Assembly: GCA_963823655.1 (NCBI GenBank)
Contig: CAWGMK010000010.1
Span: forward strand, 288,001 to 352,000
Length of the DNA: 64,000 nt
Reading direction: 5' to 3'
Origin: an uncultured Bacillota bacterium
GTDB taxonomy: Bacteria > Bacillota > DTU025 > MWDF01
Under the pieces are notes generated by a model that saw only the letters and a list, made by a program, of their open reading frames with translations, did not search any database and had not been told where the DNA came from. The translations under genes and the position numbers were made by a program. Position 1 is the stretch's first letter. Each line of letters starts with the position of its first letter. This document shows, one piece after another, positions 1 to 64,000 of this stretch.

Positions 1-82
1 TCTGGTCAACTTTATCGAAAGAAAGGGCAGGGGCTGCACAAATGAATAGGAAAAGTACGGCGGATGCCAACATCCTTCGCAT
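1..82 (-). CDS. 5' fragment of a secreted protein, runs off the window edge
   Basis: GGAGGGG RBS, then ATG at 82; translation MRRMLASAVLFLFICAAPALS-FDKVDQ looks like a signal peptide. Confidence 0.6.
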   Translation of the reverse strand, partial: MRRMLASAVLFLFICAAPALSFDKVDQ

Positions 83-324
83 TTTATCCCCTCCGAATTG
101 GCCATTACGAATGTTCTTATGAACAACTATACTGCGTTCAGAATTACTATGCTAAGAATGTGAGCAGCAGCGGCAACAGCGATAAGGAATGTTTCGAACC
201 CGTCGGTTCATAGGAGAACAACAACGATCCAGCTCCGATGCTTATTGGGACTTCTTCCGGCTCAAGCCCATTTCTGCAACGATGCCAAGTTCATACAAAG
301 CGAACTAATGAATACCTAACAAAC

Positions 325-359
325 AAGGTGAGCCGATGCAGCTTGTCTCGGCTCACCTT
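325..359 (-). terminator. Hairpin downstream of the peptidase gene, probable terminator (also partly attC-like)
   Basis: AAGGTGAGCCGA ... TCGGCTCACCTT perfect 12-bp stem, followed on the minus strand by GTTTGTT. Confidence 0.5.
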
Positions 360-513
360 AGTGAATTCATTCTTTCTCCTCAACCTTGTTAGATCGGGCA
401 CACCATTATTCCAATTCTACTAATGTCTCGTGATCCGACGTCTCCTGCTTTATTCAGGCATGCAAAGTCATGAATTTTGGCCAAAACTTGATTTCCTCTT
501 ACGCCAATAGAGA

Positions 514-2734
514 TCACGTAGCCAAATCCTCTTCCAGATTATCAAGGACCTTATGTAGAGTCAGCGTATCCATATCGTATCTGGGCAGGCAGTAATGACA
601 CCCGTTATAGCCGCTGTCCCTGATCAGATCCGCCACCTCGCCAAGGTTCTTGCAGAACGACTTGTTGCCCGCTGACATAAGAGATGCCCAATGGCAATCA
701 AGTCTATGTATCTCCTTGGAGTGGAGGTTGGCCACATGCCAATGAGGATTGAACCTGTAGAGGTATCGCAAGGTTACCTTTGACTTATCAGCGTTAAGCG
801 CAGTAACCCGGAATGCGATATATCCTGCTGTCTCCCCTTCTTGGGCCATCGATACATAAGTGTGGCCGACAACCGCGGCTACCCCAAAGCGGGTAAATCC
901 AGAAGCCGGGATGTTCACAGCGGCCAAGTCGGTGCTGCCAATATCCCCCAAGTCTGTGACTCCCTTTTGCTTCAGGTTGTTAGCCCAGAATTTGCCCTGG
1001 TAATAGTAAAGATCGCCTCCTGTAATATTACCCAAGGTATTTGTAGAGAAGTCGAAGCTGTCCTCGCTATCAAAAACCACTTGGAGCAGGGAGTGAGCGT
1101 GGAAAGCCTGCTGGATATCATTGAAATACGGAAAGCCGTTCAGCAGATTGTTATCGATATCGGCAGCTTTGTAAAGGGCTGTTAGCAGGTTGCTTTCGTG
1201 CGGATCGGAGAAGTAGTAGTCTCTGGGGAAAGCCGAGAGTATCTGGTGAGCCTCCAGTATTAGCTGGTCTGCGATTCGCGCCCCCAGTGCTCCATGGTTG
1301 TTGATCAGCCGCTGCCTGAAGTCCCAGGCCGCCCCGCTGATTATCATCCCGCCGGTATGCCCCTCGCTGTTGTAACTGCTCCTGCCGGGATACTGATTGG
1401 TGTTTTGAAGATTCCTTGGAGTGAAACAGCCCTCACCAAGCCTGGAATCGTTGGTGAAACTGCACGCGAAGTAGTCCGCAAAGCCCTCGTCCATGGCGTA
1501 AGCTTCCGTATATGCGTCCGGCCAGCCGATATAGTCGCCGTATTCATGGCACAAAATGTTATGCGTGCATTCGTGGTAAATCACGTCGCTGCTCCTGGCG
1601 AAGTTATTTGTGCCGAAAGTCATGGGATTGCCGGCATAAGCGTTGGAGAAGGCGTAGTTGACCTTCACATTGAAGCGATTGGTCCCGTCAAGGTTCGCCC
1701 ATAAATAGCCGAGTTCGGTTTCCAGCCAGTCATGGTATAGGTTCATATGGTAGAAGAGGTTAATATGATCCCTGTCTGCGGCAGTCCAGGTCATGTCGCA
1801 GGGGTTGTCGGTATTACAGTCCCTGGTTGCTATGTAATCCGTGCCATCGCTGTTTTGGACCCTTGCATAAGGGCCTTCCAGTTTGAAGGTGGCATGATGA
1901 ATGGGAAACAGCCACCAGTACCAGGGGACGTTACGGGAATATGCGCCAGAGTGGTTAGTGTTGGCATTTCCCGCGAATTCGACATCTACGATCTCATGGC
2001 GCAAAGGCACAGTACTTAGCGCATCTGTCGGATTTGCTGGATATATCTCGCCTCTGACCGTGCCGGTTACCTGTACACCCGGAAACCTTGCGGTGTAAGA
2101 CCGGAGGATCTTGCCATCGATTGCGTCAATGATAAAATACTTCTCAATCTCGGGGTCGGTCTGCTCTTTTGCGAGCAGAAATTTCCAAGCCAGATGATGT
2201 ACTGATCGTGCCTTCTGCTGTCACCGGGAAAATCAGCAGGATGCTCTCACTCTCGCTCAATTTCTGAGAATCACCCTTCGGATAGGTCTTTTTTGCAATA
2301 TCGACGGCTTTTTTCAGGTCAACCTTCGGATCTGTTGTAATTTTGATTCCGGGCAGGTAATTTGATGCGAATGAGCTAACCTTGCCGTCTTCCGCAGTTT
2401 CCAGGCTAACGACGGCGTTGTATACAGGAATGCCCTTATAAGTCTGCCCGTATTTAACGAACCACTTCCTGTTGATGTTTTTCGCGGACACAAGCTGCAA
2501 ATCTTTGCTTTCAACTTCGAAAAGCTTCTTGTTTTCACTTATAAACTTCTTAAAAACCGACTCGATGTTCGCTTCTAGTAACGGGATCGTGCCTTTCTTC
2601 AAAACGCTTGGATAAGCGTCAATCCCAGAAATGCGGTCGGGTATTTTAGTAAGCCGGCTTCTTGTTATCTGGGCGCTGGCGGCAAAGCTCTTGCCTGTTC
2701 TCTGTGCCTTTTCCTCCCCTTTGTTAATATTCAT
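514..2734 (-). CDS. Thermolysin/fungalysin-like (M4/M36) zinc metallopeptidase with FTP/PepSY propeptide and extra C-terminal domains; one frameshift near 2200
   Basis: ORF 2144-2734 has FTP-like VKYGQTYKGIPVYNA. After a 1-nt shift the frame reads HLAWKFLL...YFIIDAIDGKIL (PepSY) and continues into ORF 514-2010 with NAYA, DVIYHECTH (HExxH), MDEGFADYF and EGHTGG. Confidence 0.85.
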
Positions 2735-2976
2735 ATCACTTACCTCCTATACGCTATTGAATGCCCCTATAAGATGGATATGAATTATTTTATAGATGCG
2801 ATAATATTCAATTTAAGAATAGTTTCTTAATATGAATCATATCACGCTGGCTGCGGGAGCGATTATGGTGCTCAAGAAAAAGCAATGACGGGAATTATTT
2901 ACCATTATCCAATTCAGTATTTGGATATAAGTTCAAGAATATCTTTGAAAAGCGTGCTTATTAGGGAGGGAGCGAC

Positions 2977-4302
2977 TTGGAAAAGAAGAGGATAGAGGGG
3001 TTTAAAGCATTCCTTTTCGTATGGTTCGGGCAGCTGGTTTCCCTTAGCGGCTCGGGCTTGACAAGTTTTGCGCTCGGAGTCTGGGTATTCCTGAAGACAG
3101 GTTCAACCACAGCATTCGCCCTCGTCCAGTTGTTCGCCACCCTTCCATCGATTCTCATCGGCCCTTTCTCGGGCGCCCTGGTTGACCGCTGGGACAGAAG
3201 AAAAGCGATGATGCTCAGCGATAGCGGAGCCGCTTTCTGCACTCTTATCATATTTCTCCTGCTATCTGCAGGCAGACTGGAGATATGGCACCTGTACCTG
3301 CTTCTTGCCATAAGCGCATCATTTGCGACATTCCAGTGGCCCGCATACTCTGCCGCCATGACTTTGCTGGTGCCCAAGGAAAAGCTGGGCCGTGCGAATG
3401 GCATGGTGCAGCTGGCCGAAGGCGTGGCTCAGATACTGGCGCCTGTGACGGCAGGCGTACTTGTGGGGACCATTCTGGTACAAGGCGTAATGCTGATTGA
3501 TATAGCAACATTCCTGTTCGCGCTGATAACACTGTTCATAGTTAGAATACCGAGGCCGGAGCGGACCGCAGAAGGGCAGGCGGGCAGGGGTTCTATCTTT
3601 AAAGAGGCTCTTTTCGGCTGGAAGTATATCCGTGAACGCAAAGGGCTGCAGGGCATGCTCCTGTTCTTTGCCGCATTCAACTTCCTGACCAGCATCGCAG
3701 TCGTTTTGTTCACGCCACTTGTGCTCGGCTTCTCAACAACGCCGATGCTCGGTCTGCTGACCTCAGTAGCGGGCTTGGGGTATCTGTCAGGGAGCATATT
3801 GATGAGCGCCTGGGGCGGGCCAAAAAGGAAGATTACAGGCATCTATCTCTGCGCGATCATGGTTTCTGTCTCTCTCTTCATCCTGGGATTTACCACTAAC
3901 CCCCTTGTCCTTGGCATCGGCGCATTCCTTGCCTTTACAGGAACACCTGTATTGGGTGCCTGCAGCCAAGTTATCTGGCAACGGAAGACCGCTCCGGATA
4001 TCCAGGGAAGGGTGTTTTCTTATAGGAGAGTCATCTCGTACTCGTCTATACCTCTTGCATATGTTGTAGTCGGACCGCTTGCCGACAAGGTCTTCAACCC
4101 GCTCTTGGTGGAGGATGGCAAGCTGGCAGGAAGCATAGGGAAGCTGATTGGAGTAGGACCAGGGCGTGGGATCGGGCTCATGTACGTACTGATGGGAGTT
4201 CTGCTTCTTGCCGCTACTGCCATTGCGTTCTCGTACTCGCACATGCGTAATGTAGAGAAGGAGCTTCCTGACATGGCACCGGACAGTCCTGCCGCTGTAT
4301 AG
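2977..4302 (+). CDS. MFS transporter, DHA3/macrolide-efflux-like
   Basis: FLFVWFGQLVS, GALVDRWDRRK (MFS motif A), QGRVFS, many hydrophobic segments, GGGAGGGAG RBS. Confidence 0.9.
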   Translation: MEKKRIEGFKAFLFVWFGQLVSLSGSGLTSFALGVWVFLKTGSTTAFALVQLFATLPSILIGPFSGALVDRWDRRKAMMLSDSGAAFCTLIIFLLLSAGRLEIWHLYLLLAISASFATFQWPAYSAAMTLLVPKEKLGRANGMVQLAEGVAQILAPVTAGVLVGTILVQGVMLIDIATFLFALITLFIVRIPRPERTAEGQAGRGSIFKEALFGWKYIRERKGLQGMLLFFAAFNFLTSIAVVLFTPLVLGFSTTPMLGLLTSVAGLGYLSGSILMSAWGGPKRKITGIYLCAIMVSVSLFILGFTTNPLVLGIGAFLAFTGTPVLGACSQVIWQRKTAPDIQGRVFSYRRVISYSSIPLAYVVVGPLADKVFNPLLVEDGKLAGSIGKLIGVGPGRGIGLMYVLMGVLLLAATAIAFSYSHMRNVEKELPDMAPDSPAAV

Positions 4303-4753
4303 GGCCTGTATGGATACAGCCAGGTTCGTGCCTAAATCTCCGGCTTCGAGAACAAAGAAGTATGCGAAACTAGGCTATGAACGATTAAGTCATAGTGAAT
4401 TGCTTGGAGCTCAATAGCGGTCAATGCTTATTCAACGCCAGTATCGGGGATGAATGGCCAAATTCCATAAACGCAAATTCGCGCCTATAGCTGTTATAAA
4501 TCTGAGCTCAGATGAAGAAACATATGTTGAGTCCGATACTACTCGTGGCAGCTTCCGATCATGTCCTAACCAACCCCTCTCAATCTTAGGAGCTAATCAA
4601 AGAAGAAACAGGGTCCCCAAAGCGGGAAGCTGCCTGTTTTTTATTCCATACATTTACAAATGTGCAGGATTGTCACTATTAGGAAACATAATCGATAATT
4701 GTCGTGGAAATCTCACTCCTTGAACAAATCTGGCGATTAAGGAGAATCGAAGC

Positions 4754-5266
4754 GTGAACAAAGTATTCGCGATTATCCTGGTTATTATGGTTGCTGCCGG
4801 GCTTAGCGGCTGTAGAACCATAAAGTGGAGTTATTGCGTAAACAGCATCTACGCCAATGAATACGTCGACCTGGGCAATGGTCAACACGTTGAATCTCAG
4901 CGAGGCAACGATGGATGGATTATTGTCGATGTCTCCGTGACCAACATTACGGGCAGAACTCAATGCCTCGATAACTACAACGAGCAATTCCTTCTCATTG
5001 TCGGCGAAGAGGGCACAATCTACGATAACGCCGCATTTCCCGAATCAGAGTATGGCATACCATGGGACATGCCTATTGAAAGTGGGGCAACTATCAGGGC
5101 AGAAGTATATTTCGATGCCTCGCCTAGTTACCTTGAAAGCGATGCAATCGGCTTCTTCATGATGGAAAGCATTTTCGTTGAGCCAATGGGCGTGGCGATC
5201 GACGGATCATCCCTTGAACCGGCTTTGCATTCCGATGCTGCCGGTAGAAATGAGGAGGAGAGATGA
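4754..5266 (+). CDS. Lipoprotein, DUF4352-like
   Basis: Lipobox LSGC; IIVDVSVTNI, FLLI...GTIYD, IESGATIRAEVYFD. Confidence 0.6.
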   Translation: MNKVFAIILVIMVAAGLSGCRTIKWSYCVNSIYANEYVDLGNGQHVESQRGNDGWIIVDVSVTNITGRTQCLDNYNEQFLLIVGEEGTIYDNAAFPESEYGIPWDMPIESGATIRAEVYFDASPSYLESDAIGFFMMESIFVEPMGVAIDGSSLEPALHSDAAGRNEEER

Positions 5267-6160
5267 AAACCAGGAAGCTGCTTCAGCTCGTAATGGCAAT
5301 AATCATCTCAATTTCCGTCGCCGGCTGCATAGGAGCACCTGCTTCGCTTGAGATAGTGCACCTTGGAAAGCCCGTTCGTCCCGGGGACATAGAGACTTTA
5401 ACGGTCCTCGGGGTCGACAGAAGGGGCGGAATGAAACCGGTAATTGCGGACTGGTCGCTGGAAGGGGACAATGGCCTTCTCTTCAACTCGTCCGGGCATG
5501 CTGCATACATCGGCGCACTCAGCCCTGGCACTTCAAAAGTGACTGCCCGCAAAGGCAATCTTGTAGGAATATCGACTTTCGAAGTCTATGAACCTATGCT
5601 AACGAAAATGATATGCAATGGGAAATACTGACAATTATGCATTCTGGATGTCGGTAGGAGAGAAACGCTACTTCCGTGCGATATGGCTACGATCAGTTCG
5701 GAAGGGAAATGACAATCGATCCTGATTGGAGCGTAACGGAACAACTCGGTGATATTCTCCGAATGCGAGGTAATTGGTTTTACGGACGGCGTGTATCTCG
5801 AAGCAACCAAGGGCGGAATAGGTACGATCACTGCAGAGCAAGGGGGAGTGAGCGTTTCACATATGCTTGTAGTGGAACCGTATGAGCGTGTTATAACGCG
5901 CTACGAAATAGACCCGGCTTCCGCGACAGTGTACGTAGGAGACAGGATGGAATTCTACGGAGCTGCTTGGGACCAGATTGGAGGGGAAATCTGGCTTGAT
6001 TCCTCCTATGCTCTGGAAGGGGATATCAGGAACCGTTCATGACCATGGGCGCCCATGCATATTCTGGGCTGAGAAAGCCGGCACTGGAAAGATTGTCGCA
6101 TCCTACGGCACTTGGACGTCAACCGCAGAAGTCGTTGTGATTGAAAGACCCATAGAATGA
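5263..6160 (+). CDS. Lipoprotein with Ig-like repeats, split over ORFs 5263/5676/5749/5978 by frameshifts
   Basis: Lipobox VAGC; repeated units (GYDQFG/AWDQIG, W-S-x-EG, GTSKVTA/GTITA/GKIVAS) spread across adjacent frames. Confidence 0.55.
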
Positions 6161-6564
6161 AGCAGGCAAACTAATACTGCTGCACCCACGTACGCAAAGG
6201 CGGTTCATATTCCTGTGTGGTGCTCCCGGTCTTATAAAGGTACATCTTCCGATTGGCAATTACTGCTACTTGAATCTTAAGCTTTGCTGCAGGGCAGCTT
6301 AATTTCTCATGCCGCTTCAAATATTAAATGTCCTCATAGACCGTGTTGGTTGCCAATATTGCTTCATAGGCGAACAGGCAATACTCTAACAGGCTTTGTG
6401 TATGATAAATAATACAAAATATGTATATTTCATATTATATAATGTTGCCGTGAGTTTCTCTGAGCGCGGACCCGTCGGAAATAGGACATATGTCGGGGAC
6501 CCCAGCTGCCGAAGGAACGTAATCACCAATCATTAGTTGCAATTGTTAACTGAAAAACAAGGAA

Positions 6565-7542
6565 TTGGCGGCGCGGATGATGGCAGATGGCTTTTCTCAG
6601 TCGACGTTTTACAGCATGGGCACTTTGGTGTCTTGCGTAGCCTCGGGCCCAGGATCAGAAGAGGCGGTAGGCGAAACTGAGAAGGATATCCTGGAGCTGG
6701 AGCGCAATCTCAGCCGTTTCCGCCCTGACAGTGAGATTTGGGCAATCAATGATGCGGCCGGTAAAAAGCGTGCAAGCATATCAACGGAGACTTGCGGACT
6801 GCTGGAGAAAGCTCTTGATCTATGTCGGTTTTCCGAGGGGCGTTTCGATGTCACCGTGGGCCCTTTGATGGATCTGTGGGGGGATTTCACGAACAAGGGG
6901 GCAGAACCGGAAGCGTTGGCGATTAAGAAGGCCCTCGAACTGGTGGATTTCAAGGACCTCGCAATAGACTCTGACAATAGGACTGCGTTCTTGGCGAGGC
7001 CCGGGCAGAAGATCGATCTGGGTGCGATAGGAAAAGGGTACGCTGCCGACCATGCATTGGCAAAGATGAAGCGACACGGGATATCCTCTGCATACGTGAA
7101 CATCGGAGGCAACGTCGCGACATTAGGGGCGAAGCCGGACGGCTCGCCCTGGCAAATAGGCATATTGCATCCGAGGCGGCTAAATGGGCTTATCGGCAGC
7201 GTATCGGCCGCAGGTAAATCTGTGGTGACATCAGGCGACTACTACAGAGGTTACGATGCCGGCAACGGCAGGAGACTGCACCACATACTGGACATAAGAA
7301 CCGGTTATCCTGTGAACTCGGGCATTATCAGCGCAACAGTCGTATCAGACAGCTCGCTTATGGCCGACGCTCTATCTACGATCCTGTTCGCATCGGGCAT
7401 TGAGGAGTCTTTTGAACTCCTCAGGAGGCTCAAGGGCAATGAGGCCATCCTGGTCGATGAACATTTAGGCGTGTATCTGTCTGCGGGCATAGAGGGGGCC
7501 TTCCGTGCGGCTGATGATATCAGGCCGCTTGTGTTGGAATGA
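6565..7542 (+). CDS. apbE: FAD:protein FMN transferase (ApbE family), no obvious signal peptide
   Basis: SMGT, FDVTVGPL, IDLGAIGKGY, NIGGN, VTSGDY, HHILD, ADALST motifs. Confidence 0.92.
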   Translation: MAARMMADGFSQSTFYSMGTLVSCVASGPGSEEAVGETEKDILELERNLSRFRPDSEIWAINDAAGKKRASISTETCGLLEKALDLCRFSEGRFDVTVGPLMDLWGDFTNKGAEPEALAIKKALELVDFKDLAIDSDNRTAFLARPGQKIDLGAIGKGYAADHALAKMKRHGISSAYVNIGGNVATLGAKPDGSPWQIGILHPRRLNGLIGSVSAAGKSVVTSGDYYRGYDAGNGRRLHHILDIRTGYPVNSGIISATVVSDSSLMADALSTILFASGIEESFELLRRLKGNEAILVDEHLGVYLSAGIEGAFRAADDIRPLVLE

Positions 7543-7566
7543 TCAAGCGAATTCCAAAAGGAGAGA

Positions 7567-8004
7567 GTGAAAGAGATGGCAAGAAAGGGGAATCGGAGGA
7601 TGACTGGCTGGATTATTGCATTAGTCATATTGGCCGGGTTGCTCATATTTGGCGGAGTGATGTGGACGAGGTTAAATAAGGAGCACATTGAAGCAAAGAA
7701 TATTCCCTTAGACGGCGCAGACTTCTCTAAGCTGAAGGATGGCACTTACACAGGCAACTACGCTGGCGGGATGTACAAATGGAGGGCTAACGAGGTAGAA
7801 GTCACAATCGGCACCGGGAAAGTCACGGGCATACAACAGCAGAACTCCAAGGATCCGGCGGCCGCTAGATTCGACACAGAACTGCTCTATAAAAGGGTGA
7901 TAGATGCCCAGTCCCTGCAGGTAGACACGATAAGCGGCGCTACCCTCACCTCAAAGGCATATCTGAAAGCCGTAGAGGACGCCCTTATAAAAGCAGGGAA
8001 ATGA
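7567..8004 (+). CDS. Membrane-anchored FMN-binding (flavinylated) domain protein
   Basis: N-terminal TM helix, KDGTYTG, VDTISGAT flavinylation motif, directly after apbE. Confidence 0.88.
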   Translation: MKEMARKGNRRMTGWIIALVILAGLLIFGGVMWTRLNKEHIEAKNIPLDGADFSKLKDGTYTGNYAGGMYKWRANEVEVTIGTGKVTGIQQQNSKDPAAARFDTELLYKRVIDAQSLQVDTISGATLTSKAYLKAVEDALIKAGK

Positions 8005-8069
8005 TGCCATCTGCGCAGCAATAAAGCCTGAAATATCTCGAACAGTCGATGCTGGCTTTAGAAGGTAAG

Positions 8070-8100
8070 GACAAGTGGCAGCGTTTGGCTGCCACTTGTC
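8070..8100 (+). terminator. Hairpin after the FMN-binding gene
   Basis: GACAAGTGGCAGC-gtttg-GCTGCCACTTGTC perfect 13-bp stem. Confidence 0.65.
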
Positions 8101-8406
8101 TTGCTGTAGGGGCCTTAAGCTAGCCGCGTTTGCATGCGACGAAGATGGATTTGGCAGATGAGTTTGACGTTGCGGACGGGTCCGCCTCAGGCAGCTCATC
8201 GCGACTAAAAATGCAAAACTGCGAAAATCCGTGAATAACAAACAGGATACGAAGGATATCGGTAGAAGGTAAATGCATACGATAGATTGCCTGACTGGTT
8301 TGAGTCGCTTAACTGGGCAAAGAACGATCCTTTACCTACTATCCTGAACGCCGGGGAGGACGGGGCAATTATCTGCCAAGTAGAGGAATTGGAGTGAAAA
8401 GGCACT

Positions 8407-10161
8407 TTGCCGAAAAGCAAGCAACAGAATGCATCCTATTTAAAGCTGATGTCCAAGTACCTTTACCGACAGCGGGGAAGCGTAAGTATTCTGGCCGGAC
8501 TTATCCTGCTGGGAATTGCGCTGCAGCTTGTGGGACCGCAGATACTTCGCTTCTTCATCGATAATGCATTAGCACAGAAGCCCTTGGAGTCTCTGACGCT
8601 GGCTGCCATCATGTACATCGCTTTCGCGGTAATGGGGCAGTTTCTCGGAGTTTTAACCACCTACATTAGCGAGAAAGTCGGCTGGACTGCCACCAATGCC
8701 CTCAGGGAGGACCTTGTCTGGCATTGCCTGCGATTGGATATGGCATTCCATAAGGAGCATCTTCCCGGTGAGATGATTGAAAGGATCGATGGCGATACGA
8801 CGGCGCTCTCTAACCTATTTACGAAGTTCACAGTCACAGTCTTAGCCAACCTCCTGCTCGTAATAGGGATGCTCGTCCTCCTTTCTCGTGAGGTCGTGCT
8901 CGTCGGCCTGGGTATGGGCTTCTTCGCTCTGACGGCTCTTATGCTGCTTTTAAAGGTTCAGTCCGTAGCGGTTCCGCACTGGGTGAAGGTCCGCAAGATA
9001 AGAGCCGAGTTCTACGGTTTCCTGGGGGAGCATTTGCAAAGCGTCGACGAAATCAGCGCCAACGGCGCCATACCTTATGTCATGAACAGGTTTTATCAGA
9101 CGATACAGCAGTGGCTTCCTTTTGCTGTGCGAGCAAGCCTTGCAGGGTATGCGATGTGGATAACCACGGTCTTCATTTTCGCGCTCGGCTATGCCCTTGC
9201 TTTCGGCCTCAGCGGATATCTGTGGACCAAGGGAAAAATCACCCTAGGCACGGTCTACCTGATCTTCACTTATACAAATCTGCTTAACGGACCTATCGAT
9301 CAGGTCAGGGTACAATTGGAAGATCTGCAGAAGGCCAATGCGAGCATAAGGCGCATCAGGGAGCTCCTTTCCATTGCACCGGCGCTAAAGGACGGTGACG
9401 GCCCACCACTACCTGAGGGAACATTAGAGATTCGAGTAGAGAACGTCTCTTTCTCGTACGCTGAGGATCAGCAGGTGCTCGATCATGTAAGCATCAATCT
9501 GGAGCCCGGAAGGGTATTGGGGGTCCTGGGCCGCACAGGAGGGGGCAAAACCACCCTTACTCGCCTTCTCAACAGGTTCTATGACCCTGACGAGGGAAGA
9601 GTTCTGCTGGGCGGCCGGGACTTGCGGTCCGTTCCCATGGACAGCCTAAGGGACAGGGTCGCTTATGTTACACAGGATGTGCAGCTGCTCAAAGCGAGTG
9701 TTAGGGATAACCTTACCTTTTTCGACTCACGCATTAGCGATGATAAGCTCATTGCGGCCCTGGAATTTGTGGGATTGGGTGAATGGTACCGCTCGCTTCC
9801 GGATGGGCTTGATACCCAATTGGCAAGCGAAGGAGGCGGCCTTTCTGCAGGACAAGCCCAGCTTTTGGCGTTTGCCAGGGTTTTCTTGAAATCTCCGGGC
9901 TTCATCATCCTTGATGAGGCTTCATCAAGGCTTGACCCAATCAGCGAAGCGCACATGGAAGGAGCAATGGACCTGCTGCTTGGCGGTAGGTCCGCGATGA
10001 TAATCGCCCATCGGATAACTACGCTGGATAGGGCCGATGACATTCTCATACTCAGCCACGGGCGGGTTTTGGAATATGGTTCAAGGCAGGAGCTGGCAGC
10101 AAACCCTGAATCGAATTATGCCAGGCTGCTAAGGGAAGGAATGGAGGATATGCTGGCATGA
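8407..10161 (+). CDS. ABC exporter, fused TMD-NBD subunit 1
   Basis: GRTGGGKT, LSAGQ, ILDEA, IAHR; N-terminal TM domain. Confidence 0.92.
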   Translation: MPKSKQQNASYLKLMSKYLYRQRGSVSILAGLILLGIALQLVGPQILRFFIDNALAQKPLESLTLAAIMYIAFAVMGQFLGVLTTYISEKVGWTATNALREDLVWHCLRLDMAFHKEHLPGEMIERIDGDTTALSNLFTKFTVTVLANLLLVIGMLVLLSREVVLVGLGMGFFALTALMLLLKVQSVAVPHWVKVRKIRAEFYGFLGEHLQSVDEISANGAIPYVMNRFYQTIQQWLPFAVRASLAGYAMWITTVFIFALGYALAFGLSGYLWTKGKITLGTVYLIFTYTNLLNGPIDQVRVQLEDLQKANASIRRIRELLSIAPALKDGDGPPLPEGTLEIRVENVSFSYAEDQQVLDHVSINLEPGRVLGVLGRTGGGKTTLTRLLNRFYDPDEGRVLLGGRDLRSVPMDSLRDRVAYVTQDVQLLKASVRDNLTFFDSRISDDKLIAALEFVGLGEWYRSLPDGLDTQLASEGGGLSAGQAQLLAFARVFLKSPGFIILDEASSRLDPISEAHMEGAMDLLLGGRSAMIIAHRITTLDRADDILILSHGRVLEYGSRQELAANPESNYARLLREGMEDMLA

Positions 10162-11922
10162 ATACATACGAATTCATTAAGCGCCTGATCCTCTACCGCC
10201 CTAAGCTCTACGTGGTAAACGCCTTGTCCTGGATCCTGATTCATACATACCCGGTCGTCCCGGGGCTGATAATAAGGGAGTTCTTCGATACTCTAAATGA
10301 GCAGTCGCGTCTTGATTTGGGCATATGGGGGCTTATAGCCCTTCTGGTAGCTACAACTGTTGCCCATATAGTAAACATCGTTGTAGGTGCGCTGGCAGAT
10401 ACCAACCACCGATTCTCCATGAGCGCGCTGCTTCGCCGCAATACCCTTGAAAGCATCCTTGCCTCCCCTGAAAACGCCCGGTCCAAGTCCATAGGCGAGG
10501 TGCTGAACATCTTCGAGGAGGACGGCAAACAGGTGGAGGATGCCATCAGCTGGTCAGTTGACATGATGGGAATGACGGGTTTCGCCGTAGTTTCTGCCGC
10601 CATACTCGTGAGAATAAGCCCCCAACTGACATTGATGGTATTCCTGCCCTTGATCATCGTTGTCATGATCGCCCAGTCTGCCAGCAAGCGATTGGAGAAG
10701 TACAGGAAGGAGAGCCGTAAGGCCACATCGCGTGTGACAGAGGCGATGGGGGAAGCCTTCAATTCAGTGCAGGCAATCAAAGTCGCCAGCGCTGAGGAGA
10801 GCGTGACCTGGCATCTGAAGCTGCTCGGGCAGAAAAGGAAGGATGCCATGCTTAAGGATAAGCTCCTCTCACGGATCCTCGACTCTGTCTTCGACAACAC
10901 CTCCAAAATCGGGACAGGGATTGTCCTCCTGCTGGCGGCGAGGCATTTGCAGCTGAAGACTCTCAGTGTCGGAGACTTTGCCCTTTTCGTATACTATCTG
11001 CAATACATTACTGAGTTCGCAGCGTTTTTCGGCTACTTCACTGTCCACATCAAGCAGACCGGCGTAGCGCTTGCCCGTTTCAGCAGCATTGTCGGAAAGC
11101 CTGAGGAACTTGTGGGGAACAATCCGCTGTATTCTTAGGGAAAAGCTTCCTAAGCTGCACTTCATTCGCCCGGATCAGTCCGACAGGCTCAAATCCCTTA
11201 CTGTTTGCGGGTTGACTGCGCGTCATTCGGATACTGGCCGGGGAGTACAAGATCTCAGTTTCGCCCTGGAAAGAGGGACATTCACTGTAATAACGGGGAA
11301 AGTCGGATCCGGCAAGACGACCTTAGTTAGAGCCCTGCTGGGCCTAATCCCGCTTGAAGCAGGGAAGATATATTGGAATGGCAAGGAAGTCCGCGATCCG
11401 CGCACTTTCTTCATGCCACCGCGCAGCGCATATGCTCCTCAGGTTCCGCACCTTTTCAGCGACAAGCTCAGGAATAACGTCCTGATGGGGCTTCCGGAGA
11501 ATGAGGTTGATTTAGAGGCCGCGGTTAAAGCGGCGGTACTGGAAGAAGATCTTCATGATCTTGAAAAGGGCATGGAGACGATTATTGGACCCAAGGGAAC
11601 AAAGCTTTCGGGCGGACAGCAACAGCGTACCGCCGTGGCCAGGATGCTTGTGCGCCAAACCGAGCTGCTGGTCTTCGATGATGTATCGAGCGCTTTGGAT
11701 GTAGAGACAGAAAAACAGCTATGGGAAGCTTTGGCTCAGAAATCGCAAGCCACATCCCTGGTAGTCTCGAATAGAAGAGGCGCAATAATGAGGGCGGATC
11801 AGGTACTTGTTATGGAGGACGGGAAGATTGTGGCCCAGGGCCGGCCTGAGAGGCTTTTGGAAACAAGCCCCGGACTTCGGGCGATTCTCGACGAGGTCGG
11901 CGAGGATGCCAGTATGCAATGA
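10158..11922 (+). CDS. ABC exporter, fused TMD-NBD subunit 2; frameshift near 11131
   Basis: TMD in ORF 10158-11138 joins NBD in ORF 11071-11922 (GKVGSGKT, LSGGQ, VFDDV); ATGA overlap with the upstream gene. Confidence 0.88.
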
Positions 11923-11977
11923 TTCCCCGCAGATTATGCGAATTGGGAGATTAGGGCGAAAACCCTAGCACAACATA

Positions 11978-12035
11978 AAAATGCTCCCTCCTCGGTAGAC
12001 AGCAGATTTAATAAGCTATCCCGGAGGGAGCATTT
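11978..12035 (+). mobile_element. Isolated IS3/IS150-like left-end remnant
   Basis: AAATGCTCCCTCC...GGTAGACAG...CTATCCCGGAGGGAGCATTT inverted repeat; homologous to the element at 24034-24092. Confidence 0.55.
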
Positions 12036-12088
12036 AGGATTCAAACTACACAGCGGCAATTGTTGTGCCGTTGTCTTCCGCCCGCTAT

Positions 12089-12337
12089 CTACTTCTTTAG
12101 TTCGGCCTTCTTCTGCCTATACTCATCATCGCTGATTTCGCCTTTGGCATAACGCTCAGCCAAGATCTCCAGCGCCCTGTTCGTATCTGCGCTATGGTCT
12201 TCGTACTTGTCGGAACAACAAGGCCTCCTGTGCCCGCTGATCGCATGCACAATCAAATATATTCCCAAGCAGACGAGCCCAACCGGCAATATCCAGCTTA
12301 AGCCCATTCCGTGCCATCCCCATCCCCAACCCATCAT
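12089..12337 (-). CDS. SHOCT-domain small membrane protein
   Basis: MMGWGWGW, one TM helix, ALEILAERYAKGEISDDEY; AAGGAGG RBS. Confidence 0.85.
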   Translation of the reverse strand: MMGWGWGWHGMGLSWILPVGLVCLGIYLIVHAISGHRRPCCSDKYEDHSADTNRALEILAERYAKGEISDDEYRQKKAELKK

Positions 12338-12524
12338 ATCAATGCGCCTCCTTTGAGTTACCATCTTCGTTATAGACCTTATTTGTGTAGATTTGATGAA
12401 GAAACAGAATGGTCAGAGTTTATGCACAGTAGTGAGACTTGGGCAGCATGCTTTAATAAGGTTCGAACTGGACAAGACACAGGTACAGCTCGGCTCGATC
12501 CGGGCTGTTGCAGGTCAGCACTAA

Positions 12525-12974
12525 TCATTTGGCTGTCCTTGGGTGACTGCTCAAGTTAGCCGCCATTTGAATGATAAAAAGAATGAGCATCACAATTCCC
12601 CATGAAACTGAAGATTTCCACGGCATGATAATAAATCCGTAGTTCATGGAATAGTAGAGGCACAAGTAGGGTACAGCCAGCTTCCAATGCTTTTTCATAT
12701 TCGTGCGGAAGTCAATTTTCAAATAATGATCATATGCCCATTCTAGGGCCAAAAACGCCAGGAAGATGGCCAAGAAAATCGAGTATTGAACGGATTGCCG
12801 CTCCAGCAGTGCAAGGACAATCCCGTAAGCTGCAGGAAATGCCAAAAGGAGGTATATCCAGCCGTAACGCTGGACAAGAATAAGCCTATTCTTCCGAGTG
12901 AGGAATATGGAAATCAAGAGCATGCTGTTTACCAATCCGAGCAGGAAGAAGAATTGCTTAAAATCCTGATGCAC
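12525..12974 (-). CDS. Hypothetical integral membrane protein
   Basis: 149 aa with several hydrophobic helices. Confidence 0.65.
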   Translation of the reverse strand: MHQDFKQFFFLLGLVNSMLLISIFLTRKNRLILVQRYGWIYLLLAFPAAYGIVLALLERQSVQYSIFLAIFLAFLALEWAYDHYLKIDFRTNMKKHWKLAVPYLCLYYSMNYGFIIMPWKSSVSWGIVMLILFIIQMAANLSSHPRTAK

Positions 12975-13308
12975 CTCTTGAACTTTACTTAATTGTCTCC
13001 TCTTTTGCTGCGGCTCTCTTCAAAATTCCTTCGATCTGCGATGCCGGGAGTTAGCATGAATGGTCGATTTTGCGAATTATCCGGATTTCTTGAAGGCTTC
13101 TACAATGTAAAGCAGAATCCTTCATAAACAGAATATATCTATGATATAGACATTCGTCGCCGCAACCCTCCGGCTAAATGCATAAACGGGAGGAAAGGGG
13201 TGAAATCAATATCGAGAGGAATGCTTCAAGGCAAACAGAAGGCACAATGACATCGGTGATGAGAGACTATGCTGATCAATGAATTTCTAGCTCTTTAGAG
13301 GTGATGAA

Positions 13309-13731
13309 ATGGCTGAAATGAAGGCTGAGCTTATTGCCCCTTGCGGTATGAACTGCAGACTTTGCCTTGCTTACCAAAGGGATAAGAAACGCTGCACTGG
13401 GTGCCGCAGGGAAGACGCATATGAGAGGAGCTATGGTTTGAGATGCGTTATCAGAAACTGTCAGACCGTTAAGGACAGCATCTCGGGATATTGCTATGAA
13501 TGTGGCAAGTTCCCCTGTAAACGGCTTAAACAACTGGATAAGCGATATAAAACCAAATACGGCATGAGCATGATAGAAAACCTTGGGGCGATCAAGCTGC
13601 TTGGCATGGAGGCATTCTTACGACAAGAGGAAGTGCGGTGGACTTGTGCGGATTGTGGGAATACTATCTGCGTACACCGAAAGGCTTGTCCGACATGCAG
13701 ATCAATAAGGAGTAGCCCTTTGCCTTCGTAG
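13309..13731 (+). CDS. DUF3795-like Cys-rich protein
   Basis: IAPCGMNCRLC, CTGC, CVIRNC, CYECGKFPC, C-terminal CADC...CPTC. Confidence 0.85.
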   Translation: MAEMKAELIAPCGMNCRLCLAYQRDKKRCTGCRREDAYERSYGLRCVIRNCQTVKDSISGYCYECGKFPCKRLKQLDKRYKTKYGMSMIENLGAIKLLGMEAFLRQEEVRWTCADCGNTICVHRKACPTCRSIRSSPLPS

Positions 13732-13780
13732 CGGAGATTGTATACAAAATGTGATATCAAGCTTTCAAAGGAGGCCAAAG

Positions 13781-14770
13781 ATGATAGGTAACTCCAATCC
13801 AATCTCAAAACACTTCTCACTGGAGCTTTTGGCAGATGGTGTATATGCAGCTATTCATACCGACGGAGGGGCTGCGATATGTAATGCGGGATTGATTGAC
13901 TTGGGCAACCTGCTTGTAGTGTTTGATACGTTCCTAACGGCCCAGGCTGCCAGAGACCTGCGGCTTTTCTCAATCAATGAATTTGGAATAGCACCTCAAC
14001 TTGTCATCAATAGCCACTACCATAATGACCATACCTGGGGCAACCAGGTATTTGTCCCGGATGCCCAGATAATTTCCAACACAATTACGCGCCGGCTCTT
14101 CGAAACGGAAGGCAGGGAAGAGCAGGAATGGTATAGGGACAATTCAGCACAGCAGCTGCAGGTTATGCGTGAGAGATTTCAGAACGCGAAAGATGAGCAT
14201 GAGCGAAAAGGACTGCTTGGCATGCTCGGGTATTACGAGGGCTTGGTTGAATCAATGCCTACTTTTGTGGCCTGCAAAGCCAACATCACCTTCGAAGGCA
14301 AATTGGATTTCTGCGGGAAAAGGAGATCCGCCGAGCTAATAAGCTTCGCAGGCGCTCACACGAGCAGCGACGCTGTACTGTTTCTACCTGCAGACGGAAT
14401 AATCTTTATGGGCGATCTCCTGTTTGTAAAGGCACACCCCTACCTTTCCGAAGGCAATCCGCTAAAGCTCATTGAGGCTCTGCAAGCAATATCCGGTTGG
14501 GGGGCATCCTGTTACGTTCCCGGCCACGGCGGCATCGGCACAAGTGAAGATGTTGCGTTGCTCATTGAATACGTTCAGTACTGCATAGAGTCGACAAAAG
14601 AGGTCATAGATAAGGGCTCCGGAAGGGAAGGGCTTAAAAATATCGGTATTCCGGACAAGTTCGCCAATTGGCAGATGCCACAAATGTTCCAAGGGAATCT
14701 TAAAGCCATCTATGAGAACATATTGGCAGCTGACATGCAAAGGGCAACTTCAGGCCCTACTCCAATGTAG
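13781..14770 (+). CDS. Metallo-beta-lactamase-fold hydrolase (cyclase-like)
   Basis: NSHYHNDHTWGN, AHTSSD, MGDL, VPGHG; AAGGAGG RBS. Confidence 0.88.
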   Translation: MIGNSNPISKHFSLELLADGVYAAIHTDGGAAICNAGLIDLGNLLVVFDTFLTAQAARDLRLFSINEFGIAPQLVINSHYHNDHTWGNQVFVPDAQIISNTITRRLFETEGREEQEWYRDNSAQQLQVMRERFQNAKDEHERKGLLGMLGYYEGLVESMPTFVACKANITFEGKLDFCGKRRSAELISFAGAHTSSDAVLFLPADGIIFMGDLLFVKAHPYLSEGNPLKLIEALQAISGWGASCYVPGHGGIGTSEDVALLIEYVQYCIESTKEVIDKGSGREGLKNIGIPDKFANWQMPQMFQGNLKAIYENILAADMQRATSGPTPM

Positions 14771-14980
14771 AGCATTCTTACCGCATCTGACTGTGGAATT
14801 GCCACAAATACATTATTAAGAAGAATCAGCAGGGCATCCCCACGTCAAAAGGGCTGTTAAAGTGCGCTTTATTGAACGATGGCAGTCGGATATGAATTAG
14901 AATATAATTAAAAGGATAGCGACCAATAATTGCAGCATAAGCACATTTGGTTGATTTCGGAATTTCGGGAGGTAAATTCC

Positions 14981-15637
14981 TTGGATAAGACATATTTCAA
15001 CCCGGGTTGCGCCTTGAGTATTTACAAGCCCGAAATGGAGATAAAGGTACTGAAGTATCTTAGAGACAACCTTGGGGAAGTAGAGCTTCATAAGATCTGC
15101 TGCAGGCATGAGCCGAGGCTCGAGTCCGGCTCGACCATTATAAACGTATGCGCAGGCTGTGACAGGCGATTCAGGAGCCTTTACGAGGGTATTTCGACGA
15201 TATCGCTCTGGGAAGTAATTGATAGCTCCGACACATTCAACTTTCCCGACTATGGCGGTCTGAAGATGTCAGTTCATGACGCTTGCCCTGTCAGGGAACG
15301 CTCCCAGGTGCACATTGCAGTCCGTAACCTTCTAAAGAAGATGAATATCACCGTCATAGAGACCGAATTTCATGGAACAAAGTCGGTTTGCTGCGGAGAC
15401 GATTTCTACCCTGCTTTGCCTGTCGAGAAAGTCCATCAGTACATGCAGGCGAGGGCCTCATCAATGCCCTGCCAGGATGTATGCGTCTATTGTGTATCCT
15501 GCATCAAATCCATGTATTTGGGGGGCAGGACGCCCAGGCATTTGATGGACCTTCTGCTAGGCGAGACCACCGAACCTCAAATATACGACACGCAGCAATG
15601 GCATGAGCAGCTTCAAGATTACATCGACGCCCATTAG
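14981..15637 (+). CDS. Stand-alone CCG / cysteine-rich Fe-S binding protein
   Basis: YFNPGC, ICC, CAGC, HDACP, CCG, YCVSC; GGGAGG RBS before TTG 14981. Confidence 0.8.
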   Translation: MDKTYFNPGCALSIYKPEMEIKVLKYLRDNLGEVELHKICCRHEPRLESGSTIINVCAGCDRRFRSLYEGISTISLWEVIDSSDTFNFPDYGGLKMSVHDACPVRERSQVHIAVRNLLKKMNITVIETEFHGTKSVCCGDDFYPALPVEKVHQYMQARASSMPCQDVCVYCVSCIKSMYLGGRTPRHLMDLLLGETTEPQIYDTQQWHEQLQDYIDAH

Positions 15638-15748
15638 GTAAGATGATTCCCTAGATGGTTGCGTAACTGGCATATTTGAATCGAAGGTGTGCTTTCCAAG
15701 GAGTCTTTGAGTAAGACTGCCAATAAGCCCCCCCGATTAAGTGAGTAT

Positions 15749-16977
15749 CTAAGCTTTGGTGCTTCCGCCGGCGAAACGACGGATCATATCATAGGCGCGG
15801 TTTACTGCGATTGTGCTCATATATTCCTTGTCGCGGCTGGTTGGGTAGTTATATGAGCCCTGCTCTGTTTCACGCCGTCTGTGACCGTGAAGTATGCCGC
15901 AGCCTTATCCCTGATAATGCCAACACCAATATCTGCACCGGACTTCTTGTGCATGGTATTTGCCATTTCACCGGCTACTTGGCTCAGATGCGACTCATCA
16001 TGGTTTTGAAATGACGATCCCAAATCCATGATTGCCAGCATATCCCCTATGTTTGATGCCGTTATGCCGGGCTTCAGTACGTTTGCGCCCCCTGCACGTC
16101 AAACAACCTCTTTGCTGCAAGGCCGCCCGTGCTGACCTCGGCGAATGCCACGGTCTTTCCTTTTTCGGCCAACAGTTCGACAATGTGCTGTTCCAATGAA
16201 TCGATATCGATCTCCATATGCGAAAATCCCTAGCCTGCGCTTAACTTCCTCAACTGCGGGATCAATCAGGGCATAAGCGGCAGCTTCATCATGGGCTTTC
16301 GCAGTAACCCGGACGATACACTCGCCGGATTTGGCATAAGGCGCCAAGGTTGGGTTTGTCATCGATTCCATCATGTCGAGCAGCTTTGCCTCCATGGCTG
16401 ATTCCCCGATGCCTATTACCCTGACTACGCGAGATACCAGGATATCTTCGGACAGTTTCCTTAGATACGGCCTTACCAGGTTGTTGAACATTGGCTCCAT
16501 CTCGCGCGGGGGGCCCGGCATCATTATCGCGATCTTGCCGCCTTCGTCTTCGATGATGCAACCCGGGGCCGTGCCTTGAGGATTCTTTAGTACTATGCAA
16601 CCTTCTGGCATCATCGCCTGCTTCTTGTTGTTGTCGGTCATCGGGCGGTTGATGTGCGCGAAGAAGCCTTCAAGCTCCTTCAGGGATTCCTCGTGCATGA
16701 TAAGCTTTCTGCCGTAGCTTGCGGCAACTGTTTCCTTTGTCAGGTCGTCATATGTCGGGCCGAGTCCGCCCGTAGTTATTACAATGTCGGCCCGCCCTTT
16801 GGCAATAGAGAGGACTTGCCCCAGCCGTTCAGGGTTGTCTCCCGCAACGGTCTGGTAGAATACGTTTATGCCCAGATTGGCCAAGCCGCGCGAAATATAC
16901 TGGGCATTAGTGTTTACTATGTCCCCAAGCAGCAGTTCAGTGCCGACGCATACGATCTCACAGGATATATTGCTCAA
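15749..16977 (-). CDS. cinA: Competence/damage-inducible protein CinA; C-terminal domain divergent and frameshifted
   Basis: VGTELLLG, TGGLGPTYDDLT, GTAPG, PGPPREM. C-terminus AEVSTGG...ADIGVGI...AYDMIRR recovered across frameshifts near 16210, 16085 and 15825. Confidence 0.85.
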
Positions 16978-17204
16978 AATAACAACTCCCCATGCCAGTA
17001 TGGAAATGATAGGTCGATATTTCCTTGCTTCTTTATATCATATCCATGAGCGTCGGCGGAGGGCGAAAATTTCTCTTCAGTAAGCTTGCATCCGGGCACA
17101 ATCCCCGATTTCTTCCGGCAAATGATTAGAAGGCGCGAATTCCGATTATTCGCGCCTTCTTTATCCAATTTCACATCCACGAAGTACCTTGAGGAGATGA
17201 TATC

Positions 17205-18119
17205 CTATGCGACGATCCCCTGCAGTTCCTGCACGCCGTTGATTGTCAATGTGCTTACTTCTCTCGAAATCCTTCTTATCATTCCCGTGAGGGTCTTGCC
17301 CGGCCCGATCTCGACGAAACTGTCATAGCCCGACTTGATCAGCTCCTCAACGAGCCCCTGCCAGCGCACCGCGCTGAGCATTTGCAAAGGCAGGTACTCC
17401 TCCGGCTGCGACTCGAAAGACATTGCAGAGCAAGTGACATTGGAGAATACGTCCAGGCCCGGCTGCTCGAATTTCATGCCGTCCAGGCTAGTCGCGAACT
17501 CACCTGCTGCCCTTCTCATCAGTTCGCTGTGGAAAGCAGCATTCACATTCAGCCTTACTGCCTTGTGACCCTCTTCCGTGCATGCGGCCGCCGCCCTGAT
17601 GCATGCAGCTTCTTCGCCTGCGATGACTATCTGCCCGGGGCAATTGAAGTTGACCATCTCGACATAGCCTGTCACAGTGGACAGAATCGACGAAAGCTTC
17701 TCCTCAGTTGCGCCCATCACGGCAAACATAGCACCAGAGCTGGCTTCGGCCTCCTTTTGCATAGTATTGGCCCTCGCTGCTATCATCTTTGCGGAATCAT
17801 CCAAATTCAGGGCTCCTGCCGCGCAAATTGCGGTACATTCACCAAGGGAGAATCCTGCCATCGCGTCCGCCTTGCCGCCCATCTTCTTGTAAGCAATATA
17901 ACCTGCTAAGCTGTGAGCGAATATCGCAGGCTGTGCGATTCCGGTCCTGCTCAGACCATCTGTCCGGGATCCGAAACTGGCATCCGCCACGTCAAATCCT
18001 ACTGCATCCGATATCCTGGAATAGAGGTCGCGTACCTCGTCGAACTGCTCGTAGAGATCCTTTCCCATCCCATCGTATTGAGCCCCCTGGCCGGGGAACA
18101 CTATAGCTGTTTTACCCAC
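17205..18119 (-). CDS. fabD: Malonyl-CoA:ACP transacylase
   Basis: FPGQGAQ, GFSLGE, NFNCPGQ, AFHS, EIGPGKTL. Confidence 0.95.
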   Translation of the reverse strand: MGKTAIVFPGQGAQYDGMGKDLYEQFDEVRDLYSRISDAVGFDVADASFGSRTDGLSRTGIAQPAIFAHSLAGYIAYKKMGGKADAMAGFSLGECTAICAAGALNLDDSAKMIAARANTMQKEAEASSGAMFAVMGATEEKLSSILSTVTGYVEMVNFNCPGQIVIAGEEAACIRAAAACTEEGHKAVRLNVNAAFHSELMRRAAGEFATSLDGMKFEQPGLDVFSNVTCSAMSFESQPEEYLPLQMLSAVRWQGLVEELIKSGYDSFVEIGPGKTLTGMIRRISREVSTLTINGVQELQGIVA

Positions 18120-18193
18120 TTAAGCTGCACCTTCCTTATAAGTATCATTCATTTGGCCACATTTCTCTTGACGACCGTTTTTAATCCTAATAT

Positions 18194-18226
18194 AGTTTGA
18201 ATATCGTACAATTTGATATTCAAATG
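18194..18226. promoter_or_regulatory. Tandem FabT-like (MarR) operator boxes in the divergent fabD/fabH promoter
   Basis: AGTTTGAATATCGTACA and AATTTGATATTCAAATG; together a perfect 10-bp inverted repeat TTTGAATATC-N9-GATATTCAAA. Confidence 0.6.
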
Positions 18227-18263
18227 TTACGGCGCGAAGCCGGATTAGGCAAGAGGTGATTTT

Positions 18264-19250
18264 TTGAAGGCCTCGATAGCGGGTACTGGAAGCTACTTAC
18301 CGTCACGGATAGTGGACAACGCCGAAATGGCAAAGCTCGTAGACACCACAGACGAGTGGATAACTACGAGGACAGGGATTAAGCAGAGGCGCTACAGCGA
18401 GGGAGAAAGCACCTGGCAGATGGCGGAGAAAGCAGGGCTTGCCGCGCTGAAAAGCGCAAACATAGACGCCAAGGATCTGGACTTGATTATTGTTAGTACG
18501 GTGACGCCGGATTATTACACGCCTTCGATGTCTTGCCTGTTACAAGGCAGATTGGGCGCGAAAAAAGCTGCGGCATTCGATATAAATGCGGCATGCAGCG
18601 GCTTTGCCTACGGCCTCGACGTTGCTTGCCGTTACATCGAGTCCGGCAGGAGCAGGAATATTCTTCTTATATGCGCGGAGACGCTCACCAAGATAACCGA
18701 TTTCACGGACAGGAACACCTGTGTCCTGTTCGGGGACGGTGCCGGCGCCGTTGTGCTCACAGCCTCAGAGTCAGGCGGCGTACTAGACACATACATTGCC
18801 GCCGACGGGACGGGGGCAGCCATGCTTACATCAAAGGCGCTCCCCTCGATAAACCCCATTTGTGCAGACCCCGGCCCGGACATACTGGATTCCCGCCCCG
18901 ACCGCTTCATAGCGATGGACGGCAAGGAAGTATACAAGTTCGCGGTCAGCGCCATGCCAGACGCCATGGACAGGGTGCTTGCATCTGCCGGGCGCAGCAT
19001 CGCTGAGGTGGACCACATAATACCCCATCAGGCAAACGCCAGGATAATCGAGTCCGTAATCGCAAAATATGGGTTGGATCCCGCAAAAGTACTAATAACG
19101 CTGGACAAGTATGGCAATACATCCAGTGCGAGCATACCGATAGGCCTGGACGAGCTGAACAAAGAAGGCAAATTGAAACGCGGGGATCTTATCCTCGTAG
19201 TCGGATTCGGTGCGGGCCTTACTTATGCCTCAGCGCTAATTCAGTGGTAG
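18264..19250 (+). CDS. fabH: 3-oxoacyl-ACP synthase III
   Basis: GTGSYLP, AACSGF, LFGDGAGA, PHQAN, GNTSSAS. Confidence 0.96.
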   Translation: MKASIAGTGSYLPSRIVDNAEMAKLVDTTDEWITTRTGIKQRRYSEGESTWQMAEKAGLAALKSANIDAKDLDLIIVSTVTPDYYTPSMSCLLQGRLGAKKAAAFDINAACSGFAYGLDVACRYIESGRSRNILLICAETLTKITDFTDRNTCVLFGDGAGAVVLTASESGGVLDTYIAADGTGAAMLTSKALPSINPICADPGPDILDSRPDRFIAMDGKEVYKFAVSAMPDAMDRVLASAGRSIAEVDHIIPHQANARIIESVIAKYGLDPAKVLITLDKYGNTSSASIPIGLDELNKEGKLKRGDLILVVGFGAGLTYASALIQW

Positions 19251-19255
19251 GAGGA

Positions 19256-20218
19256 ATGGATTTGCATACCAGAGTGACAAAACTGCTGGGAATAGAACAC
19301 CCGGTATTGCAGGGCGGGATGGCCTGGGTCGCAGACGCAGGGCTTGCGGCCGCAGTATCTGAAGCAGGAGGCCTTGGAATAATCGCGGGCGGAGCTGCCC
19401 CGGCGGACATCATAAGAGCCGAGATAAGAAAGGCCAAGCAGCTTACAAGCAAGCCCTTCGGCCTGAATATAATGCTTATGAGCCCGTTTGCGGACGAGCT
19501 GGCGGTACTTGCGATTGAAGAGAAGGTCGCCGTCGTCACAACCGGTGCGGGCAGCCCCGGCAAGCATATTGCAGGCTGGAAGGATGCAGGCATTAAAGTC
19601 ATACCGGTAGTGCCGTCTGTAGCGCTTGCGCTTCGCATGGAGCGCATGGGAGCAGATGCTGTAATTGCCGAGGGGACAGAATCAGGCGGGCATATCGGAG
19701 AGTCTACGACCATGGCGCTTGTGCCGCAGGTGGCCGACGCGGTCTCCATACCTGTTATCGCGGCAGGCGGCATCGCTGACGGCCGGGGTATGGCCGCTGC
19801 CCTATGCCTGGGAGCTGAAGCCGTACAGTGCGGCACATGCTTCCTGGTAGCCACCGAATGCTGCATTCACCCGGACTATAAGGCGAAGGTGCTCAAAGCC
19901 GGCGATACAGACACCATAGTCACAGGAAGAAGCGTCGGAAGGCCTGTTAGGTCTTTGAGGACGCCGTTTTCAAGGCAGTTCGCGGACATGGAAAGAGGAG
20001 GAGCCACTGCTGACGAGCTGGAGGTAGCAGCGGCCGGTTCGCTTAGGTGCGCAGTCAAGGATGGGAATCTGACCACTGGCACTTTCATGGCAGGACAGGT
20101 AGCGGGCCTTGTCAAGAGGGAAGATACCTGCAAAGGCATCATATTGGGCCTGGTAGAGGGCGCCGAGCTGGCATTGAAGGATGCCGCGATCAGTTTTGAA
20201 GGCGGGGCGGGGAGATGA
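19256..20218 (+). CDS. fabK: Enoyl-ACP reductase II
   Basis: LQGGMAWVA, EGTESGGHIG, AAGGIADGRG, MAGQVAG; located in the fab cluster. Confidence 0.92.
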   Translation: MDLHTRVTKLLGIEHPVLQGGMAWVADAGLAAAVSEAGGLGIIAGGAAPADIIRAEIRKAKQLTSKPFGLNIMLMSPFADELAVLAIEEKVAVVTTGAGSPGKHIAGWKDAGIKVIPVVPSVALALRMERMGADAVIAEGTESGGHIGESTTMALVPQVADAVSIPVIAAGGIADGRGMAAALCLGAEAVQCGTCFLVATECCIHPDYKAKVLKAGDTDTIVTGRSVGRPVRSLRTPFSRQFADMERGGATADELEVAAAGSLRCAVKDGNLTTGTFMAGQVAGLVKREDTCKGIILGLVEGAELALKDAAISFEGGAGR

Positions 20219-21120
20219 CTACCGAAATGACGGCTAATAACCCTGAACAAAAGACCGATCATTTGGGTATTTGCATGGATGCCTCAGAGGATGCGGCTAA
20301 AAGCGCGGCTTCAACACCCGCCCAGGCCTCAATGCCGCACTCAGGGACCCGTTTGGCACCGGGCGAAGTTCAGACTGCGATAGTCACGGGTGCGACCAAG
20401 GGCATCGGCCTTGCCATTGCCAAAAGGCTTGCTGCGTACGGTATGAACATCCTCATGAACTACAGATCCGACGAAGCCCGCGCAGAGCTTGCCCGAACAG
20501 AGGCGCAGGAAGCGGCCAAAGCAGCGGGCCAGACACAAAATGTCGTTATCACCTGCAAAGCGGATGTCTCAGACCCTGCCGAGTGCGAGGGCCTTGTCAA
20601 AGCGGCCATGGAAAATTTCGGCAGGGTGGATGTGCTGATAAATAACGCAGGCATCACAAAAGACGGGCTTCTTATGAGAATGAGCACGGAGTCGTTCGAA
20701 GAAGTCATCAAGAACAATTTGAGCTCCGCATTTTTTATGAGCAGGGCGGTCGCCCCGATCATGCTTAAGGCAAGGCGCGGCGCAATCGTCAACATCTCCT
20801 CTGTCGCAGGCACGAAGGGCAACCCCGGCCAGTCCAACTACTCGGCCTCCAAGGCGGGCATGATAGGGCTGACACTAACTACTGCCAAGGAGCTGGGCTC
20901 GCGCGGGATAAGGGTTAATGCGGTAGCGCCGGGCTTCATAGAGACGGATATGACAGGCAAGCTTAGCGATGCGCTCGTCGACAAGGCCAGGCAATCCATC
21001 TCGCTAGGCAGGCTCGGTAAACCGGAGGAGGTTGCTGAGCTGGTCCTTTTCCTTTCTACAGATGCCTCCTCATATATTACGGGACAAGTTATCGCCGCAG
21101 ACGGCGGCTTAGTCATTTAG
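20215..21120 (+). CDS. fabG: 3-oxoacyl-ACP reductase with N-terminal extension
   Basis: [29 protein letters not shown]. Confidence 0.93.
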
Positions 21121-21129
21121 GAGGGTCAG

Positions 21130-22405
21130 ATGAACCGGGTTGCGATTACTGGAATAGGGGCGATCTCGCCCATAGGAAACGACGCAAACAGCATATTCGA
21201 CTCTTTGGCCAGCGGAAATGCGGAATCGGAAATCTTGAGGGGCTTGATACCGAAGGCCTGGGAACATCTATCGGCGCCCAGGTAAAGGGGTTCGAGCCTG
21301 GCGACTACTTTGAAAGGCGCGACGCCCGCAGGATGGACAGGTTCAGCCAGTTCGCCATGGCGGCATCGATAATCGCCGAAAAGGATGCAGGGCTGCTTGA
21401 GGGAACATATGAGCCGACCAGGTGCGGCGTCTACATAGGAAGCGGCATTGGCGGGCTTACCACCATCGAGGAAGAGCATACGAAACTTCTGGAGAAGGGT
21501 CCGGGCAGGGTTTCCCCGTTTTTCATACCTATGCTCATCGGAAACATGGCGGCGGGCAATATATCAGCGAAGATGGGTTATCGGGGTCCCAGCATGAGCA
21601 TAGTAACCGCATGCGCGTCGGGGGCGAATTCGATAGGAGAGGCGATGCGCGCCATCAGGCACGGCTATTTGGACATGGCGCTAGCAGGCGGGACCGAAGC
21701 GCCGCTCACAAGGACAGCTATAGCAGGATTTTATAACATGACGGCGCTGTCGAGCGCGCAAGACCCTTCGGCCGCAAGCATACCCTTCGACATGAGAAGG
21801 AGCGGTTTCGTAATGGGCGAGGGGGCGGCGGTGCTTGTGCTTGAGAGAATGGACAAAGCACTTGCAAGAGGGGCGCACATATATGCCGAGCTTGCGGGCT
21901 ACGGTACTACGGACGACGCCTATCACATAACAAGTCCCGACCCCACCGGCAGGGGCGCATCAGAGGCGATGCAGGCTGCAATCTCCGATGCTTGCCTAAA
22001 CCCTGAGGATATTGGGTATGTGAATGCTCACGGCACCAGCACGCCGTTGAACGACAAGTACGAGACGGCCGCGATAAAGGCCGTATTCGGGGATTATGCC
22101 TATAAGCTTCCTGTTAGCTCGACAAAATCGATGACAGGGCATCTTCTGGGGGCGGCTGGGGCCATAGAAGCGGTGATAACGGCGCTTGCTGTAGAAAGAG
22201 GCCTTTTGCCACCGACTATTAACTATCTCGAGCCCGATCCTGAGTGCGACCTGGATTACGTGCCGAATGCGGCAAGGAGCTCTCAATCGGCTCTGCTATC
22301 AGCAATTCGCTGGGTTTCGGGGGCCATAATGCGTGCCTGGCGTTTAGGAAGATCGAGGCGAGCGCAGCTTGTGAAAGCGCGGAGGCTGCGACCGATGGAA
22401 GATAA
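21130..22405 (+). CDS. fabF: 3-oxoacyl-ACP synthase II; frameshifts near 21216 and 22283
   Basis: [10 protein letters not shown] start, [30 protein letters not shown]; true C-terminus [13 protein letters not shown] lies in a shifted frame ending at TAA 22405. Confidence 0.92.
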
Positions 22406-22829
22406 GAAAAGCTTTCCTGAAATAAGGCAGGTGCTTCCGCACAGGGAGCCATTCCTGCTTTTAAGCCGCGTCCTGGATTGTGTCCCGGGGCAGTACGCTA
22501 CGTGCGAGCTTGATCTGACAGGCGATGAGGATTTCTTCAAAGGGCACTTCCCCGGGGAGCCTGTAATGCCGGGGGTGTTAATGATAGAGGCGATGGCCCA
22601 AGCGGGCGGATATGCCATCCTTTGTCTGGATGAATTTCATGGGAAGCTGGGCTTCCTTGTGTCCGTAGAAAAGGCGAGATTTAGAAAGAAGGTGGTTCCG
22701 GCAGGTAAATTGAGATTGGAAACAAAAATAACCAGAATTTCGGGCGTTTTCGCCAAAGCCGAGGGCAGAGCTCTCTATGATGGGGCGCTGGCGGCAGAGG
22801 CGGAGATGACATTCGCAATAGGAAAGTGA
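22395..22829 (+). CDS. fabZ: 3-hydroxyacyl-ACP dehydratase
   Basis: [31 protein letters not shown]; own GGAGG RBS and ATG. Confidence 0.93.
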
Positions 22830-22836
22830 GGAAAAA

Positions 22837-23136
22837 TTGATGGTTGTTGAGGAATTGAAGGTATTGCTGGCGGACAAGCTGGGCATGGATGCCAAGCAGA
22901 TAAGCGAAAGCTCGAACATTGTCGAGGACCTCAAAGCGGATTTGCTGGACATGGTTGAAATCGCGATGTCGCTCGAGGATCGCTTCGGGGTGAAGATCCC
23001 GGATGAAGCAATGGCGAATTTCCATACAGTAGGGGATCTGGCAAACTATATTTCCGCTAAGATAGGGCAAAAAAACACAGGGCCTCGGACATTTCGGTCC
23101 GAGGCCCTTCTAATTCAAGCCATTGTCTTTTCTTAA
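22837..23136 (+). CDS. acpP: Acyl carrier protein; DSLD motif reads DLLD, and the real 3' end is probably near 23070
   Basis: EDLKADLLDMVEIAMSLEDRFGVKIPDE, TVGD; last gene of the fab operon; a terminator overlaps the ORF tail. Confidence 0.8.
   Translation: MMVVEELKVLLADKLGMDAKQISESSNIVEDLKADLLDMVEIAMSLEDRFGVKIPDEAMANFHTVGDLANYISAKIGQKNTGPRTFRSEALLIQAIVFS
23079..23108. terminator. Terminator hairpin after acp
   Basis: AGGGCCTCGGAC-atttcg-GTCCGAGGCCCT with an A-run upstream. Confidence 0.7.
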
Positions 23137-23869
23137 GTGGTATATACGTGCCTAATCATAGTTTGGAGACGAATAAGATCGTCCACTTATTTTGCAGCCA
23201 TACCGGTCTTCCTGACCTTTTGGGCCGCTATAGTAATGACTGCGGTATCCCCGTATTTTACCCTTATACTCCTTACAAACAGCGCATCCGATTCAAACGG
23301 CTGGACAGTAGATATGGGGACTGAAGATATCGAAGCCATAATCAACGATCGGCACGTCGCCATGAGGGTTACGCCATTGAGCCAGAATTCCAGCAGTTGC
23401 CGGTTTTCATGAGCCTGAACTCATTTATCCGCTTCTATGCAAGCACGGGTATGGGCGTGATTTTATCGTAGAGCTCTACGCCATACTTAAATATGCCGTA
23501 ATACTGTTCCGGAGCCAAGGTTATAAATGTCAATTCCCATGCAGGGTCATTGTACGTCGATGTCGGTTGCAAGCAGGATCTCCAAGTTGGCGGTAGAATC
23601 GATATCTACATTCAGTTCGAACATTACTATCACAGTAATATCGCCTTTGAATCCCAGCGGCGCCGATACGTAATTATTCCACATTCCAGCCCGTCGCCGG
23701 ATAATTCGTACTCAGTCTTCGAATGCGCTATCCAATCCCCGTCGGCCCTTTCAAGATCCTCCTCGCTGGTGAAATCGAAGAAGTACGTCTTATTAAGGCA
23801 CCCGGAGAAACTCACCAATGAGACGCTAGAACGACAAGTAACATCCACCTTAAGCTCTTCATTCCATCG

Positions 23870-24092
23870 CCTCCAAGTTGTTAAGACTCGATGATTAGAA
23901 TATTGAGCATTCTGCGAATAATCCCAAAATCCTTGATTGAGGTGAGAGAAAAGTGAATGTGACAGGATCAAACTACAATGAGCCATGACTGACTTGAGCT
24001 TGAATTTCGCAGTATACCCAAACCGAATGCGTGAAAATGCTCCCCCGGGATAGTTGAGATCTCTTCACTGTCCCATTAGAGGGAGCATATCA
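23870..24092 (-). mobile_element. Degenerate IS3-family left end with a relic of orfA
   Basis: Minus strand starts TGATATGCTCCCTCTAATGGGACAG (IS3-type TG end), has an internal inverted repeat, then encodes YTAKFKLKSV resembling an IS3 OrfA N-terminus; left boundary approximate. Confidence 0.6.
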
Positions 24093-24153
24093 TCGGCTGA
24101 AGGAAGCCGCATATTTGCGGTTCCGGTCAGCCGGAAGGCTGCCTAAAATGCCA

Positions 24154-25008
24154 TTATATCCTTGAAAGCACAGCCGATATTTGCTGGGGATACGGGCCGT
24201 TGATCACTACGCTGTCTTTGAAGGTATAGTATCCGGGAAGGACCAGCGTTACCTCATAATCACCATAGTTCAGGTTATTGACGCTCATCGGAGTATTGCC
24301 TATGGCGTTGCCGTTGAGGAATACTTTCGCCCCGGACGGGCTTGAAGTTATGTGCAAGCCGCCATTGTAGGTTACGTGAGGGGTTACTACGGGGGGCGTA
24401 ATTATGATCGAATTCACTCTAGGCGGCTCGGGCGGCGAAGCCGCACTGCTGACTAAAAATGTCACATAGGCGCTTGACCAATCATCATCGAAAGTCGGAT
24501 TAAGCGATATGGACTTTATCTGTACCAAGAAAGTGTCAGCATTGATGTTTATATTTATCTGAGGTGCGAAGTTGTTGTTGCTCAGCGAGGCTGCAAGCCA
24601 GCCGGTGTCCTTGATCTTCTTGGGAGTAGCTATCAATACCAGCTGGACAGTGCCCCTTGTGCCCGGAGCAGTCATTGCGTATCTGCCGTTATCGGGTATG
24701 CTGTAGATCTGGTTTGCCTTCAGCTTATTCTCATCCGAATGGATATTCGGGAAAATCATCCTTACAACACCATCATCGTCTACAGAGAAGACATATGCAT
24801 ATGAGGCCTCTTCGACGCTGAAGCTGACGGTCATCTTCTCGCCCGCGCTGTAGCTCTTCTTGTCGGTCCATATAGAAGTCTTGTAAGGCTGCTTATTGTT
24901 CATGATCGCTCCCTTAACATTGGGGGAGGAGGCAACACCCACAAGGGCGGTCATGAGGATCACGGCTGTGATCATTGTTAACAAGATCGCGGTTCTTAGG
25001 TTCTTCAT
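24154..25008 (-). CDS. Secreted DUF4384 + PEGA domain protein
   Basis: Signal peptide; WTDKKSYSAGE, AYAYVFSVD...IFPN (DUF4384); ITSSPSGAKVFLNG..GNTP..YGDYEVTL..PGY (PEGA). Confidence 0.82.
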   Translation of the reverse strand: MKNLRTAILLTMITAVILMTALVGVASSPNVKGAIMNNKQPYKTSIWTDKKSYSAGEKMTVSFSVEEASYAYVFSVDDDGVVRMIFPNIHSDENKLKANQIYSIPDNGRYAMTAPGTRGTVQLVLIATPKKIKDTGWLAASLSNNNFAPQINININADTFLVQIKSISLNPTFDDDWSSAYVTFLVSSAASPPEPPRVNSIIITPPVVTPHVTYNGGLHITSSPSGAKVFLNGNAIGNTPMSVNNLNYGDYEVTLVLPGYYTFKDSVVINGPYPQQISAVLSRI

Positions 25009-25386
25009 AGGTTCACTTACTTTCTCCGGCGGCTTGAGCCGCCAATAAACATATTCTTCGGGCTGTTCATATCGACGTCTATTCAACAGTTCATTTGGCG
25101 AAAGGTCCTCTACCGCCCGTCTTTTCCCCTAAACAGAATTATCCTTTGGACATAATCCGGGTCCGAATGCAGTTCTGCCAAGAAAAAGGAGCCTTGTGGA
25201 AAAGAACCTCATTTAATATTCCTATTAATTATTGTATCATAATTACAATAAATTATTTGAAAATTATATGAATATTTAATATGAACTTTTATTTTAAAGG
25301 AATCTGCAAAGTAGATTACAAGGAATCCGCAATAGATGATAGAATGCGAATTTAGCAAAGGGATCGAATGAAGGGTGGTTTAGAAG

Positions 25387-25569
25387 ATGAGCAGGGAAGT
25401 TCACGGGGGTGCCCCCGCAGGCGCAATCTATGGCCTTGGCTTTATAGGGGCTGCTGTCTATTTCATATCTCAGGCCAATGGCTTCTGGATGGGCGTGCTT
25501 GGTTTTCTAAAGGCGATGGTATGGCCGGCGTTCTTGGTGCATAAATTACTGGAATACCTGAAAGTCTAG
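25387..25569 (+). CDS. Small membrane protein (60 aa)
   Basis: GAIYGLGFIGAAVYFI...FWMGVLGFLKAMVWPAFLV, two TM helices; AT-rich promoter region upstream. Confidence 0.75.
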   Translation: MSREVHGGAPAGAIYGLGFIGAAVYFISQANGFWMGVLGFLKAMVWPAFLVHKLLEYLKV

Positions 25570-25824
25570 GCAATATTTGCTTTCACAAAAAAAGCGGCTA
25601 CGTTAATGTCGACCGCCGGCGCCATGAGCCGGATACCGGTTCCCGTGCGCAGGATTTTCCCTAAGGGCCCTTAGGCTGGGCATAAACCGGCCAAAGGGCC
25701 CTTGATTTTATAGCTTTTGCCAGTCGGCCTGAAAATCTGTGAGACACAAGAGATACATTAGCAGTGCGGCAGCTTTACTGGCGCGGCGGTACTGCAAATT
25801 GGCCAGTTATTATCAGCTTGTTCT

Positions 25825-26553
25825 TCACGTTTTCATCTGCCTTCTGAATGCCCATATCGCGACTAGGAAAACTATGACAGCGTATCCGGTTACCCACGAG
25901 AGATGTGATATCATCGATGGATATTGACCTGCAAGAGAAGCCTTTGCCGCTGACACTGCATGCGAGAATGGGAGCGCCCCCGCAACCTTGTTAAGAGTGC
26001 CTCCGACTGCCTCGAAATCGATCCACATCCCGCTTAAGAATGCCACTATCCAGGCAAAGATTGAGAAAACCCCGCCCACCTGCCTGTCGGTGAAGATGCT
26101 TCCGAAAAGCAGCCCGAAACCAGTGAAAAGCACGGCGGACGGTATCAAAGCTAGCAGAGTAACCAGGATATTCACAGTAACCGGCAGCCCCATGAAGGCA
26201 GCGGCAGCGAAAAAGACGGCGCTTTGCAACAGGGCGATGGGCAAAAGGGGCAAGGAGTAGCCGAGTATGAAGTCTGAGGCGGAAAGAGGAGACGCGAACA
26301 ACCTAATGAGAAAAGATGTGCTCCTGTCCTTGCTTATTAGCATTCCTAGGAATAAGGTGAGGAACGAGAAGCCGAATACTGCGGTACCCGGAGCGAAATT
26401 CTGGATCTCGAACAGCTTGAATGCAGGCAGGCTCCTGTTGAGGATCTCGACCAGGACGAGCAAGAAAAGCGGGAATGCAATACAAAAGACCAAGCTTAGG
26501 GGGTCTCTTAGCAATTCCTTGCTGTTTCGTGACGCAAAAGCAGGAAATCTCAT
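25825..26553 (-). CDS. ABC-2 type permease
   Basis: KELLRDP, FLIRLFASP, LPFSHAV; ATGA-coupled to the ATPase gene. Confidence 0.9.
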   Translation of the reverse strand: MRFPAFASRNSKELLRDPLSLVFCIAFPLFLLVLVEILNRSLPAFKLFEIQNFAPGTAVFGFSFLTLFLGMLISKDRSTSFLIRLFASPLSASDFILGYSLPLLPIALLQSAVFFAAAAFMGLPVTVNILVTLLALIPSAVLFTGFGLLFGSIFTDRQVGGVFSIFAWIVAFLSGMWIDFEAVGGTLNKVAGALPFSHAVSAAKASLAGQYPSMISHLSWVTGYAVIVFLVAIWAFRRQMKT

Positions 26554-27281
26554 GATTGCCCCTCCATTCCCGTTAGCGCTATGAACGCATCCTCAAAAGT
26601 CGTCTTGCCGGTCTGCAGTTTCAGCTGCTGCGCCGTTCCAAGGGCTTTTAGCTTTCCATCATGCAGTATTCCTATCCGGTCGGATAAGGCTTCCGCCTCC
26701 TCAAGGTAGTGTGTGGTCAGCACCATGGTTATCCTGCCCTTCAGGCCGGTCATCACCTTCCACAGCTCGCGCCTTGCAATCACATCCAGGCCAAGGGTCG
26801 GTTCATCGAGGAAGATTATTTCAGGGTCCGATATAAGGGCCATTGCAATGCTAAGGCGCCTTTGAAGCCCTCCGGACAGGGTTTTAGCCTTGTCCTTGGA
26901 TCTTTCCAGCAGCCCGAATGACCGAAGCATTTCATCGGCCTTCAGCAGGGCCTCACTCTTTGTGCTTCCATAGATCCTCGCGATGAACTCCAGGTTCTCC
27001 CTGACCGACAGATTGGGAGCTATAGCGGTCTCCTGAGGGGAGACGTTAACCTTCTGTTTCACTGCATTAGGATTATCCACAATACTGTCACCAAGCAGCA
27101 CCGCATCCCCGCTTGTGGGCGCTAACAGGCAACACAGCATCTTTATGGCGGTCGTCTTGCCGGCGCCGTTTAGCCCAAGCAAAGCGAAAAGCTCGCCCTT
27201 TTCGATATTCAGGTCGAGTGCATCAACGGCCGTCCGGCCTTTGAACTTCTTAGTCAAACCGATTGTATGGATTGCCGTCAT
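26550..27281 (-). CDS. ABC-2 type ATP-binding protein
   Basis: GLNGAGKTT, LSGG, FLDEPT, TTHYLEE. Confidence 0.93.
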   Translation of the reverse strand: MTAIHTIGLTKKFKGRTAVDALDLNIEKGELFALLGLNGAGKTTAIKMLCCLLAPTSGDAVLLGDSIVDNPNAVKQKVNVSPQETAIAPNLSVRENLEFIARIYGSTKSEALLKADEMLRSFGLLERSKDKAKTLSGGLQRRLSIAMALISDPEIIFLDEPTLGLDVIARRELWKVMTGLKGRITMVLTTHYLEEAEALSDRIGILHDGKLKALGTAQQLKLQTGKTTFEDAFIALTGMEGQS

Positions 27282-27565
27282 TTTTCCCACCGACTTCCTC
27301 TTCCCGAGTAATAGCCCATACAAGCCCTCTTTTATCACCCTTTAGAAGGCGTGTGTTCGACAGGGCCTTTTTAGCAATAACTATAGTAATATTGGATATC
27401 CGGGCGAGAATCCCTTTGTTCCAAGCAGAGAGCGCCTCAAACTGCAATGCACTAGGGCTTGTACTGGAAAACAGACGATAGTTGTATGTAAGTTAATAGC
27501 CATATAGGCTGCAATGCCGCATAATATAAGAGTAGCGGTAAGAATCCATTTGGAGGTAATGTTCG

Positions 27566-28754
27566 ATGACCTACAAGTATGCCGAAAGGATCAAATACGT
27601 CAAGCCGTCAGCGATTCGCGAATTGCTGAAACTTGGAGCCGATCCTGAAATCATCTCCTTCGGCGGCGGCTATCCCGATCCTGACATCTTCCCGATCGAA
27701 AAGCTGCGCAAAGTCTTTGATTCAGTGCTTCTCAACAATGGGCGGCAGGCGCTGCAGTATACGACATCTGAAGGGCTTCCATCCCTAAGGCAGAAGCTCG
27801 CTGCCCGCTCGATAAGAGCCGGCGTCCCATGTAAGATGGAGAACATCTTCATAATCCAGGGCGCCCAGCAGGGACTGGATGTAGTCGCAAAGATGTTCAT
27901 CGACAGAGGGGACGTCATAATTACCGAGAACCCGACATTTATTGGTGCGCTTATCGCCTTCAACCCATATGAGCCGAAGTATGTCGCGGTTTCAATGGAT
28001 GACGAGGGCTTGAAAACAGATGAGCTGGAGCAGGCGCTTAAAGACAATCCCAAAACCAAGTTCATATATACGATACCCGACTTCCAGAATCCCACCGGCA
28101 TCAGCATGAGCCTTGCGCGCAGGAAGCGCATCGTCGAGCTGGCCAATGAGTACGATGTGATGGTCCTTGAGGACAGCCCTTACCGCGAAATACGCTTTGA
28201 AGGGGAAACAATCCCATCAATAAAGAGCTTTGATACGGAAGGCCGGGTAATCCAGGTTTGTAGCTTCTCAAAGATACTTTGCCCGGGCATGCGCCTGGGA
28301 TGGCTAATTGCCGAAGCCGAGCTGGCGGAAAAGCTCTGCCTTCTTAAGATGGCCGCAGACACCCAGAACTCAACATTGAACATGTACGCGGCGAACAGCT
28401 TCATGGAGATGTACGACATGGACGAGCACATCGAAGATGATCCGCAAGGCATATAAGTTGAAAAAGGACCTTATGCTGGATACGATCAGGGAGGCATTCC
28501 CGGCCAACGTCTCCTACACGAATCCGCAGGGTGGCCTTTTCACATGGCTTACCTTCATTAAGGATCTGGATGCTACGTGGCTCATGAAGGAGAGGACCCT
28601 GCCAGAAATTAAGGTTGCCTACGTGCCCGGCGCGACTTTCTATCCGGTCAATGAGGAGAAGAACCATTGCCGCGTCAATTATTCGTGCATGTCGAAGGAG
28701 AAGATAGTCGACGGGATAACAAAGCTCGGCAAGATACTGAAAGAGTATAAGTAA
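27566..28754 (+). CDS. PLP-dependent class I aminotransferase (LysN/2-aminoadipate transaminase-like); frameshift near 28437
   Basis: SAIRE, FGGGYP, PDFQNPTG, EDSPY, SFSKILCPGMRLGW; C-terminus PQGGLFTW, VPG..F, RVNYS in ORF 28437-28754. Confidence 0.9.
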
Positions 28755-28798
28755 AGAATTTGTTGACCGGGGCCCTAAGTAAGACTCAATGAACAACG

Positions 28799-28823
28799 AA
28801 GGCGGCCTATAAAAGGCCGCCTT
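28799..28823. terminator. Bidirectional terminator between convergent genes
   Basis: AAGGCGGCCT-ataaa-AGGCCGCCTT. Confidence 0.65.
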
Positions 28824-28856
28824 TAGATTCACCTCGAATGATCCATGGCAAATGAA

Positions 28857-30104
28857 CTAGCCTCTGGCTTCCAGATTCTCCATCAACCTGGCCCAGACCA
28901 ACTGAGTTTTGAGAAACTGCTCGTAATGCTTTTTCACATTCCGGTGGTATCTCTCAAGTTCATTGATTATCCCGTTAAATCCGGGATGTCCGAAGAACTT
29001 GCTCACTTTAGGAAGCGTTTCATTCAGCTTGGACCTCATCTCACCGATCTTCTCCTCGTAGTGCTCCGGTTGCGTAATAAAAAGGAGCAAGGGCTTGTAG
29101 CGCACCCAGCCTATGCAGGCTCTATAGAAGCGGTCGATGATTTTCTCATCCTCTGCTTTTACGAATCTCAAATGGATGGGAAGTACACCTTCCAGCAGGT
29201 GGTTGTAGGTAGAGAACCCGTCATGGAATGTATAGGCGGGCACGCGGAGCACGCGCCTTTCGCCAAGGCATGTGCTTAGGAACGTATCTTCACCTCTGGC
29301 CATGGGCGGATTGTAGAAGGGGAATATCCTCGAAGGTTTTGTCAGGTTGATGCACAGGTTCGCACCGGAGATGAACTTTGCTCGGTTCACTTCCTTTACT
29401 TCTGCAGCGGTATCGCTTATGAGGACGGAAGTTTCGGCATAGCTTACGCCGCCGTCTTTCATTATCTTCTTCAGCTTGTCCCAGCTTATGATGTCATTGC
29501 TGATGGCTTCTATGAATGAGCGGAAAACAGCCTCCGTCATAGTTTCGTCGAAGTCGATATATGGGATTGGGGAAATGTAGCCGCAATGATGCCCGTGGGT
29601 GATATCCGCGTCCTTAATATACTTCAGATGGGTCGCCAGGACGTGTTGGCCGCCCCAGACTGCGGTATTCCTGGTGTTCGTAACAGCGAGCGGATACTCG
29701 TCGTCGTCGATGAAGATCAAGTAGTCCATCTTCGCCTTTATCGCGCTATACAGCACGGAATTCCGCTTTGCCGCATAGCCTCTGCCGAATATGCCCACCG
29801 CCTCGTCTTCGCTTATGACATCATGCCTTATAAGATCCTCGATCTCCTTCTGCTGCGAAGGGCCCCCAATGAAATGCCTGCTGTCGATCTGATGGGCCAA
29901 TTCCGGGTGTATAGCCGTGTAATCCGAGACCTGGGTGTTCTGGTAATGGAGATCGTACGCTACGAATAGGTTCAAGCTCACGTTCTTGTCGTCAACCAGG
30001 CCTGATTCTTTCCAGCTGTGAATATATGTTCGCAAAACCTTCAGGAAGCTCTTTCTGCCGGTCGCGAAACCTACTCCAACTCTAATCTTATCGGCGCCCT
30101 GCAT
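28857..30104 (-). CDS. Uncharacterised protein with GT-A glycosyltransferase-like motifs
   Basis: GYAAKRN..L, YLIFIDDDEYP (DxD), ISGANLCI, RGEDTFLS, FHDG; GGAGG RBS. Confidence 0.7.
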   Translation of the reverse strand: MQGADKIRVGVGFATGRKSFLKVLRTYIHSWKESGLVDDKNVSLNLFVAYDLHYQNTQVSDYTAIHPELAHQIDSRHFIGGPSQQKEIEDLIRHDVISEDEAVGIFGRGYAAKRNSVLYSAIKAKMDYLIFIDDDEYPLAVTNTRNTAVWGGQHVLATHLKYIKDADITHGHHCGYISPIPYIDFDETMTEAVFRSFIEAISNDIISWDKLKKIMKDGGVSYAETSVLISDTAAEVKEVNRAKFISGANLCINLTKPSRIFPFYNPPMARGEDTFLSTCLGERRVLRVPAYTFHDGFSTYNHLLEGVLPIHLRFVKAEDEKIIDRFYRACIGWVRYKPLLLFITQPEHYEEKIGEMRSKLNETLPKVSKFFGHPGFNGIINELERYHRNVKKHYEQFLKTQLVWARLMENLEARG

Positions 30105-30232
30105 TAACAATCCTCCTTCGATCAAGAACCGAGATGTATCTCCACGGAATTTGGATTCGAACTCAATATCTATAACGAAATAACGCTCTCTCCGAGTTAT
30201 CGCTAGAAATAAACCCTGTACAATGCGGCAAA

Positions 30233-30273
30233 AATAAGAAGGCGCACTGGCTTGTCGGCCATGTGCGTCCTTC
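30233..30273 (-). terminator. Terminator after the PPi-type pfk
   Basis: Minus strand GAAGGACGCACATGGC...GCCAGTGCGCCCTTC followed by TTATTTTT. Confidence 0.6.
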
Positions 30274-30299
30274 GAATTTCCATATACTTCAGCGTTCGC

Positions 30300-31517
30300 C
30301 TATTTTGTGTGCAGTATCTTCTCCACTCTAGGCGCTCTGAGCGTGCTTGCCGCCGGCATGTTAGATCCTAGAAGCGGCAGCAGATAGTACTTGAATGCGT
30401 CGGTGACGTTGTTGCCTGCGGAATTTATAAAATCATCAGGCATCAGCCTTGTCTTTCCTGCTATATCCTTAAGCGGCCTAAGCTTGTAGTCTACGGAGTA
30501 GAAGCCAGTCCTCTGTATGGTTATCGAGCCATCGATATTGTGCCATATGGCAAACTGCGCCGACTTCTCGCCGACCTCCCTTGCCTCCCTCTGGTCTACG
30601 TCAGAGACGCATCCCATGAAGGAGCGCTGCACGTAACCCAGGGTATCCGAACGTACGCGAGAAATGCTCAGCTTCTCTTTTATATAATTGCTAAGCAGGT
30701 CTCCCAAAGCGCCTGTGCCCGAAAGCTGCATGTTGCCGTGGGCGTCCTTCTCCCTTTTGCCGAGCTTGCTCACAATAGGTACGCCGTTTTCATCCTGGAT
30801 GCCTTCGGAGACTGCGATTACGCACCTTCCGTTCCTGTCGTAGATGTTCTTAACGTCTAGCAGGAACTTGTCCATATCGAATGCCCGCTCCGGCAGGTAA
30901 ATTAGGTGCGGCCCGTCCTCGGGGTACTTCTGGGCGATGGATGAAGACGCTGTAAGGAAGCCTGCGTGGCGGCCCATCACAACTCCGATATGAACGCCGG
31001 GAAGCGACTTGTTATCCAGGTTTATCCCGATGAAGGCCTGGGCGACATACTTGGCAGCTGAAGGGAAGCCGGGTGTATGGTCGTTGAATACCAGGTCGTT
31101 ATCTATGGTCTTGGGTATATGGATGGCCCTGAACTCGTAGTCGAACATGTCAGCCTGCTCGTTCACGATGCGGACCGTGTCGGCAAAATCATTGCCTCCG
31201 ATATAGAAGAAGTATCTTACGTCATGTGCGCGAAAGACCTTCATTATTTCCTTGCAGTAAGCCTCATCCGGCTTGTCCCTCGTTGAGAACAGCGCAGATG
31301 AAGGGGTCGTGGCTACCCTTTCCAGGTTGTTCGTCGTCTCCTGGGTCAAGTCGAGGAAGTCCTCGTTGATAATCCCCTCTACTCCGTTGATCGCCCCGTA
31401 TACCTTGGTTATCTGCTTGAACTTCCTGGATTCAAGGACGACGCCTACCAGGGACTGGTTGATTACTGCGGTGGGGCCCCCGCCCTGGGCTACTACTACT
31501 TTGCCTTCCAACTCCAC
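30300..31517 (-). CDS. pfp: 6-phosphofructokinase family protein, PPi-dependent signature
   Basis: QGGGPTAVIN, GGND, PKTIDND, MGRHAG, LGYVQR; Asp and Lys at the donor-specificity positions indicate PPi use. Confidence 0.88.
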   Translation of the reverse strand: MELEGKVVVAQGGGPTAVINQSLVGVVLESRKFKQITKVYGAINGVEGIINEDFLDLTQETTNNLERVATTPSSALFSTRDKPDEAYCKEIMKVFRAHDVRYFFYIGGNDFADTVRIVNEQADMFDYEFRAIHIPKTIDNDLVFNDHTPGFPSAAKYVAQAFIGINLDNKSLPGVHIGVVMGRHAGFLTASSSIAQKYPEDGPHLIYLPERAFDMDKFLLDVKNIYDRNGRCVIAVSEGIQDENGVPIVSKLGKREKDAHGNMQLSGTGALGDLLSNYIKEKLSISRVRSDTLGYVQRSFMGCVSDVDQREAREVGEKSAQFAIWHNIDGSITIQRTGFYSVDYKLRPLKDIAGKTRLMPDDFINSAGNNVTDAFKYYLLPLLGSNMPAASTLRAPRVEKILHTK

Positions 31518-31754
31518 TCCAAATCACTTACTTTCCTCGGAATCTTTATAAACATTATAGGGTCTGGGACACGGTTTTGTTAGCCCCAAAGCATTGCCCG
31601 GGAAATCAATTGGCTGAAACAGATAGCTCTTGCAAGTGCGCCGGGAAATGAGCGAACAAGGCGAACGTAATTTTGTCCACAGAATAACAAAAGCATCCCT
31701 CAGCCTAAGCAGGGGATGCTCTTGGAAGCTTAATCACGATGACCCCTATATGCG

Positions 31755-32876
31755 CTAAACCGCCTTTACTTCTAGCTTCTTGTCCAGGTCGCGCACAAGA
31801 AGCTGGTAGGCGACAGTCACAATGGGAACGCCCAGCACCATACCCAGCACGCCGAAGAGCCCGCCTCCTACAATTATGACAAGAAGCAGCCACAGAGGCG
31901 GCAGCCCTATAGATTGCCCTACTACCCTGGGGTAGATGATATTGCCCTCTATCTGCTGCAGTATAACGATGAAGAGTATGAACCACAGCGCTTTGACCGG
32001 ATCGATGAGAAGCAGTATGAGTGCGCTCGGTATCGTGCCGATTATGGGGCCGGCAATGGGCACAAGGTTGCTTACACCTATCATGATGCTTATGGGAAGC
32101 GCATAAGGGAAGCCGAATATCATCATGCCGATGAAACAGAGCACACCCAGGATAAGAGCCTCGGTGAGCTGGCCGTATATGAACTTCTTGAACGTGGCGG
32201 TGGTTATGGCCGCGACATCCTCGATGCGCGCTGAGGACTTGGACAGATATGCTCTGTTCGCCCTTATCAGCATCCTTTCGATATTGCGCTTGTCAGCAAG
32301 GATGTAGATGGACAGCACAAACCCGAGGACTATGTCCACGACCGTGCCTATAACGCTGGTTGTGATGGTGAATACCTGCGGCAGGAAACCGGTTAGTATG
32401 GTGCTCAGCTTTTCAGGAAGTTGCTTTATGAAGTTATCGAAGCTGGAAAGGTCCAGGGTACCCAGCTTAAGATAGCTGTTTATCATATTCAGGAAGGAAT
32501 CGATCTGCTCGCGGTATGTAGGATAGTTAGAGGAGAACTGCCGCACGCTGTCTATGAATTGCGGAATTATGTAGTAGAACATGCCTGTGAGCGCCAAAAG
32601 GAATACCAGATGAGCGAGAAGCACCGATGCTATCCTTACTAACTTCTCCGCGCGATCTGATTTGATAACCCTCATCAGCTGCTTTTTTATCCACTCATAC
32701 GGTCCATTGATTATAAATGCCAGGGCAATACCAATGAAAAGAGGGCTCAGCACACCCATCGCCTTGCCCAGGAATGTTAGGATGACGTCGACTTTTACCA
32801 ATGCCGCCGCCATCAGGAGTATTAAAGCTGCCAGTTTCAAATAGCTTTTAAAGAGGCTGGAGTTCAAATGCATCAT
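31755..32876 (-). CDS. AI-2E family transporter (PerM-like)
   Basis: FIYGQL, NLVPIAGP, QQIEGNIIYPRVVG, GGGLFGVLGM. Confidence 0.9.
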   Translation of the reverse strand: MMHLNSSLFKSYLKLAALILLMAAALVKVDVILTFLGKAMGVLSPLFIGIALAFIINGPYEWIKKQLMRVIKSDRAEKLVRIASVLLAHLVFLLALTGMFYYIIPQFIDSVRQFSSNYPTYREQIDSFLNMINSYLKLGTLDLSSFDNFIKQLPEKLSTILTGFLPQVFTITTSVIGTVVDIVLGFVLSIYILADKRNIERMLIRANRAYLSKSSARIEDVAAITTATFKKFIYGQLTEALILGVLCFIGMMIFGFPYALPISIMIGVSNLVPIAGPIIGTIPSALILLLIDPVKALWFILFIVILQQIEGNIIYPRVVGQSIGLPPLWLLLVIIVGGGLFGVLGMVLGVPIVTVAYQLLVRDLDKKLEVKAV

Positions 32877-32917
32877 CCTTCGTCTTTGGGCCACGCTTGA
32901 CCCTAACAAAGATTATA

Positions 32918-33601
32918 TCAGCTGAGGCAGTATTCTAGCGCCTCTGCTACATGCAGGTGCAATGTGTCCAGAAATGGCCTGCCTGCGGGCGGGGTACCGA
33001 CGAGGAGAGGCAGCTCTGTACAGCCGAGTATCACGCCGTCCACATCATATTCATCAGTCATATCCAGAAACCATTTGCGGCTTGCGGCTTCGAACTTCTC
33101 TAGAGCAAGCTCCTCGAAGATGATCCTATTAATCTCGTTCTGGTGATCCTGGGAAGGGACTATTACCTTTATTCCTGCTTTTGCGAAGCCGTTTTGATAG
33201 AAGTCCCCGCCCATCGTATATTTGATGCCGGTCAGTAGCACCTTGCCAAGGCCAAGCCTTGCGGCTTGCCGCGCCGCTGCATCAACTATGCTTATCATGG
33301 GGATTGGGGACCTCGCGTGAACCCTATCGTAGGCGGAGTGGGCCGAATTCGCTGCCATTATCGCAAACTCGGCACCCGCCGCCGCAAGTGCTTCTATGGT
33401 TTCAGAGATGTAGGATGCGTACTCATCGAACCTGCCTTCGTCCTCAAGGTCGGTGTAACGGCCGAAATCCAGGCTCTTTATAACGATTTCAGGATAATAG
33501 TAATCGTGAGCCCTCTCATAATACATCGAGATGATGGATCTGTAATACTCAAGCGTAGATGCAGGACTTATGCCTCCTAATATGCCTATGGTCCTCTTCA
33601 T
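32918..33601 (-). CDS. Asp/Glu racemase family (RacX/YgeA-like), first catalytic Cys absent
   Basis: IGILGGISPAST, AANSAH, ILGCTELP. Confidence 0.88.
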   Translation of the reverse strand: MKRTIGILGGISPASTLEYYRSIISMYYERAHDYYYPEIVIKSLDFGRYTDLEDEGRFDEYASYISETIEALAAAGAEFAIMAANSAHSAYDRVHARSPIPMISIVDAAARQAARLGLGKVLLTGIKYTMGGDFYQNGFAKAGIKVIVPSQDHQNEINRIIFEELALEKFEAASRKWFLDMTDEYDVDGVILGCTELPLLVGTPPAGRPFLDTLHLHVAEALEYCLS

Positions 33602-34107
33602 AATGCATCCTCCTTCGAAACGGGCAACACTTTATAAAAGGAGAACGACTTGTCGTCGATCGCCCTCATTGTGGCCAATACTCCGTCCAGGTGGTCGTAC
33701 TCGTGCTGGATGAGCTCCGAAAGATCACCTTCCAGGCTCATGCTTGCCGGTTTGAACGAGAGGTCCAGGTAATCCACATGGCACCTGCGATGCCTAAGGA
33801 CCTTTACGAAAAGCCCCGGGAAGCACATGCAATCGTCCATGACTTCCATCATCTGATCATCGGGGAATGAAAGCACGGGATTAACCAGGGCGATGGGCGA
33901 ACCCGCATCCATGTAAATGATGCGGCGGAAATGTCCGATTTGAGGCGCGGCAATGGCCCTGCCAAAGCCATAGGTCCTCCTGAATTGCATCATAGTATCT
34001 TTCAGGTCTTCTGCTATCGCTGCCGCTTCGCCCATTTCGGACACTGTCACCGCGCGGCTTGCATCATACAGCGCCGGCTCGCCCAGCCTGAGAATCTTTC
34101 TGACCAT
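33598..34107 (-). CDS. def: Peptide deformylase-like protein with variant motifs
   Basis: GRAIAAPQIG, NP, DDCMCFPG, QHEYDHLDG. Confidence 0.82.
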   Translation of the reverse strand: MVRKILRLGEPALYDASRAVTVSEMGEAAAIAEDLKDTMMQFRRTYGFGRAIAAPQIGHFRRIIYMDAGSPIALVNPVLSFPDDQMMEVMDDCMCFPGLFVKVLRHRRCHVDYLDLSFKPASMSLEGDLSELIQHEYDHLDGVLATMRAIDDKSFSFYKVLPVSKEDAL

Positions 34108-34303
34108 TACTCTCACCTGCAATCATTCAGTTGGCTTTACAAATAATTTATGATACTTCAATTCGTCGGAACGTAATTAAAACCTTTTCCGCATTCCTAA
34201 CAAAAGGGCTTATATACTCATAATATAGTAAAATCCTGCCATCAGTGAAGTAGGCTTTGACTGGGGCTTAGAATGCATAGAGGTAATTGAATAGTAGCAG
34301 TTA

Positions 34304-34321
34304 AAGTGATACAATTCACAA
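34304..34321 (+). promoter_or_regulatory. Rex-like operator upstream of the flavinylation locus
   Basis: AAGTGATACAATTCACAA versus TTGTGAA-N4-TTCACAA (3 mismatches, intact right half). Confidence 0.5.
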
Positions 34322-34359
34322 TAAATGCGACCAATAATCCAATATAAGGAGGAGAAAAA

Positions 34360-35411
34360 ATGCGCAAGTTATCTATGCTTCTGATCGCGGTGCTAATCCT
34401 CGCGGTCTCCGGCGCAGCCGTACTCGCCTACACCAATGGCGTGTTCGAGGGCGAAGCTGACGGATATCTCGGCAAGATAAAGCTGGCCGTAACCGTTGAA
34501 AACGGAGCCGTAAAGGCACTTAAGGTGCTTGAGACCCATGACACTGACGGAATTTTCGGGCCCGCTTTCGAAGAGCTGTCGGCCAAGATCGTCAAGGCCA
34601 ACGGAGTCACCGGCGTAGACGCAGTCTCCGGAGCGACCTATTCGTCAAAGGGTATTTTGGCTGCTACCACCGCTGCTCTGAACAAGGCCGGCGCGGGAAT
34701 CGCGGTTGCTTCAGAGAAGCCTAAGGAAGTTGTCAAGTCAGCACTCCCCGAGGGCGCCAAGTCCGTATATAAGGGACTCGGCAAGACGGTCACATTCAGG
34801 CTCGGCCCCGGCTCCGACTCGGAGAAGGTGCCCGTATACAGCTTCAACATCGTTTTCGCTAGCGTATTGTTCGACAATGCTGGCCGCATCATCGACGCTT
34901 TCGTCGACATGTACGAGATCAGCACCCCGAACTACGACGGTGCGAGCATGCCTCATTTCTCCGGCTGGCCCGGCACACCCGGCTATAACTACACTGACCA
35001 TGAAGCCGAGAAGGTCACCGGCAAGACCGACAACAGCGTCGAGAAGATCACCGCCGAAGTCAACGGCTGGCTCTCGAAGCGCCAGCGCGGCGACTCCTAC
35101 GGCATGAACGCCGCCAACGAGTGGTACAAGCAGATGAATGCCTACCAGGATTTCTTCAGAGGGAAGACCGTTGAAGACATCATCAGGTTCTTCGTCAAGT
35201 ACTGCTCCGACCGCAATGGCCGCCCGATAAAGGCCAATACTACAAACGCAGTGACCTCGCCAAGTTCAATTTGTTGAACGACAGCGAGAAGGCCCTTCTG
35301 GCAGACGTAGTTGCGACCGCCACGATGAGCCTTAACGATGCTCATGGCAACATCCTTGCGGCCCTTCTGGATGCATACAACAACCGCGTCGAGATTGTAG
35401 TATCCAAATAA
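34360..35411 (+). CDS. Secreted two-domain FMN-binding (flavinylated) protein; frameshift near 35252
   Basis: Signal peptide, GVFEGEADGY, VDAVSGAT; second domain ends ADVVATATMSLNDAHGNILAALLDAYNNR in the shifted frame (stop 35411). Confidence 0.85.
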
Positions 35412-35429
35412 CTGTATTAGCTTGACTCT

Positions 35430-35459
35430 AGCCAGCGCCCCAAAGGCGCTGGCTTTTTT
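35430..35459 (+). terminator. Rho-independent terminator
   Basis: AGCCAGCGCC-ccaaa-GGCGCTGGCT followed by a T-run. Confidence 0.8.
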
Positions 35460-35729
35460 ATTTCATGCTGTGATTAATGGGACAATGTGAATATAGTTGC
35501 ATGCGCATGGCTCAAGCCGAAAATGGGCATGGAACATAAGTTGTGCTGCGATGCGTCTTAGTAGTGAAATGAGGGACGAACCGAACTGAACAGATAACAT
35601 TGTGAAGTAAATATTTAAGTACTAAAACTGATACAATGTAATGCGTGCTAGATTATTTATGAGTATAAATGTATGTGATAAAATGAACTACGTAAATGAC
35701 CTAAAACCTATTTATTGGGAGGAAAGACA

Positions 35730-36758
35730 ATGAAAAGAGTAATGTTGGTTGTACTGGCGATCATGCTCGTCTCAGCCGTAGCAGTTACGGCAGCCGACGC
35801 TCCGATAGCCCTTCTCGGCCTCGGACACGTCATCAGCATCAAGAGCTCCAAGGACGCCACGGAGACGGCAACTGCGGTTGGCCAGGTTGATACGGTAATG
35901 GCCGCAGTAGCTTTCGACATCAATGGCAAGATAGTAAAAGTGAGCATCGACAACGCCCAGACGAAGGTCAACTTCGACAAGGCAATGAAGGTTTCTTCCG
36001 ACGTAACAGTCGCCCCCCAGACCAAAGTAGAGATCAAAGAGGGTTACGGCATGGGCAAGGTATCCACGATAAAGCTCGAGTGGTATCAGCAGATGGCCAA
36101 CTTCGAGAAGTGGATGGTCGGCAAGAACATCAACGAGATCAAGGCCCTCAAGGTCAAGACGCGTGATGCTTCCCACACCAACGTTCCCGACATCCCGGAG
36201 CTCACCTCCCTCGTCACGATAACTGTACAGGATTATATTGCAGCCGTAGAGGATGCATGGCTCAACGCAGTCGCAGTAAAAGCGGGCGGAGTCAAGCTCG
36301 GCCTGGGCCAGAACGTATCAATTAAGAGCTCCAAGAGCGCAACCGATACAGTAGCCCCCGTCGCCCAGGTTGACTGCGTAATGACAGCGACCCTGTTCGA
36401 CGCAGCAGGCAAAGTAGTCGAGACCGTTATCGACAACGGCCAGACCAAGGTCAACTTCGACAAGGCCGGCAAAGTAACCTCGGACAAGACCGCCGTCTAC
36501 AAGACCAAGAAGGAAGTCAAGGAAGGCTACGGCATGGCAAAGGTCTCCACCCTGAAGCTCGAGTGGTATCAGCAGATGGAGAACTTCGAAGCTTGGATGG
36601 CGGGCAAGACCGTCGCTGAGATCCAGGCCCTCAAGGTCAAGACCCGCGACGCCTCCCACACCAACGTTCCGGACGTCCCGGAGCTGACTTCTCTCGTCAC
36701 CATCACAGTACAGGATTACATCGCGGCCGTTGCCGAAGCGTTCGTAAACGCCAAGTAA
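35730..36758 (+). CDS. Secreted tandem-duplicated PplA-like putative flavinylated protein
   Basis: Signal peptide; two ~160-aa repeats each with GKIV..IDNxQ, TKxExKEGYGM, EWYQQM..FE.WM.GK, ELTSLVTITVQDY; directly upstream of apbE. Confidence 0.8.
   Translation: MKRVMLVVLAIMLVSAVAVTAADAPIALLGLGHVISIKSSKDATETATAVGQVDTVMAAVAFDINGKIVKVSIDNAQTKVNFDKAMKVSSDVTVAPQTKVEIKEGYGMGKVSTIKLEWYQQMANFEKWMVGKNINEIKALKVKTRDASHTNVPDIPELTSLVTITVQDYIAAVEDAWLNAVAVKAGGVKLGLGQNVSIKSSKSATDTVAPVAQVDCVMTATLFDAAGKVVETVIDNGQTKVNFDKAGKVTSDKTAVYKTKKEVKEGYGMAKVSTLKLEWYQQMENFEAWMAGKTVAEIQALKVKTRDASHTNVPDVPELTSLVTITVQDYIAAVAEAFVNAK
35812..36750 (+). repeat. Intragenic tandem duplication (two units, about 35812-36270 and 36295-36750)
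   Basis: Long shared strings, e.g. AAGCTCGAGTGGTATCAGCAGATGG and GCCCTCAAGGTCAAGAC...TCCCACACCAACGTTCC, occur in both halves. Confidence 0.9.
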
Positions 36759-36859
36759 CCAAGCCCGGACAATAAGGCAGTACAGGGCCTCCTGAAAAGG
36801 GGGCCCTTTGCATGAGCTGTTGCTAAGAAGGCTTCCAACGCTTAATATTGCTAAAGGTG

Positions 36860-37969
36860 ATGATGATGTCGAAAAAGAAGAACTCGATAATAGCGCTGAT
36901 CGCGGCAATCGCACTTATTGGTGCAGGTATTGCGGGCTATTACCTGACGCGCACAAGGTATGAGAAGTACACGGAGAGCATGCTCGATGTGTTCGATACG
37001 GTTATCACGCTTGTGGCATATACGAAAGACGAGGCGGAGTTCATAAAGTACTTCGATTACGCTTACGACCGTCTGCACGAGCTACACAAGCTATATGACT
37101 TCTATAATTCCTACGAAGGCATAAACAACATAGTCACAATTAATGAGAATGCAGGCATATCCCCCGTAGCCGTAGACAAGCAGATAATCGATATGATCCT
37201 GTTCGCAAAGGACTACTACAGCCGCACCGGCGGGAAGACGAACATCGCCATGGGCTCGGTCCTTAGCATCTGGCACCGATACCGCGATGACGGCATCAAT
37301 GACCCCGACAACGCCAAATTGCCAGACATGCAGGAGCTTGTCGCGGCCTCCTTACATACCGACATAAACAATGTAATCGTTGATGAGTCCAACGGCACCG
37401 TCTATCTCAGCGATCCGCTGATGAGCCTGGACGTGGGGGCAGTAGCCAAGGGTTACGCAACCGAGCTTGTCGCAGACGAGCTGGTTGCCATGGGAATGAG
37501 CTCCGGCATGCTCAACTCGGGCGGAAACGTCAAGTCGGTTGGCAAGCCCATGGACGGCATCAGACAGAGGTGGGGAGTAGGCGTCCAAGACCCTGACGCA
37601 TTCATCTTCTCTGATGACGAGGACCTTCTGGACGTAATATTCGTAAATGACGCCGCAGTTGCCAGCAGCGGGGACTACCAGCGCTACTACGAAGTGGACG
37701 GCAAGGTGCTGCACCATCTAATCGACCCTGCCACATTGATGCCCGCCCAGTATTTCCGGGCAGTCACTGTGCTAACCGACGACGCAGGACTGGCCGACTT
37801 CATGTCGACTGCGCTTTTCATGCTTCCTCTAGAAGAGAGCAGGGCGCTAGCGGAAAGCTTCGATAATGTAGAGGCGTTCTGGGTTTTGCCGGACGGTAAG
37901 ATGGACGCAACAAACGGAATGCTAAAGCTTCTCAGAAGCCAGGGGGCGTCTGGCGCAGACAAGCAATAA
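36860..37969 (+). CDS. apbE: FAD:protein FMN transferase (ApbE/FmnB), membrane anchored
   Basis: N-terminal TM helix, FDT, LDVGAVAKGY, SGGN, SSGDYQRY, HHLIDP, ADFMST. Confidence 0.93.
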   Translation: MMMSKKKNSIIALIAAIALIGAGIAGYYLTRTRYEKYTESMLDVFDTVITLVAYTKDEAEFIKYFDYAYDRLHELHKLYDFYNSYEGINNIVTINENAGISPVAVDKQIIDMILFAKDYYSRTGGKTNIAMGSVLSIWHRYRDDGINDPDNAKLPDMQELVAASLHTDINNVIVDESNGTVYLSDPLMSLDVGAVAKGYATELVADELVAMGMSSGMLNSGGNVKSVGKPMDGIRQRWGVGVQDPDAFIFSDDEDLLDVIFVNDAAVASSGDYQRYYEVDGKVLHHLIDPATLMPAQYFRAVTVLTDDAGLADFMSTALFMLPLEESRALAESFDNVEAFWVLPDGKMDATNGMLKLLRSQGASGADKQ

Positions 37970-37992
37970 TGCAAAGGGATTAGAAACGATCG

Positions 37993-38030
37993 GGTCCGGC
38001 GGCATAACAACCGCCGGACCTTTCTTTTTC
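37993..38030 (+). terminator. Rho-independent terminator
   Basis: GGTCCGGCGG-cataacaa-CCGCCGGACC followed by TTTCTTTTT. Confidence 0.8.
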
Positions 38031-38126
38031 TTTGACCCGCGCCCCCACGATAAGCCCTCTCTGATGATTCCTGCTCGCGTAAAGCCCAATTATGAGGGAC
38101 TTCCGCTCGTGCCAAAAAACGGAAAA

Positions 38127-38289
38127 TTTTAATGTCATTAAAAACATAATGGCAGACTGATTATCGCTATGCGACTTTGCATAGCCTTATACTGGAAATC
38201 ATATGCGCCGCTTAGTGCGATTATGGATAAATGTCTATCTGTGATATTTGCTATTGTAAGTTGAATGAGATTCAAATATTATGTCATTA
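38127..38289. promoter_or_regulatory. Candidate operator sites upstream of the XRE-cupin regulator
   Basis: Palindrome TTTTAATGTCATTAAAA (38127-38143) and related TTATGTCATTA (38279-38289). Confidence 0.45.
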
Positions 38290-38330
38290 GAGTTATATCC
38301 GCCTCTGTTCTTTCGACGAAGGAGGATGCC

Positions 38331-38940
38331 ATGCTCGACAAGTACGGTTACATAGGCGAGCGCATCCGCAAGGAGCGCACGAAATACGACTTGAGCCTCT
38401 CTGAGCTAGCAAAAGAGATCGGAGTCTCCGTCTCCCTGCTGAGCCTTGTGGAGAACGGCAAGGCGACGCCCTCCATGACTGTGCTCGACAAGATCTGCTC
38501 ATTTTTCTCAATCCATATGGCATCGCTCTTCGAGGAGGAGACCGGTAACCCGAAAGTGGTGCTGCTCAAAAAGGACAAGCAATTCGAAGTGAAAATAGAC
38601 GAAGCCAGGGCAAGGAGATTCCTCCTGCCTAGAACAGGCGTGCCCATTGAGCCCGTCCTTGTGACCATAGATCCCGGTGCGCCCTATATCGACTTTTCCG
38701 TCCATAAGGGAGTCGAATATGGCTATGTCCTGGAGGGCGCAATAACGGTGGAAGTGGAAGGCGGCGAATCCGTTACGTGCGGCGAAGGGAGATTCCATAT
38801 TCTACAAGGCATCTCAGCCCCACAGGCTGCTGAACCTGTCCACCGAGAAGGCGGTCGGCCTTTGGATGGGAGTGCCCGATGTCAACGACACCGCCGGGCA
38901 TACGGCTTTTTCCGAGGAAGGCAAGAAGGCCAGGCGGTAA
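38331..38940 (+). CDS. XRE-family HTH + cupin transcriptional regulator; frameshift near 38788
   Basis: AAGGAGG RBS; IGERIRKER..LSLSELA..IGVS.SLLSLVENGKATPS; HKGVEYGYVLEG; shifted frame gives GDSIFYKASQPHRLLN. Confidence 0.9.
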
Positions 38941-38959
38941 TATTTTCGGAGGTGTGGCA

Positions 38960-39958
38960 ATGAAGAAGATAATCAACAAGCCCGAAATGGCAGTACCCGA
39001 GATGCTGCAGGGAATGATGAAAGCGCACCCGGGGATAGTCGATGTGCTCCCCGGAACCCAGGCAGTAGTAAGGTGCGACGCGCCCGTTAAGGGCAAAGTG
39101 GCGCTGCTCACAGGCGGCGGAAGCGGACATGAGCCTGCCCACGGAGGCTTCGTCGGCAAGGGATTGCTTGATGCGGCGCTCGCCGGCGCGGTGTTCTGCT
39201 CACCTCCTCTAGATGACGGCATCGCCGCGCTTGAGCGCATCAACGGCGGCGAAGGCGCGCTCTTCATAATCAAGAATTATACCGGCGACATACTTCTCTT
39301 CGACATGCTCGAGGAGGAGGCATCCGACCGCGGCATAAAAGTCAAGAAAGTGCTGGTAAAAGACGACGTGGCTGTGGACAAGCGGGAGGGAACGACGGGA
39401 AGGCGCGGCGTCGCCGGTACCGTGTTCGTGCATAAGATAGCCGGAGCTAAGGCGGCATCTGGCGCTAAGCTCGACGATGTGTACCGCACAGCCGTAAAAG
39501 TCACCGAGAACATGAGGACCATGGGCATGGCTACAAGCCCCTGCCTGGTGCCCGGACGCGACAAGACCAACTTCGAGCTGGGTGAGGGCGAGATGGAAAT
39601 CGGAATCGGCATACACGGCGAGCCCGGCGTAAGGCGCGAGAAGCTGGCAACGGCTGCTTCCATTACATCGGAGCTGCTCGATCGCATAGTGGCTGACCTT
39701 CCATACAAGTCCGGGGACGAAGTCGCGGTCATGGTCAACGGTATGGGCGCAACGCCTCTCATGGAGCTGTACATAATCTTCAACGAGGCAGAGAAATACC
39801 TGGCAGCCAGGGGAATTAAGATTGTGCGCAGCTATGTGGGCGAGTACATGACATCGCTTGAGATGGGCGGCTTCTCCATAACGCTGCTTAAGCTTGATTC
39901 TGAGCTGCTGCCGCTGCTCGACGCCCCCTGCAAAGCCGCAGGTTTGGTGCAGGCATAG
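38960..39958 (+). CDS. dhaK: Dihydroxyacetone kinase subunit K, copy 1 (divergent)
   Basis: GGGSGHEPAH, KNYTGD, GRRGVAG, GIHGEPG, TSLEMGG; FCSPPLDD instead of the FTSPTPDQ seen in copy 2. Confidence 0.9.
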   Translation: MKKIINKPEMAVPEMLQGMMKAHPGIVDVLPGTQAVVRCDAPVKGKVALLTGGGSGHEPAHGGFVGKGLLDAALAGAVFCSPPLDDGIAALERINGGEGALFIIKNYTGDILLFDMLEEEASDRGIKVKKVLVKDDVAVDKREGTTGRRGVAGTVFVHKIAGAKAASGAKLDDVYRTAVKVTENMRTMGMATSPCLVPGRDKTNFELGEGEMEIGIGIHGEPGVRREKLATAASITSELLDRIVADLPYKSGDEVAVMVNGMGATPLMELYIIFNEAEKYLAARGIKIVRSYVGEYMTSLEMGGFSITLLKLDSELLPLLDAPCKAAGLVQA

Positions 39959-39985
39959 ATATCGAAATCTTAGGAGGTCCGGGGC

Positions 39986-40613
39986 ATGTCGATCGAAAGA
40001 GCTGATGTTCTAAAGGCGTTCGCGGCTATGATAGACGCCGTAGATAAAAACAAATCCCTGCTCAACGAGCTGGATTCCACAATAGGCGACGCCGAGCACG
40101 GGATGAACCTGAAAAGGGGCTTCGGCATAATCGCAGATAAGCTGGAAGGGCTTTAGGAGCTTGAGCCCGCGATGATCATAAAGAAGGCGGGGACAGCGCT
40201 GGCAGGCGCCGGATGCGGATCAGGCCCCATATTCTACGGCCTTAGGCATTAGGGCCGCGGGCGATGCCCTCATCAAGAACGGCGGGGCCGGGCCCATGGA
40301 AGTCTCCGAGGCACTAACTGCCGCGCTCGACGTCATAAAGGAGAAGGGTGGGGCGAGCGTCGGCCAGAAGACGATGGTTGACGCAATAGAACCGGCAGCC
40401 CTTGCTTTCAGGAAAGCCGCAGATGCGGGGCTCGACATGAGATCGTGCTTCGATGCCGCAGTTGATGCCGCCAAGGTTGGCATGGAAGCGACGGCGAAGA
40501 TGGTCGGCATGAAGGGCAGAGGCTTCCATGCAGGCGAGCGCGGCCTGGACCATCAGGATCCGGGCGCCACATCGGCTTACATGCTTCTTAAGAGCATAAG
40601 GGACATAATCTAA
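39986..40613 (+). CDS. dhaL: Dihydroxyacetone kinase subunit L, copy 1 (divergent); in-frame TAG at 40154 and frameshift near 40241
   Basis: AGGAGG RBS, LNELDSTIGDAEHGMNL.RGF, GSGPIFYG, GQKTMVDA, KGRG...GER...HQDPGATS. Confidence 0.82.
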
Positions 40614-40678
40614 CACAGGTATTTCCATGGGGGACCCATGTGGAATATAGGCAAATCGAAAAAGTAGGAGGCAATAAT

Positions 40679-41797
40679 ATGAAGAGAACAATTCTAACCC
40701 TTGTTGTAATCGCCTTAGTAGCAAGCCTCGCGGCGATAGGCAATGCGGCCACAGTCATAAGAATCGGACTTTCTGCGCCGATAACCGGCAACTATGCCGA
40801 GTACGGCCAGAACTTCGAAGTCTCCGTAAGGATGGCAGTGGATGAGATCAACGCCAAGGGCGGCATCCGCGGCATGAAAGTCGAAGTAGTAGTCATGGAC
40901 TCAAAGAGCGACCCGAAAGAGGCCGCCCTCATAGCGCAGAAATTCGTCGACGATCCTACCATAGTAGCCGAAATCGGCGACTTCAGCAGCACAGCATGCC
41001 TGGCAGCAGCCCCGATCTATGAGCGCGCAGGCATGGTACAGCTATCACCCACAGCATCCAGCCCGCTGTTCGCGCCGTCAGGCGAGTACATGTTCGGCAT
41101 AGTAGGCACTCAGACCGACGAGGGCCCGTTCAACGCGAAGAACATCGCGCAGGACTATCTCGGTCTTAAGACGGTAGCCACCCTCTACATAAACAATGAC
41201 TGGGGCAAAGTGACCAACTCCACATTCGTAGAAGCAGCGAAGAAGATCAACCTCAACGTAGTAACCGAGCAGTTCTTCATGGACTCAGAGAAGGATTTCA
41301 CAGCAGTGCTCACCAAGATCCGCCAGCTGAACCCTGACGGAATATTCTTGGCAGCCATGTACAATGAGGCCTCAGCCATAGCCCGCCAGATCCAGAAGAT
41401 GGGCTGGAAGGTAAAGCTGTCGGCTCCCAGCTCGGTATTCTCAAGCCAGCTCATAGCGCTCGGCGGCGACGCCGTCGAAGGCCTGGTAACCAACACGTTC
41501 TTCGTACTTACCGATCCCAACCCCGTCGTCCAGAAGTACATCAAGGACTTCGAAGCAAGGGCCAAGAGATACCCCAACCTCCACGCCGCCTGCGCATATG
41601 ACGCAGCATACCTGTTGGCCGCAGCAATCGAGAAGGGTGGCCTCGATCGCAAGGCAATCAGGGATGTCCTGGCAGTGACCAAGGGCTTCAAAGGCGTCAC
41701 CGGAGAGATAACCTTCACAGCAGTTGGTGACGTCGTCCGTTCGTACAAGATACTTGCCGTCGAAAAGGGCGAGTGGGTAATCAAGAAGGACAACTAA
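40679..41797 (+). CDS. Liv/HAAT-family ABC transporter substrate-binding protein
   Basis: Signal peptide without lipobox, IGLSAPITG, INAKGGI.G, NNDWG, YDA, FKGVTGEITF. Confidence 0.92.
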   Translation: MKRTILTLVVIALVASLAAIGNAATVIRIGLSAPITGNYAEYGQNFEVSVRMAVDEINAKGGIRGMKVEVVVMDSKSDPKEAALIAQKFVDDPTIVAEIGDFSSTACLAAAPIYERAGMVQLSPTASSPLFAPSGEYMFGIVGTQTDEGPFNAKNIAQDYLGLKTVATLYINNDWGKVTNSTFVEAAKKINLNVVTEQFFMDSEKDFTAVLTKIRQLNPDGIFLAAMYNEASAIARQIQKMGWKVKLSAPSSVFSSQLIALGGDAVEGLVTNTFFVLTDPNPVVQKYIKDFEARAKRYPNLHAACAYDAAYLLAAAIEKGGLDRKAIRDVLAVTKGFKGVTGEITFTAVGDVVRSYKILAVEKGEWVIKKDN

Positions 41798-41812
41798 CAT
41801 CGATCTCGCCCA

Positions 41813-41850
41813 AATCCTGCGGGCAGCAGCGATCCTGCGCCCGCAGGATT
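41813..41850 (+). other. Stem-loop after the SBP gene, probable mRNA stabiliser
   Basis: AATCCTGCGGGC...GCCCGCAGGATT with no U-tail. Confidence 0.55.
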
Positions 41851-41876
41851 CCTAATTGCAAGAAGGCGGTGAGCCA

Positions 41877-42749
41877 ATGTTCTTCCTGCAGCAACTTGTA
41901 AACGGCCTTGCCCAGGGCTCGATCTATTCCCTAATGGCAATAGGCCTCGCGATGATAATCGGTGTAGTCGGGCTGGTCAGCTTCGTAAACGGCGAAGTCA
42001 TCATGGTGGGGGCGGTTGCGTCCTACCTTGCGATCACCTACATAACCCCCAACCCGGTACTTGCTTTGCTTATGGGCATGCTGGCCTCGGCGGTCATGGG
42101 AGTGGCAGTCGAGTACATCTGCTACAGGCCTTTCAGAAGGTCGAAGACCAATAACGCGCTCATTGCGACCATCGGGCTTTCGATATTCGCAAAGAGCCTC
42201 ATGCAGGTAATATTCGGCACAGAGCAGAAGTTCATGCCGGACCTGCTGGGAACGAATGTGATAATTATCGGGGATCTGAGGATAAGCTACGTCCAGGTGA
42301 TGATAATAGCGATTGTCGTCGGCCTGAGCGTGCTTCTCCAGCTCATCCTCTACAGGACCAGGACGGGGGTAGCCCTGAGGGCCGTGTCGATGGACAAGAC
42401 GGCCGCGGCGCTTCTTGGCGTTAACGTGGACCGGACGGTCCTCATAGGTAACGCCATAGGCTGTGCGCTAGGAGGGGTATCCGGAGTCTTGATCGGCATA
42501 TACTACAATTCCGTGTACGCGCTACTGGGCGCAAGCGTGGCCATGAAGGCGTTCGCAGCCGTCGTATTCGGAGGGCTCACCAGCATACCGGGGGCCGCTC
42601 TTGGCGGGCTTGTGCTGGGAGTAGTAGAGAATATGGCCGTTACGATATTCTCATCTGGCTATAAGGATATCGTAGCGTTCATAGTGATCATCATAGTGCT
42701 AGTCATCAGGCCTTCGGGCATCCTGGGACGCAAAGGGGTGAGCATCTGA
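41877..42749 (+). CDS. livH: Liv-type ABC permease (LivH-like)
   Basis: QQLVNGL..GSIY.L.A.GL, G.ALRAVS.D..AA.LLGVN, KAFAAVVFGG. Confidence 0.9.
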   Translation: MFFLQQLVNGLAQGSIYSLMAIGLAMIIGVVGLVSFVNGEVIMVGAVASYLAITYITPNPVLALLMGMLASAVMGVAVEYICYRPFRRSKTNNALIATIGLSIFAKSLMQVIFGTEQKFMPDLLGTNVIIIGDLRISYVQVMIIAIVVGLSVLLQLILYRTRTGVALRAVSMDKTAAALLGVNVDRTVLIGNAIGCALGGVSGVLIGIYYNSVYALLGASVAMKAFAAVVFGGLTSIPGAALGGLVLGVVENMAVTIFSSGYKDIVAFIVIIIVLVIRPSGILGRKGVSI

Positions 42750-42750
42750 C

Positions 42751-43731
42751 ATGAAGAGGACGAAGCTCATCTACATCGGCCTTCTGCTTGCGGCCTTGAT
42801 TCTTATCGGGGCCTTCCCGAAGTTCGCCGGGTCCAATTACATACTTAGAGTCGCAATACTGTCGATGATAAATGTGGCGCTTGTCGGCAGCCTGAACCTG
42901 GTAAACGGCTATATCGGCCAGTTCAACCTGAGCCATGTGGGCTTCTACTGCGTCGGCGCCTACACCGCAGCCATACTCTCTACCAGGTACAACTACAGCT
43001 TCTGGCTTCTGCTTCCCCTATCGGGGCTTATGGCGGCGGCAGTCAGTATGATATTGGGCGTGCCCACTTTAAGGCTCAAGGGCATATTCTTCACGATAAC
43101 GACGCTCGGCTTCTCCGAGATAATCAGGATGACGGTGCTCAACTGGGAGTCGCTCACCCGCGGGACCATGGGAATACCCGGAATACCGTTCCCGGTGCTC
43201 TTCGGCATGAAACTCAAAAGCAACGCCCAGTTCTACTGGATAATATTCGGGATAGTGATAGTGCTTTATATCAGCAATTATCTGCTCATGAACTCGAGGA
43301 TCGGCAGGGCGTGGATCGCCATCAGGGAGGACGAAGGTGCTGCCCGCTCCATGGGGGTCGAAACCTACAAGTACAAGCTGATGAACCTCGCGATTAGCGC
43401 CTTCTGGGCAGGCGTGGTCGGCTGCTTCTACTCCTTCTTCAGCGCCTACGTCAGCGCCGACAGCTTCAAGCTTGACGAGAGCTTCTCTATGGTCGCTATG
43501 CTCCTAGTCGGCGGCCAGGGCACGATGCTTGGCCCCGCGATAGGGGCTATAGTGCTTACCGTGCTGCCCGAGGTCTTCAGGAGCCTGGTTGAATACAGGC
43601 TCGTCATATTCGGAGCTGCGATAGTCCTGATGATACTGCTAAGGCCCCAGGGCATAGTCGGGGGGCTAAGGCTTGCAAACTTCCAGCTTCCTGTCACAAA
43701 AGTCGGCAGGGTAAGGAAGGGGGCGGCGTGA
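42751..43731 (+). CDS. livM: Liv-type ABC permease (LivM-like)
   Basis: LNLVNGYIGQ, GRAWIAIREDE.AA.SMG, GG.GT..G, RPQG. Confidence 0.9.
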   Translation: MKRTKLIYIGLLLAALILIGAFPKFAGSNYILRVAILSMINVALVGSLNLVNGYIGQFNLSHVGFYCVGAYTAAILSTRYNYSFWLLLPLSGLMAAAVSMILGVPTLRLKGIFFTITTLGFSEIIRMTVLNWESLTRGTMGIPGIPFPVLFGMKLKSNAQFYWIIFGIVIVLYISNYLLMNSRIGRAWIAIREDEGAARSMGVETYKYKLMNLAISAFWAGVVGCFYSFFSAYVSADSFKLDESFSMVAMLLVGGQGTMLGPAIGAIVLTVLPEVFRSLVEYRLVIFGAAIVLMILLRPQGIVGGLRLANFQLPVTKVGRVRKGAA

Positions 43732-44543
43732 TGGAGCATCAGGGAAAGGTAATACTTGAGGCAAAGGGCCTGTGCCGCTTCTTCGGCGGGCTAAAAGCCG
43801 TTAACAATGTGGATGTCAAAGTGGAAGAGGGCATGATCCACGGGATAATCGGGCCCAACGGCGCGGGCAAGACCACTTTCTTCAACGTCCTCACCGGCAC
43901 TTACCCCGCATCCGCCGGGGAAGTCCTGTATCTGGGCGATAAAATCACAAACAAAGCCCCGGAGCATATAACCCGGCTTGGCATAGCCAGGACGTTCCAG
44001 AACATCAAGCTCTTCAAGAACATGACCGTCCTGGAGAATGTGAAGATAGGCTTCCACGTCCATACGGGAACCGGGCTTGCAGACGCGCTGCTTCGCACCC
44101 CCAAATGCAGAAGGGATGAGAAGTTCGCAACCGAGAAGGGCCTCGAGATCCTGAAAAGGGTAGGGCTTGACGCCCACGCGGACGACATTGCCACGAGCCT
44201 CCCCTACGGCGACCAGCGCAGGCTCGAGATAGCAAGGGCCCTTGCGACGGCGCCGAAGCTTCTCCTCTTGGACGAGCCGGCTGCGGGTATGAACCCCATG
44301 GAGACGGCACGCCTTATGGATTTCATCAGGCAGCTAAAGGGCGAGGGCTTAACTATAGTAGTCATCGAGCACGACATGAAGCTCATCATGAATATCTGCG
44401 ACAGGATAACCGTAATCAGCTACGGCGAGAAGATCGCCGAGGGCACGGCCGCCGAAATCCAGTCGAATCCCGCTGTAATAGAGGCGTATCTGGGCAAACG
44501 CGGCAATCTCAGGGCGAGGAAGGGGGCCGTCAAGGATGCTTAA
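43728..44543 (+). CDS. livG: Liv-type ABC ATPase (LivG-like)
   Basis: FGGLKAV, GPNGAGKTT, RTFQN, LPYG, LDEPAAG, IEHDM. Confidence 0.92.
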   Translation: MMEHQGKVILEAKGLCRFFGGLKAVNNVDVKVEEGMIHGIIGPNGAGKTTFFNVLTGTYPASAGEVLYLGDKITNKAPEHITRLGIARTFQNIKLFKNMTVLENVKIGFHVHTGTGLADALLRTPKCRRDEKFATEKGLEILKRVGLDAHADDIATSLPYGDQRRLEIARALATAPKLLLLDEPAAGMNPMETARLMDFIRQLKGEGLTIVVIEHDMKLIMNICDRITVISYGEKIAEGTAAEIQSNPAVIEAYLGKRGNLRARKGAVKDA

Positions 44544-45246
44544 AGTAGAGGCCCTCAAGGTAAGATACGGGGCGATCGAAGCGGTCAAAGGCGTTGACAT
44601 ACAAGTTAACGACGGCGAGATAGTGACGCTCATCGGATCAAACGGCGCCGGCAAAAGCAGCACCCTGATGGCTATTTCGAACCTCGTAAGAAAGACCGGC
44701 AAAGTAAGCTTCGACGATACTGACATAAGCGCGCTGGAGCCGAGCCTGATAGTTAAGAAGGGCATCTGCCACGTGCCTGAAGGACGCCATATATTCCCCT
44801 TCCTGACGGTCGAGGAGAACCTTGTGATGGGGGATTTCGGCAACACCGATGGATCCAAGGACAGGGTCAAGGACAACATGGACCATGTCTTCGAACTCTT
44901 CCCCCGGCTTAAGGAAAGGCGCCGCCAGAACGGCGGAACGCTCTCGGGCGGCGAGCAGCAGATGCTTGCAATCGGCAGAGGGCTTATGATGAACCCGAAG
45001 CTCATGATGCTCGACGAGCCCTCCCTTGGGCTGGCTCCCATGCTCGTCGACCAGATATTCGAGCTGATTTTGAAGATTAGGGACCACGGGAAGACGATAC
45101 TTCTCATTGAGCAGAATGCTAACATGGCTCTCCAGATTGCTGACAGGGCATATGTTATGGAGACCGGCGTGATAAGCATGAGCGGGCCCGCTGAAGAGCT
45201 GGCCGGCGACGAGAGAGTAATCAAGGCATACCTGGGCATCAATTAA
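44536..45246 (+). CDS. livF: Liv-type ABC ATPase (LivF-like)
   Basis: GSNGAGKS, VPEGR, LSGGEQQM, LDEPSLGLAP, EQN. Confidence 0.93.
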   Translation: MLKVEALKVRYGAIEAVKGVDIQVNDGEIVTLIGSNGAGKSSTLMAISNLVRKTGKVSFDDTDISALEPSLIVKKGICHVPEGRHIFPFLTVEENLVMGDFGNTDGSKDRVKDNMDHVFELFPRLKERRRQNGGTLSGGEQQMLAIGRGLMMNPKLMMLDEPSLGLAPMLVDQIFELILKIRDHGKTILLIEQNANMALQIADRAYVMETGVISMSGPAEELAGDERVIKAYLGIN

Positions 45247-45263
45247 CGAAAGGCGGTAAATTA

Positions 45264-45758
45264 ATGAGCATCAACAACGTAGCCAAGACCAAGGCGGACG
45301 AGAAGACACTTGATCTTAGAAACGCTTTCGAACACAGGGCGACATGGTTCTATTACCTTCTTGACGAGGCGGAGAAGGCGGGAGCAGACTGGGAGAAGAT
45401 CGGGCGCAACGCAATTTTCCGCTGCGGCTGCTTCCACGGCGACAACAAGTTTACGCCGACATCCGATCTAAAGAAGTTCGCAGGCGAGTTCGCCAACGAG
45501 AACGTGAAGAAGGTATTCGAGATGGACATCAAGGAGATGTCCGACGACAGGTTCTACGTAGAGTTCAACTTCTGCCCGCTAGTGGCGGGCTGGCTCAAGC
45601 AGACCAATGACGAGAAGAAGATCGAGACCCTCTGCGACATCGCCATGGACGGCGACCGCGGCATCATCAACGAGTTCCCGGGCTTCGAGTTCAAGCTGGG
45701 CGACACGATAGCCAAAGGCGGCAAGGTTTGCTGCGTAGAGGTAATAAAGAACAAGTAG
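45264..45758 (+). CDS. L-2-amino-thiazoline-4-carboxylate (ATC) hydrolase family protein
   Basis: EHRATW, AIFRCG, FNFCPLVAGW, LCDIAMDGD, TIAKGGKVC match the Cys pattern of this family as I recall it. Confidence 0.75.
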   Translation: MSINNVAKTKADEKTLDLRNAFEHRATWFYYLLDEAEKAGADWEKIGRNAIFRCGCFHGDNKFTPTSDLKKFAGEFANENVKKVFEMDIKEMSDDRFYVEFNFCPLVAGWLKQTNDEKKIETLCDIAMDGDRGIINEFPGFEFKLGDTIAKGGKVCCVEVIKNK

Positions 45759-45764
45759 GAGTGC

Positions 45765-47054
45765 TTGATGATAACAGTAAGGGAGTATCTTAAGAGGGAA
45801 ATGATGCCCTCTTTAGGCTGCACCGAGCCCGTCGCCGTGGCGCTTGCCGCGGCGCGGGCCTATAAGGCGCTTGAAGGGCGGCCGATCGACCGCATAGAGG
45901 TCGACATCAGTGACAGCATCTACAAAAACGGGATGGGAGTCGGAGTGCCGGGAGCAAACGGCAGGACCGGAAACGGCCTTGCAGCAGTGTTGGGGGCAAT
46001 TGCCGGCGACTCGTCGCTGGATATGCAAGTACTAAGGGATGTAAACGACGACGACGTCGAAAGGGCCCTGCAGATTCTTGCCGAGGGCAGGATGCAGCTC
46101 AACTGCCTTGAGGACGTGCACGGAGTTTACATACTCGTGAAGATAAAAGCAGCAGGCCACACAGCCGAGTGCAGGATCGAAGGGGAGCACAACAATATCG
46201 TATCGGTGAAGCTGGACGGAGTACAGATGCAGGAGAGGAAACAGCCCTTGCCCGGTAAGGCCGCTGAGGCTGACCCATTCCTGGAAGTGGAGTTCGAACA
46301 GCTTCTAGAGCTTGCAGACTGCCTTGAGCCCGAGGACATAGACGCTATCATGGATGGCGTGGAGATGAACCGCAAGATCGCTGCATACGGCCTTTCCGGA
46401 GGCCCGATGTCGGGGTTGGGCGTTGGTTCGGTCTTCAAGGATTTCTTCGAGCACACCCACCTCAACGAGGACCTTCTGTTTAGAATCCGGGCTGCCTGCA
46501 GCGCGGGCTCAGATGCCAGGATGGCAGGTTGCCCTTTGCCGGTCATGACGGTAGCAGGGAGCGGAAACCAGGGGATTACCTCCATGCTTTCGGTTGCCAT
46601 GCTGGCGGAATACTACGGCAAGAGCCGTGAAGAGATAGCGAAAGCCGTGATGGTCAGCATGCTGACGACAAGCTATGTAAGAAGCGTCATAGGCAGGGTG
46701 ACACCCATGTGCGGTTGCGTTGTAGGCGCAGGTTCGGGAGCCGCAGCCGGAATGACATATTTACTCAACGGCTCGATTGACCAGATAAAGCTATCGATGC
46801 AGACGATGATGTCCAATTTGGCCGGCATAGTTTGCGACGGGGCGAAGGGCACCTGCGCGCTTCGGGTAGGGACCGCCGTTACCGAGGCCTACCTTTCAGC
46901 TCTCATGGCCTGGCACTACAAAGGCGCGAGCAACGTGGAGGGCATCGCCGGAGTGACAATGGAACAGACAGCCCATAATGTTTCCATGCTCAACAAAGAG
47001 GGCATGAAAGAGATGGACAGGCTGATAATAGACATTATGGAGGAAGGCAAGTAG
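45765..47054 (+). CDS. L-cysteine desulfidase family (CyuA/YhaM, serine dehydratase alpha-like, Fe-S)
   Basis: LGCTEPVAVA, KNGMGVGVPG, SDARMAG..LPVM..GSGNQG, MCGC, GIVCDGAKGTCA. Confidence 0.88.
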   Translation: MMITVREYLKREMMPSLGCTEPVAVALAAARAYKALEGRPIDRIEVDISDSIYKNGMGVGVPGANGRTGNGLAAVLGAIAGDSSLDMQVLRDVNDDDVERALQILAEGRMQLNCLEDVHGVYILVKIKAAGHTAECRIEGEHNNIVSVKLDGVQMQERKQPLPGKAAEADPFLEVEFEQLLELADCLEPEDIDAIMDGVEMNRKIAAYGLSGGPMSGLGVGSVFKDFFEHTHLNEDLLFRIRAACSAGSDARMAGCPLPVMTVAGSGNQGITSMLSVAMLAEYYGKSREEIAKAVMVSMLTTSYVRSVIGRVTPMCGCVVGAGSGAAAGMTYLLNGSIDQIKLSMQTMMSNLAGIVCDGAKGTCALRVGTAVTEAYLSALMAWHYKGASNVEGIAGVTMEQTAHNVSMLNKEGMKEMDRLIIDIMEEGK

Positions 47055-47081
47055 ATTGCCGCCCTCACCGGAGGACCGGAC

Positions 47082-48077
47082 ATGAAGAAGATAATCGACA
47101 GCCCGGAAAGAATAGTGGATACAATGCTCAACGGCATCGCCTTCTCTCACTCAGGGAAGGTAGCAAGGCTTGAGGGCTTCAACGTAATAGTCAGGAAGAA
47201 TCATAACGACAACAAAGTATCCCTTATAAGCGGCGGAGGATCCGGGCATGAGCCCGCGCACGCGGGCTTCGTAGGCCGCGGAATGCTGGATGCCGCAGTG
47301 GCAGGCGAGGTATTCACCTCTCCCACGCCGGACCAGGTGTTGGCTGCTTTAAAGGCAGTGGCCAGCTCAAAAGGCTCGCTACTGATCATCAAGAACTACT
47401 CGGGAGACGTAATGAACTTCGAGATGGCCGCAGAGATTGCAGAGATGGAAGGGCTCAAAGTGGCCAAAGTCATTGTAAATGACGATGTGGCCGTGATGAA
47501 CAGCACTTATACGACAGGCAGGCGCGGCATAGCGGGAACAGTGTTCGTCCATAAGGTGGCGGGGGCCAAAGCGGAGCTCGGAGGAAGCCTGGAGGAAGTA
47601 GCCGCGGTAGCCTGCAAAGTAATTGCAAACACCAGGAGCAAGGGCTGTGCGCTTGCTCCGTGCATAGTGCCCGCGGTGGGAAGGCCTACATTCACCCTTG
47701 CTGAAGACGAGATGGAAATAGGCCTTGGCATCCACGGGGAGCCGGGCGTAAAGCGTGTCTCCATGATGAGCGCAGAACAGATAGCCCAGGATCTTGCAGG
47801 CTCCTGCGCCGACGACCTAAAGCTTACAGACGGCGAATCGGTGGCGGTCCTGATAAACGGGCTCGGATCGACGCCCCTTATGGAGCTCTATATTCTTGCC
47901 GCCAGGGTTGGCGATTACCTCAAAGCAATTGGAGTTAGCGCCCCAAGGGTTTACGTCAAGGAGTTCATGACATCGCTTGAGATGGCAGGCGCCTCCGTAA
48001 GCCTGATGAGGCTGGATGATGAGATATTATGCCTTCTGGACAAGCCCTGCGATACGCCCGCCTGGACGCAGTTCTAG
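47082..48077 (+). CDS. dhaK: Dihydroxyacetone kinase subunit K, copy 2 (canonical)
   Basis: GGGSGHEPAHAG, FTSPTPDQ, KNYSGD, STYTTGRRGIAG, GIHGEPG, TSLEMAG. Confidence 0.93.
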   Translation: MKKIIDSPERIVDTMLNGIAFSHSGKVARLEGFNVIVRKNHNDNKVSLISGGGSGHEPAHAGFVGRGMLDAAVAGEVFTSPTPDQVLAALKAVASSKGSLLIIKNYSGDVMNFEMAAEIAEMEGLKVAKVIVNDDVAVMNSTYTTGRRGIAGTVFVHKVAGAKAELGGSLEEVAAVACKVIANTRSKGCALAPCIVPAVGRPTFTLAEDEMEIGLGIHGEPGVKRVSMMSAEQIAQDLAGSCADDLKLTDGESVAVLINGLGSTPLMELYILAARVGDYLKAIGVSAPRVYVKEFMTSLEMAGASVSLMRLDDEILCLLDKPCDTPAWTQF

Positions 48078-48090
48078 GCAGGTGGATAGG

Positions 48091-48732
48091 ATGCAGATTA
48101 CTTCCAAAGACCTAATAAAGATGCTTGAGGCGATGCGCCAAACCATCGCCGGGCACAAAGATTACCTTACGGAGCTAGACGCTGCGATCGGAGACGCGGA
48201 CCACGGGATAAACATGGACAGGGGGTTCGCAGCCGTCGTGGCCAAGCTAGTGACCCTCGAGGGCGCATGCTGCGGCACTGTGCTCAAGACGGCCGGGATG
48301 ACTTTGCTTTCCACTGTAGGCGGGGCGTCCGGGCCATTGTACGGCACGGCATTCATGTATGCGGGCAACGCTGTCATGGGAAAGTACGAGCTCGGAGCCG
48401 AGGATGCGGCAAAGGCGGTCGACGCTGCAGTCCAGGGCGTCATGAAAAGAGGCTCTGCCGTGGCGGGCGATAAGACTATGGTGGACACGCTGCTTCCGGT
48501 CTCGCAGTATATGGGCAGCGAGGAGTATCTAAAGGCAGATAGCTTCGATGCGATGCAGAAGGTGCTTATGATCGCTGAAGACGGCATGAACTCGACGGGA
48601 GGGCTTACTGCAAAGCGCGGCAGGGCGAGCTTTCTAGGAGAGCGCAGCGCAGGGCACCTGGATCCGGGCGCCGTTTCCAGCTACCTTCTTATAGGCGCCG
48701 CAGTGCGCCTTCTGGGCGGTGATCGCTTTTGA
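48091..48732 (+). CDS. dhaL: Dihydroxyacetone kinase subunit L, copy 2 (canonical)
   Basis: LTELDAAIGDADHGINM.RGF, GGASGPLYG, GDKTMVD, GRASFLGERS.GHLDPGA. Confidence 0.93.
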   Translation: MQITSKDLIKMLEAMRQTIAGHKDYLTELDAAIGDADHGINMDRGFAAVVAKLVTLEGACCGTVLKTAGMTLLSTVGGASGPLYGTAFMYAGNAVMGKYELGAEDAAKAVDAAVQGVMKRGSAVAGDKTMVDTLLPVSQYMGSEEYLKADSFDAMQKVLMIAEDGMNSTGGLTAKRGRASFLGERSAGHLDPGAVSSYLLIGAAVRLLGGDRF

Positions 48733-49121
48733 TCGGCATACTGATAGTGTCCCACAGCAGGAAAGTCGCCGAAGGCGCAAGGGAAATGGCCCTTGCGATG
48801 ACCGGAGGGGAAGTTGAGATAATCGCCGCCGGCGGAACGGCAGACGGTGGGCTTGGCACGGATTACGAGGCGATTTTCAATGGCATGAGCAAGCTTGCCG
48901 CATGTGGCGGGGGAGCAGTCCTCATGGACCTCGGAAGCGCTGTAATGAGCGTGCAGGCGGCGCTTGAGCAGTTGGGGGACGACCGAGACAAGATCGTTCT
49001 ACTGGATGCCCCATTGGTTGAAGGGGCCGTCGTAGTGGCCGTACAGGCATCGCTTGGCAGCGGCTTAGCGGAGCTTAAAGAAGTAGCCCAAGGGGCTTGG
49101 GGAATGCGCAAGCTAATTTAA
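48729..49121 (+). CDS. dhaM: DHA kinase phosphotransferase subunit (EIIA-Man-like)
   Basis: GILIVSHS, AGGT.DG.LGT, DLGSA, DAPLVEGA. Confidence 0.92.
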   Translation: MIGILIVSHSRKVAEGAREMALAMTGGEVEIIAAGGTADGGLGTDYEAIFNGMSKLAACGGGAVLMDLGSAVMSVQAALEQLGDDRDKIVLLDAPLVEGAVVVAVQASLGSGLAELKEVAQGAWGMRKLI

Positions 49122-49133
49122 GGAGGGCCCGTT

Positions 49134-49397
49134 TTGCTGGAGAAAACCGTAGTAGTAGGCGGCAAGGAGGGCCTTCACGCAAGGCCTGCGGCTGCTTTTG
49201 TCAAGGCGGCATCGAAGTTCAAATGCAAGGTCTCCTTGAACCATAAGGGCAGAAGCATAAACGCCAAGAGCACTATAGACATGATGATGTCTGCAGCATC
49301 CGAGGGGGATCTGATCATCATCCGAACTGACGGCGAGGACGAAGAAGCCGCCATGGGCAGCCTGTCCATTCTTATCGAAGGAAAGGCCGGTCAATAG
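49134..49397 (+). CDS. ptsH: HPr-family phosphocarrier
   Basis: GLHARPAA, NAKS, G.DEE.A. Confidence 0.9.
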   Translation: MLEKTVVVGGKEGLHARPAAAFVKAASKFKCKVSLNHKGRSINAKSTIDMMMSAASEGDLIIIRTDGEDEEAAMGSLSILIEGKAGQ

Positions 49398-49399
49398 CC

Positions 49400-51109
49400 A
49401 TGAAGCTTTCGGGCATCCCGTCATCTCCGGGCATAGCTGGGGGGATAATTCGCAGGATGGAAGCGGCCGGCGCGAGGGGGCTGGCAGCGGACTTTGCGAG
49501 CTCGCAGCCTTTGAGCTGGGATGAAGCTGTAGACGCAGCCAAGGGAGTGCTTGAACAGGCGCGAAAGAAAGCGCTTGATTCTGTAGGCGCCGAGGCTGCG
49601 GCAATCTTCGAAGCCCAGATGATGATAGCGGAGGATCCGAGCCTGAAAGATGCCGCAATGGAGCTTTCCGGCGGCAAGCCGGGGGCGAAGGCTGCGATCG
49701 ATGCCGCGGAATCCCTGGCGAAGATGTTCGACGCGATTGAAGATGAGTACATTAGGGCGAGGGGGGCCGACATACGCCATGTCGGCGCGCTAATAGCCAA
49801 GGCCTTTTCGGGAGAGGGCGAAGACAAGCAGGAGGCCAAAGACGGCGCTATATCCTCTTCTAGCGGCTCCAAGGGCATGGTAATTGCAGCATACGATCTG
49901 TCGCCTTCAGAGACAGTCTTCCTGGATGAGAAAAGCGTATCCGGCATCGCTCTTGAGGGCGGGACCGTTAATTCCCATGTATCGATTCTGGCGCAGGCTA
50001 TGGGCATACCGTGCGTAGTCGGCATAAAAGGTTTAATGCAAGCAGCGGTCCAAGGAGATGCCTGCTTTCTTGACGCGGTTGAAGGCTTTTTCCTTACCGG
50101 ACCTGACATCCCGGCAGGAAGCCAGAGCAGCACCCGTCCCGCAGGAGATGTGGCGCAATTTACTAAACATCTCGTTAGCAAGGATGGGTACAACATAGGC
50201 CTTGCCCTTAACATCGGGAACATTGAGGAGCTCAGGAAACTGGCGAGAATTGACCTGTTAAACACCAATATCGGGCTTATGAGGACCGAATTCATCTTCA
50301 TGGGCGCAAAGCAGCTTCCTGGCTACAAGGCGCAAAGCATCATTTACAAGCAGATCATGGAGGCTGCACATTTCGGAATGGTCAGATTCAGGACCTTGGA
50401 CATTGGCGGGGATAAAAAGCCTTCGTTTGTGGAGTTCGCCCATGAGGATAACCCTTACCTCGGTCTCAGGTCCATAAGGCATTCGCTTAAGAATGAAGCC
50501 ATGTTCAAAGAGCAGTTGAAAGCGCTTGTAGAGGCAAGCGAGGGGCATGCCATTGAAGTGATGTTCCCGATGGTGAGCACCATTGAGGAGCTGAGGCGCG
50601 CAAAGGGCCTTCTTGCGGATGCGATAGCCGAAAACGGCAAGGCTAATAGATTTTCGGTCAGCTCGGGCATCATGCTGGAAGTCCCCTCGGCCTGCATTAT
50701 GGCCGACGCCTTCGCAAAAGAGTGCGACTTCCTCAGCATCGGCACGAACGACCTTGTGCAGTACACCATGGCCACTGACAGAGGCAATCCTGAAGTTTCA
50801 GAGCTTTACCAGCAGTTCAACCCTGCGATTTTCAGATTGATCAACTCCTGCGTACTCGCATGCGAAGTGGCGGGGAAGGAGCTTTCTGTCTGCGGGGAGC
50901 TTGCCGGAAGCCCTGAAGGCGCCGTCATACTTGCAGGCCTGGGCGTAAAGAAGCTCAGCATGTCGCCAAGGAACACCATGCGAGTGGCCAAGGCCCTTTC
51001 GCGATTTAGCGTGCATGAGATGCGTATGCTGGCGATGGAAGTGCTTAACGCCTCTTCGCAGCAGGAAGTTCTGGACATGACGGAAGAGATCAGGGCTGGA
51101 GTGAAATAG
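49400..51109 (+). CDS. ptsI: PTS enzyme I
   Basis: SPGIA.G, SHVSILA, IGLMRTEF, DIGGDK, EDNPYLGLR, GTNDL, CGE. Confidence 0.92.
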   Translation: MKLSGIPSSPGIAGGIIRRMEAAGARGLAADFASSQPLSWDEAVDAAKGVLEQARKKALDSVGAEAAAIFEAQMMIAEDPSLKDAAMELSGGKPGAKAAIDAAESLAKMFDAIEDEYIRARGADIRHVGALIAKAFSGEGEDKQEAKDGAISSSSGSKGMVIAAYDLSPSETVFLDEKSVSGIALEGGTVNSHVSILAQAMGIPCVVGIKGLMQAAVQGDACFLDAVEGFFLTGPDIPAGSQSSTRPAGDVAQFTKHLVSKDGYNIGLALNIGNIEELRKLARIDLLNTNIGLMRTEFIFMGAKQLPGYKAQSIIYKQIMEAAHFGMVRFRTLDIGGDKKPSFVEFAHEDNPYLGLRSIRHSLKNEAMFKEQLKALVEASEGHAIEVMFPMVSTIEELRRAKGLLADAIAENGKANRFSVSSGIMLEVPSACIMADAFAKECDFLSIGTNDLVQYTMATDRGNPEVSELYQQFNPAIFRLINSCVLACEVAGKELSVCGELAGSPEGAVILAGLGVKKLSMSPRNTMRVAKALSRFSVHEMRMLAMEVLNASSQQEVLDMTEEIRAGVK

Positions 51110-51182
51110 CCGGTTCGGATCTGCCCGAAAAGCTTATGCAGAAAAAATAAAGTACTAAAAAATATACGAGCATATGCAGCAG

Positions 51183-51217
51183 AAAGGAGCTTCCCGCAAG
51201 GGGGGCTCCTTTCTTTC
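51183..51217 (+). terminator. Terminator closing the dha/pts locus
   Basis: AAAGGAGCTTCC-cgcaa-GGGGGGCTCCTTT followed by CTTT. Confidence 0.7.
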
Positions 51218-51279
51218 GGGTGTATAATATTCATGGTCGGGGGCGTCAGCCTCCGGCGAAAACAAGAGGAGGGGAATAC

Positions 51280-52947
51280 ATGAAAAAGAGCTTCTTTTCA
51301 GGCATGATGGCAGTAATGCTAATTGCCGCCTTCGCAATAGGCGCAATGGCATGCACATCAATTCCCGTATCCAAGGGCGCATCGGCCGGCGGCTACGTGA
51401 TGACCACATGGACAGATGACTCGGGCACCGATAACATGAGAATAAACGTCGTACCGGCTAAGGACTGGCCGGCAGGTTCGATGAGGACCGTCCTTAGAAA
51501 CACAGACTACGGTCAGTTCGCACAGATTGCAACCCCGATATTCTCACCTGGTGAGATGCCACAGGTTCCCCATACCTACCAGTATATCAACGCATCTTAC
51601 TCCTTCATGAACGAGAACGGAGTGGGCATGGGCGAAACCACAATAGGCGGAGAATCAAGGATGAGGAACAGCAAGGGCTGGTTCGACATCGTCGAGCTGC
51701 AAAGGATTGCGCTTGAGCGCTCCAAGACAGCACGCGAGGCCGTCATGATCATGGGTTCTCTCGCTGAGAAGTACGGCTACGGAATCGGCGGCGAATGCCT
51801 TACGGTAGTCGACAAGGACGAAGTATGGCAGTTCGAAGTCTTCGGACCCGGCCCCCTGTGGGAGTACGGCTCCGGCGAGCCCGGCGCAGTCTGGGCAGCA
51901 GCAAGGATACCCGAAGGCTACGTCGGCGTATCGGCCAACAGGAGCAGGATCGGCGAGGTCAACCCCGCCGACACAGCGAATTACCTCTGCTCCGCGCACA
52001 TTTTCTCTCTCGCAGAGTCGATGGGCCTCTGGGATCCTAAGTCCGGCAAGCCCTTCAAAGTGTTCGAGACCTACGGCAAGAAGGCCTATTCACCTTACAA
52101 CGCGCGCCGCGAGTGGAGGGTATTCAGCCTCCTGGCGCCTTCCATGAAACTAGATCCGTGGCTTGAGCAGTACCCGTTCGCAATCAAGCCCGACAAGCCG
52201 GTCACACCGCAGATGCTCATGGCCATCTGCCGCGACCACTATGAAGGCACAGAGTTCGACCTCACCACTGGGCTCCAGGCAGGCGCATTCGGCACCCCCG
52301 ACAGGTGGCCTACCCCTTCCAGCTCCAACCCCAAGAACAGCGTAGGCTGGGAGCGCGCGATATCCATGTTCAGAACCAATTTCTCTGTCGTATTCCAGAT
52401 GAGGGCCGACATGCCGGCAGCAATCGGCGGCCTGGTATGGTTCGGTTATGACAAGCCCGGCACAACATGCTATATCCCGATCTACGCCGGTGCCAAGTCC
52501 CTGCCCGAATCGTTTGCGAAGGGCATGAGAGGCGCCAATTACGACGTATTCAGCCGCGAATCGGCATGGTGGGCGTTCAACTTCGTCTCCAACTACGCCA
52601 ACCTGAAATACAACGTAATGATAAACGACATCAAGGCCGTCAGCGGCCCGTTCGAGGACGAGTTCTTCAAGCTTCAACCCTACATAGAGAAGGCAGCAAC
52701 CGACCTCTATGCCAAGGACCCTGAGCTTGCGAAGGAGTTCATAACCCAGTACACCAACTCTGCGGCCAACAAAGTCGTAGCCGCCTACTGGAAACTGGCA
52801 TCCACGCTGGCCGGCAGGTACACAGACGGATACACCTACGGCTATGGCGACGGCAAGCTGGTACAGAACGGCTACCCGAAGGAGTGGCTGGATGCAGTGG
52901 GCTTCGGAATCAGCACAATAAAGCCCGAGCTCAGGACCACGAAGTAA
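51280..52947 (+). CDS. Secreted C69-family dipeptidase (Ntn hydrolase)
   Basis: Signal peptide ending AMA-CTS (N-terminal Cys nucleophile), MNENGV.MGETT, ALERSKTAREA, RDHYEGT. Confidence 0.88.
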   Translation: MKKSFFSGMMAVMLIAAFAIGAMACTSIPVSKGASAGGYVMTTWTDDSGTDNMRINVVPAKDWPAGSMRTVLRNTDYGQFAQIATPIFSPGEMPQVPHTYQYINASYSFMNENGVGMGETTIGGESRMRNSKGWFDIVELQRIALERSKTAREAVMIMGSLAEKYGYGIGGECLTVVDKDEVWQFEVFGPGPLWEYGSGEPGAVWAAARIPEGYVGVSANRSRIGEVNPADTANYLCSAHIFSLAESMGLWDPKSGKPFKVFETYGKKAYSPYNARREWRVFSLLAPSMKLDPWLEQYPFAIKPDKPVTPQMLMAICRDHYEGTEFDLTTGLQAGAFGTPDRWPTPSSSNPKNSVGWERAISMFRTNFSVVFQMRADMPAAIGGLVWFGYDKPGTTCYIPIYAGAKSLPESFAKGMRGANYDVFSRESAWWAFNFVSNYANLKYNVMINDIKAVSGPFEDEFFKLQPYIEKAATDLYAKDPELAKEFITQYTNSAANKVVAAYWKLASTLAGRYTDGYTYGYGDGKLVQNGYPKEWLDAVGFGISTIKPELRTTK

Positions 52948-53087
52948 GCAAAAATCGACATAAGGTCAAATAGGAAGTGCCTCGGCGACAGCCGGGGCGC
53001 TTCTCATTATCAGGGTGCTTCTCACTATCGTGGACTTCCCGTTTATCGACAGCAAACTCCGCTTGAAGTATCATTGAAATACCGGCG

Positions 53088-54101
53088 ATGAGCGGAGGGA
53101 TTGCATTGAGAAGGATTGCGGTGCTGACAAGCGGCGGCGACGCCCCCGGCATGAACGCGGCGGTCAGGGCGGTCACGAGGAAGGCGATAGGCCTAGGCGC
53201 AGAAGTCGTTGGTGTGCAAAGAGGCTACCAGGGCCTTATAAACGGCGACTTCATCGAACTCAAGTCGAGGTCTGTGGGAGACATCCTTCAAAGGGGCGGC
53301 ACGATGATCAAGACCGCAAGGTCTGAAGAATTCAGGACCCCCGAAGGGCGCACCAAGGCCATGCTCATGATGAAAAGCTACCAGATAGAGGGCTTGGTGG
53401 GAATAGGCGGCGACGGCACCTACAGGGGCCTTGCAGAGCTCGTGAAATTGGGCTTTCCGGTAATCGGCGTGCCCGGCACCATAGACAACGATATAGCGTC
53501 CACTGATTATACGATAGGCTTCGATACAGCCTGCAATACAGTGATAGATGCTATCAATAAGATAAGGGATACGGCGTCCTCCCACGACAGGACCTTCGTC
53601 ATTGAAGTCATGGGCATGCGATGCGGCGATATCGCGCTTCATACGGGGCTCGCAGGCGGCGCTGAGGAGATTATTATACCCGAGATACCCTATGACATCG
53701 AAAAGGCTTGCGCAAGGATTGAAGACGGCGTTAAAAGGGGCAAGGGGCACAGTATCATAGTCGTGGCCGAGGGCATCATCGACAAAGCGGCTGATTCAAT
53801 GGCTGCGACGCACGGCAGCGCCTACTACATCGCAGACCAGATCAGGAAGAGGACCGGCATGGAATTCAGGGTGATCGTCCTGGGTCACGTTCAAAGGGGA
53901 GGCTCTCCTACTGTAAGGGACAGGGTGCTTGCCACAAGGCTGGGAGCCAAGGCGGCCGAGCTTCTGATTTCGGGCGTGCGCGATGCGGCGGTGGGGATAA
54001 AAGACGACGTAATCGTGCATTACCCGCTGCTTGAAGCGCTTGCTATGGAGAAGCACGTGAACATGGACTTATATGGGCTGGTCAACGAGATGTCCATATA
54101 G
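53088..54101 (+). CDS. pfkA: ATP-dependent 6-phosphofructokinase
   Basis: TSGGDAPGMNA, GGDG, PGTIDND, LGHVQRGG. Confidence 0.95.
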   Translation: MSGGIALRRIAVLTSGGDAPGMNAAVRAVTRKAIGLGAEVVGVQRGYQGLINGDFIELKSRSVGDILQRGGTMIKTARSEEFRTPEGRTKAMLMMKSYQIEGLVGIGGDGTYRGLAELVKLGFPVIGVPGTIDNDIASTDYTIGFDTACNTVIDAINKIRDTASSHDRTFVIEVMGMRCGDIALHTGLAGGAEEIIIPEIPYDIEKACARIEDGVKRGKGHSIIVVAEGIIDKAADSMAATHGSAYYIADQIRKRTGMEFRVIVLGHVQRGGSPTVRDRVLATRLGAKAAELLISGVRDAAVGIKDDVIVHYPLLEALAMEKHVNMDLYGLVNEMSI

Positions 54102-54126
54102 TAAAGGCTCCAAACAATATTCTAAA

Positions 54127-54165
54127 AAAAGCGCTGCTTTGGCATCTGGCCAAGACAGCGCTTTT
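54127..54165. terminator. Bidirectional terminator between pfkA and msrAB
   Basis: AAAAGCGCTG..TTGGC...GCCAA..CAGCGCTTTT. Confidence 0.7.
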
Positions 54166-54202
54166 GTCGCCTCTATATACCTGGCAACAAGAAACAATTA
54201 CT

Positions 54203-55312
54203 TTATTCTAACCAATGAATGATTGCCCCATATCCTTGGGCCTGCATCTCGGCTTTCGGAACGAACCTCAGCGCTGCGGAATTTATGCAGTAACGCAGGC
54301 CGCCGTACTCGGCTGGTCCGTCATCGAACACGTGACCTAGATGGGAGTCCCCGCTGCGGCTTCTTACTTCCGTCCTTGTGTAACCCAGGCTCTTGTCGAC
54401 GACATAAGTCAGCACATAGTCGACGATTGGCTTCGTGAAGCTGGGCCAGCCGCTGCCGGATTTGAACTTGTCCTTGGATGAGAACAGGGGCTCGCCTGTG
54501 ACGATATCCACATAGATGCCGGGCTCGTAGTTCTGGTCATAGATGTTGAAGTAGCAGGCCTCAGTTGCCTCAAGCTGCGTTACTCTGTATTGCTCATCGG
54601 TCAGCATCCGCTTGATCTCCTCATCGCTTGGCTTCGGATAGTCGCTGACCCTTAACACCGGTTCACCCGCAAGCGAGAGGTTTATATGGCAGTAGCCGCT
54701 CGGGTTCTTGTCCAGATAATCCTGGTGGTAGTCTTCAGCGTTGTAGAACTTCGTCAGCGGCTCTACCTCAACGGCCAGGGGCTCGCTGTAAGCCCGCTGC
54801 ACCTGGCTCATCCTGTTTTGAATTACGGGAAGGTCGGCCGCGTCCTTGTAATATATGCCGGAGCGGTATTGGACGCCCACGTCATTGCCCTGCTTGTTGA
54901 GGCTTACCGGGTCGATAATCCTGAAGAAGTAGATTAGCACTTCGTCAAGGGAGATGCGGCTTGTGTCGTATCTGACCATAACCGCCTCCGCGTGCCCTGA
55001 ATTCCTGTATATTAGATCCTCGTATGATGGGTTCTCGGTGCTCCCGTTCGCATAGCCGGAGACGGATTCCACCACGCCGTCTATGCGCCCCATGTAAGCC
55101 TCTACACCCCAGAAACATCCTCCGGCGAGGTATATCTCCTTAATGCCGGTGGGCGTTGTCCCCGCTTGTATATTGCCTGACACGGGTACCGTCTGAGGCG
55201 GTGCCGACGCAATTTCATTATCCCCGCAGGAGCTCAAAAGATATGCGCCTGCCAGTATGGATGCCACAGCCACAACGATGATAATCACCCGCTTTTTGCT
55301 AAAATTTTTCAT
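54203..55312 (-). CDS. msrAB: Fused methionine sulfoxide reductase A/B with N-terminal membrane anchor
   Basis: [44 protein letters not shown]. Confidence 0.94.
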
Positions 55313-55492
55313 TTGACCACTCATTTCGATTAGATTTATCCACGTACTAATATATACGAATCCTGCATAAAATCGTTCTATCCCAGAGTCCATCGGAGCC
55401 CTGTGCGGATGGCTGTTTCGAGCCTCGAACAAACGGGATAAGCAGAAGGAGCATCTTGCATCGGCTAGCTTGCCGTTTAGCCCCTCCGAATG

Positions 55493-55525
55493 AAAACATC
55501 CCCGGACCTAACGATCCGGGGATGT
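55493..55525 (-). terminator. Terminator of the peptide ABC operon
   Basis: ACATCCCCGGA...TCCGGGGATGT followed by TTT on the minus strand. Confidence 0.75.
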
Positions 55526-55547
55526 GCATTGATATCGGGTTTTGGCT

Positions 55548-56586
55548 CTATTTAACGAAAAGGCATGCCACCCTGTGGCCCGGGGTGATCTCGATCAACT
55601 CCGGCTCTGTCACATCGCACTGCCCTTTTGCGAACTTCGGGCAGCGGGGGTGCAGCCTGCAGCCTGAGGGCGGATTAATCGGGTTGGGTACCTCTCCCTT
55701 GAGGACCTGCCCCAGCTGCCTGTTGTTCGGATCCGGCACGAATACCGCCTTTATTAGCGCCTGGGTGTAAGGGTGCAGGGGGTTCTTGACGACGTCGTCT
55801 GCGCTTCCCTCCTCGACTATCCTTCCCAGGTACATGACTGCTATCCTGTCGCAGATATGCCTTGCGGTGGCAAGGTCGTGAGTGATGTATACGAAGGTTA
55901 CGCCCTTGTCCTTCGCCAGGTTCTGCATCAGATTCTAGGACTTCTCCTCTAATGGACACGTCCAGCATCGATACAGGCTCGTCAGCTACTATGAATGAGG
56001 GATCCAGCGCAAGGGCTCGCGCAACCGCGATCCTCTGCCTTTGCCCGCCTGACAGCTCGTGAGGATACCTTCCGATATACTCCTCGACCGGCGTCATCTC
56101 GACGTCCTCTAGCACCTGCTCCACCCTCGGCAATGCCGCTTCGACGTCCTTTGCCACCCTTTGTATCCTCAACGGTTCGGATACCACGCTGCAGACGGGA
56201 AGCCTCGGGTTCATCGATTCATAAGGGTCCTGGAAGACCATCTGCATGTGTCGCCTGAGCACCTTGGTCTCGGCATGGGGCAGCTTCGCTATGTCCGTGC
56301 CCTCGAACCACATCTCGCCGTGTGTGGGCTCGGTAAGCTTAAGAAGGGTCCTCGCCAATGTGGTCTTGCCGCAGCCGGATTCGCCGACTATGCCATAGAT
56401 CTCGCCCTTCCTTACGCTAAAGGAAACGCCGTCCACGGCCTTTAAAACAGGCTGTGTGCCTCCTTTAAGAGATGCCAGCAGGCCTCTTCTTACGGGGAAG
56501 TGCTTCTTCAGATTCTCTATATCAAGTATGACCTCTCCGACTTTGACATTCGGATTCGCGGTCACCTTGTCAGCAACTATTGCCAT
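55548..56586 (-). CDS. oppF: Peptide ABC transporter ATPase (OppF/DppF); frameshift near 55935
   Basis: GESGCGKT, FQDP, YPHELSGGQRQR, DEPVS; C-terminus ITHDL, HPYT, PSGC..HPRCP in ORF 55548-55928. Confidence 0.9.
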
Positions 56587-57566
56587 ATGTCCACCCCCTC
56601 GGAGATCTCCCTTTCCCTGTGGCATGCGACCTTCTGTCCGCTGACTACCGACTTCAACAGAAGAGGCTCCTCGGAGCAGCACTTTTCATTGGCCATGGGA
56701 CAACGGGGATTGAAGCGGCAGCCCTTGGGCGGCGAGAGAAGATTCGGAGGCGAACCTGGTATCGAACGGACCTTCTGCTTCTCGGCTGCGATGTTGGGGA
56801 ATGCCTTGACCAGGCCCATCGTATATGGATGCCTGGGCCTCAGGTAAATGTCCTTGGCCGAGCCGTACTCGACTATCTTGCCGCCGTACATTATGGCCAC
56901 ATCGTCGCAGGTCTGAGCGATTACGGCCAGGTCATGGGTGATGAGTATCATACCCAGGCCCATCTTCTTGCGCAGATCCTCCATCGCTGTGAGCACTTGC
57001 GCCTGGACCATTACGTCCAGAGCGGTAGTCGGCTCATCCGCGATGATTATGTCCGGGTTGCATGCCATGGCCATTGCGATGACGACCCTCTGCTTCATGC
57101 CTCCTGAGAACTCATGCGGGTACTCATTGTGGCGCTTGGGGTTGATGCCCACCATATCCAGAAGCTTAAGCATCCTGTCCTTGGCTTCGGCCTTCGTGAC
57201 GTTCTCATGGGCGAGCATCGCCTCTGTTATCTGGTCGCCTACCCTGTGGACGGGGTTTAGGGCGTTCATCGCCCCCTGGAATACCATGGACATCCTCTTC
57301 CAGCGGACTTCCTTGCGGAAATCCTCCTCGGAGAGGTCGATGATCTCCTTGCCGCCCATCTTGACCGAGCCGCCCATGATCTTGCCGTTTGCGGGCAGGA
57401 GCCTGAGCACTGCCGTGGCCATCGACGATTTGCCGCATCCTGACTCGCCGGCAAGGCCCAGCGCCTTGCCCTTGTCCAGGTCGAAGCTGACGCCGTCGAC
57501 GGCTTTGACATAGCCTCTCATGGTCTTATAGTACATAGTCAAATCCCTGACTTCTAACATAGCCAT
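56577..57566 (-). CDS. oppD: Peptide ABC transporter ATPase (OppD/DppD)
   Basis: GESGCGKS, YPHEFSGGMKQR, DEPTTALD, HPYT. Confidence 0.93.
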   Translation of the reverse strand: MAMLEVRDLTMYYKTMRGYVKAVDGVSFDLDKGKALGLAGESGCGKSSMATAVLRLLPANGKIMGGSVKMGGKEIIDLSEEDFRKEVRWKRMSMVFQGAMNALNPVHRVGDQITEAMLAHENVTKAEAKDRMLKLLDMVGINPKRHNEYPHEFSGGMKQRVVIAMAMACNPDIIIADEPTTALDVMVQAQVLTAMEDLRKKMGLGMILITHDLAVIAQTCDDVAIMYGGKIVEYGSAKDIYLRPRHPYTMGLVKAFPNIAAEKQKVRSIPGSPPNLLSPPKGCRFNPRCPMANEKCCSEEPLLLKSVVSGQKVACHREREISEGVDIWQ

Positions 57567-57569
57567 GGC

Positions 57570-59123
57570 TTAAGACCTCTCTCTGTAACGGGGATTTCAG
57601 AATCTCGTTTATCGTGTTGCCTATGAACACGAAAGCGAGGCTTAGGAAAGTAAGGGCCAGTCCGGGAGGCAGCAGCCACCACCAGGCCATTACAGTGAAA
57701 GCTCCGAACCCTCTTGCATTTTGCAGCATGCGTCCCCATGTGGGCACACGCGGATCGCCCAGCCCCAGGAAGCTCAATGATGCTTCCGTAAGGATCGCGC
57801 TCGGGATCCTCAGGACCAGCGACGAGAATACCAGCGGCATAACGTTTGGCAGGATGTGGGTGACCATTACATAGCCATCCGATCCGCCGGACGCTTTTGC
57901 GGCCTCGACGAAAGACCTCTCCTTAAGAGTAAGAGTCTGCGAGCGTACCAGCCTTGCCGTTCCCATCCATGAGAACAGGGCGACAAGTATGACCACGTTC
58001 CAGACGCTAGTCCCAAGAAGGGCCGAAAGGACGATCAATACCGGCAGGCTGGGTATGGCAAGGAGGACATCTACGAAACGCATCAGCACTTCGTCGACCG
58101 CGCCTCCTATATAGCCTGCGATTATGCCCACCGTAGTGCCCAGGAAGACGGAGATGAATGCGGCGGTAAGCCCTATCATAAGGGATATCCTGGCCCCGTA
58201 TATCAGCTGTGACCAAAGGTCGGAGCCCATATGGTCGGTGCCGAGCACTCCGAAGACGAGGCCCGGTATCTTAACATTCATTGCCGACAGGTAGATCTGC
58301 GCGCCTGTTGCCGAATCCGTCTTCGCGATCAGCTTTATGGTGTAATCGCCGGCCTCGGTGAATATCAGCTTGGCGGGGTCTCCGAAGAAGTCCATGCCCA
58401 GCCTCATCTTCACAGGCACGTCCCTGCCGTCCACCGTCGTGTAGGAAAGGGGCCACTCGCCGTAAGAATCGGCGCCCCATACATCGTATTCCTTTCCGGA
58501 GGGCGATACGATCAGAAGCTTCATTCCGGTCATCGATTCAGGCGTGACGCCCTCTATCGCGTAATCGAAAGTGATGTTGAACGTATTCGGTGGATCATAG
58601 CTGTAAGGGAACTTGAATTCTGCGGCGAAAGTCGAACCTGACAGCTGTGCTGGTGCCGGCAAGCTCCGCTATTTGCTCGTCCGTGTATTCCGGGTAAAGC
58701 TCCTTCAGAAGCGCTATCATCGGGTCTTCCGAAGCTGCGGCGCTTGCCGGAGGGAAGCTCTATCTTGACGAACTCATCATCATCGTATGTGGTGGGCGAC
58801 AGAGGGTAATCCAGGCCCTCTGTTACGGTCCAGCCATCAACTCCGACCGCCTTTTCTATCGTCGGCGGCGCGTTCTTATACTTGGCTGACAGGCCTCTCA
58901 TCCATGACGGAGCGGCGAGGTTGTCCGCAAGGAACAGGTCCTTGGTGGGATCGTAGTTGGTGATCAGCGGCGCAGCAAGGGCGCCAAGGACATATATGAC
59001 CACGATTGCCAGGCCTATCATGCCCAACGGCTTGCGCCTGTACTGCTGCCAGAAGGTTACCTTCTTTATCTTCAGGGGAGCTTCCTGGATCGGGCAGGAA
59101 GCGTCCTTCTTCTCTTCGCTCAC
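57570..59123 (-). CDS. oppC: Peptide ABC permease (OppC/DppC) with a large extracytoplasmic insert; frameshifts near 58670 and 57596
   Basis: N-terminal TM plus LAAPSW, then LGTDHMGSD, FVEAAKASG, HILPN, EASLSFLGLG; corrected end NPRYRERS*. Confidence 0.85.
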
Positions 59124-60100
59124 TTCGCCCCACCTCCTACTCTGATCCTGGGGTCGACAAGCCCGTATGCCAGGTCAGCGAGCAGGTTCGAAATGATGAC
59201 GGAGAGCGCTATCAGGTAGAATGCGCCCTGGGCCGCCGGATAGTCCTGCTGCATGACCGCATCGATGAGGTATTTGCCCACGCCGAACCAGGAGAATATG
59301 GTTTCGGTTATCACTGCCCCCGTAACTGCTCCGGGCAATGACATGAATATAAGCGTAAGGATGGGCGGCAGCACGCTTCTGAGGGCGTGCTTGTAAAGAA
59401 CGGTCCTCTTGTCGAGGCCCTTGGCCCTTGCGGTCAGAATGTAGTCCTGCCCCAGGGCCTCAAGCATCGTATTCCTGGTATAAAGGGCCCACGAGCCGAA
59501 GCTTATCACCATGAGGCTGCCCGCAGGCAGAATCAGATGCCACGCCCTGTCCAGGAAGGCAGCTATGACCCCCGGAGGAGGAGGCGCGCTCATCGTACCT
59601 CGTATGGGAAGGATCGGGAAGTAGTAGCCGAATATCATCAGTAACATCAGCTGTATGAAGAAGCCCGGCACAGCATAGGCGAAAAGCCCTGCTCCCGTGA
59701 CGAAATTCTCTGCGAAAGTGCCTCGTCTGGCGGCTGCGAACACTCCTAGCGATATGCCCAACAATGCAGTGGCCGTGAACGAGACGAAGAATAGCTTGAG
59801 CGTATTAGGAAGCCTTTCTTTCAGCTCATCCCAGACAAGGCGCCTGGTGCTGAAAGACCTCCCCATGTCGAACGTGATAAGCGCCTTCAGGTACTTTACG
59901 TACTGGGTGCCTATCGATTGGTCAATTCCGAACTGCGATCTGAGTTCCTCCTTGGTAGCCACGTCGAAGTTGGGGTCCAATATCATGGATACCGCATCTC
60001 CCGGCATGATTCTAAACAGGAGGAAGTTGAGGCTCAGAATGATGAAAAGGACCAGTATGGCGTAGCCAAGCCTTTTCAACAGATAATTCCTGAAGCCCAA
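59120..60100 (-). CDS. oppB: Peptide ABC permease (OppB/DppB)
   Basis: MPGD, DMGRSF, HLILP, DYILTARAKGL, ETIFSW.GVG, DPRI. Confidence 0.93.
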   Translation of the reverse strand: MGFRNYLLKRLGYAILVLFIILSLNFLLFRIMPGDAVSMILDPNFDVATKEELRSQFGIDQSIGTQYVKYLKALITFDMGRSFSTRRLVWDELKERLPNTLKLFFVSFTATALLGISLGVFAAARRGTFAENFVTGAGLFAYAVPGFFIQLMLLMIFGYYFPILPIRGTMSAPPPPGVIAAFLDRAWHLILPAGSLMVISFGSWALYTRNTMLEALGQDYILTARAKGLDKRTVLYKHALRSVLPPILTLIFMSLPGAVTGAVITETIFSWFGVGKYLIDAVMQQDYPAAQGAFYLIALSVIISNLLADLAYGLVDPRIRVGGGAK

Positions 60101-60159
60101 GTTCCTGTCACCTCACTTAGCGTGTTTGCCTCTGGCAATGATAGCCCTAATAATTTTTA

Positions 60160-60236
60160 CGAGCCGCCGTCCAGGGACACTGGACGGCGGCCCATAGCAG
60201 GGAAAACGGTAAGGGGCGATCTGGAAACCCCTTACC
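60160..60236 (-). other. Two tandem stem-loops between oppA and oppB
   Basis: GCCGCCGTCCAG-ggaca-CTGGACGGCGGC and GGTAAGGGG...CCCCTTACC. Confidence 0.6.
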
Positions 60237-60248
60237 AATCAAGTCCGC

Positions 60249-61926
60249 TTATTTCTTGGGCAGTGCGAAGTAGTTGGCGTTCTTTTCAAGGCGGACATAC
60301 TCGCCGACCTTGTACTCCTTGAGGTTGAAGGGTCCGAGGCCGACCAGCTTGGTCATGCCGGCCACTGTTGGATGCGCTTCCTTCCAGGGCTCGAACGCGT
60401 TGAAATCCTTGACGTCCTTCCAGATGTGCTGGGGAAGTCCGCAAAGGTCGGCATTGTCGATGTTCCAGTAGCTCAGGTTGGAGAAGTACACCTTGGCGGT
60501 ATACTTGTCCGGCGTCTCTACCTTGACTACGTTCGCCACTGAAGACAAGTACCTGGGCGCCTTGTTGTCGCGCAGGATACTCGATGGTGAACTTAACGTC
60601 GGCCGAGGTGAACGGCACGCCGTCGGACCACTTTATGTCATCCCTGAGATGCCAGGTGATGAGTGTGCCGAACTGGCCGGGGGCTACCTGCCACTGGCCG
60701 ATCTCCCAGGACTTTGCCATCCACGGGATGTCTGCGGCGGTGACGGGGTCGATCTGCCTGAGGCCGCCCATGGGAGCTACGCGTCCGAGGACTTCCCACT
60801 CATATGCGGAGGAGCCTGTTACGGGGTTCAGGTTCTTGGGCTCTTCTGACAGCGCCCAACGGATGGTTCCGCCGGGGCCTACTACGCGCTCTATGTTAAG
60901 GGTGGTCCAGAGGTTGTTGTAGTTTGCGGCGCCGAAGCCGTTCATCGGTACCCAGCCCTTGACGATGTCCTTGCGGAAGCCGTCGATGTAAGGCCTGGAG
61001 TAGAGCGGTACGTACGGCATCAGGCGGGCGAGTATGAGCTGCGATGCGTCTGCAGCTGCCTTTGCGGTCTTGAGGTCGACCGGCGAATAGAGCTTCTCAA
61101 GCGCCTTGTCGAGCACTGCGTCGCGGATGCCGGGCCTGTTGTAACCGGCCTCGATATCCTGCGAGGAATGGAAGAAGTCATACAGGAAGTCAGGGTTCCT
61201 GCTAAGGCTCCATGCAAGTGCGAACATATCGAAATCGGCGACGTCGAGCTTGTCGAGCATCACGTTGAAGTCCATGGGCTCGTGCTTGGCGGGGATGCCG
61301 ATCGCGTTCATGGCTGCTACTATGATCCTGCCGATTTCGGCGGAGGTGGCTGCCACTTCGTAGGTGGGTGTGAAGAACTTGACTTCGCGCATCGTCTTGC
61401 CCGTTGTCGGGTCGATACGCTTGCCGTCCTTGCCTACTACATAACCGGCGGCGTCCAAAATCTGCTTGGCCTTCGTCGGGTTGTAGGGGTATACGGGGAC
61501 GTCCGACTTGAAGAAGGGGCTAGCTTGCGGGACGAAGCTGGTGAGAGGAAGCATATTGCCGGCGAACAGGGTGCGGATGATGTTGTCCCTGTCGACTATA
61601 TGGGCAATGGCCTGCCTTACTGCCAGGGCATTGAAAGGATCCTTCCTCATGTTGAAGGACATATAGAACATATGGTAGCCATAGTTCATATTGACCGCTG
61701 CATTGGAAAGGCCCTTGACCTTTGCGATGTCCGCTGCGGCTGTCAGGCCGGGGATCACCACTGTGTCTCCACGCTCGAAAGCGATTAACCTTGCCTGCTG
61801 TTCCTTGATGATCGGCATGATGATCTCGTCAACGCGGGGGCCCGTCTTCTCGTAGGCCAACGCGGCGACACCGACCATTGATACCATCATCACTGCCAGG
61901 GCGATGATTGCCAGTGTACGTCTCAC
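60249..61926 (-). CDS. oppA: Family-5 peptide ABC substrate-binding protein; frameshift near 60577
   Basis: AGGAGG RBS, signal peptide, VRQAIAHIVDR, KAKQILDAAG, PKNLNP, LRDDIKWSDGVPFTSADVKFT, VGLGPF. Confidence 0.88.
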
Positions 61927-62260
61927 TAAGATCTACCTCCTTATATGGATTGATACCCTAATAATCGGAAAACTGCGCCTTAATAGCCGGGCTGACCGGC
62001 CTTTTAAGTTTTGACTGAAAATTACGCTGCTATGTTTCAAATGAATTCGACGCTGTATATATGATTCCTTCTATAATTCTATGTTAATAGCGCAGATATA
62101 TCAAGATAAGGGAATGTCGAGGGGCCTCCTGCCACATGTATACAATATTCAGCATTGTATAGCTGAAACGCTTGGGAAATGACCTTTGTGCCCATTTTCT
62201 GCTATTATTTACTTATCACCCATGCTGCTCGAACGCTAGCTTCACGCGGGAGTGTGTTCA

Positions 62261-63724
62261 ATGTCTTCTTATGATGTGGCGGTAATCGGCGCCGGAATAT
62301 CAGGCTGTGCTGTCGCCAGGCAGCTTTCCATGTATAAACTCAGAGTGATCGTAATAGACGCGGAAGACGACGTGGCTTCGGGCACGACCAAGGCCAATAC
62401 AGCTATAGTGCACGCAGGCTATGACGCCAAGCCCGGAACCTGGAAGGCAGCCACCAACCTTGAGGGATCGAGGATGTATGAGGGGCTGTGCAGGCAGCTG
62501 GATGTGCCGTACTCGAAGACAGGCACCCTTGTTGTGGCGATAGATGCTGTCCAGGACGAAGCGGTAAGGCAGCTCAAAACCAGAGGAGAGATGAACGGTG
62601 TGCCCGGCCTTGAGGTGCTGGATTCTAAAAGGCTTCTGGAGATGGAGCCGAATATCAATCCTGCTGCTAAAAGCGCCCTGTTTGCGCCCACCGGGGCCTA
62701 CACTTGCCCCTGGGAGATGTGCATCGCGCTGATGGAAAACGCCGTGGAAAACGGCGTGGAGCTATTGCTGGGCGAGGAAGTGTTCGACATTGCCCAGATG
62801 GTTGACGGTTTCGATGTGATCCTCAAAGACAGGGCCTTGAAGGCTTCATTTATCGTAAATGCTGCAGGCTTGCACGCCGACAAAGTAGCCTCCATGGTTG
62901 GAGACCCGGGCTTCAGGATAGCCCCAAGAAGGGGCGAGTACTGGCTCTTCGACAAGAACCTGCAGGGAATTATTACAAGGCCCCTTTTCACCGCACCCAC
63001 GCCGATTTCCAAGGGAGTCGTAGTCACCCCGACGGCCGATGGCAACATCATGGCGGGGCCCAACGCGGAGAACATCGACGACCCCGATGATACATCAACG
63101 ACAGCCGAAGGCCTGGAGAAGGTATGGAACGATGCGCTTTCCCTGGTACCCTGCCTGCAGAGAAGGTCGGCTATTACGAATTTCGCTGGTTTGAGGGCCG
63201 CTTCATTCCCTCAGGCCGATTTCATAATCGGCCCGATGCCCTCGCAACCCAGGTTCTTCAACATCGCGGGCATCGAATCCCCAGGTTTGACTTCTGCGCC
63301 GGCGATTGCCGTGCGCGTCGCTGCCATGCTCAAGGAAGCAGGCCTCAATCTGGAAATGAAAGCGGGATGGAACCCCGAGAGGAAGGGCATGGTGCACTTC
63401 GCTCTGCTTGACCGCGAGCAGCAGGACGAGCTTGTCAGGCGCGACCACAGGTACGGGCATGTGGTGTGCAGGTGCGAGACCGTGACCGAAGGGGAGCTTA
63501 TCGCGGCCATGAACAGGCCTGTGCCGTGCAGGACGATGGACGGGCTCAAGCGCAGGACGCGCCTGGGGGCAGGGCGCTGCCAGGCGGGCTTCTGCAGCCC
63601 GAGGGCTTTAGGCATTGTATCCGAGCAGCTGGGAATACCGATAGGGGGCATCAGCAAGAATGGCGGGGGCTCGAACCTGGTGCTGGGCTTGCTGGGCGAG
63701 GAGGAGGGCCGCTCGAATGACTGA
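62261..63724 (+). CDS. FAD-dependent oxidoreductase, glycerol-3-phosphate dehydrogenase-like, with BFD-like [2Fe-2S] domain
   Basis: [48 protein letters not shown]. Confidence 0.88.
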
Positions 63725-64000
63725 GATCAAGGTTGATGTCGCCATCATCGGCGCCGGCCCCGCGGGCCTTGCTGCCGCCATAAAGGCCAGGCAAAGCGGC
63801 GCTTCCCGCGTACTTGTAATTGAAAGGGACAGGGAGCTTGGCGGGATACTCCAACAGTGCATCCATAACGGCTTCGGGCTTCACCTTTTCGGGACCGAGC
63901 TTACGGGGCCGGAGTATGCGTTCAGATTCATAGAGGAGGCCCAGGCAGCAGGCGTCGAGTTCATGCTTGATACCATGGTGCTGGAAGTATCGAAGGACAG
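63717..64000 (+). CDS. NAD(P)/FAD-dependent oxidoreductase, 5' part (runs off the window)
   Basis: GAGGAGG RBS; [18 protein letters not shown]...[19 protein letters not shown]...ELTGPEYA. Confidence 0.85.

What the first reader, a model, noticed from the sequence alone, without database searches (positions are those of the whole stretch)
38331..51109. Candidate undescribed pathway for importing and degrading a cysteine-triose conjugate
Seen: 14 co-oriented, tightly spaced genes between two terminators. They encode an XRE-cupin regulator, DhaK1, DhaL1, a five-component Liv-type amino-acid ABC importer, an ATC-hydrolase-family protein, a cysteine-desulfidase-family enzyme, DhaK2, DhaL2, DhaM, HPr and EI. 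Known: DhaKLM phosphorylates DHA and glyceraldehyde using PEP via EI/HPr; CyuA-type enzymes turn cysteine into pyruvate, NH3 and H2S; ATC hydrolase opens a cysteine-derived ring; cysteine condenses spontaneously with carbonyls to give thiazolidine-4-carboxylates. Free DHA does not need an amino-acid importer, and there is no glycerol dehydrogenase or facilitator in the locus. Inference: the substrate is an amino-acid-like cysteine adduct of DHA, glyceraldehyde or a small ketose (thiazolidine or glycation product). It would be imported and cleaved, with cysteine sent to the desulfidase and the sugar to the kinases, analogous to fructoselysine salvage. S-glyceryl-cysteine from lipoproteins is an alternative, but it would need an oxidase that is absent here. 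I know no description of this gene combination.
Basis: partly seen in the sequence, partly recalled or inferred. Interest (0 to 1): 0.85.

Follow-up and report, generated by a model that had tools for sequence, protein, structure and literature searches.

The report
Candidate cysteine-triose conjugate catabolic operon
A tightly packed operon joins an amino-acid importer, a cysteine-degrading enzyme, a small thiazoline-hydrolase-like protein and dihydroxyacetone kinases; the same combination recurs in many unrelated anaerobes, so it probably breaks down a still unidentified compound made of cysteine and a three-carbon sugar.

Summary
Corrections: there are 15 genes, not 14. Two are broken in this assembly: the XRE-cupin regulator has a 1-nt insertion, and DhaL1 has a TAG nonsense codon plus a 1-nt insertion. 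A roughly 95%-identical relative lacks both insertions.

The key test, linkage in other genomes, passes. Of 77 ATC_hydrolase loci outside the genus, 51 carry Liv permeases, 36 DhaK, 36 the CyuA-like gene and 26 all three. They fall into at least three architectures from several phyla.

The functional slots are conserved even where families change. The kinase is DhaKL or an FGGY/XylB kinase. The cysteine-cleaving enzyme is CyuA-like (sometimes with RidA) or a methionine-gamma-lyase-like PLP enzyme. Other neighbours are IscS/ThiI/TtcA-like. One lineage fuses DhaL to ATC_hydrolase.

The genome has one HPr gene, in this locus, and no glycerol dehydrogenase or MIP channel was found. Two 2026 papers report natural cysteine-triose adducts in mammalian cells. 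My searches found no description of the cluster.

The substrate and the role of ATC_hydrolase remain inferred. Verdict: real, conserved, undescribed; interpretation partly supported.

The parts
37992..38021 (+). Terminator-like hairpin that closes the upstream ApbE gene and marks the left border.
   Evidence: 11 pairs, 9 GC, T-rich tail.
38254..38282 (+). Promoter-like site ahead of the regulator gene.
   Evidence: TTGTAA, 17-nt spacer, TATTAT; 9 of 12 matches. This is a consensus match only.
38331..38963 (+). XRE-HTH + cupin regulator (PuuR-like), frameshifted. A 1-nt insertion near 38781-38785 is responsible. The ancestral frame would end at 38940.
   Evidence: Pfam HTH_3 47.7 bits and Cupin_2 30 bits. 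Three-frame reading. DNA alignment with three relatives. Intact ~200-aa orthologues. The relative's contigs lack the base.
38960..39958 (+). DhaK1, intact. It belongs to a separate DhaK clade that is always found beside the XRE regulator.
   Evidence: Dak1 421 bits; TIGR02363 427.5 bits against a cut-off of 406.25. Tree.
39986..40613 (+). DhaL1 pseudogene, with a TAG at 40154-40156 (AAG in relatives) and a 1-nt insertion near 40240-40244.
   Evidence: The C-terminal piece scores Dak2 86.6 bits. Intact in L023-25 and L033. The insertion is absent in the relative's contigs.
40679..41797 (+). Liv/HAAT-type substrate-binding protein with a signal peptide.
   Evidence: Peripla_BP_6 206 bits. LivJ/K model NF011933 scores only 167 bits against a cut-off of 477. 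The nearest solved chain is 3hut, E 1.3e-56.
41877..42749 (+). LivH-type permease.
   Evidence: BPD_transp_2 138.6 bits.
42751..43731 (+). LivM-type permease.
   Evidence: BPD_transp_2 163.3 bits.
43728..44543 (+). LivG-type ATPase.
   Evidence: ABC_tran 107 bits and BCA_ABC_TP_C 49.6 bits.
44536..45246 (+). LivF-type ATPase.
   Evidence: ORF. Orthologues 89% identical in relatives. Not scanned against Pfam.
45264..45758 (+). ATC_hydrolase-family protein of 164 aa. It is the candidate unmasking enzyme or ligand-binding partner.
   Evidence: PF14196 55.4 bits. Invariant in 51 sequences: R19, R25, W28, E35, C104, C124, D125, D131, R132, C156. The profile found no solved relative.
45765..47054 (+). 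CyuA-like [4Fe-4S] L-cysteine desulfidase family protein.
   Evidence: SDH_alpha 175 bits. PDB 9fsl L-cysteine desulfidase, E 2.4e-34, with active-site residues aligned. It is the only SDH_alpha gene in the genome.
47082..48077 (+). DhaK2.
   Evidence: TIGR02363 461.5 bits against a cut-off of 406.25.
48091..48732 (+). DhaL2.
   Evidence: TIGR02365 221.9 bits against a cut-off of 138.3.
48729..49121 (+). DhaM, EIIA-Man domain only.
   Evidence: TIGR02364 113.2 bits against a cut-off of 98.25.
49134..49397 (+). HPr, the only HPr gene found in the genome.
   Evidence: PTS-HPr 92.6 bits. One match in G000.
49400..51109 (+). PTS enzyme I.
   Evidence: TIGR01417 411.9 bits against a cut-off of 341.7.
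51190..51205 (+). Weak terminator-like site at the right border.
   Evidence: 5 pairs, 3 GC.

Best explanation
The 15 genes form one conserved catabolic or salvage operon for a small amino-acid-like compound in which cysteine is bound to a three-carbon hydroxy-carbonyl unit.

Candidate substrates are the thioethers S-(1-deoxy-dihydroxyacetonyl)-cysteine (1DC) and S-(3-deoxy-glyceraldehyl)-cysteine (3GC), or the thiazolidine adducts of cysteine with glyceraldehyde or dihydroxyacetone.

Proposed steps (all inferred):
1. The Liv-type ABC system imports the compound.
2. The ATC_hydrolase-family protein opens or cleaves the C-S linkage. This gives free cysteine and a triose.
3. The CyuA-like iron-sulfur enzyme turns cysteine into pyruvate, ammonia and H2S.
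4. DhaK2/DhaL2 phosphorylate the triose, charged by PEP through EI, HPr and DhaM.

The XRE-cupin regulator with DhaK1/DhaL1 is probably a carbonyl-sensing control module or a second kinase. In this assembly that module is partly inactivated.

Shown here: the gene families, the broken genes, the conservation and variants of the cluster, one fusion, and the absence of the classical glycerol route.

Inferred: the substrate, the order of steps, and the catalytic role of the PF14196 protein.
For: 1. Conservation. The whole 15-gene order recurs in 3 same-genus species and in 1 genome of another family, out of 16 relatives' regions fetched.

2. Wider linkage. A scan with an ATC_hydrolase profile found 241 relatives, of which the best 80 were kept. 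Counts for the 77 outside the genus:
- 51 carry Liv permeases.
- 36 carry DhaK.
- 36 carry the CyuA-like gene.
- 34 carry Liv and DhaK.
- 26 carry all three.
Among the 47 with at least 8 kb upstream and 3 kb downstream, 24 have Liv and DhaK, 23 have all three, and 10 have none.

3. Independent architectures:
- Window type: Reg-DhaK1-DhaL1-Liv-ATCh-(CyuA)-DhaK2-DhaL2-DhaM-HPr-EI. Record titles name Synergistaceae, Halanaerobiales and several Bacillota.
- SDHa-Liv-DhaK-DhaL-sigma54 regulator-ATCh, for example Anaerotruncus colihominis DSM 17241, Lachnotalea glycerini and Anaerocolumna aminovalerica.
- Liv-DhaK-DhaL-ATCh.
The dha genes are interleaved with the liv and ATCh genes, which argues against chance adjacency.

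4. Slot substitution:
- FGGY kinase (XylB equivalog, 398 bits against 380) plus aldehyde:ferredoxin oxidoreductase in L042.
- FGGY, RidA and CyuA-like in L066, L074 and L085.
- Methionine-gamma-lyase-like PLP enzyme plus DhaKL in L095, a species of the same genus.
- IscS-like with ThiI or a TtcA-like protein next to Liv-ATCh in L058, L084 and L104.

5. Fusion. Protein P0005 (387 aa) is Dak2 + ATC_hydrolase. Three sequence variants of 387 aa lie on 4 contigs.

6. The CyuA-like protein aligns with solved MmCyuA. It keeps Cys23, Glu25, Arg223, Asn239 and all four Cys of the cluster region. Lys339 is Arg.

7. Own genome, 97% complete:
- One HPr gene, in this locus.
- Glycerol dehydrogenase model: best hit 26.5 bits against a cut-off of 336.
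- No MIP channel.

8. Such conjugates exist:
- Nat Metab 2026, PMC13121033, passages: 1DC and 3GC form from cysteine with DHAP or G3P and are exported by cells.
- bioRxiv 10.64898/2026.03.18.712640, passages.
- Entamoeba stores cysteine as thiazolidines, and lysate frees it by an unidentified enzyme (abstract).
Against: - No experiment or expression data bear on the substrate.
- PF14196 is related to the V4R/HNOB ligand-sensor domains and shares their three conserved Cys (passage). It could therefore be a binding or regulatory protein rather than an enzyme. No fold could be predicted.
- The CyuA-like gene stands alone between the same flanking genes in 2 species of the genus, so it has a use without the rest.
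- Liv-ATCh modules whose SBP is 62-70% identical to this one occur without DhaK or CyuA nearby (L058, L063, L076).
- Only 8 of 77 loci carry DhaM. No DhaM was found in the complete A. colihominis genome or in L. glycerini. In most clusters DhaKL therefore cannot work as a PTS kinase and may be sensory, as it sits beside a sigma-54 regulator.
- The SBPs of the two main architectures are only about 30% identical, so their substrates may differ.
- In this assembly the regulator and DhaL1 are broken.
- The 80 loci are the nearest relatives of this ATCh and many are kin, so the counts overstate independence.
- ATCh-part matches were found in only 9 of 401 sampled genomes of the phylum.
Confidence: 0.45

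Rival explanations
1. This is a free-cysteine fermentation operon. The Liv system imports cysteine (or cystine, or another simple sulfur amino acid) and CyuA ferments it, as E. coli cyuPA does. The PF14196 protein and DhaK/DhaL are accessories. They could be a sensory module that feeds the XRE or sigma-54 regulators. Alternatively they could be a damage-control pair that takes apart cysteine-triose adducts forming spontaneously inside a cell loaded with cysteine.
For: - E. coli pairs a dedicated importer with CyuA to ferment cysteine (PMC9040844, abstract in the listing).
- The CyuA-like gene is kept alone in 2 species of the genus.
- Liv-ATCh stands next to IscS/ThiI/TtcA-like genes, where only cysteine is needed.
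- PF14196 resembles V4R/HNOB sensor domains.
- In about 22 loci DhaK-DhaL sits beside a GAF-PAS-sigma54 regulator.
- No DhaM was found in A. colihominis.
- Here the regulator and DhaL1 are inactivated together, as parts of one module might be.
- Moorella thermoacetica induces a 10-gene cluster containing a cysteine desulfidase when fed cysteine. The cluster's composition is not given in the text I read (sections 11 and 14).
Against: - It does not explain why a full PTS-dependent kinase (DhaK2-DhaL2-DhaM-HPr-EI, holding the genome's only HPr gene) belongs to the operon.
- It does not explain why FGGY kinases or an aldehyde oxidoreductase replace DhaKL elsewhere.
- ATCh directly follows LivF in 25 of 77 loci, whether or not a regulator is present.
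- DhaK1 scores above the DhaK equivalog cut-off and far below that of the coactivator DhaQ, 277.8 against 413.25.
Confidence: 0.28
2. The substrate belongs to the same logic but is a different compound. One candidate is S-(2,3-dihydroxypropyl)-cysteine from degraded bacterial lipoproteins. Others are cysteine adducts of C4-C5 ketoses or aldoses, or another beta-substituted amino acid. The kinase slot would be tuned to the sugar part in each lineage.
For: - The kinase slot varies between DhaKL, a XylB-type FGGY kinase and a shikimate-kinase-like protein.
- SBPs of the two main architectures are only about 30% identical.
- L095 adds an Fe-alcohol-dehydrogenase-like gene at the head of the cluster. 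This could supply the oxidation step that glyceryl-cysteine would need.
- PLP C-S lyases of the methionine-gamma-lyase type are known to accept S-substituted cysteines (established knowledge, recalled).
Against: - The window's locus has no oxidoreductase.
- DhaK-family kinases need a carbonyl next to the hydroxymethyl group (established knowledge, recalled), so glyceryl-cysteine itself would give no DhaK substrate.
- Nothing in the data singles out any of these compounds.
Confidence: 0.15
3. Two unrelated modules merely lie side by side. One is an ordinary DHA/PTS operon. The other is an amino-acid uptake and deamination operon. They share no substrate.
For: - Each module has known stand-alone counterparts, dhaKLM and cyuPA.
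- Some loci have Liv-ATCh without dha genes.
- Two species of the genus have the CyuA-like gene without either block.
Against: - The linkage recurs in at least three gene orders across several phyla, with dha genes placed between liv and ATCh genes.
- A DhaL-ATCh fusion exists.
- Gaps of 7-28 nt separate ATCh, CyuA and DhaK2 here.
- The genome shows no classical source of DHA.
Confidence: 0.08

Closest known systems
E. coli cyuPA (cysteine importer CyuP + [4Fe-4S] L-cysteine desulfidase CyuA) and archaeal CyuA (PDB 9fsl)
   Same: An importer is encoded with a CyuA-family enzyme. The enzyme here aligns over its full length with MmCyuA (E 2.4e-34) and keeps Cys23, Glu25, Arg223, Asn239 and the cluster cysteines. 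The expected products are pyruvate, NH3 and H2S.
   Different: The importer is a five-component Liv/HAAT ABC system, not a CyuP-type carrier. Lys339 is Arg. The enzyme is only about 30% identical to MmCyuA and matched no NCBIfam model. The operon adds a PF14196 protein and two DHA kinase sets.
PTS-dependent dihydroxyacetone kinase DhaKLM, with its regulators (DhaR in E. coli, DhaQ/DhaS in Lactococcus)
   Same: DhaK2, DhaL2 and DhaM pass the equivalog cut-offs, and EI and HPr follow them. A DhaK/DhaL pair next to a regulator recalls the use of DhaK and DhaL as co-regulators of DhaR (recalled knowledge; the family names appear).
   Different: No glycerol dehydrogenase or facilitator lies in the locus, and none was found in the genome. 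There is a second DhaK/DhaL pair of a separate clade. The regulator is XRE-cupin, not DhaR or TetR type. The sigma-54 regulator of the other architecture scores far below the DhaR cut-off, 152.8 against 551.
Pseudomonas L-ATC to L-cysteine pathway (L-ATC hydrolase AtcB + N-carbamoyl-L-cysteine amidohydrolase AtcC)
   Same: It has a PF14196 protein. The characterised family member cleaves the C-S bond of a cysteine-derived thiazoline ring (passage citing Tashima 2006). The outcome is free cysteine.
   Different: There is no carbamoylase or amidohydrolase in this locus; an M20 hydrolase or Amidohydro_3 neighbour occurs only in other loci, L113 and L044. Here the partners are an importer, CyuA and sugar kinases. 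The organisms are anaerobes.
Fructoselysine (Amadori product) salvage, frl operon
   Same: The logic is the same: import a spontaneous sugar-amino-acid adduct, use a kinase on the sugar part, and recover both halves.
   Different: No enzyme families are shared: there is no PfkB kinase and no SIS-domain deglycase. The linkage here would be through sulfur, not nitrogen.
Cysteine-carbonyl and cysteine-triose adducts as metabolites (Entamoeba thiazolidines; 1DC and 3GC in mammalian cells)
   Same: They provide real candidate substrates of the predicted kind. Release of cysteine from thiazolidine-4-carboxylate by cell lysate points to an enzyme that is still unknown.
   Different: These reports concern eukaryotic cells. 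The Nat Metab paper has no occurrence of the word 'bacteria'. No catabolic genes are known.

Membership tests
CyuA / L-cysteine desulfidase (SDH_alpha, UPF0597 type) | Full-length homology to a characterised CyuA. | tested here: met
   phmmer against PDB 9fsl: E 2.4e-34, residues 3-426 aligned to 9-394. PF03313 175 bits.
CyuA / L-cysteine desulfidase (SDH_alpha, UPF0597 type) | Catalytic Cys23 and Glu25. These are essential in MmCyuA and are not conserved in serine dehydratases. | tested here: met
   GCTEP in the window protein aligns with GCTEV. The residue roles come from passages of PMC12647591.
CyuA / L-cysteine desulfidase (SDH_alpha, UPF0597 type) | Three conserved cluster cysteines and the anion-site residues Arg223, Asn239 and Lys339. 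| tested here: met
   MCGC, CDG and CAL cysteines, Arg223 and Asn239 are all kept. Lys339 is replaced by Arg (counting a 2-residue offset of the chain). The numbers of the three ligand cysteines were not in the passages I read.
CyuA / L-cysteine desulfidase (SDH_alpha, UPF0597 type) | [4Fe-4S] cluster and desulfidase activity on L-cysteine. | not testable with these tools
   Needs anaerobic purification and assay.
PTS-dependent dihydroxyacetone kinase DhaKLM | DhaK, DhaL and DhaM equivalog models passed. | tested here: met
   All:
- DhaK2: 461.5 bits against 406.25.
- DhaK1: 427.5 bits against 406.25.
- DhaL2: 221.9 bits against 138.3.
- DhaM: 113.2 bits against 98.25.
PTS-dependent dihydroxyacetone kinase DhaKLM | A phosphoryl chain from PEP (EI and HPr) is available. 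| tested here: met
   EI scores 411.9 bits against 341.7 and HPr 92.6 bits, both in the operon. It is the only HPr gene in the genome.
PTS-dependent dihydroxyacetone kinase DhaKLM | Second set (DhaK1/DhaL1) is intact. | tested here: not met
   DhaL1 has a TAG at 40154 and a 1-nt insertion. DhaK1 is intact.
PTS-dependent dihydroxyacetone kinase DhaKLM | A source of DHA through glycerol dehydrogenase with glycerol uptake. | tested here: not met
   NF006941 best hit 26.5 bits against 336. No MIP hit. Genome 97% complete.
L-ATC hydrolase (PF14196) pathway | Match to PF14196 over the gathering score. | tested here: met
   55.4 bits against 28.1.
L-ATC hydrolase (PF14196) pathway | A partner N-carbamoyl-L-cysteine amidohydrolase to finish ATC-to-cysteine conversion. 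| tested here: not met
   No amidohydrolase or M20 gene lies among the locus genes. The rest of the genome was not searched for one.
L-ATC hydrolase (PF14196) pathway | Hydrolytic opening of a thiazoline or thiazolidine ring. | not testable with these tools
The profile finds no solved relative.
LivJHMGF branched-chain amino-acid ABC importer | Five components of the HAAT type. | tested here: met
   Peripla_BP_6, BPD_transp_2 twice, and ABC_tran with BCA_ABC_TP_C. LivF is assigned by ORF and orthology only.
LivJHMGF branched-chain amino-acid ABC importer | SBP equivalent to the Leu/Ile/Val-binding proteins. | tested here: not met
   NF011933 scores 167 bits against 477. The nearest solved chain is an uncharacterised 3hut. 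The ligand is unknown.

The most novel reading that the evidence does not exclude
Anaerobic bacteria of several phyla carry a dedicated pathway that imports and dismantles the spontaneous cysteine-triose conjugates that were only recognised as natural metabolites in 2026 (1DC, 3GC and the related thiazolidines). In this pathway the PF14196 'ATC hydrolase' family would be the missing enzyme that frees cysteine from such C-S-linked adducts. It would hand the reactive triose directly to a DhaK/DhaL kinase with which it can even be fused.
Probability: 0.3. Interest if true: 0.85.

Novelty: new variant of a known kind. Interest (0 to 1): 0.72.

Why it matters
If true, this would:
- give the first catabolic route for cysteine-sugar adducts;
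- assign a function to the poorly understood PF14196 family in anaerobes;
- name a new microbial source of H2S in guts, sludge and sediments;
- explain why a PTS-dependent DHA kinase exists in organisms that show no glycerol-to-DHA route.

It is directly testable. Cultured carriers exist: Anaerotruncus colihominis DSM 17241, Lachnotalea glycerini DSM 28816 and Anaerocolumna aminovalerica DSM 1283. Published methods generate the candidate substrates from cysteine and triose phosphates.

Even under the rival reading the locus is of interest. It would then be an elaborate cysteine-fermentation operon with a DhaK/DhaL-based control module.

Tried and rejected
- TAG recoding as an explanation for the in-frame TAG in DhaL1: rejected. 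TAG ends 22 of 60 long ORFs and 7 locus genes.
- Riboswitch or T-box control that might name the ligand: no Rfam match over threshold in the window. None lay next to liv/ATCh in 14 related loci. The only hits were a SAM riboswitch and a TPP riboswitch on neighbouring opposite-strand genes, a 5S rRNA and tRNAs.
- Solved relatives of the PF14196 protein: none. The best E-values were 0.56 and 0.89, which is noise.
- 'DhaR' as the name for the sigma-54 regulator: dropped. It scores 152.8 bits against a cut-off of 551, and PrdR scores slightly higher.
- Wider DhaL-ATCh fusions: the metagenome scan gave 8 loci. In L136 and L137 the full-length tblastn matches turned out to be two adjacent genes in different frames, not fusions. 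The fusion therefore rests on one 90% cluster.
- An apparent 420-aa open frame at the ATCh of G289 is LivF followed by a separate ATCh gene.
- Expression and co-transcription: no run holds half of the words or more. Nothing can be said about transcription or habitat.
- Literature:
  - No paper holds both 'dihydroxyacetone kinase' and 'cysteine desulfidase'.
  - PF14196 and ATC hydrolase terms gave only the Galperin domain census plus noise.
  - 'DhaK, DhaL, cysteine, ABC transporter, gene cluster' gave 6 unrelated papers.
  - Thiazolidine searches gave no bacterial pathway.
  - These searches cover only the held library.
- Supplements are closed. The make-up of the cysteine-induced 10-gene cluster of Moorella thermoacetica (PMC7835215) could therefore not be seen, and it may bear on the free-cysteine rival.

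Full report
**What is in the window**

Between a strong terminator-like hairpin (37992-38021) and a weak one (51190-51205) lie 15 co-oriented + strand genes. The gaps between them are at most about 80 nt and several genes overlap.

- XRE HTH + cupin regulator.
- DhaK1 and DhaK2. Both score above the DhaK equivalog cut-off and far below that of the DhaQ coactivator.
- DhaL1 and DhaL2.
- A Peripla_BP_6 binding protein, two BPD_transp_2 permeases and two ABC ATPases.
- A 164-aa PF14196 'ATC_hydrolase' protein.
- A 429-aa SDH_alpha protein.
- A single-domain DhaM, HPr and EI.

The flanks are unrelated: FMN_bind, a 347-aa protein and ApbE upstream; a C69 peptidase and phosphofructokinase downstream.

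The list holds 15 genes, not 14, and two are broken.
- The regulator has a 1-nt insertion near 38781-38785. The last ~50 residues of its cupin domain then read in another frame.
- DhaL1 has an AAG-to-TAG change at 40154 and a 1-nt insertion near 40240-44.

TAG is an ordinary stop in this genome. Orthologues in three species of the genus and in another family are intact.

Contigs of a ~95%-identical relative were laid on the stretch. One 3098-nt contig spans 38311-41000 with 141 differences and 3 gaps. These contigs lack the extra base at both sites. The table was cut, so the TAG site could not be read.

The lesions are therefore private to this assembly. They are either real decay or assembly errors; only raw reads of the source sample can tell. 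It may be meaningful that the two broken genes are neighbours in the regulator/DhaK1/DhaL1 sub-block.

**Is the combination conserved?**

I fetched 16 regions around homologues of the SDH_alpha gene in relatives.
- 3 same-genus species and 1 genome of another family of the order carry all 15 genes in the same order.
- 2 same-genus species carry only the SDH_alpha gene between the same ApbE and C69 genes.
- 1 carries SBP-LivHMGF-SDH_alpha-ATCh without dha genes.
- 9 carry the SDH_alpha gene without any other locus gene.

One of the two 'SDH_alpha only' species has no Dak1 gene and no ATCh over cut-off anywhere, at 98% completeness. The other holds a variant cluster elsewhere.

A scan of one genome per species with an ATCh profile found 241 relatives, and the nearest 80 were kept. 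Counts for the 77 outside the genus:

| Feature in locus | Loci of 77 |
|---|---|
| Liv permeases | 51 |
| DhaK | 36 |
| DhaL | 38 |
| SDH_alpha gene | 36 |
| Liv + DhaK | 34 |
| Liv + DhaK + SDH_alpha | 26 |
| DhaM | 8 |
| XRE regulator | 8 |

Among the 47 with long flanks, 24 have Liv + DhaK, 23 have all three, and 10 have none of the three.

The loci are the closest relatives of this ATCh and many are kin, so these are not independent trials. In an even sample of the phylum, the ATCh part of a query was found in only 9 of 401 genomes. The cluster is therefore patchy.

**Architectures**

There are at least three gene orders:
1. Window type: Reg-DhaK1-DhaL1-SBP-LivHMGF-ATCh-(SDH_alpha)-DhaK2-DhaL2-DhaM-HPr-EI. 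Records are titled Synergistaceae (there without SDH_alpha), Halanaerobiales, Ca. Profundicultor and several Bacillota MAGs.
2. SDH_alpha-SBP-LivHMGF-DhaK-DhaL-(GAF-PAS-sigma54 regulator)-ATCh. This occurs in about 25 loci, including the isolates Anaerotruncus colihominis DSM 17241, Lachnotalea glycerini, Anaerocolumna aminovalerica and Marasmitruncus massiliensis.
3. SBP-LivHMGF-DhaK-DhaL-ATCh.

A DhaK tree gives three clades that follow these contexts. The DhaK1 type is the outlier. Because the dha genes sit between liv and ATCh genes in orders 2 and 3, chance juxtaposition of two operons is unlikely.

**Variants that keep the roles but change the families**

- L042 (same order as the window): XylB-type FGGY kinase (398 bits against a cut-off of 380), a sigma-54 regulator, Liv, SDH_alpha, ATCh and an aldehyde:ferredoxin oxidoreductase.
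- L066, L074 and L085 (records titled Spirochaetales, Spirochaetia, Desulfosarcina): Liv, a URO-D/MtaA-like protein, an FGGY kinase, one or two extra ATCh copies, a shikimate-kinase-like protein, RidA, SDH_alpha and ATCh.
- L095 (a species of the window's genus): an Fe-alcohol-dehydrogenase-like gene, Liv, a double ATCh, a methionine-gamma-lyase-like PLP enzyme, SBP, DhaK and DhaL.
- L058: IscS-like and ThiI in front of Liv-ATCh, with two Cys/Met PLP genes under a SAM riboswitch nearby.
- L084 and L104: Liv-ATCh followed by IscS-like and TtcA-like genes.
- L113: ATCh, SDH_alpha and an M20 deacylase.
- L062: RidA after EI.

The stable picture has four elements. They are an amino-acid-type importer, ATCh, an enzyme that uses or beta-eliminates cysteine, and often a kinase or oxidoreductase for a small hydroxy-carbonyl.

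**The individual proteins**

*SDH_alpha protein.* It aligns end to end with the solved L-cysteine desulfidase of Methanococcus maripaludis (E 2.4e-34). It keeps Cys23 and Glu25, which that study shows to be essential and absent from serine dehydratases. It also keeps Arg223, Asn239 and the cysteines of the cluster region. Lys339 is Arg. It is the only SDH_alpha gene of the genome. I file it as a CyuA-family member whose substrate range is untested.

*ATCh protein.* It has three invariant cysteines (C104, C124, C156) and near-invariant H24, C54 and H58. It also has invariant R19, R25, E35, D125, D131 and R132.
- A domain census describes PF14196 as similar to the HNOB and V4R sensor domains, with which it shares three conserved cysteines. 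The same passage notes that the characterised enzyme cleaves the C-S bond of the thiazoline ring.
- The family is small: 698 representatives at E up to 1e-3, nearly all stand-alone proteins of about 165 aa.
- One representative (387 aa) is a Dak2 + ATC_hydrolase fusion. Three sequence variants of the same length lie on 4 contigs.
- Two further apparent full-length matches proved to be adjacent genes, not fusions.
- A second ATCh paralogue of this genome sits next to a cation-efflux (CDF) gene.

*SBP.* It lies on the amino-acid branch of its family but is no equivalog of the Leu/Ile/Val binders.

**The dha part**

DhaK2, DhaL2, DhaM, HPr and EI form a complete PEP-dependent kinase. The HPr gene is the only one found in the genome. 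No glycerol dehydrogenase over cut-off and no MIP channel were found at 97% completeness.

On the other hand, most related clusters have no DhaM. The DhaM model finds nothing in the complete A. colihominis genome or in L. glycerini, although each has 3-4 Dak1 genes. In those clusters DhaK/DhaL may use ATP directly, or may act as a carbonyl sensor for the adjacent sigma-54 regulator.

**Are there plausible substrates?**

- PMC13121033 (Nat Metab 2026; I read passages): cysteine reacts without enzymes with DHAP and G3P to give the stable thioethers 1DC and 3GC. It also forms reversible hemithioacetals and thiazolidines with carbonyl metabolites. The conjugates occur in tumours and are exported by cells. 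The word 'bacteria' does not occur in the text.
- bioRxiv 10.64898/2026.03.18.712640 (passages): condensation products of cysteine with GAP and DHAP, and their dephosphorylated forms, occur in activated macrophages and in human samples.
- PMC4222106 (abstract): Entamoeba histolytica stores cysteine as thiazolidine-4-carboxylates, and lysate liberates cysteine, which suggests an unidentified enzyme.

**Mechanism proposed (inference)**

1. Import by the Liv system.
2. C-S cleavage or ring opening by ATCh, giving cysteine and glyceraldehyde or DHA.
   - For a thiazolidine this is imine hydrolysis.
   - For 3GC an elimination-addition at the carbon beta to the aldehyde would give cysteine and glyceraldehyde. 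This is chemical reasoning, not tested.
3. Cysteine is converted to pyruvate, NH3 and H2S by the CyuA-like enzyme. Where RidA is present, it would quench the enamine.
4. The triose is phosphorylated by DhaKLM at the expense of PEP.

The DhaL-ATCh fusion would fit direct hand-over of a reactive triose.

**Main rival**

The importer may bring in plain cysteine for a cyuPA-like fermentation. ATCh and DhaK/DhaL would then sense cysteine-triose adducts that arise inside the cell, or repair them. This rival shares the chemistry but not the imported substrate.

The following fit it:
- the CyuA-like gene standing alone in two species of the genus;
- Liv-ATCh modules with very similar SBPs but no dha genes (L058, L063, L076; 62-70% identity);
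- the sensor-like ancestry of PF14196.

The full PTS kinase and the FGGY and aldehyde-oxidoreductase substitutions fit it less well.

**Novelty and verdict**

My searches of the held library found no description of this gene combination. One lead could not be resolved: a cysteine-induced 10-gene cluster around a cysteine desulfidase in Moorella thermoacetica, whose composition is only in a figure and supplements.

- The cluster is conserved and undescribed.

I rate it a new variant of a known kind: a nutrient-salvage operon built from known families for a new class of substrate. Confidence in the general mechanism is 0.45, and about 0.3 for the specific cysteine-triose conjugates.

Noticed in passing
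G000 contig C7:209341-210054 (L121:7341-8054, minus strand): A second ATC_hydrolase-family gene (237 aa, PF14196 64.2 bits) lies directly downstream of, and co-oriented with, a cation-efflux (CDF, ZT_dimer) transporter gene. This hints at a metal link for the family.
   Followed up: partly
L023/L039 about 11707-11709 (G006:C27:10816-11745): The DhaK2 orthologue of a same-genus species shows an in-frame TAG about 17 codons before the usual end. This may be further decay of the cluster in the genus.
   Followed up: no
L026 and L027 (G001, G003): In the two species that keep only the CyuA-like gene at this site, the downstream C69 peptidase gene is duplicated in tandem.
   Followed up: no
L095 (G003:C13, same genus): A variant cluster has an Fe-alcohol-dehydrogenase-like gene, a double ATC_hydrolase ORF (314 aa), a methionine-gamma-lyase-like gene, SBP, DhaK and DhaL. 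A ribokinase gene is convergent to it.
   Followed up: partly
window 34360-37969: Upstream neighbours are an FMN_bind protein, a 347-aa protein with no Pfam family over threshold, and the flavin transferase ApbE. The 347-aa gene and ApbE are syntenic in the genus.
   Followed up: no
L079 (record titled Bacteroides thetaiotaomicron MAG): This locus carries the Clostridia-like SDH_alpha-Liv-DhaK-DhaL-ATCh cluster, at identities similar to the Lachnospiraceae loci. It may be a mis-binned contig or a transfer.
   Followed up: no
L033 7082-7931 (G007): The LivM orthologue matches in two pieces (q47-80 and q87-326). This may be a frameshift in that assembly.
   Followed up: no
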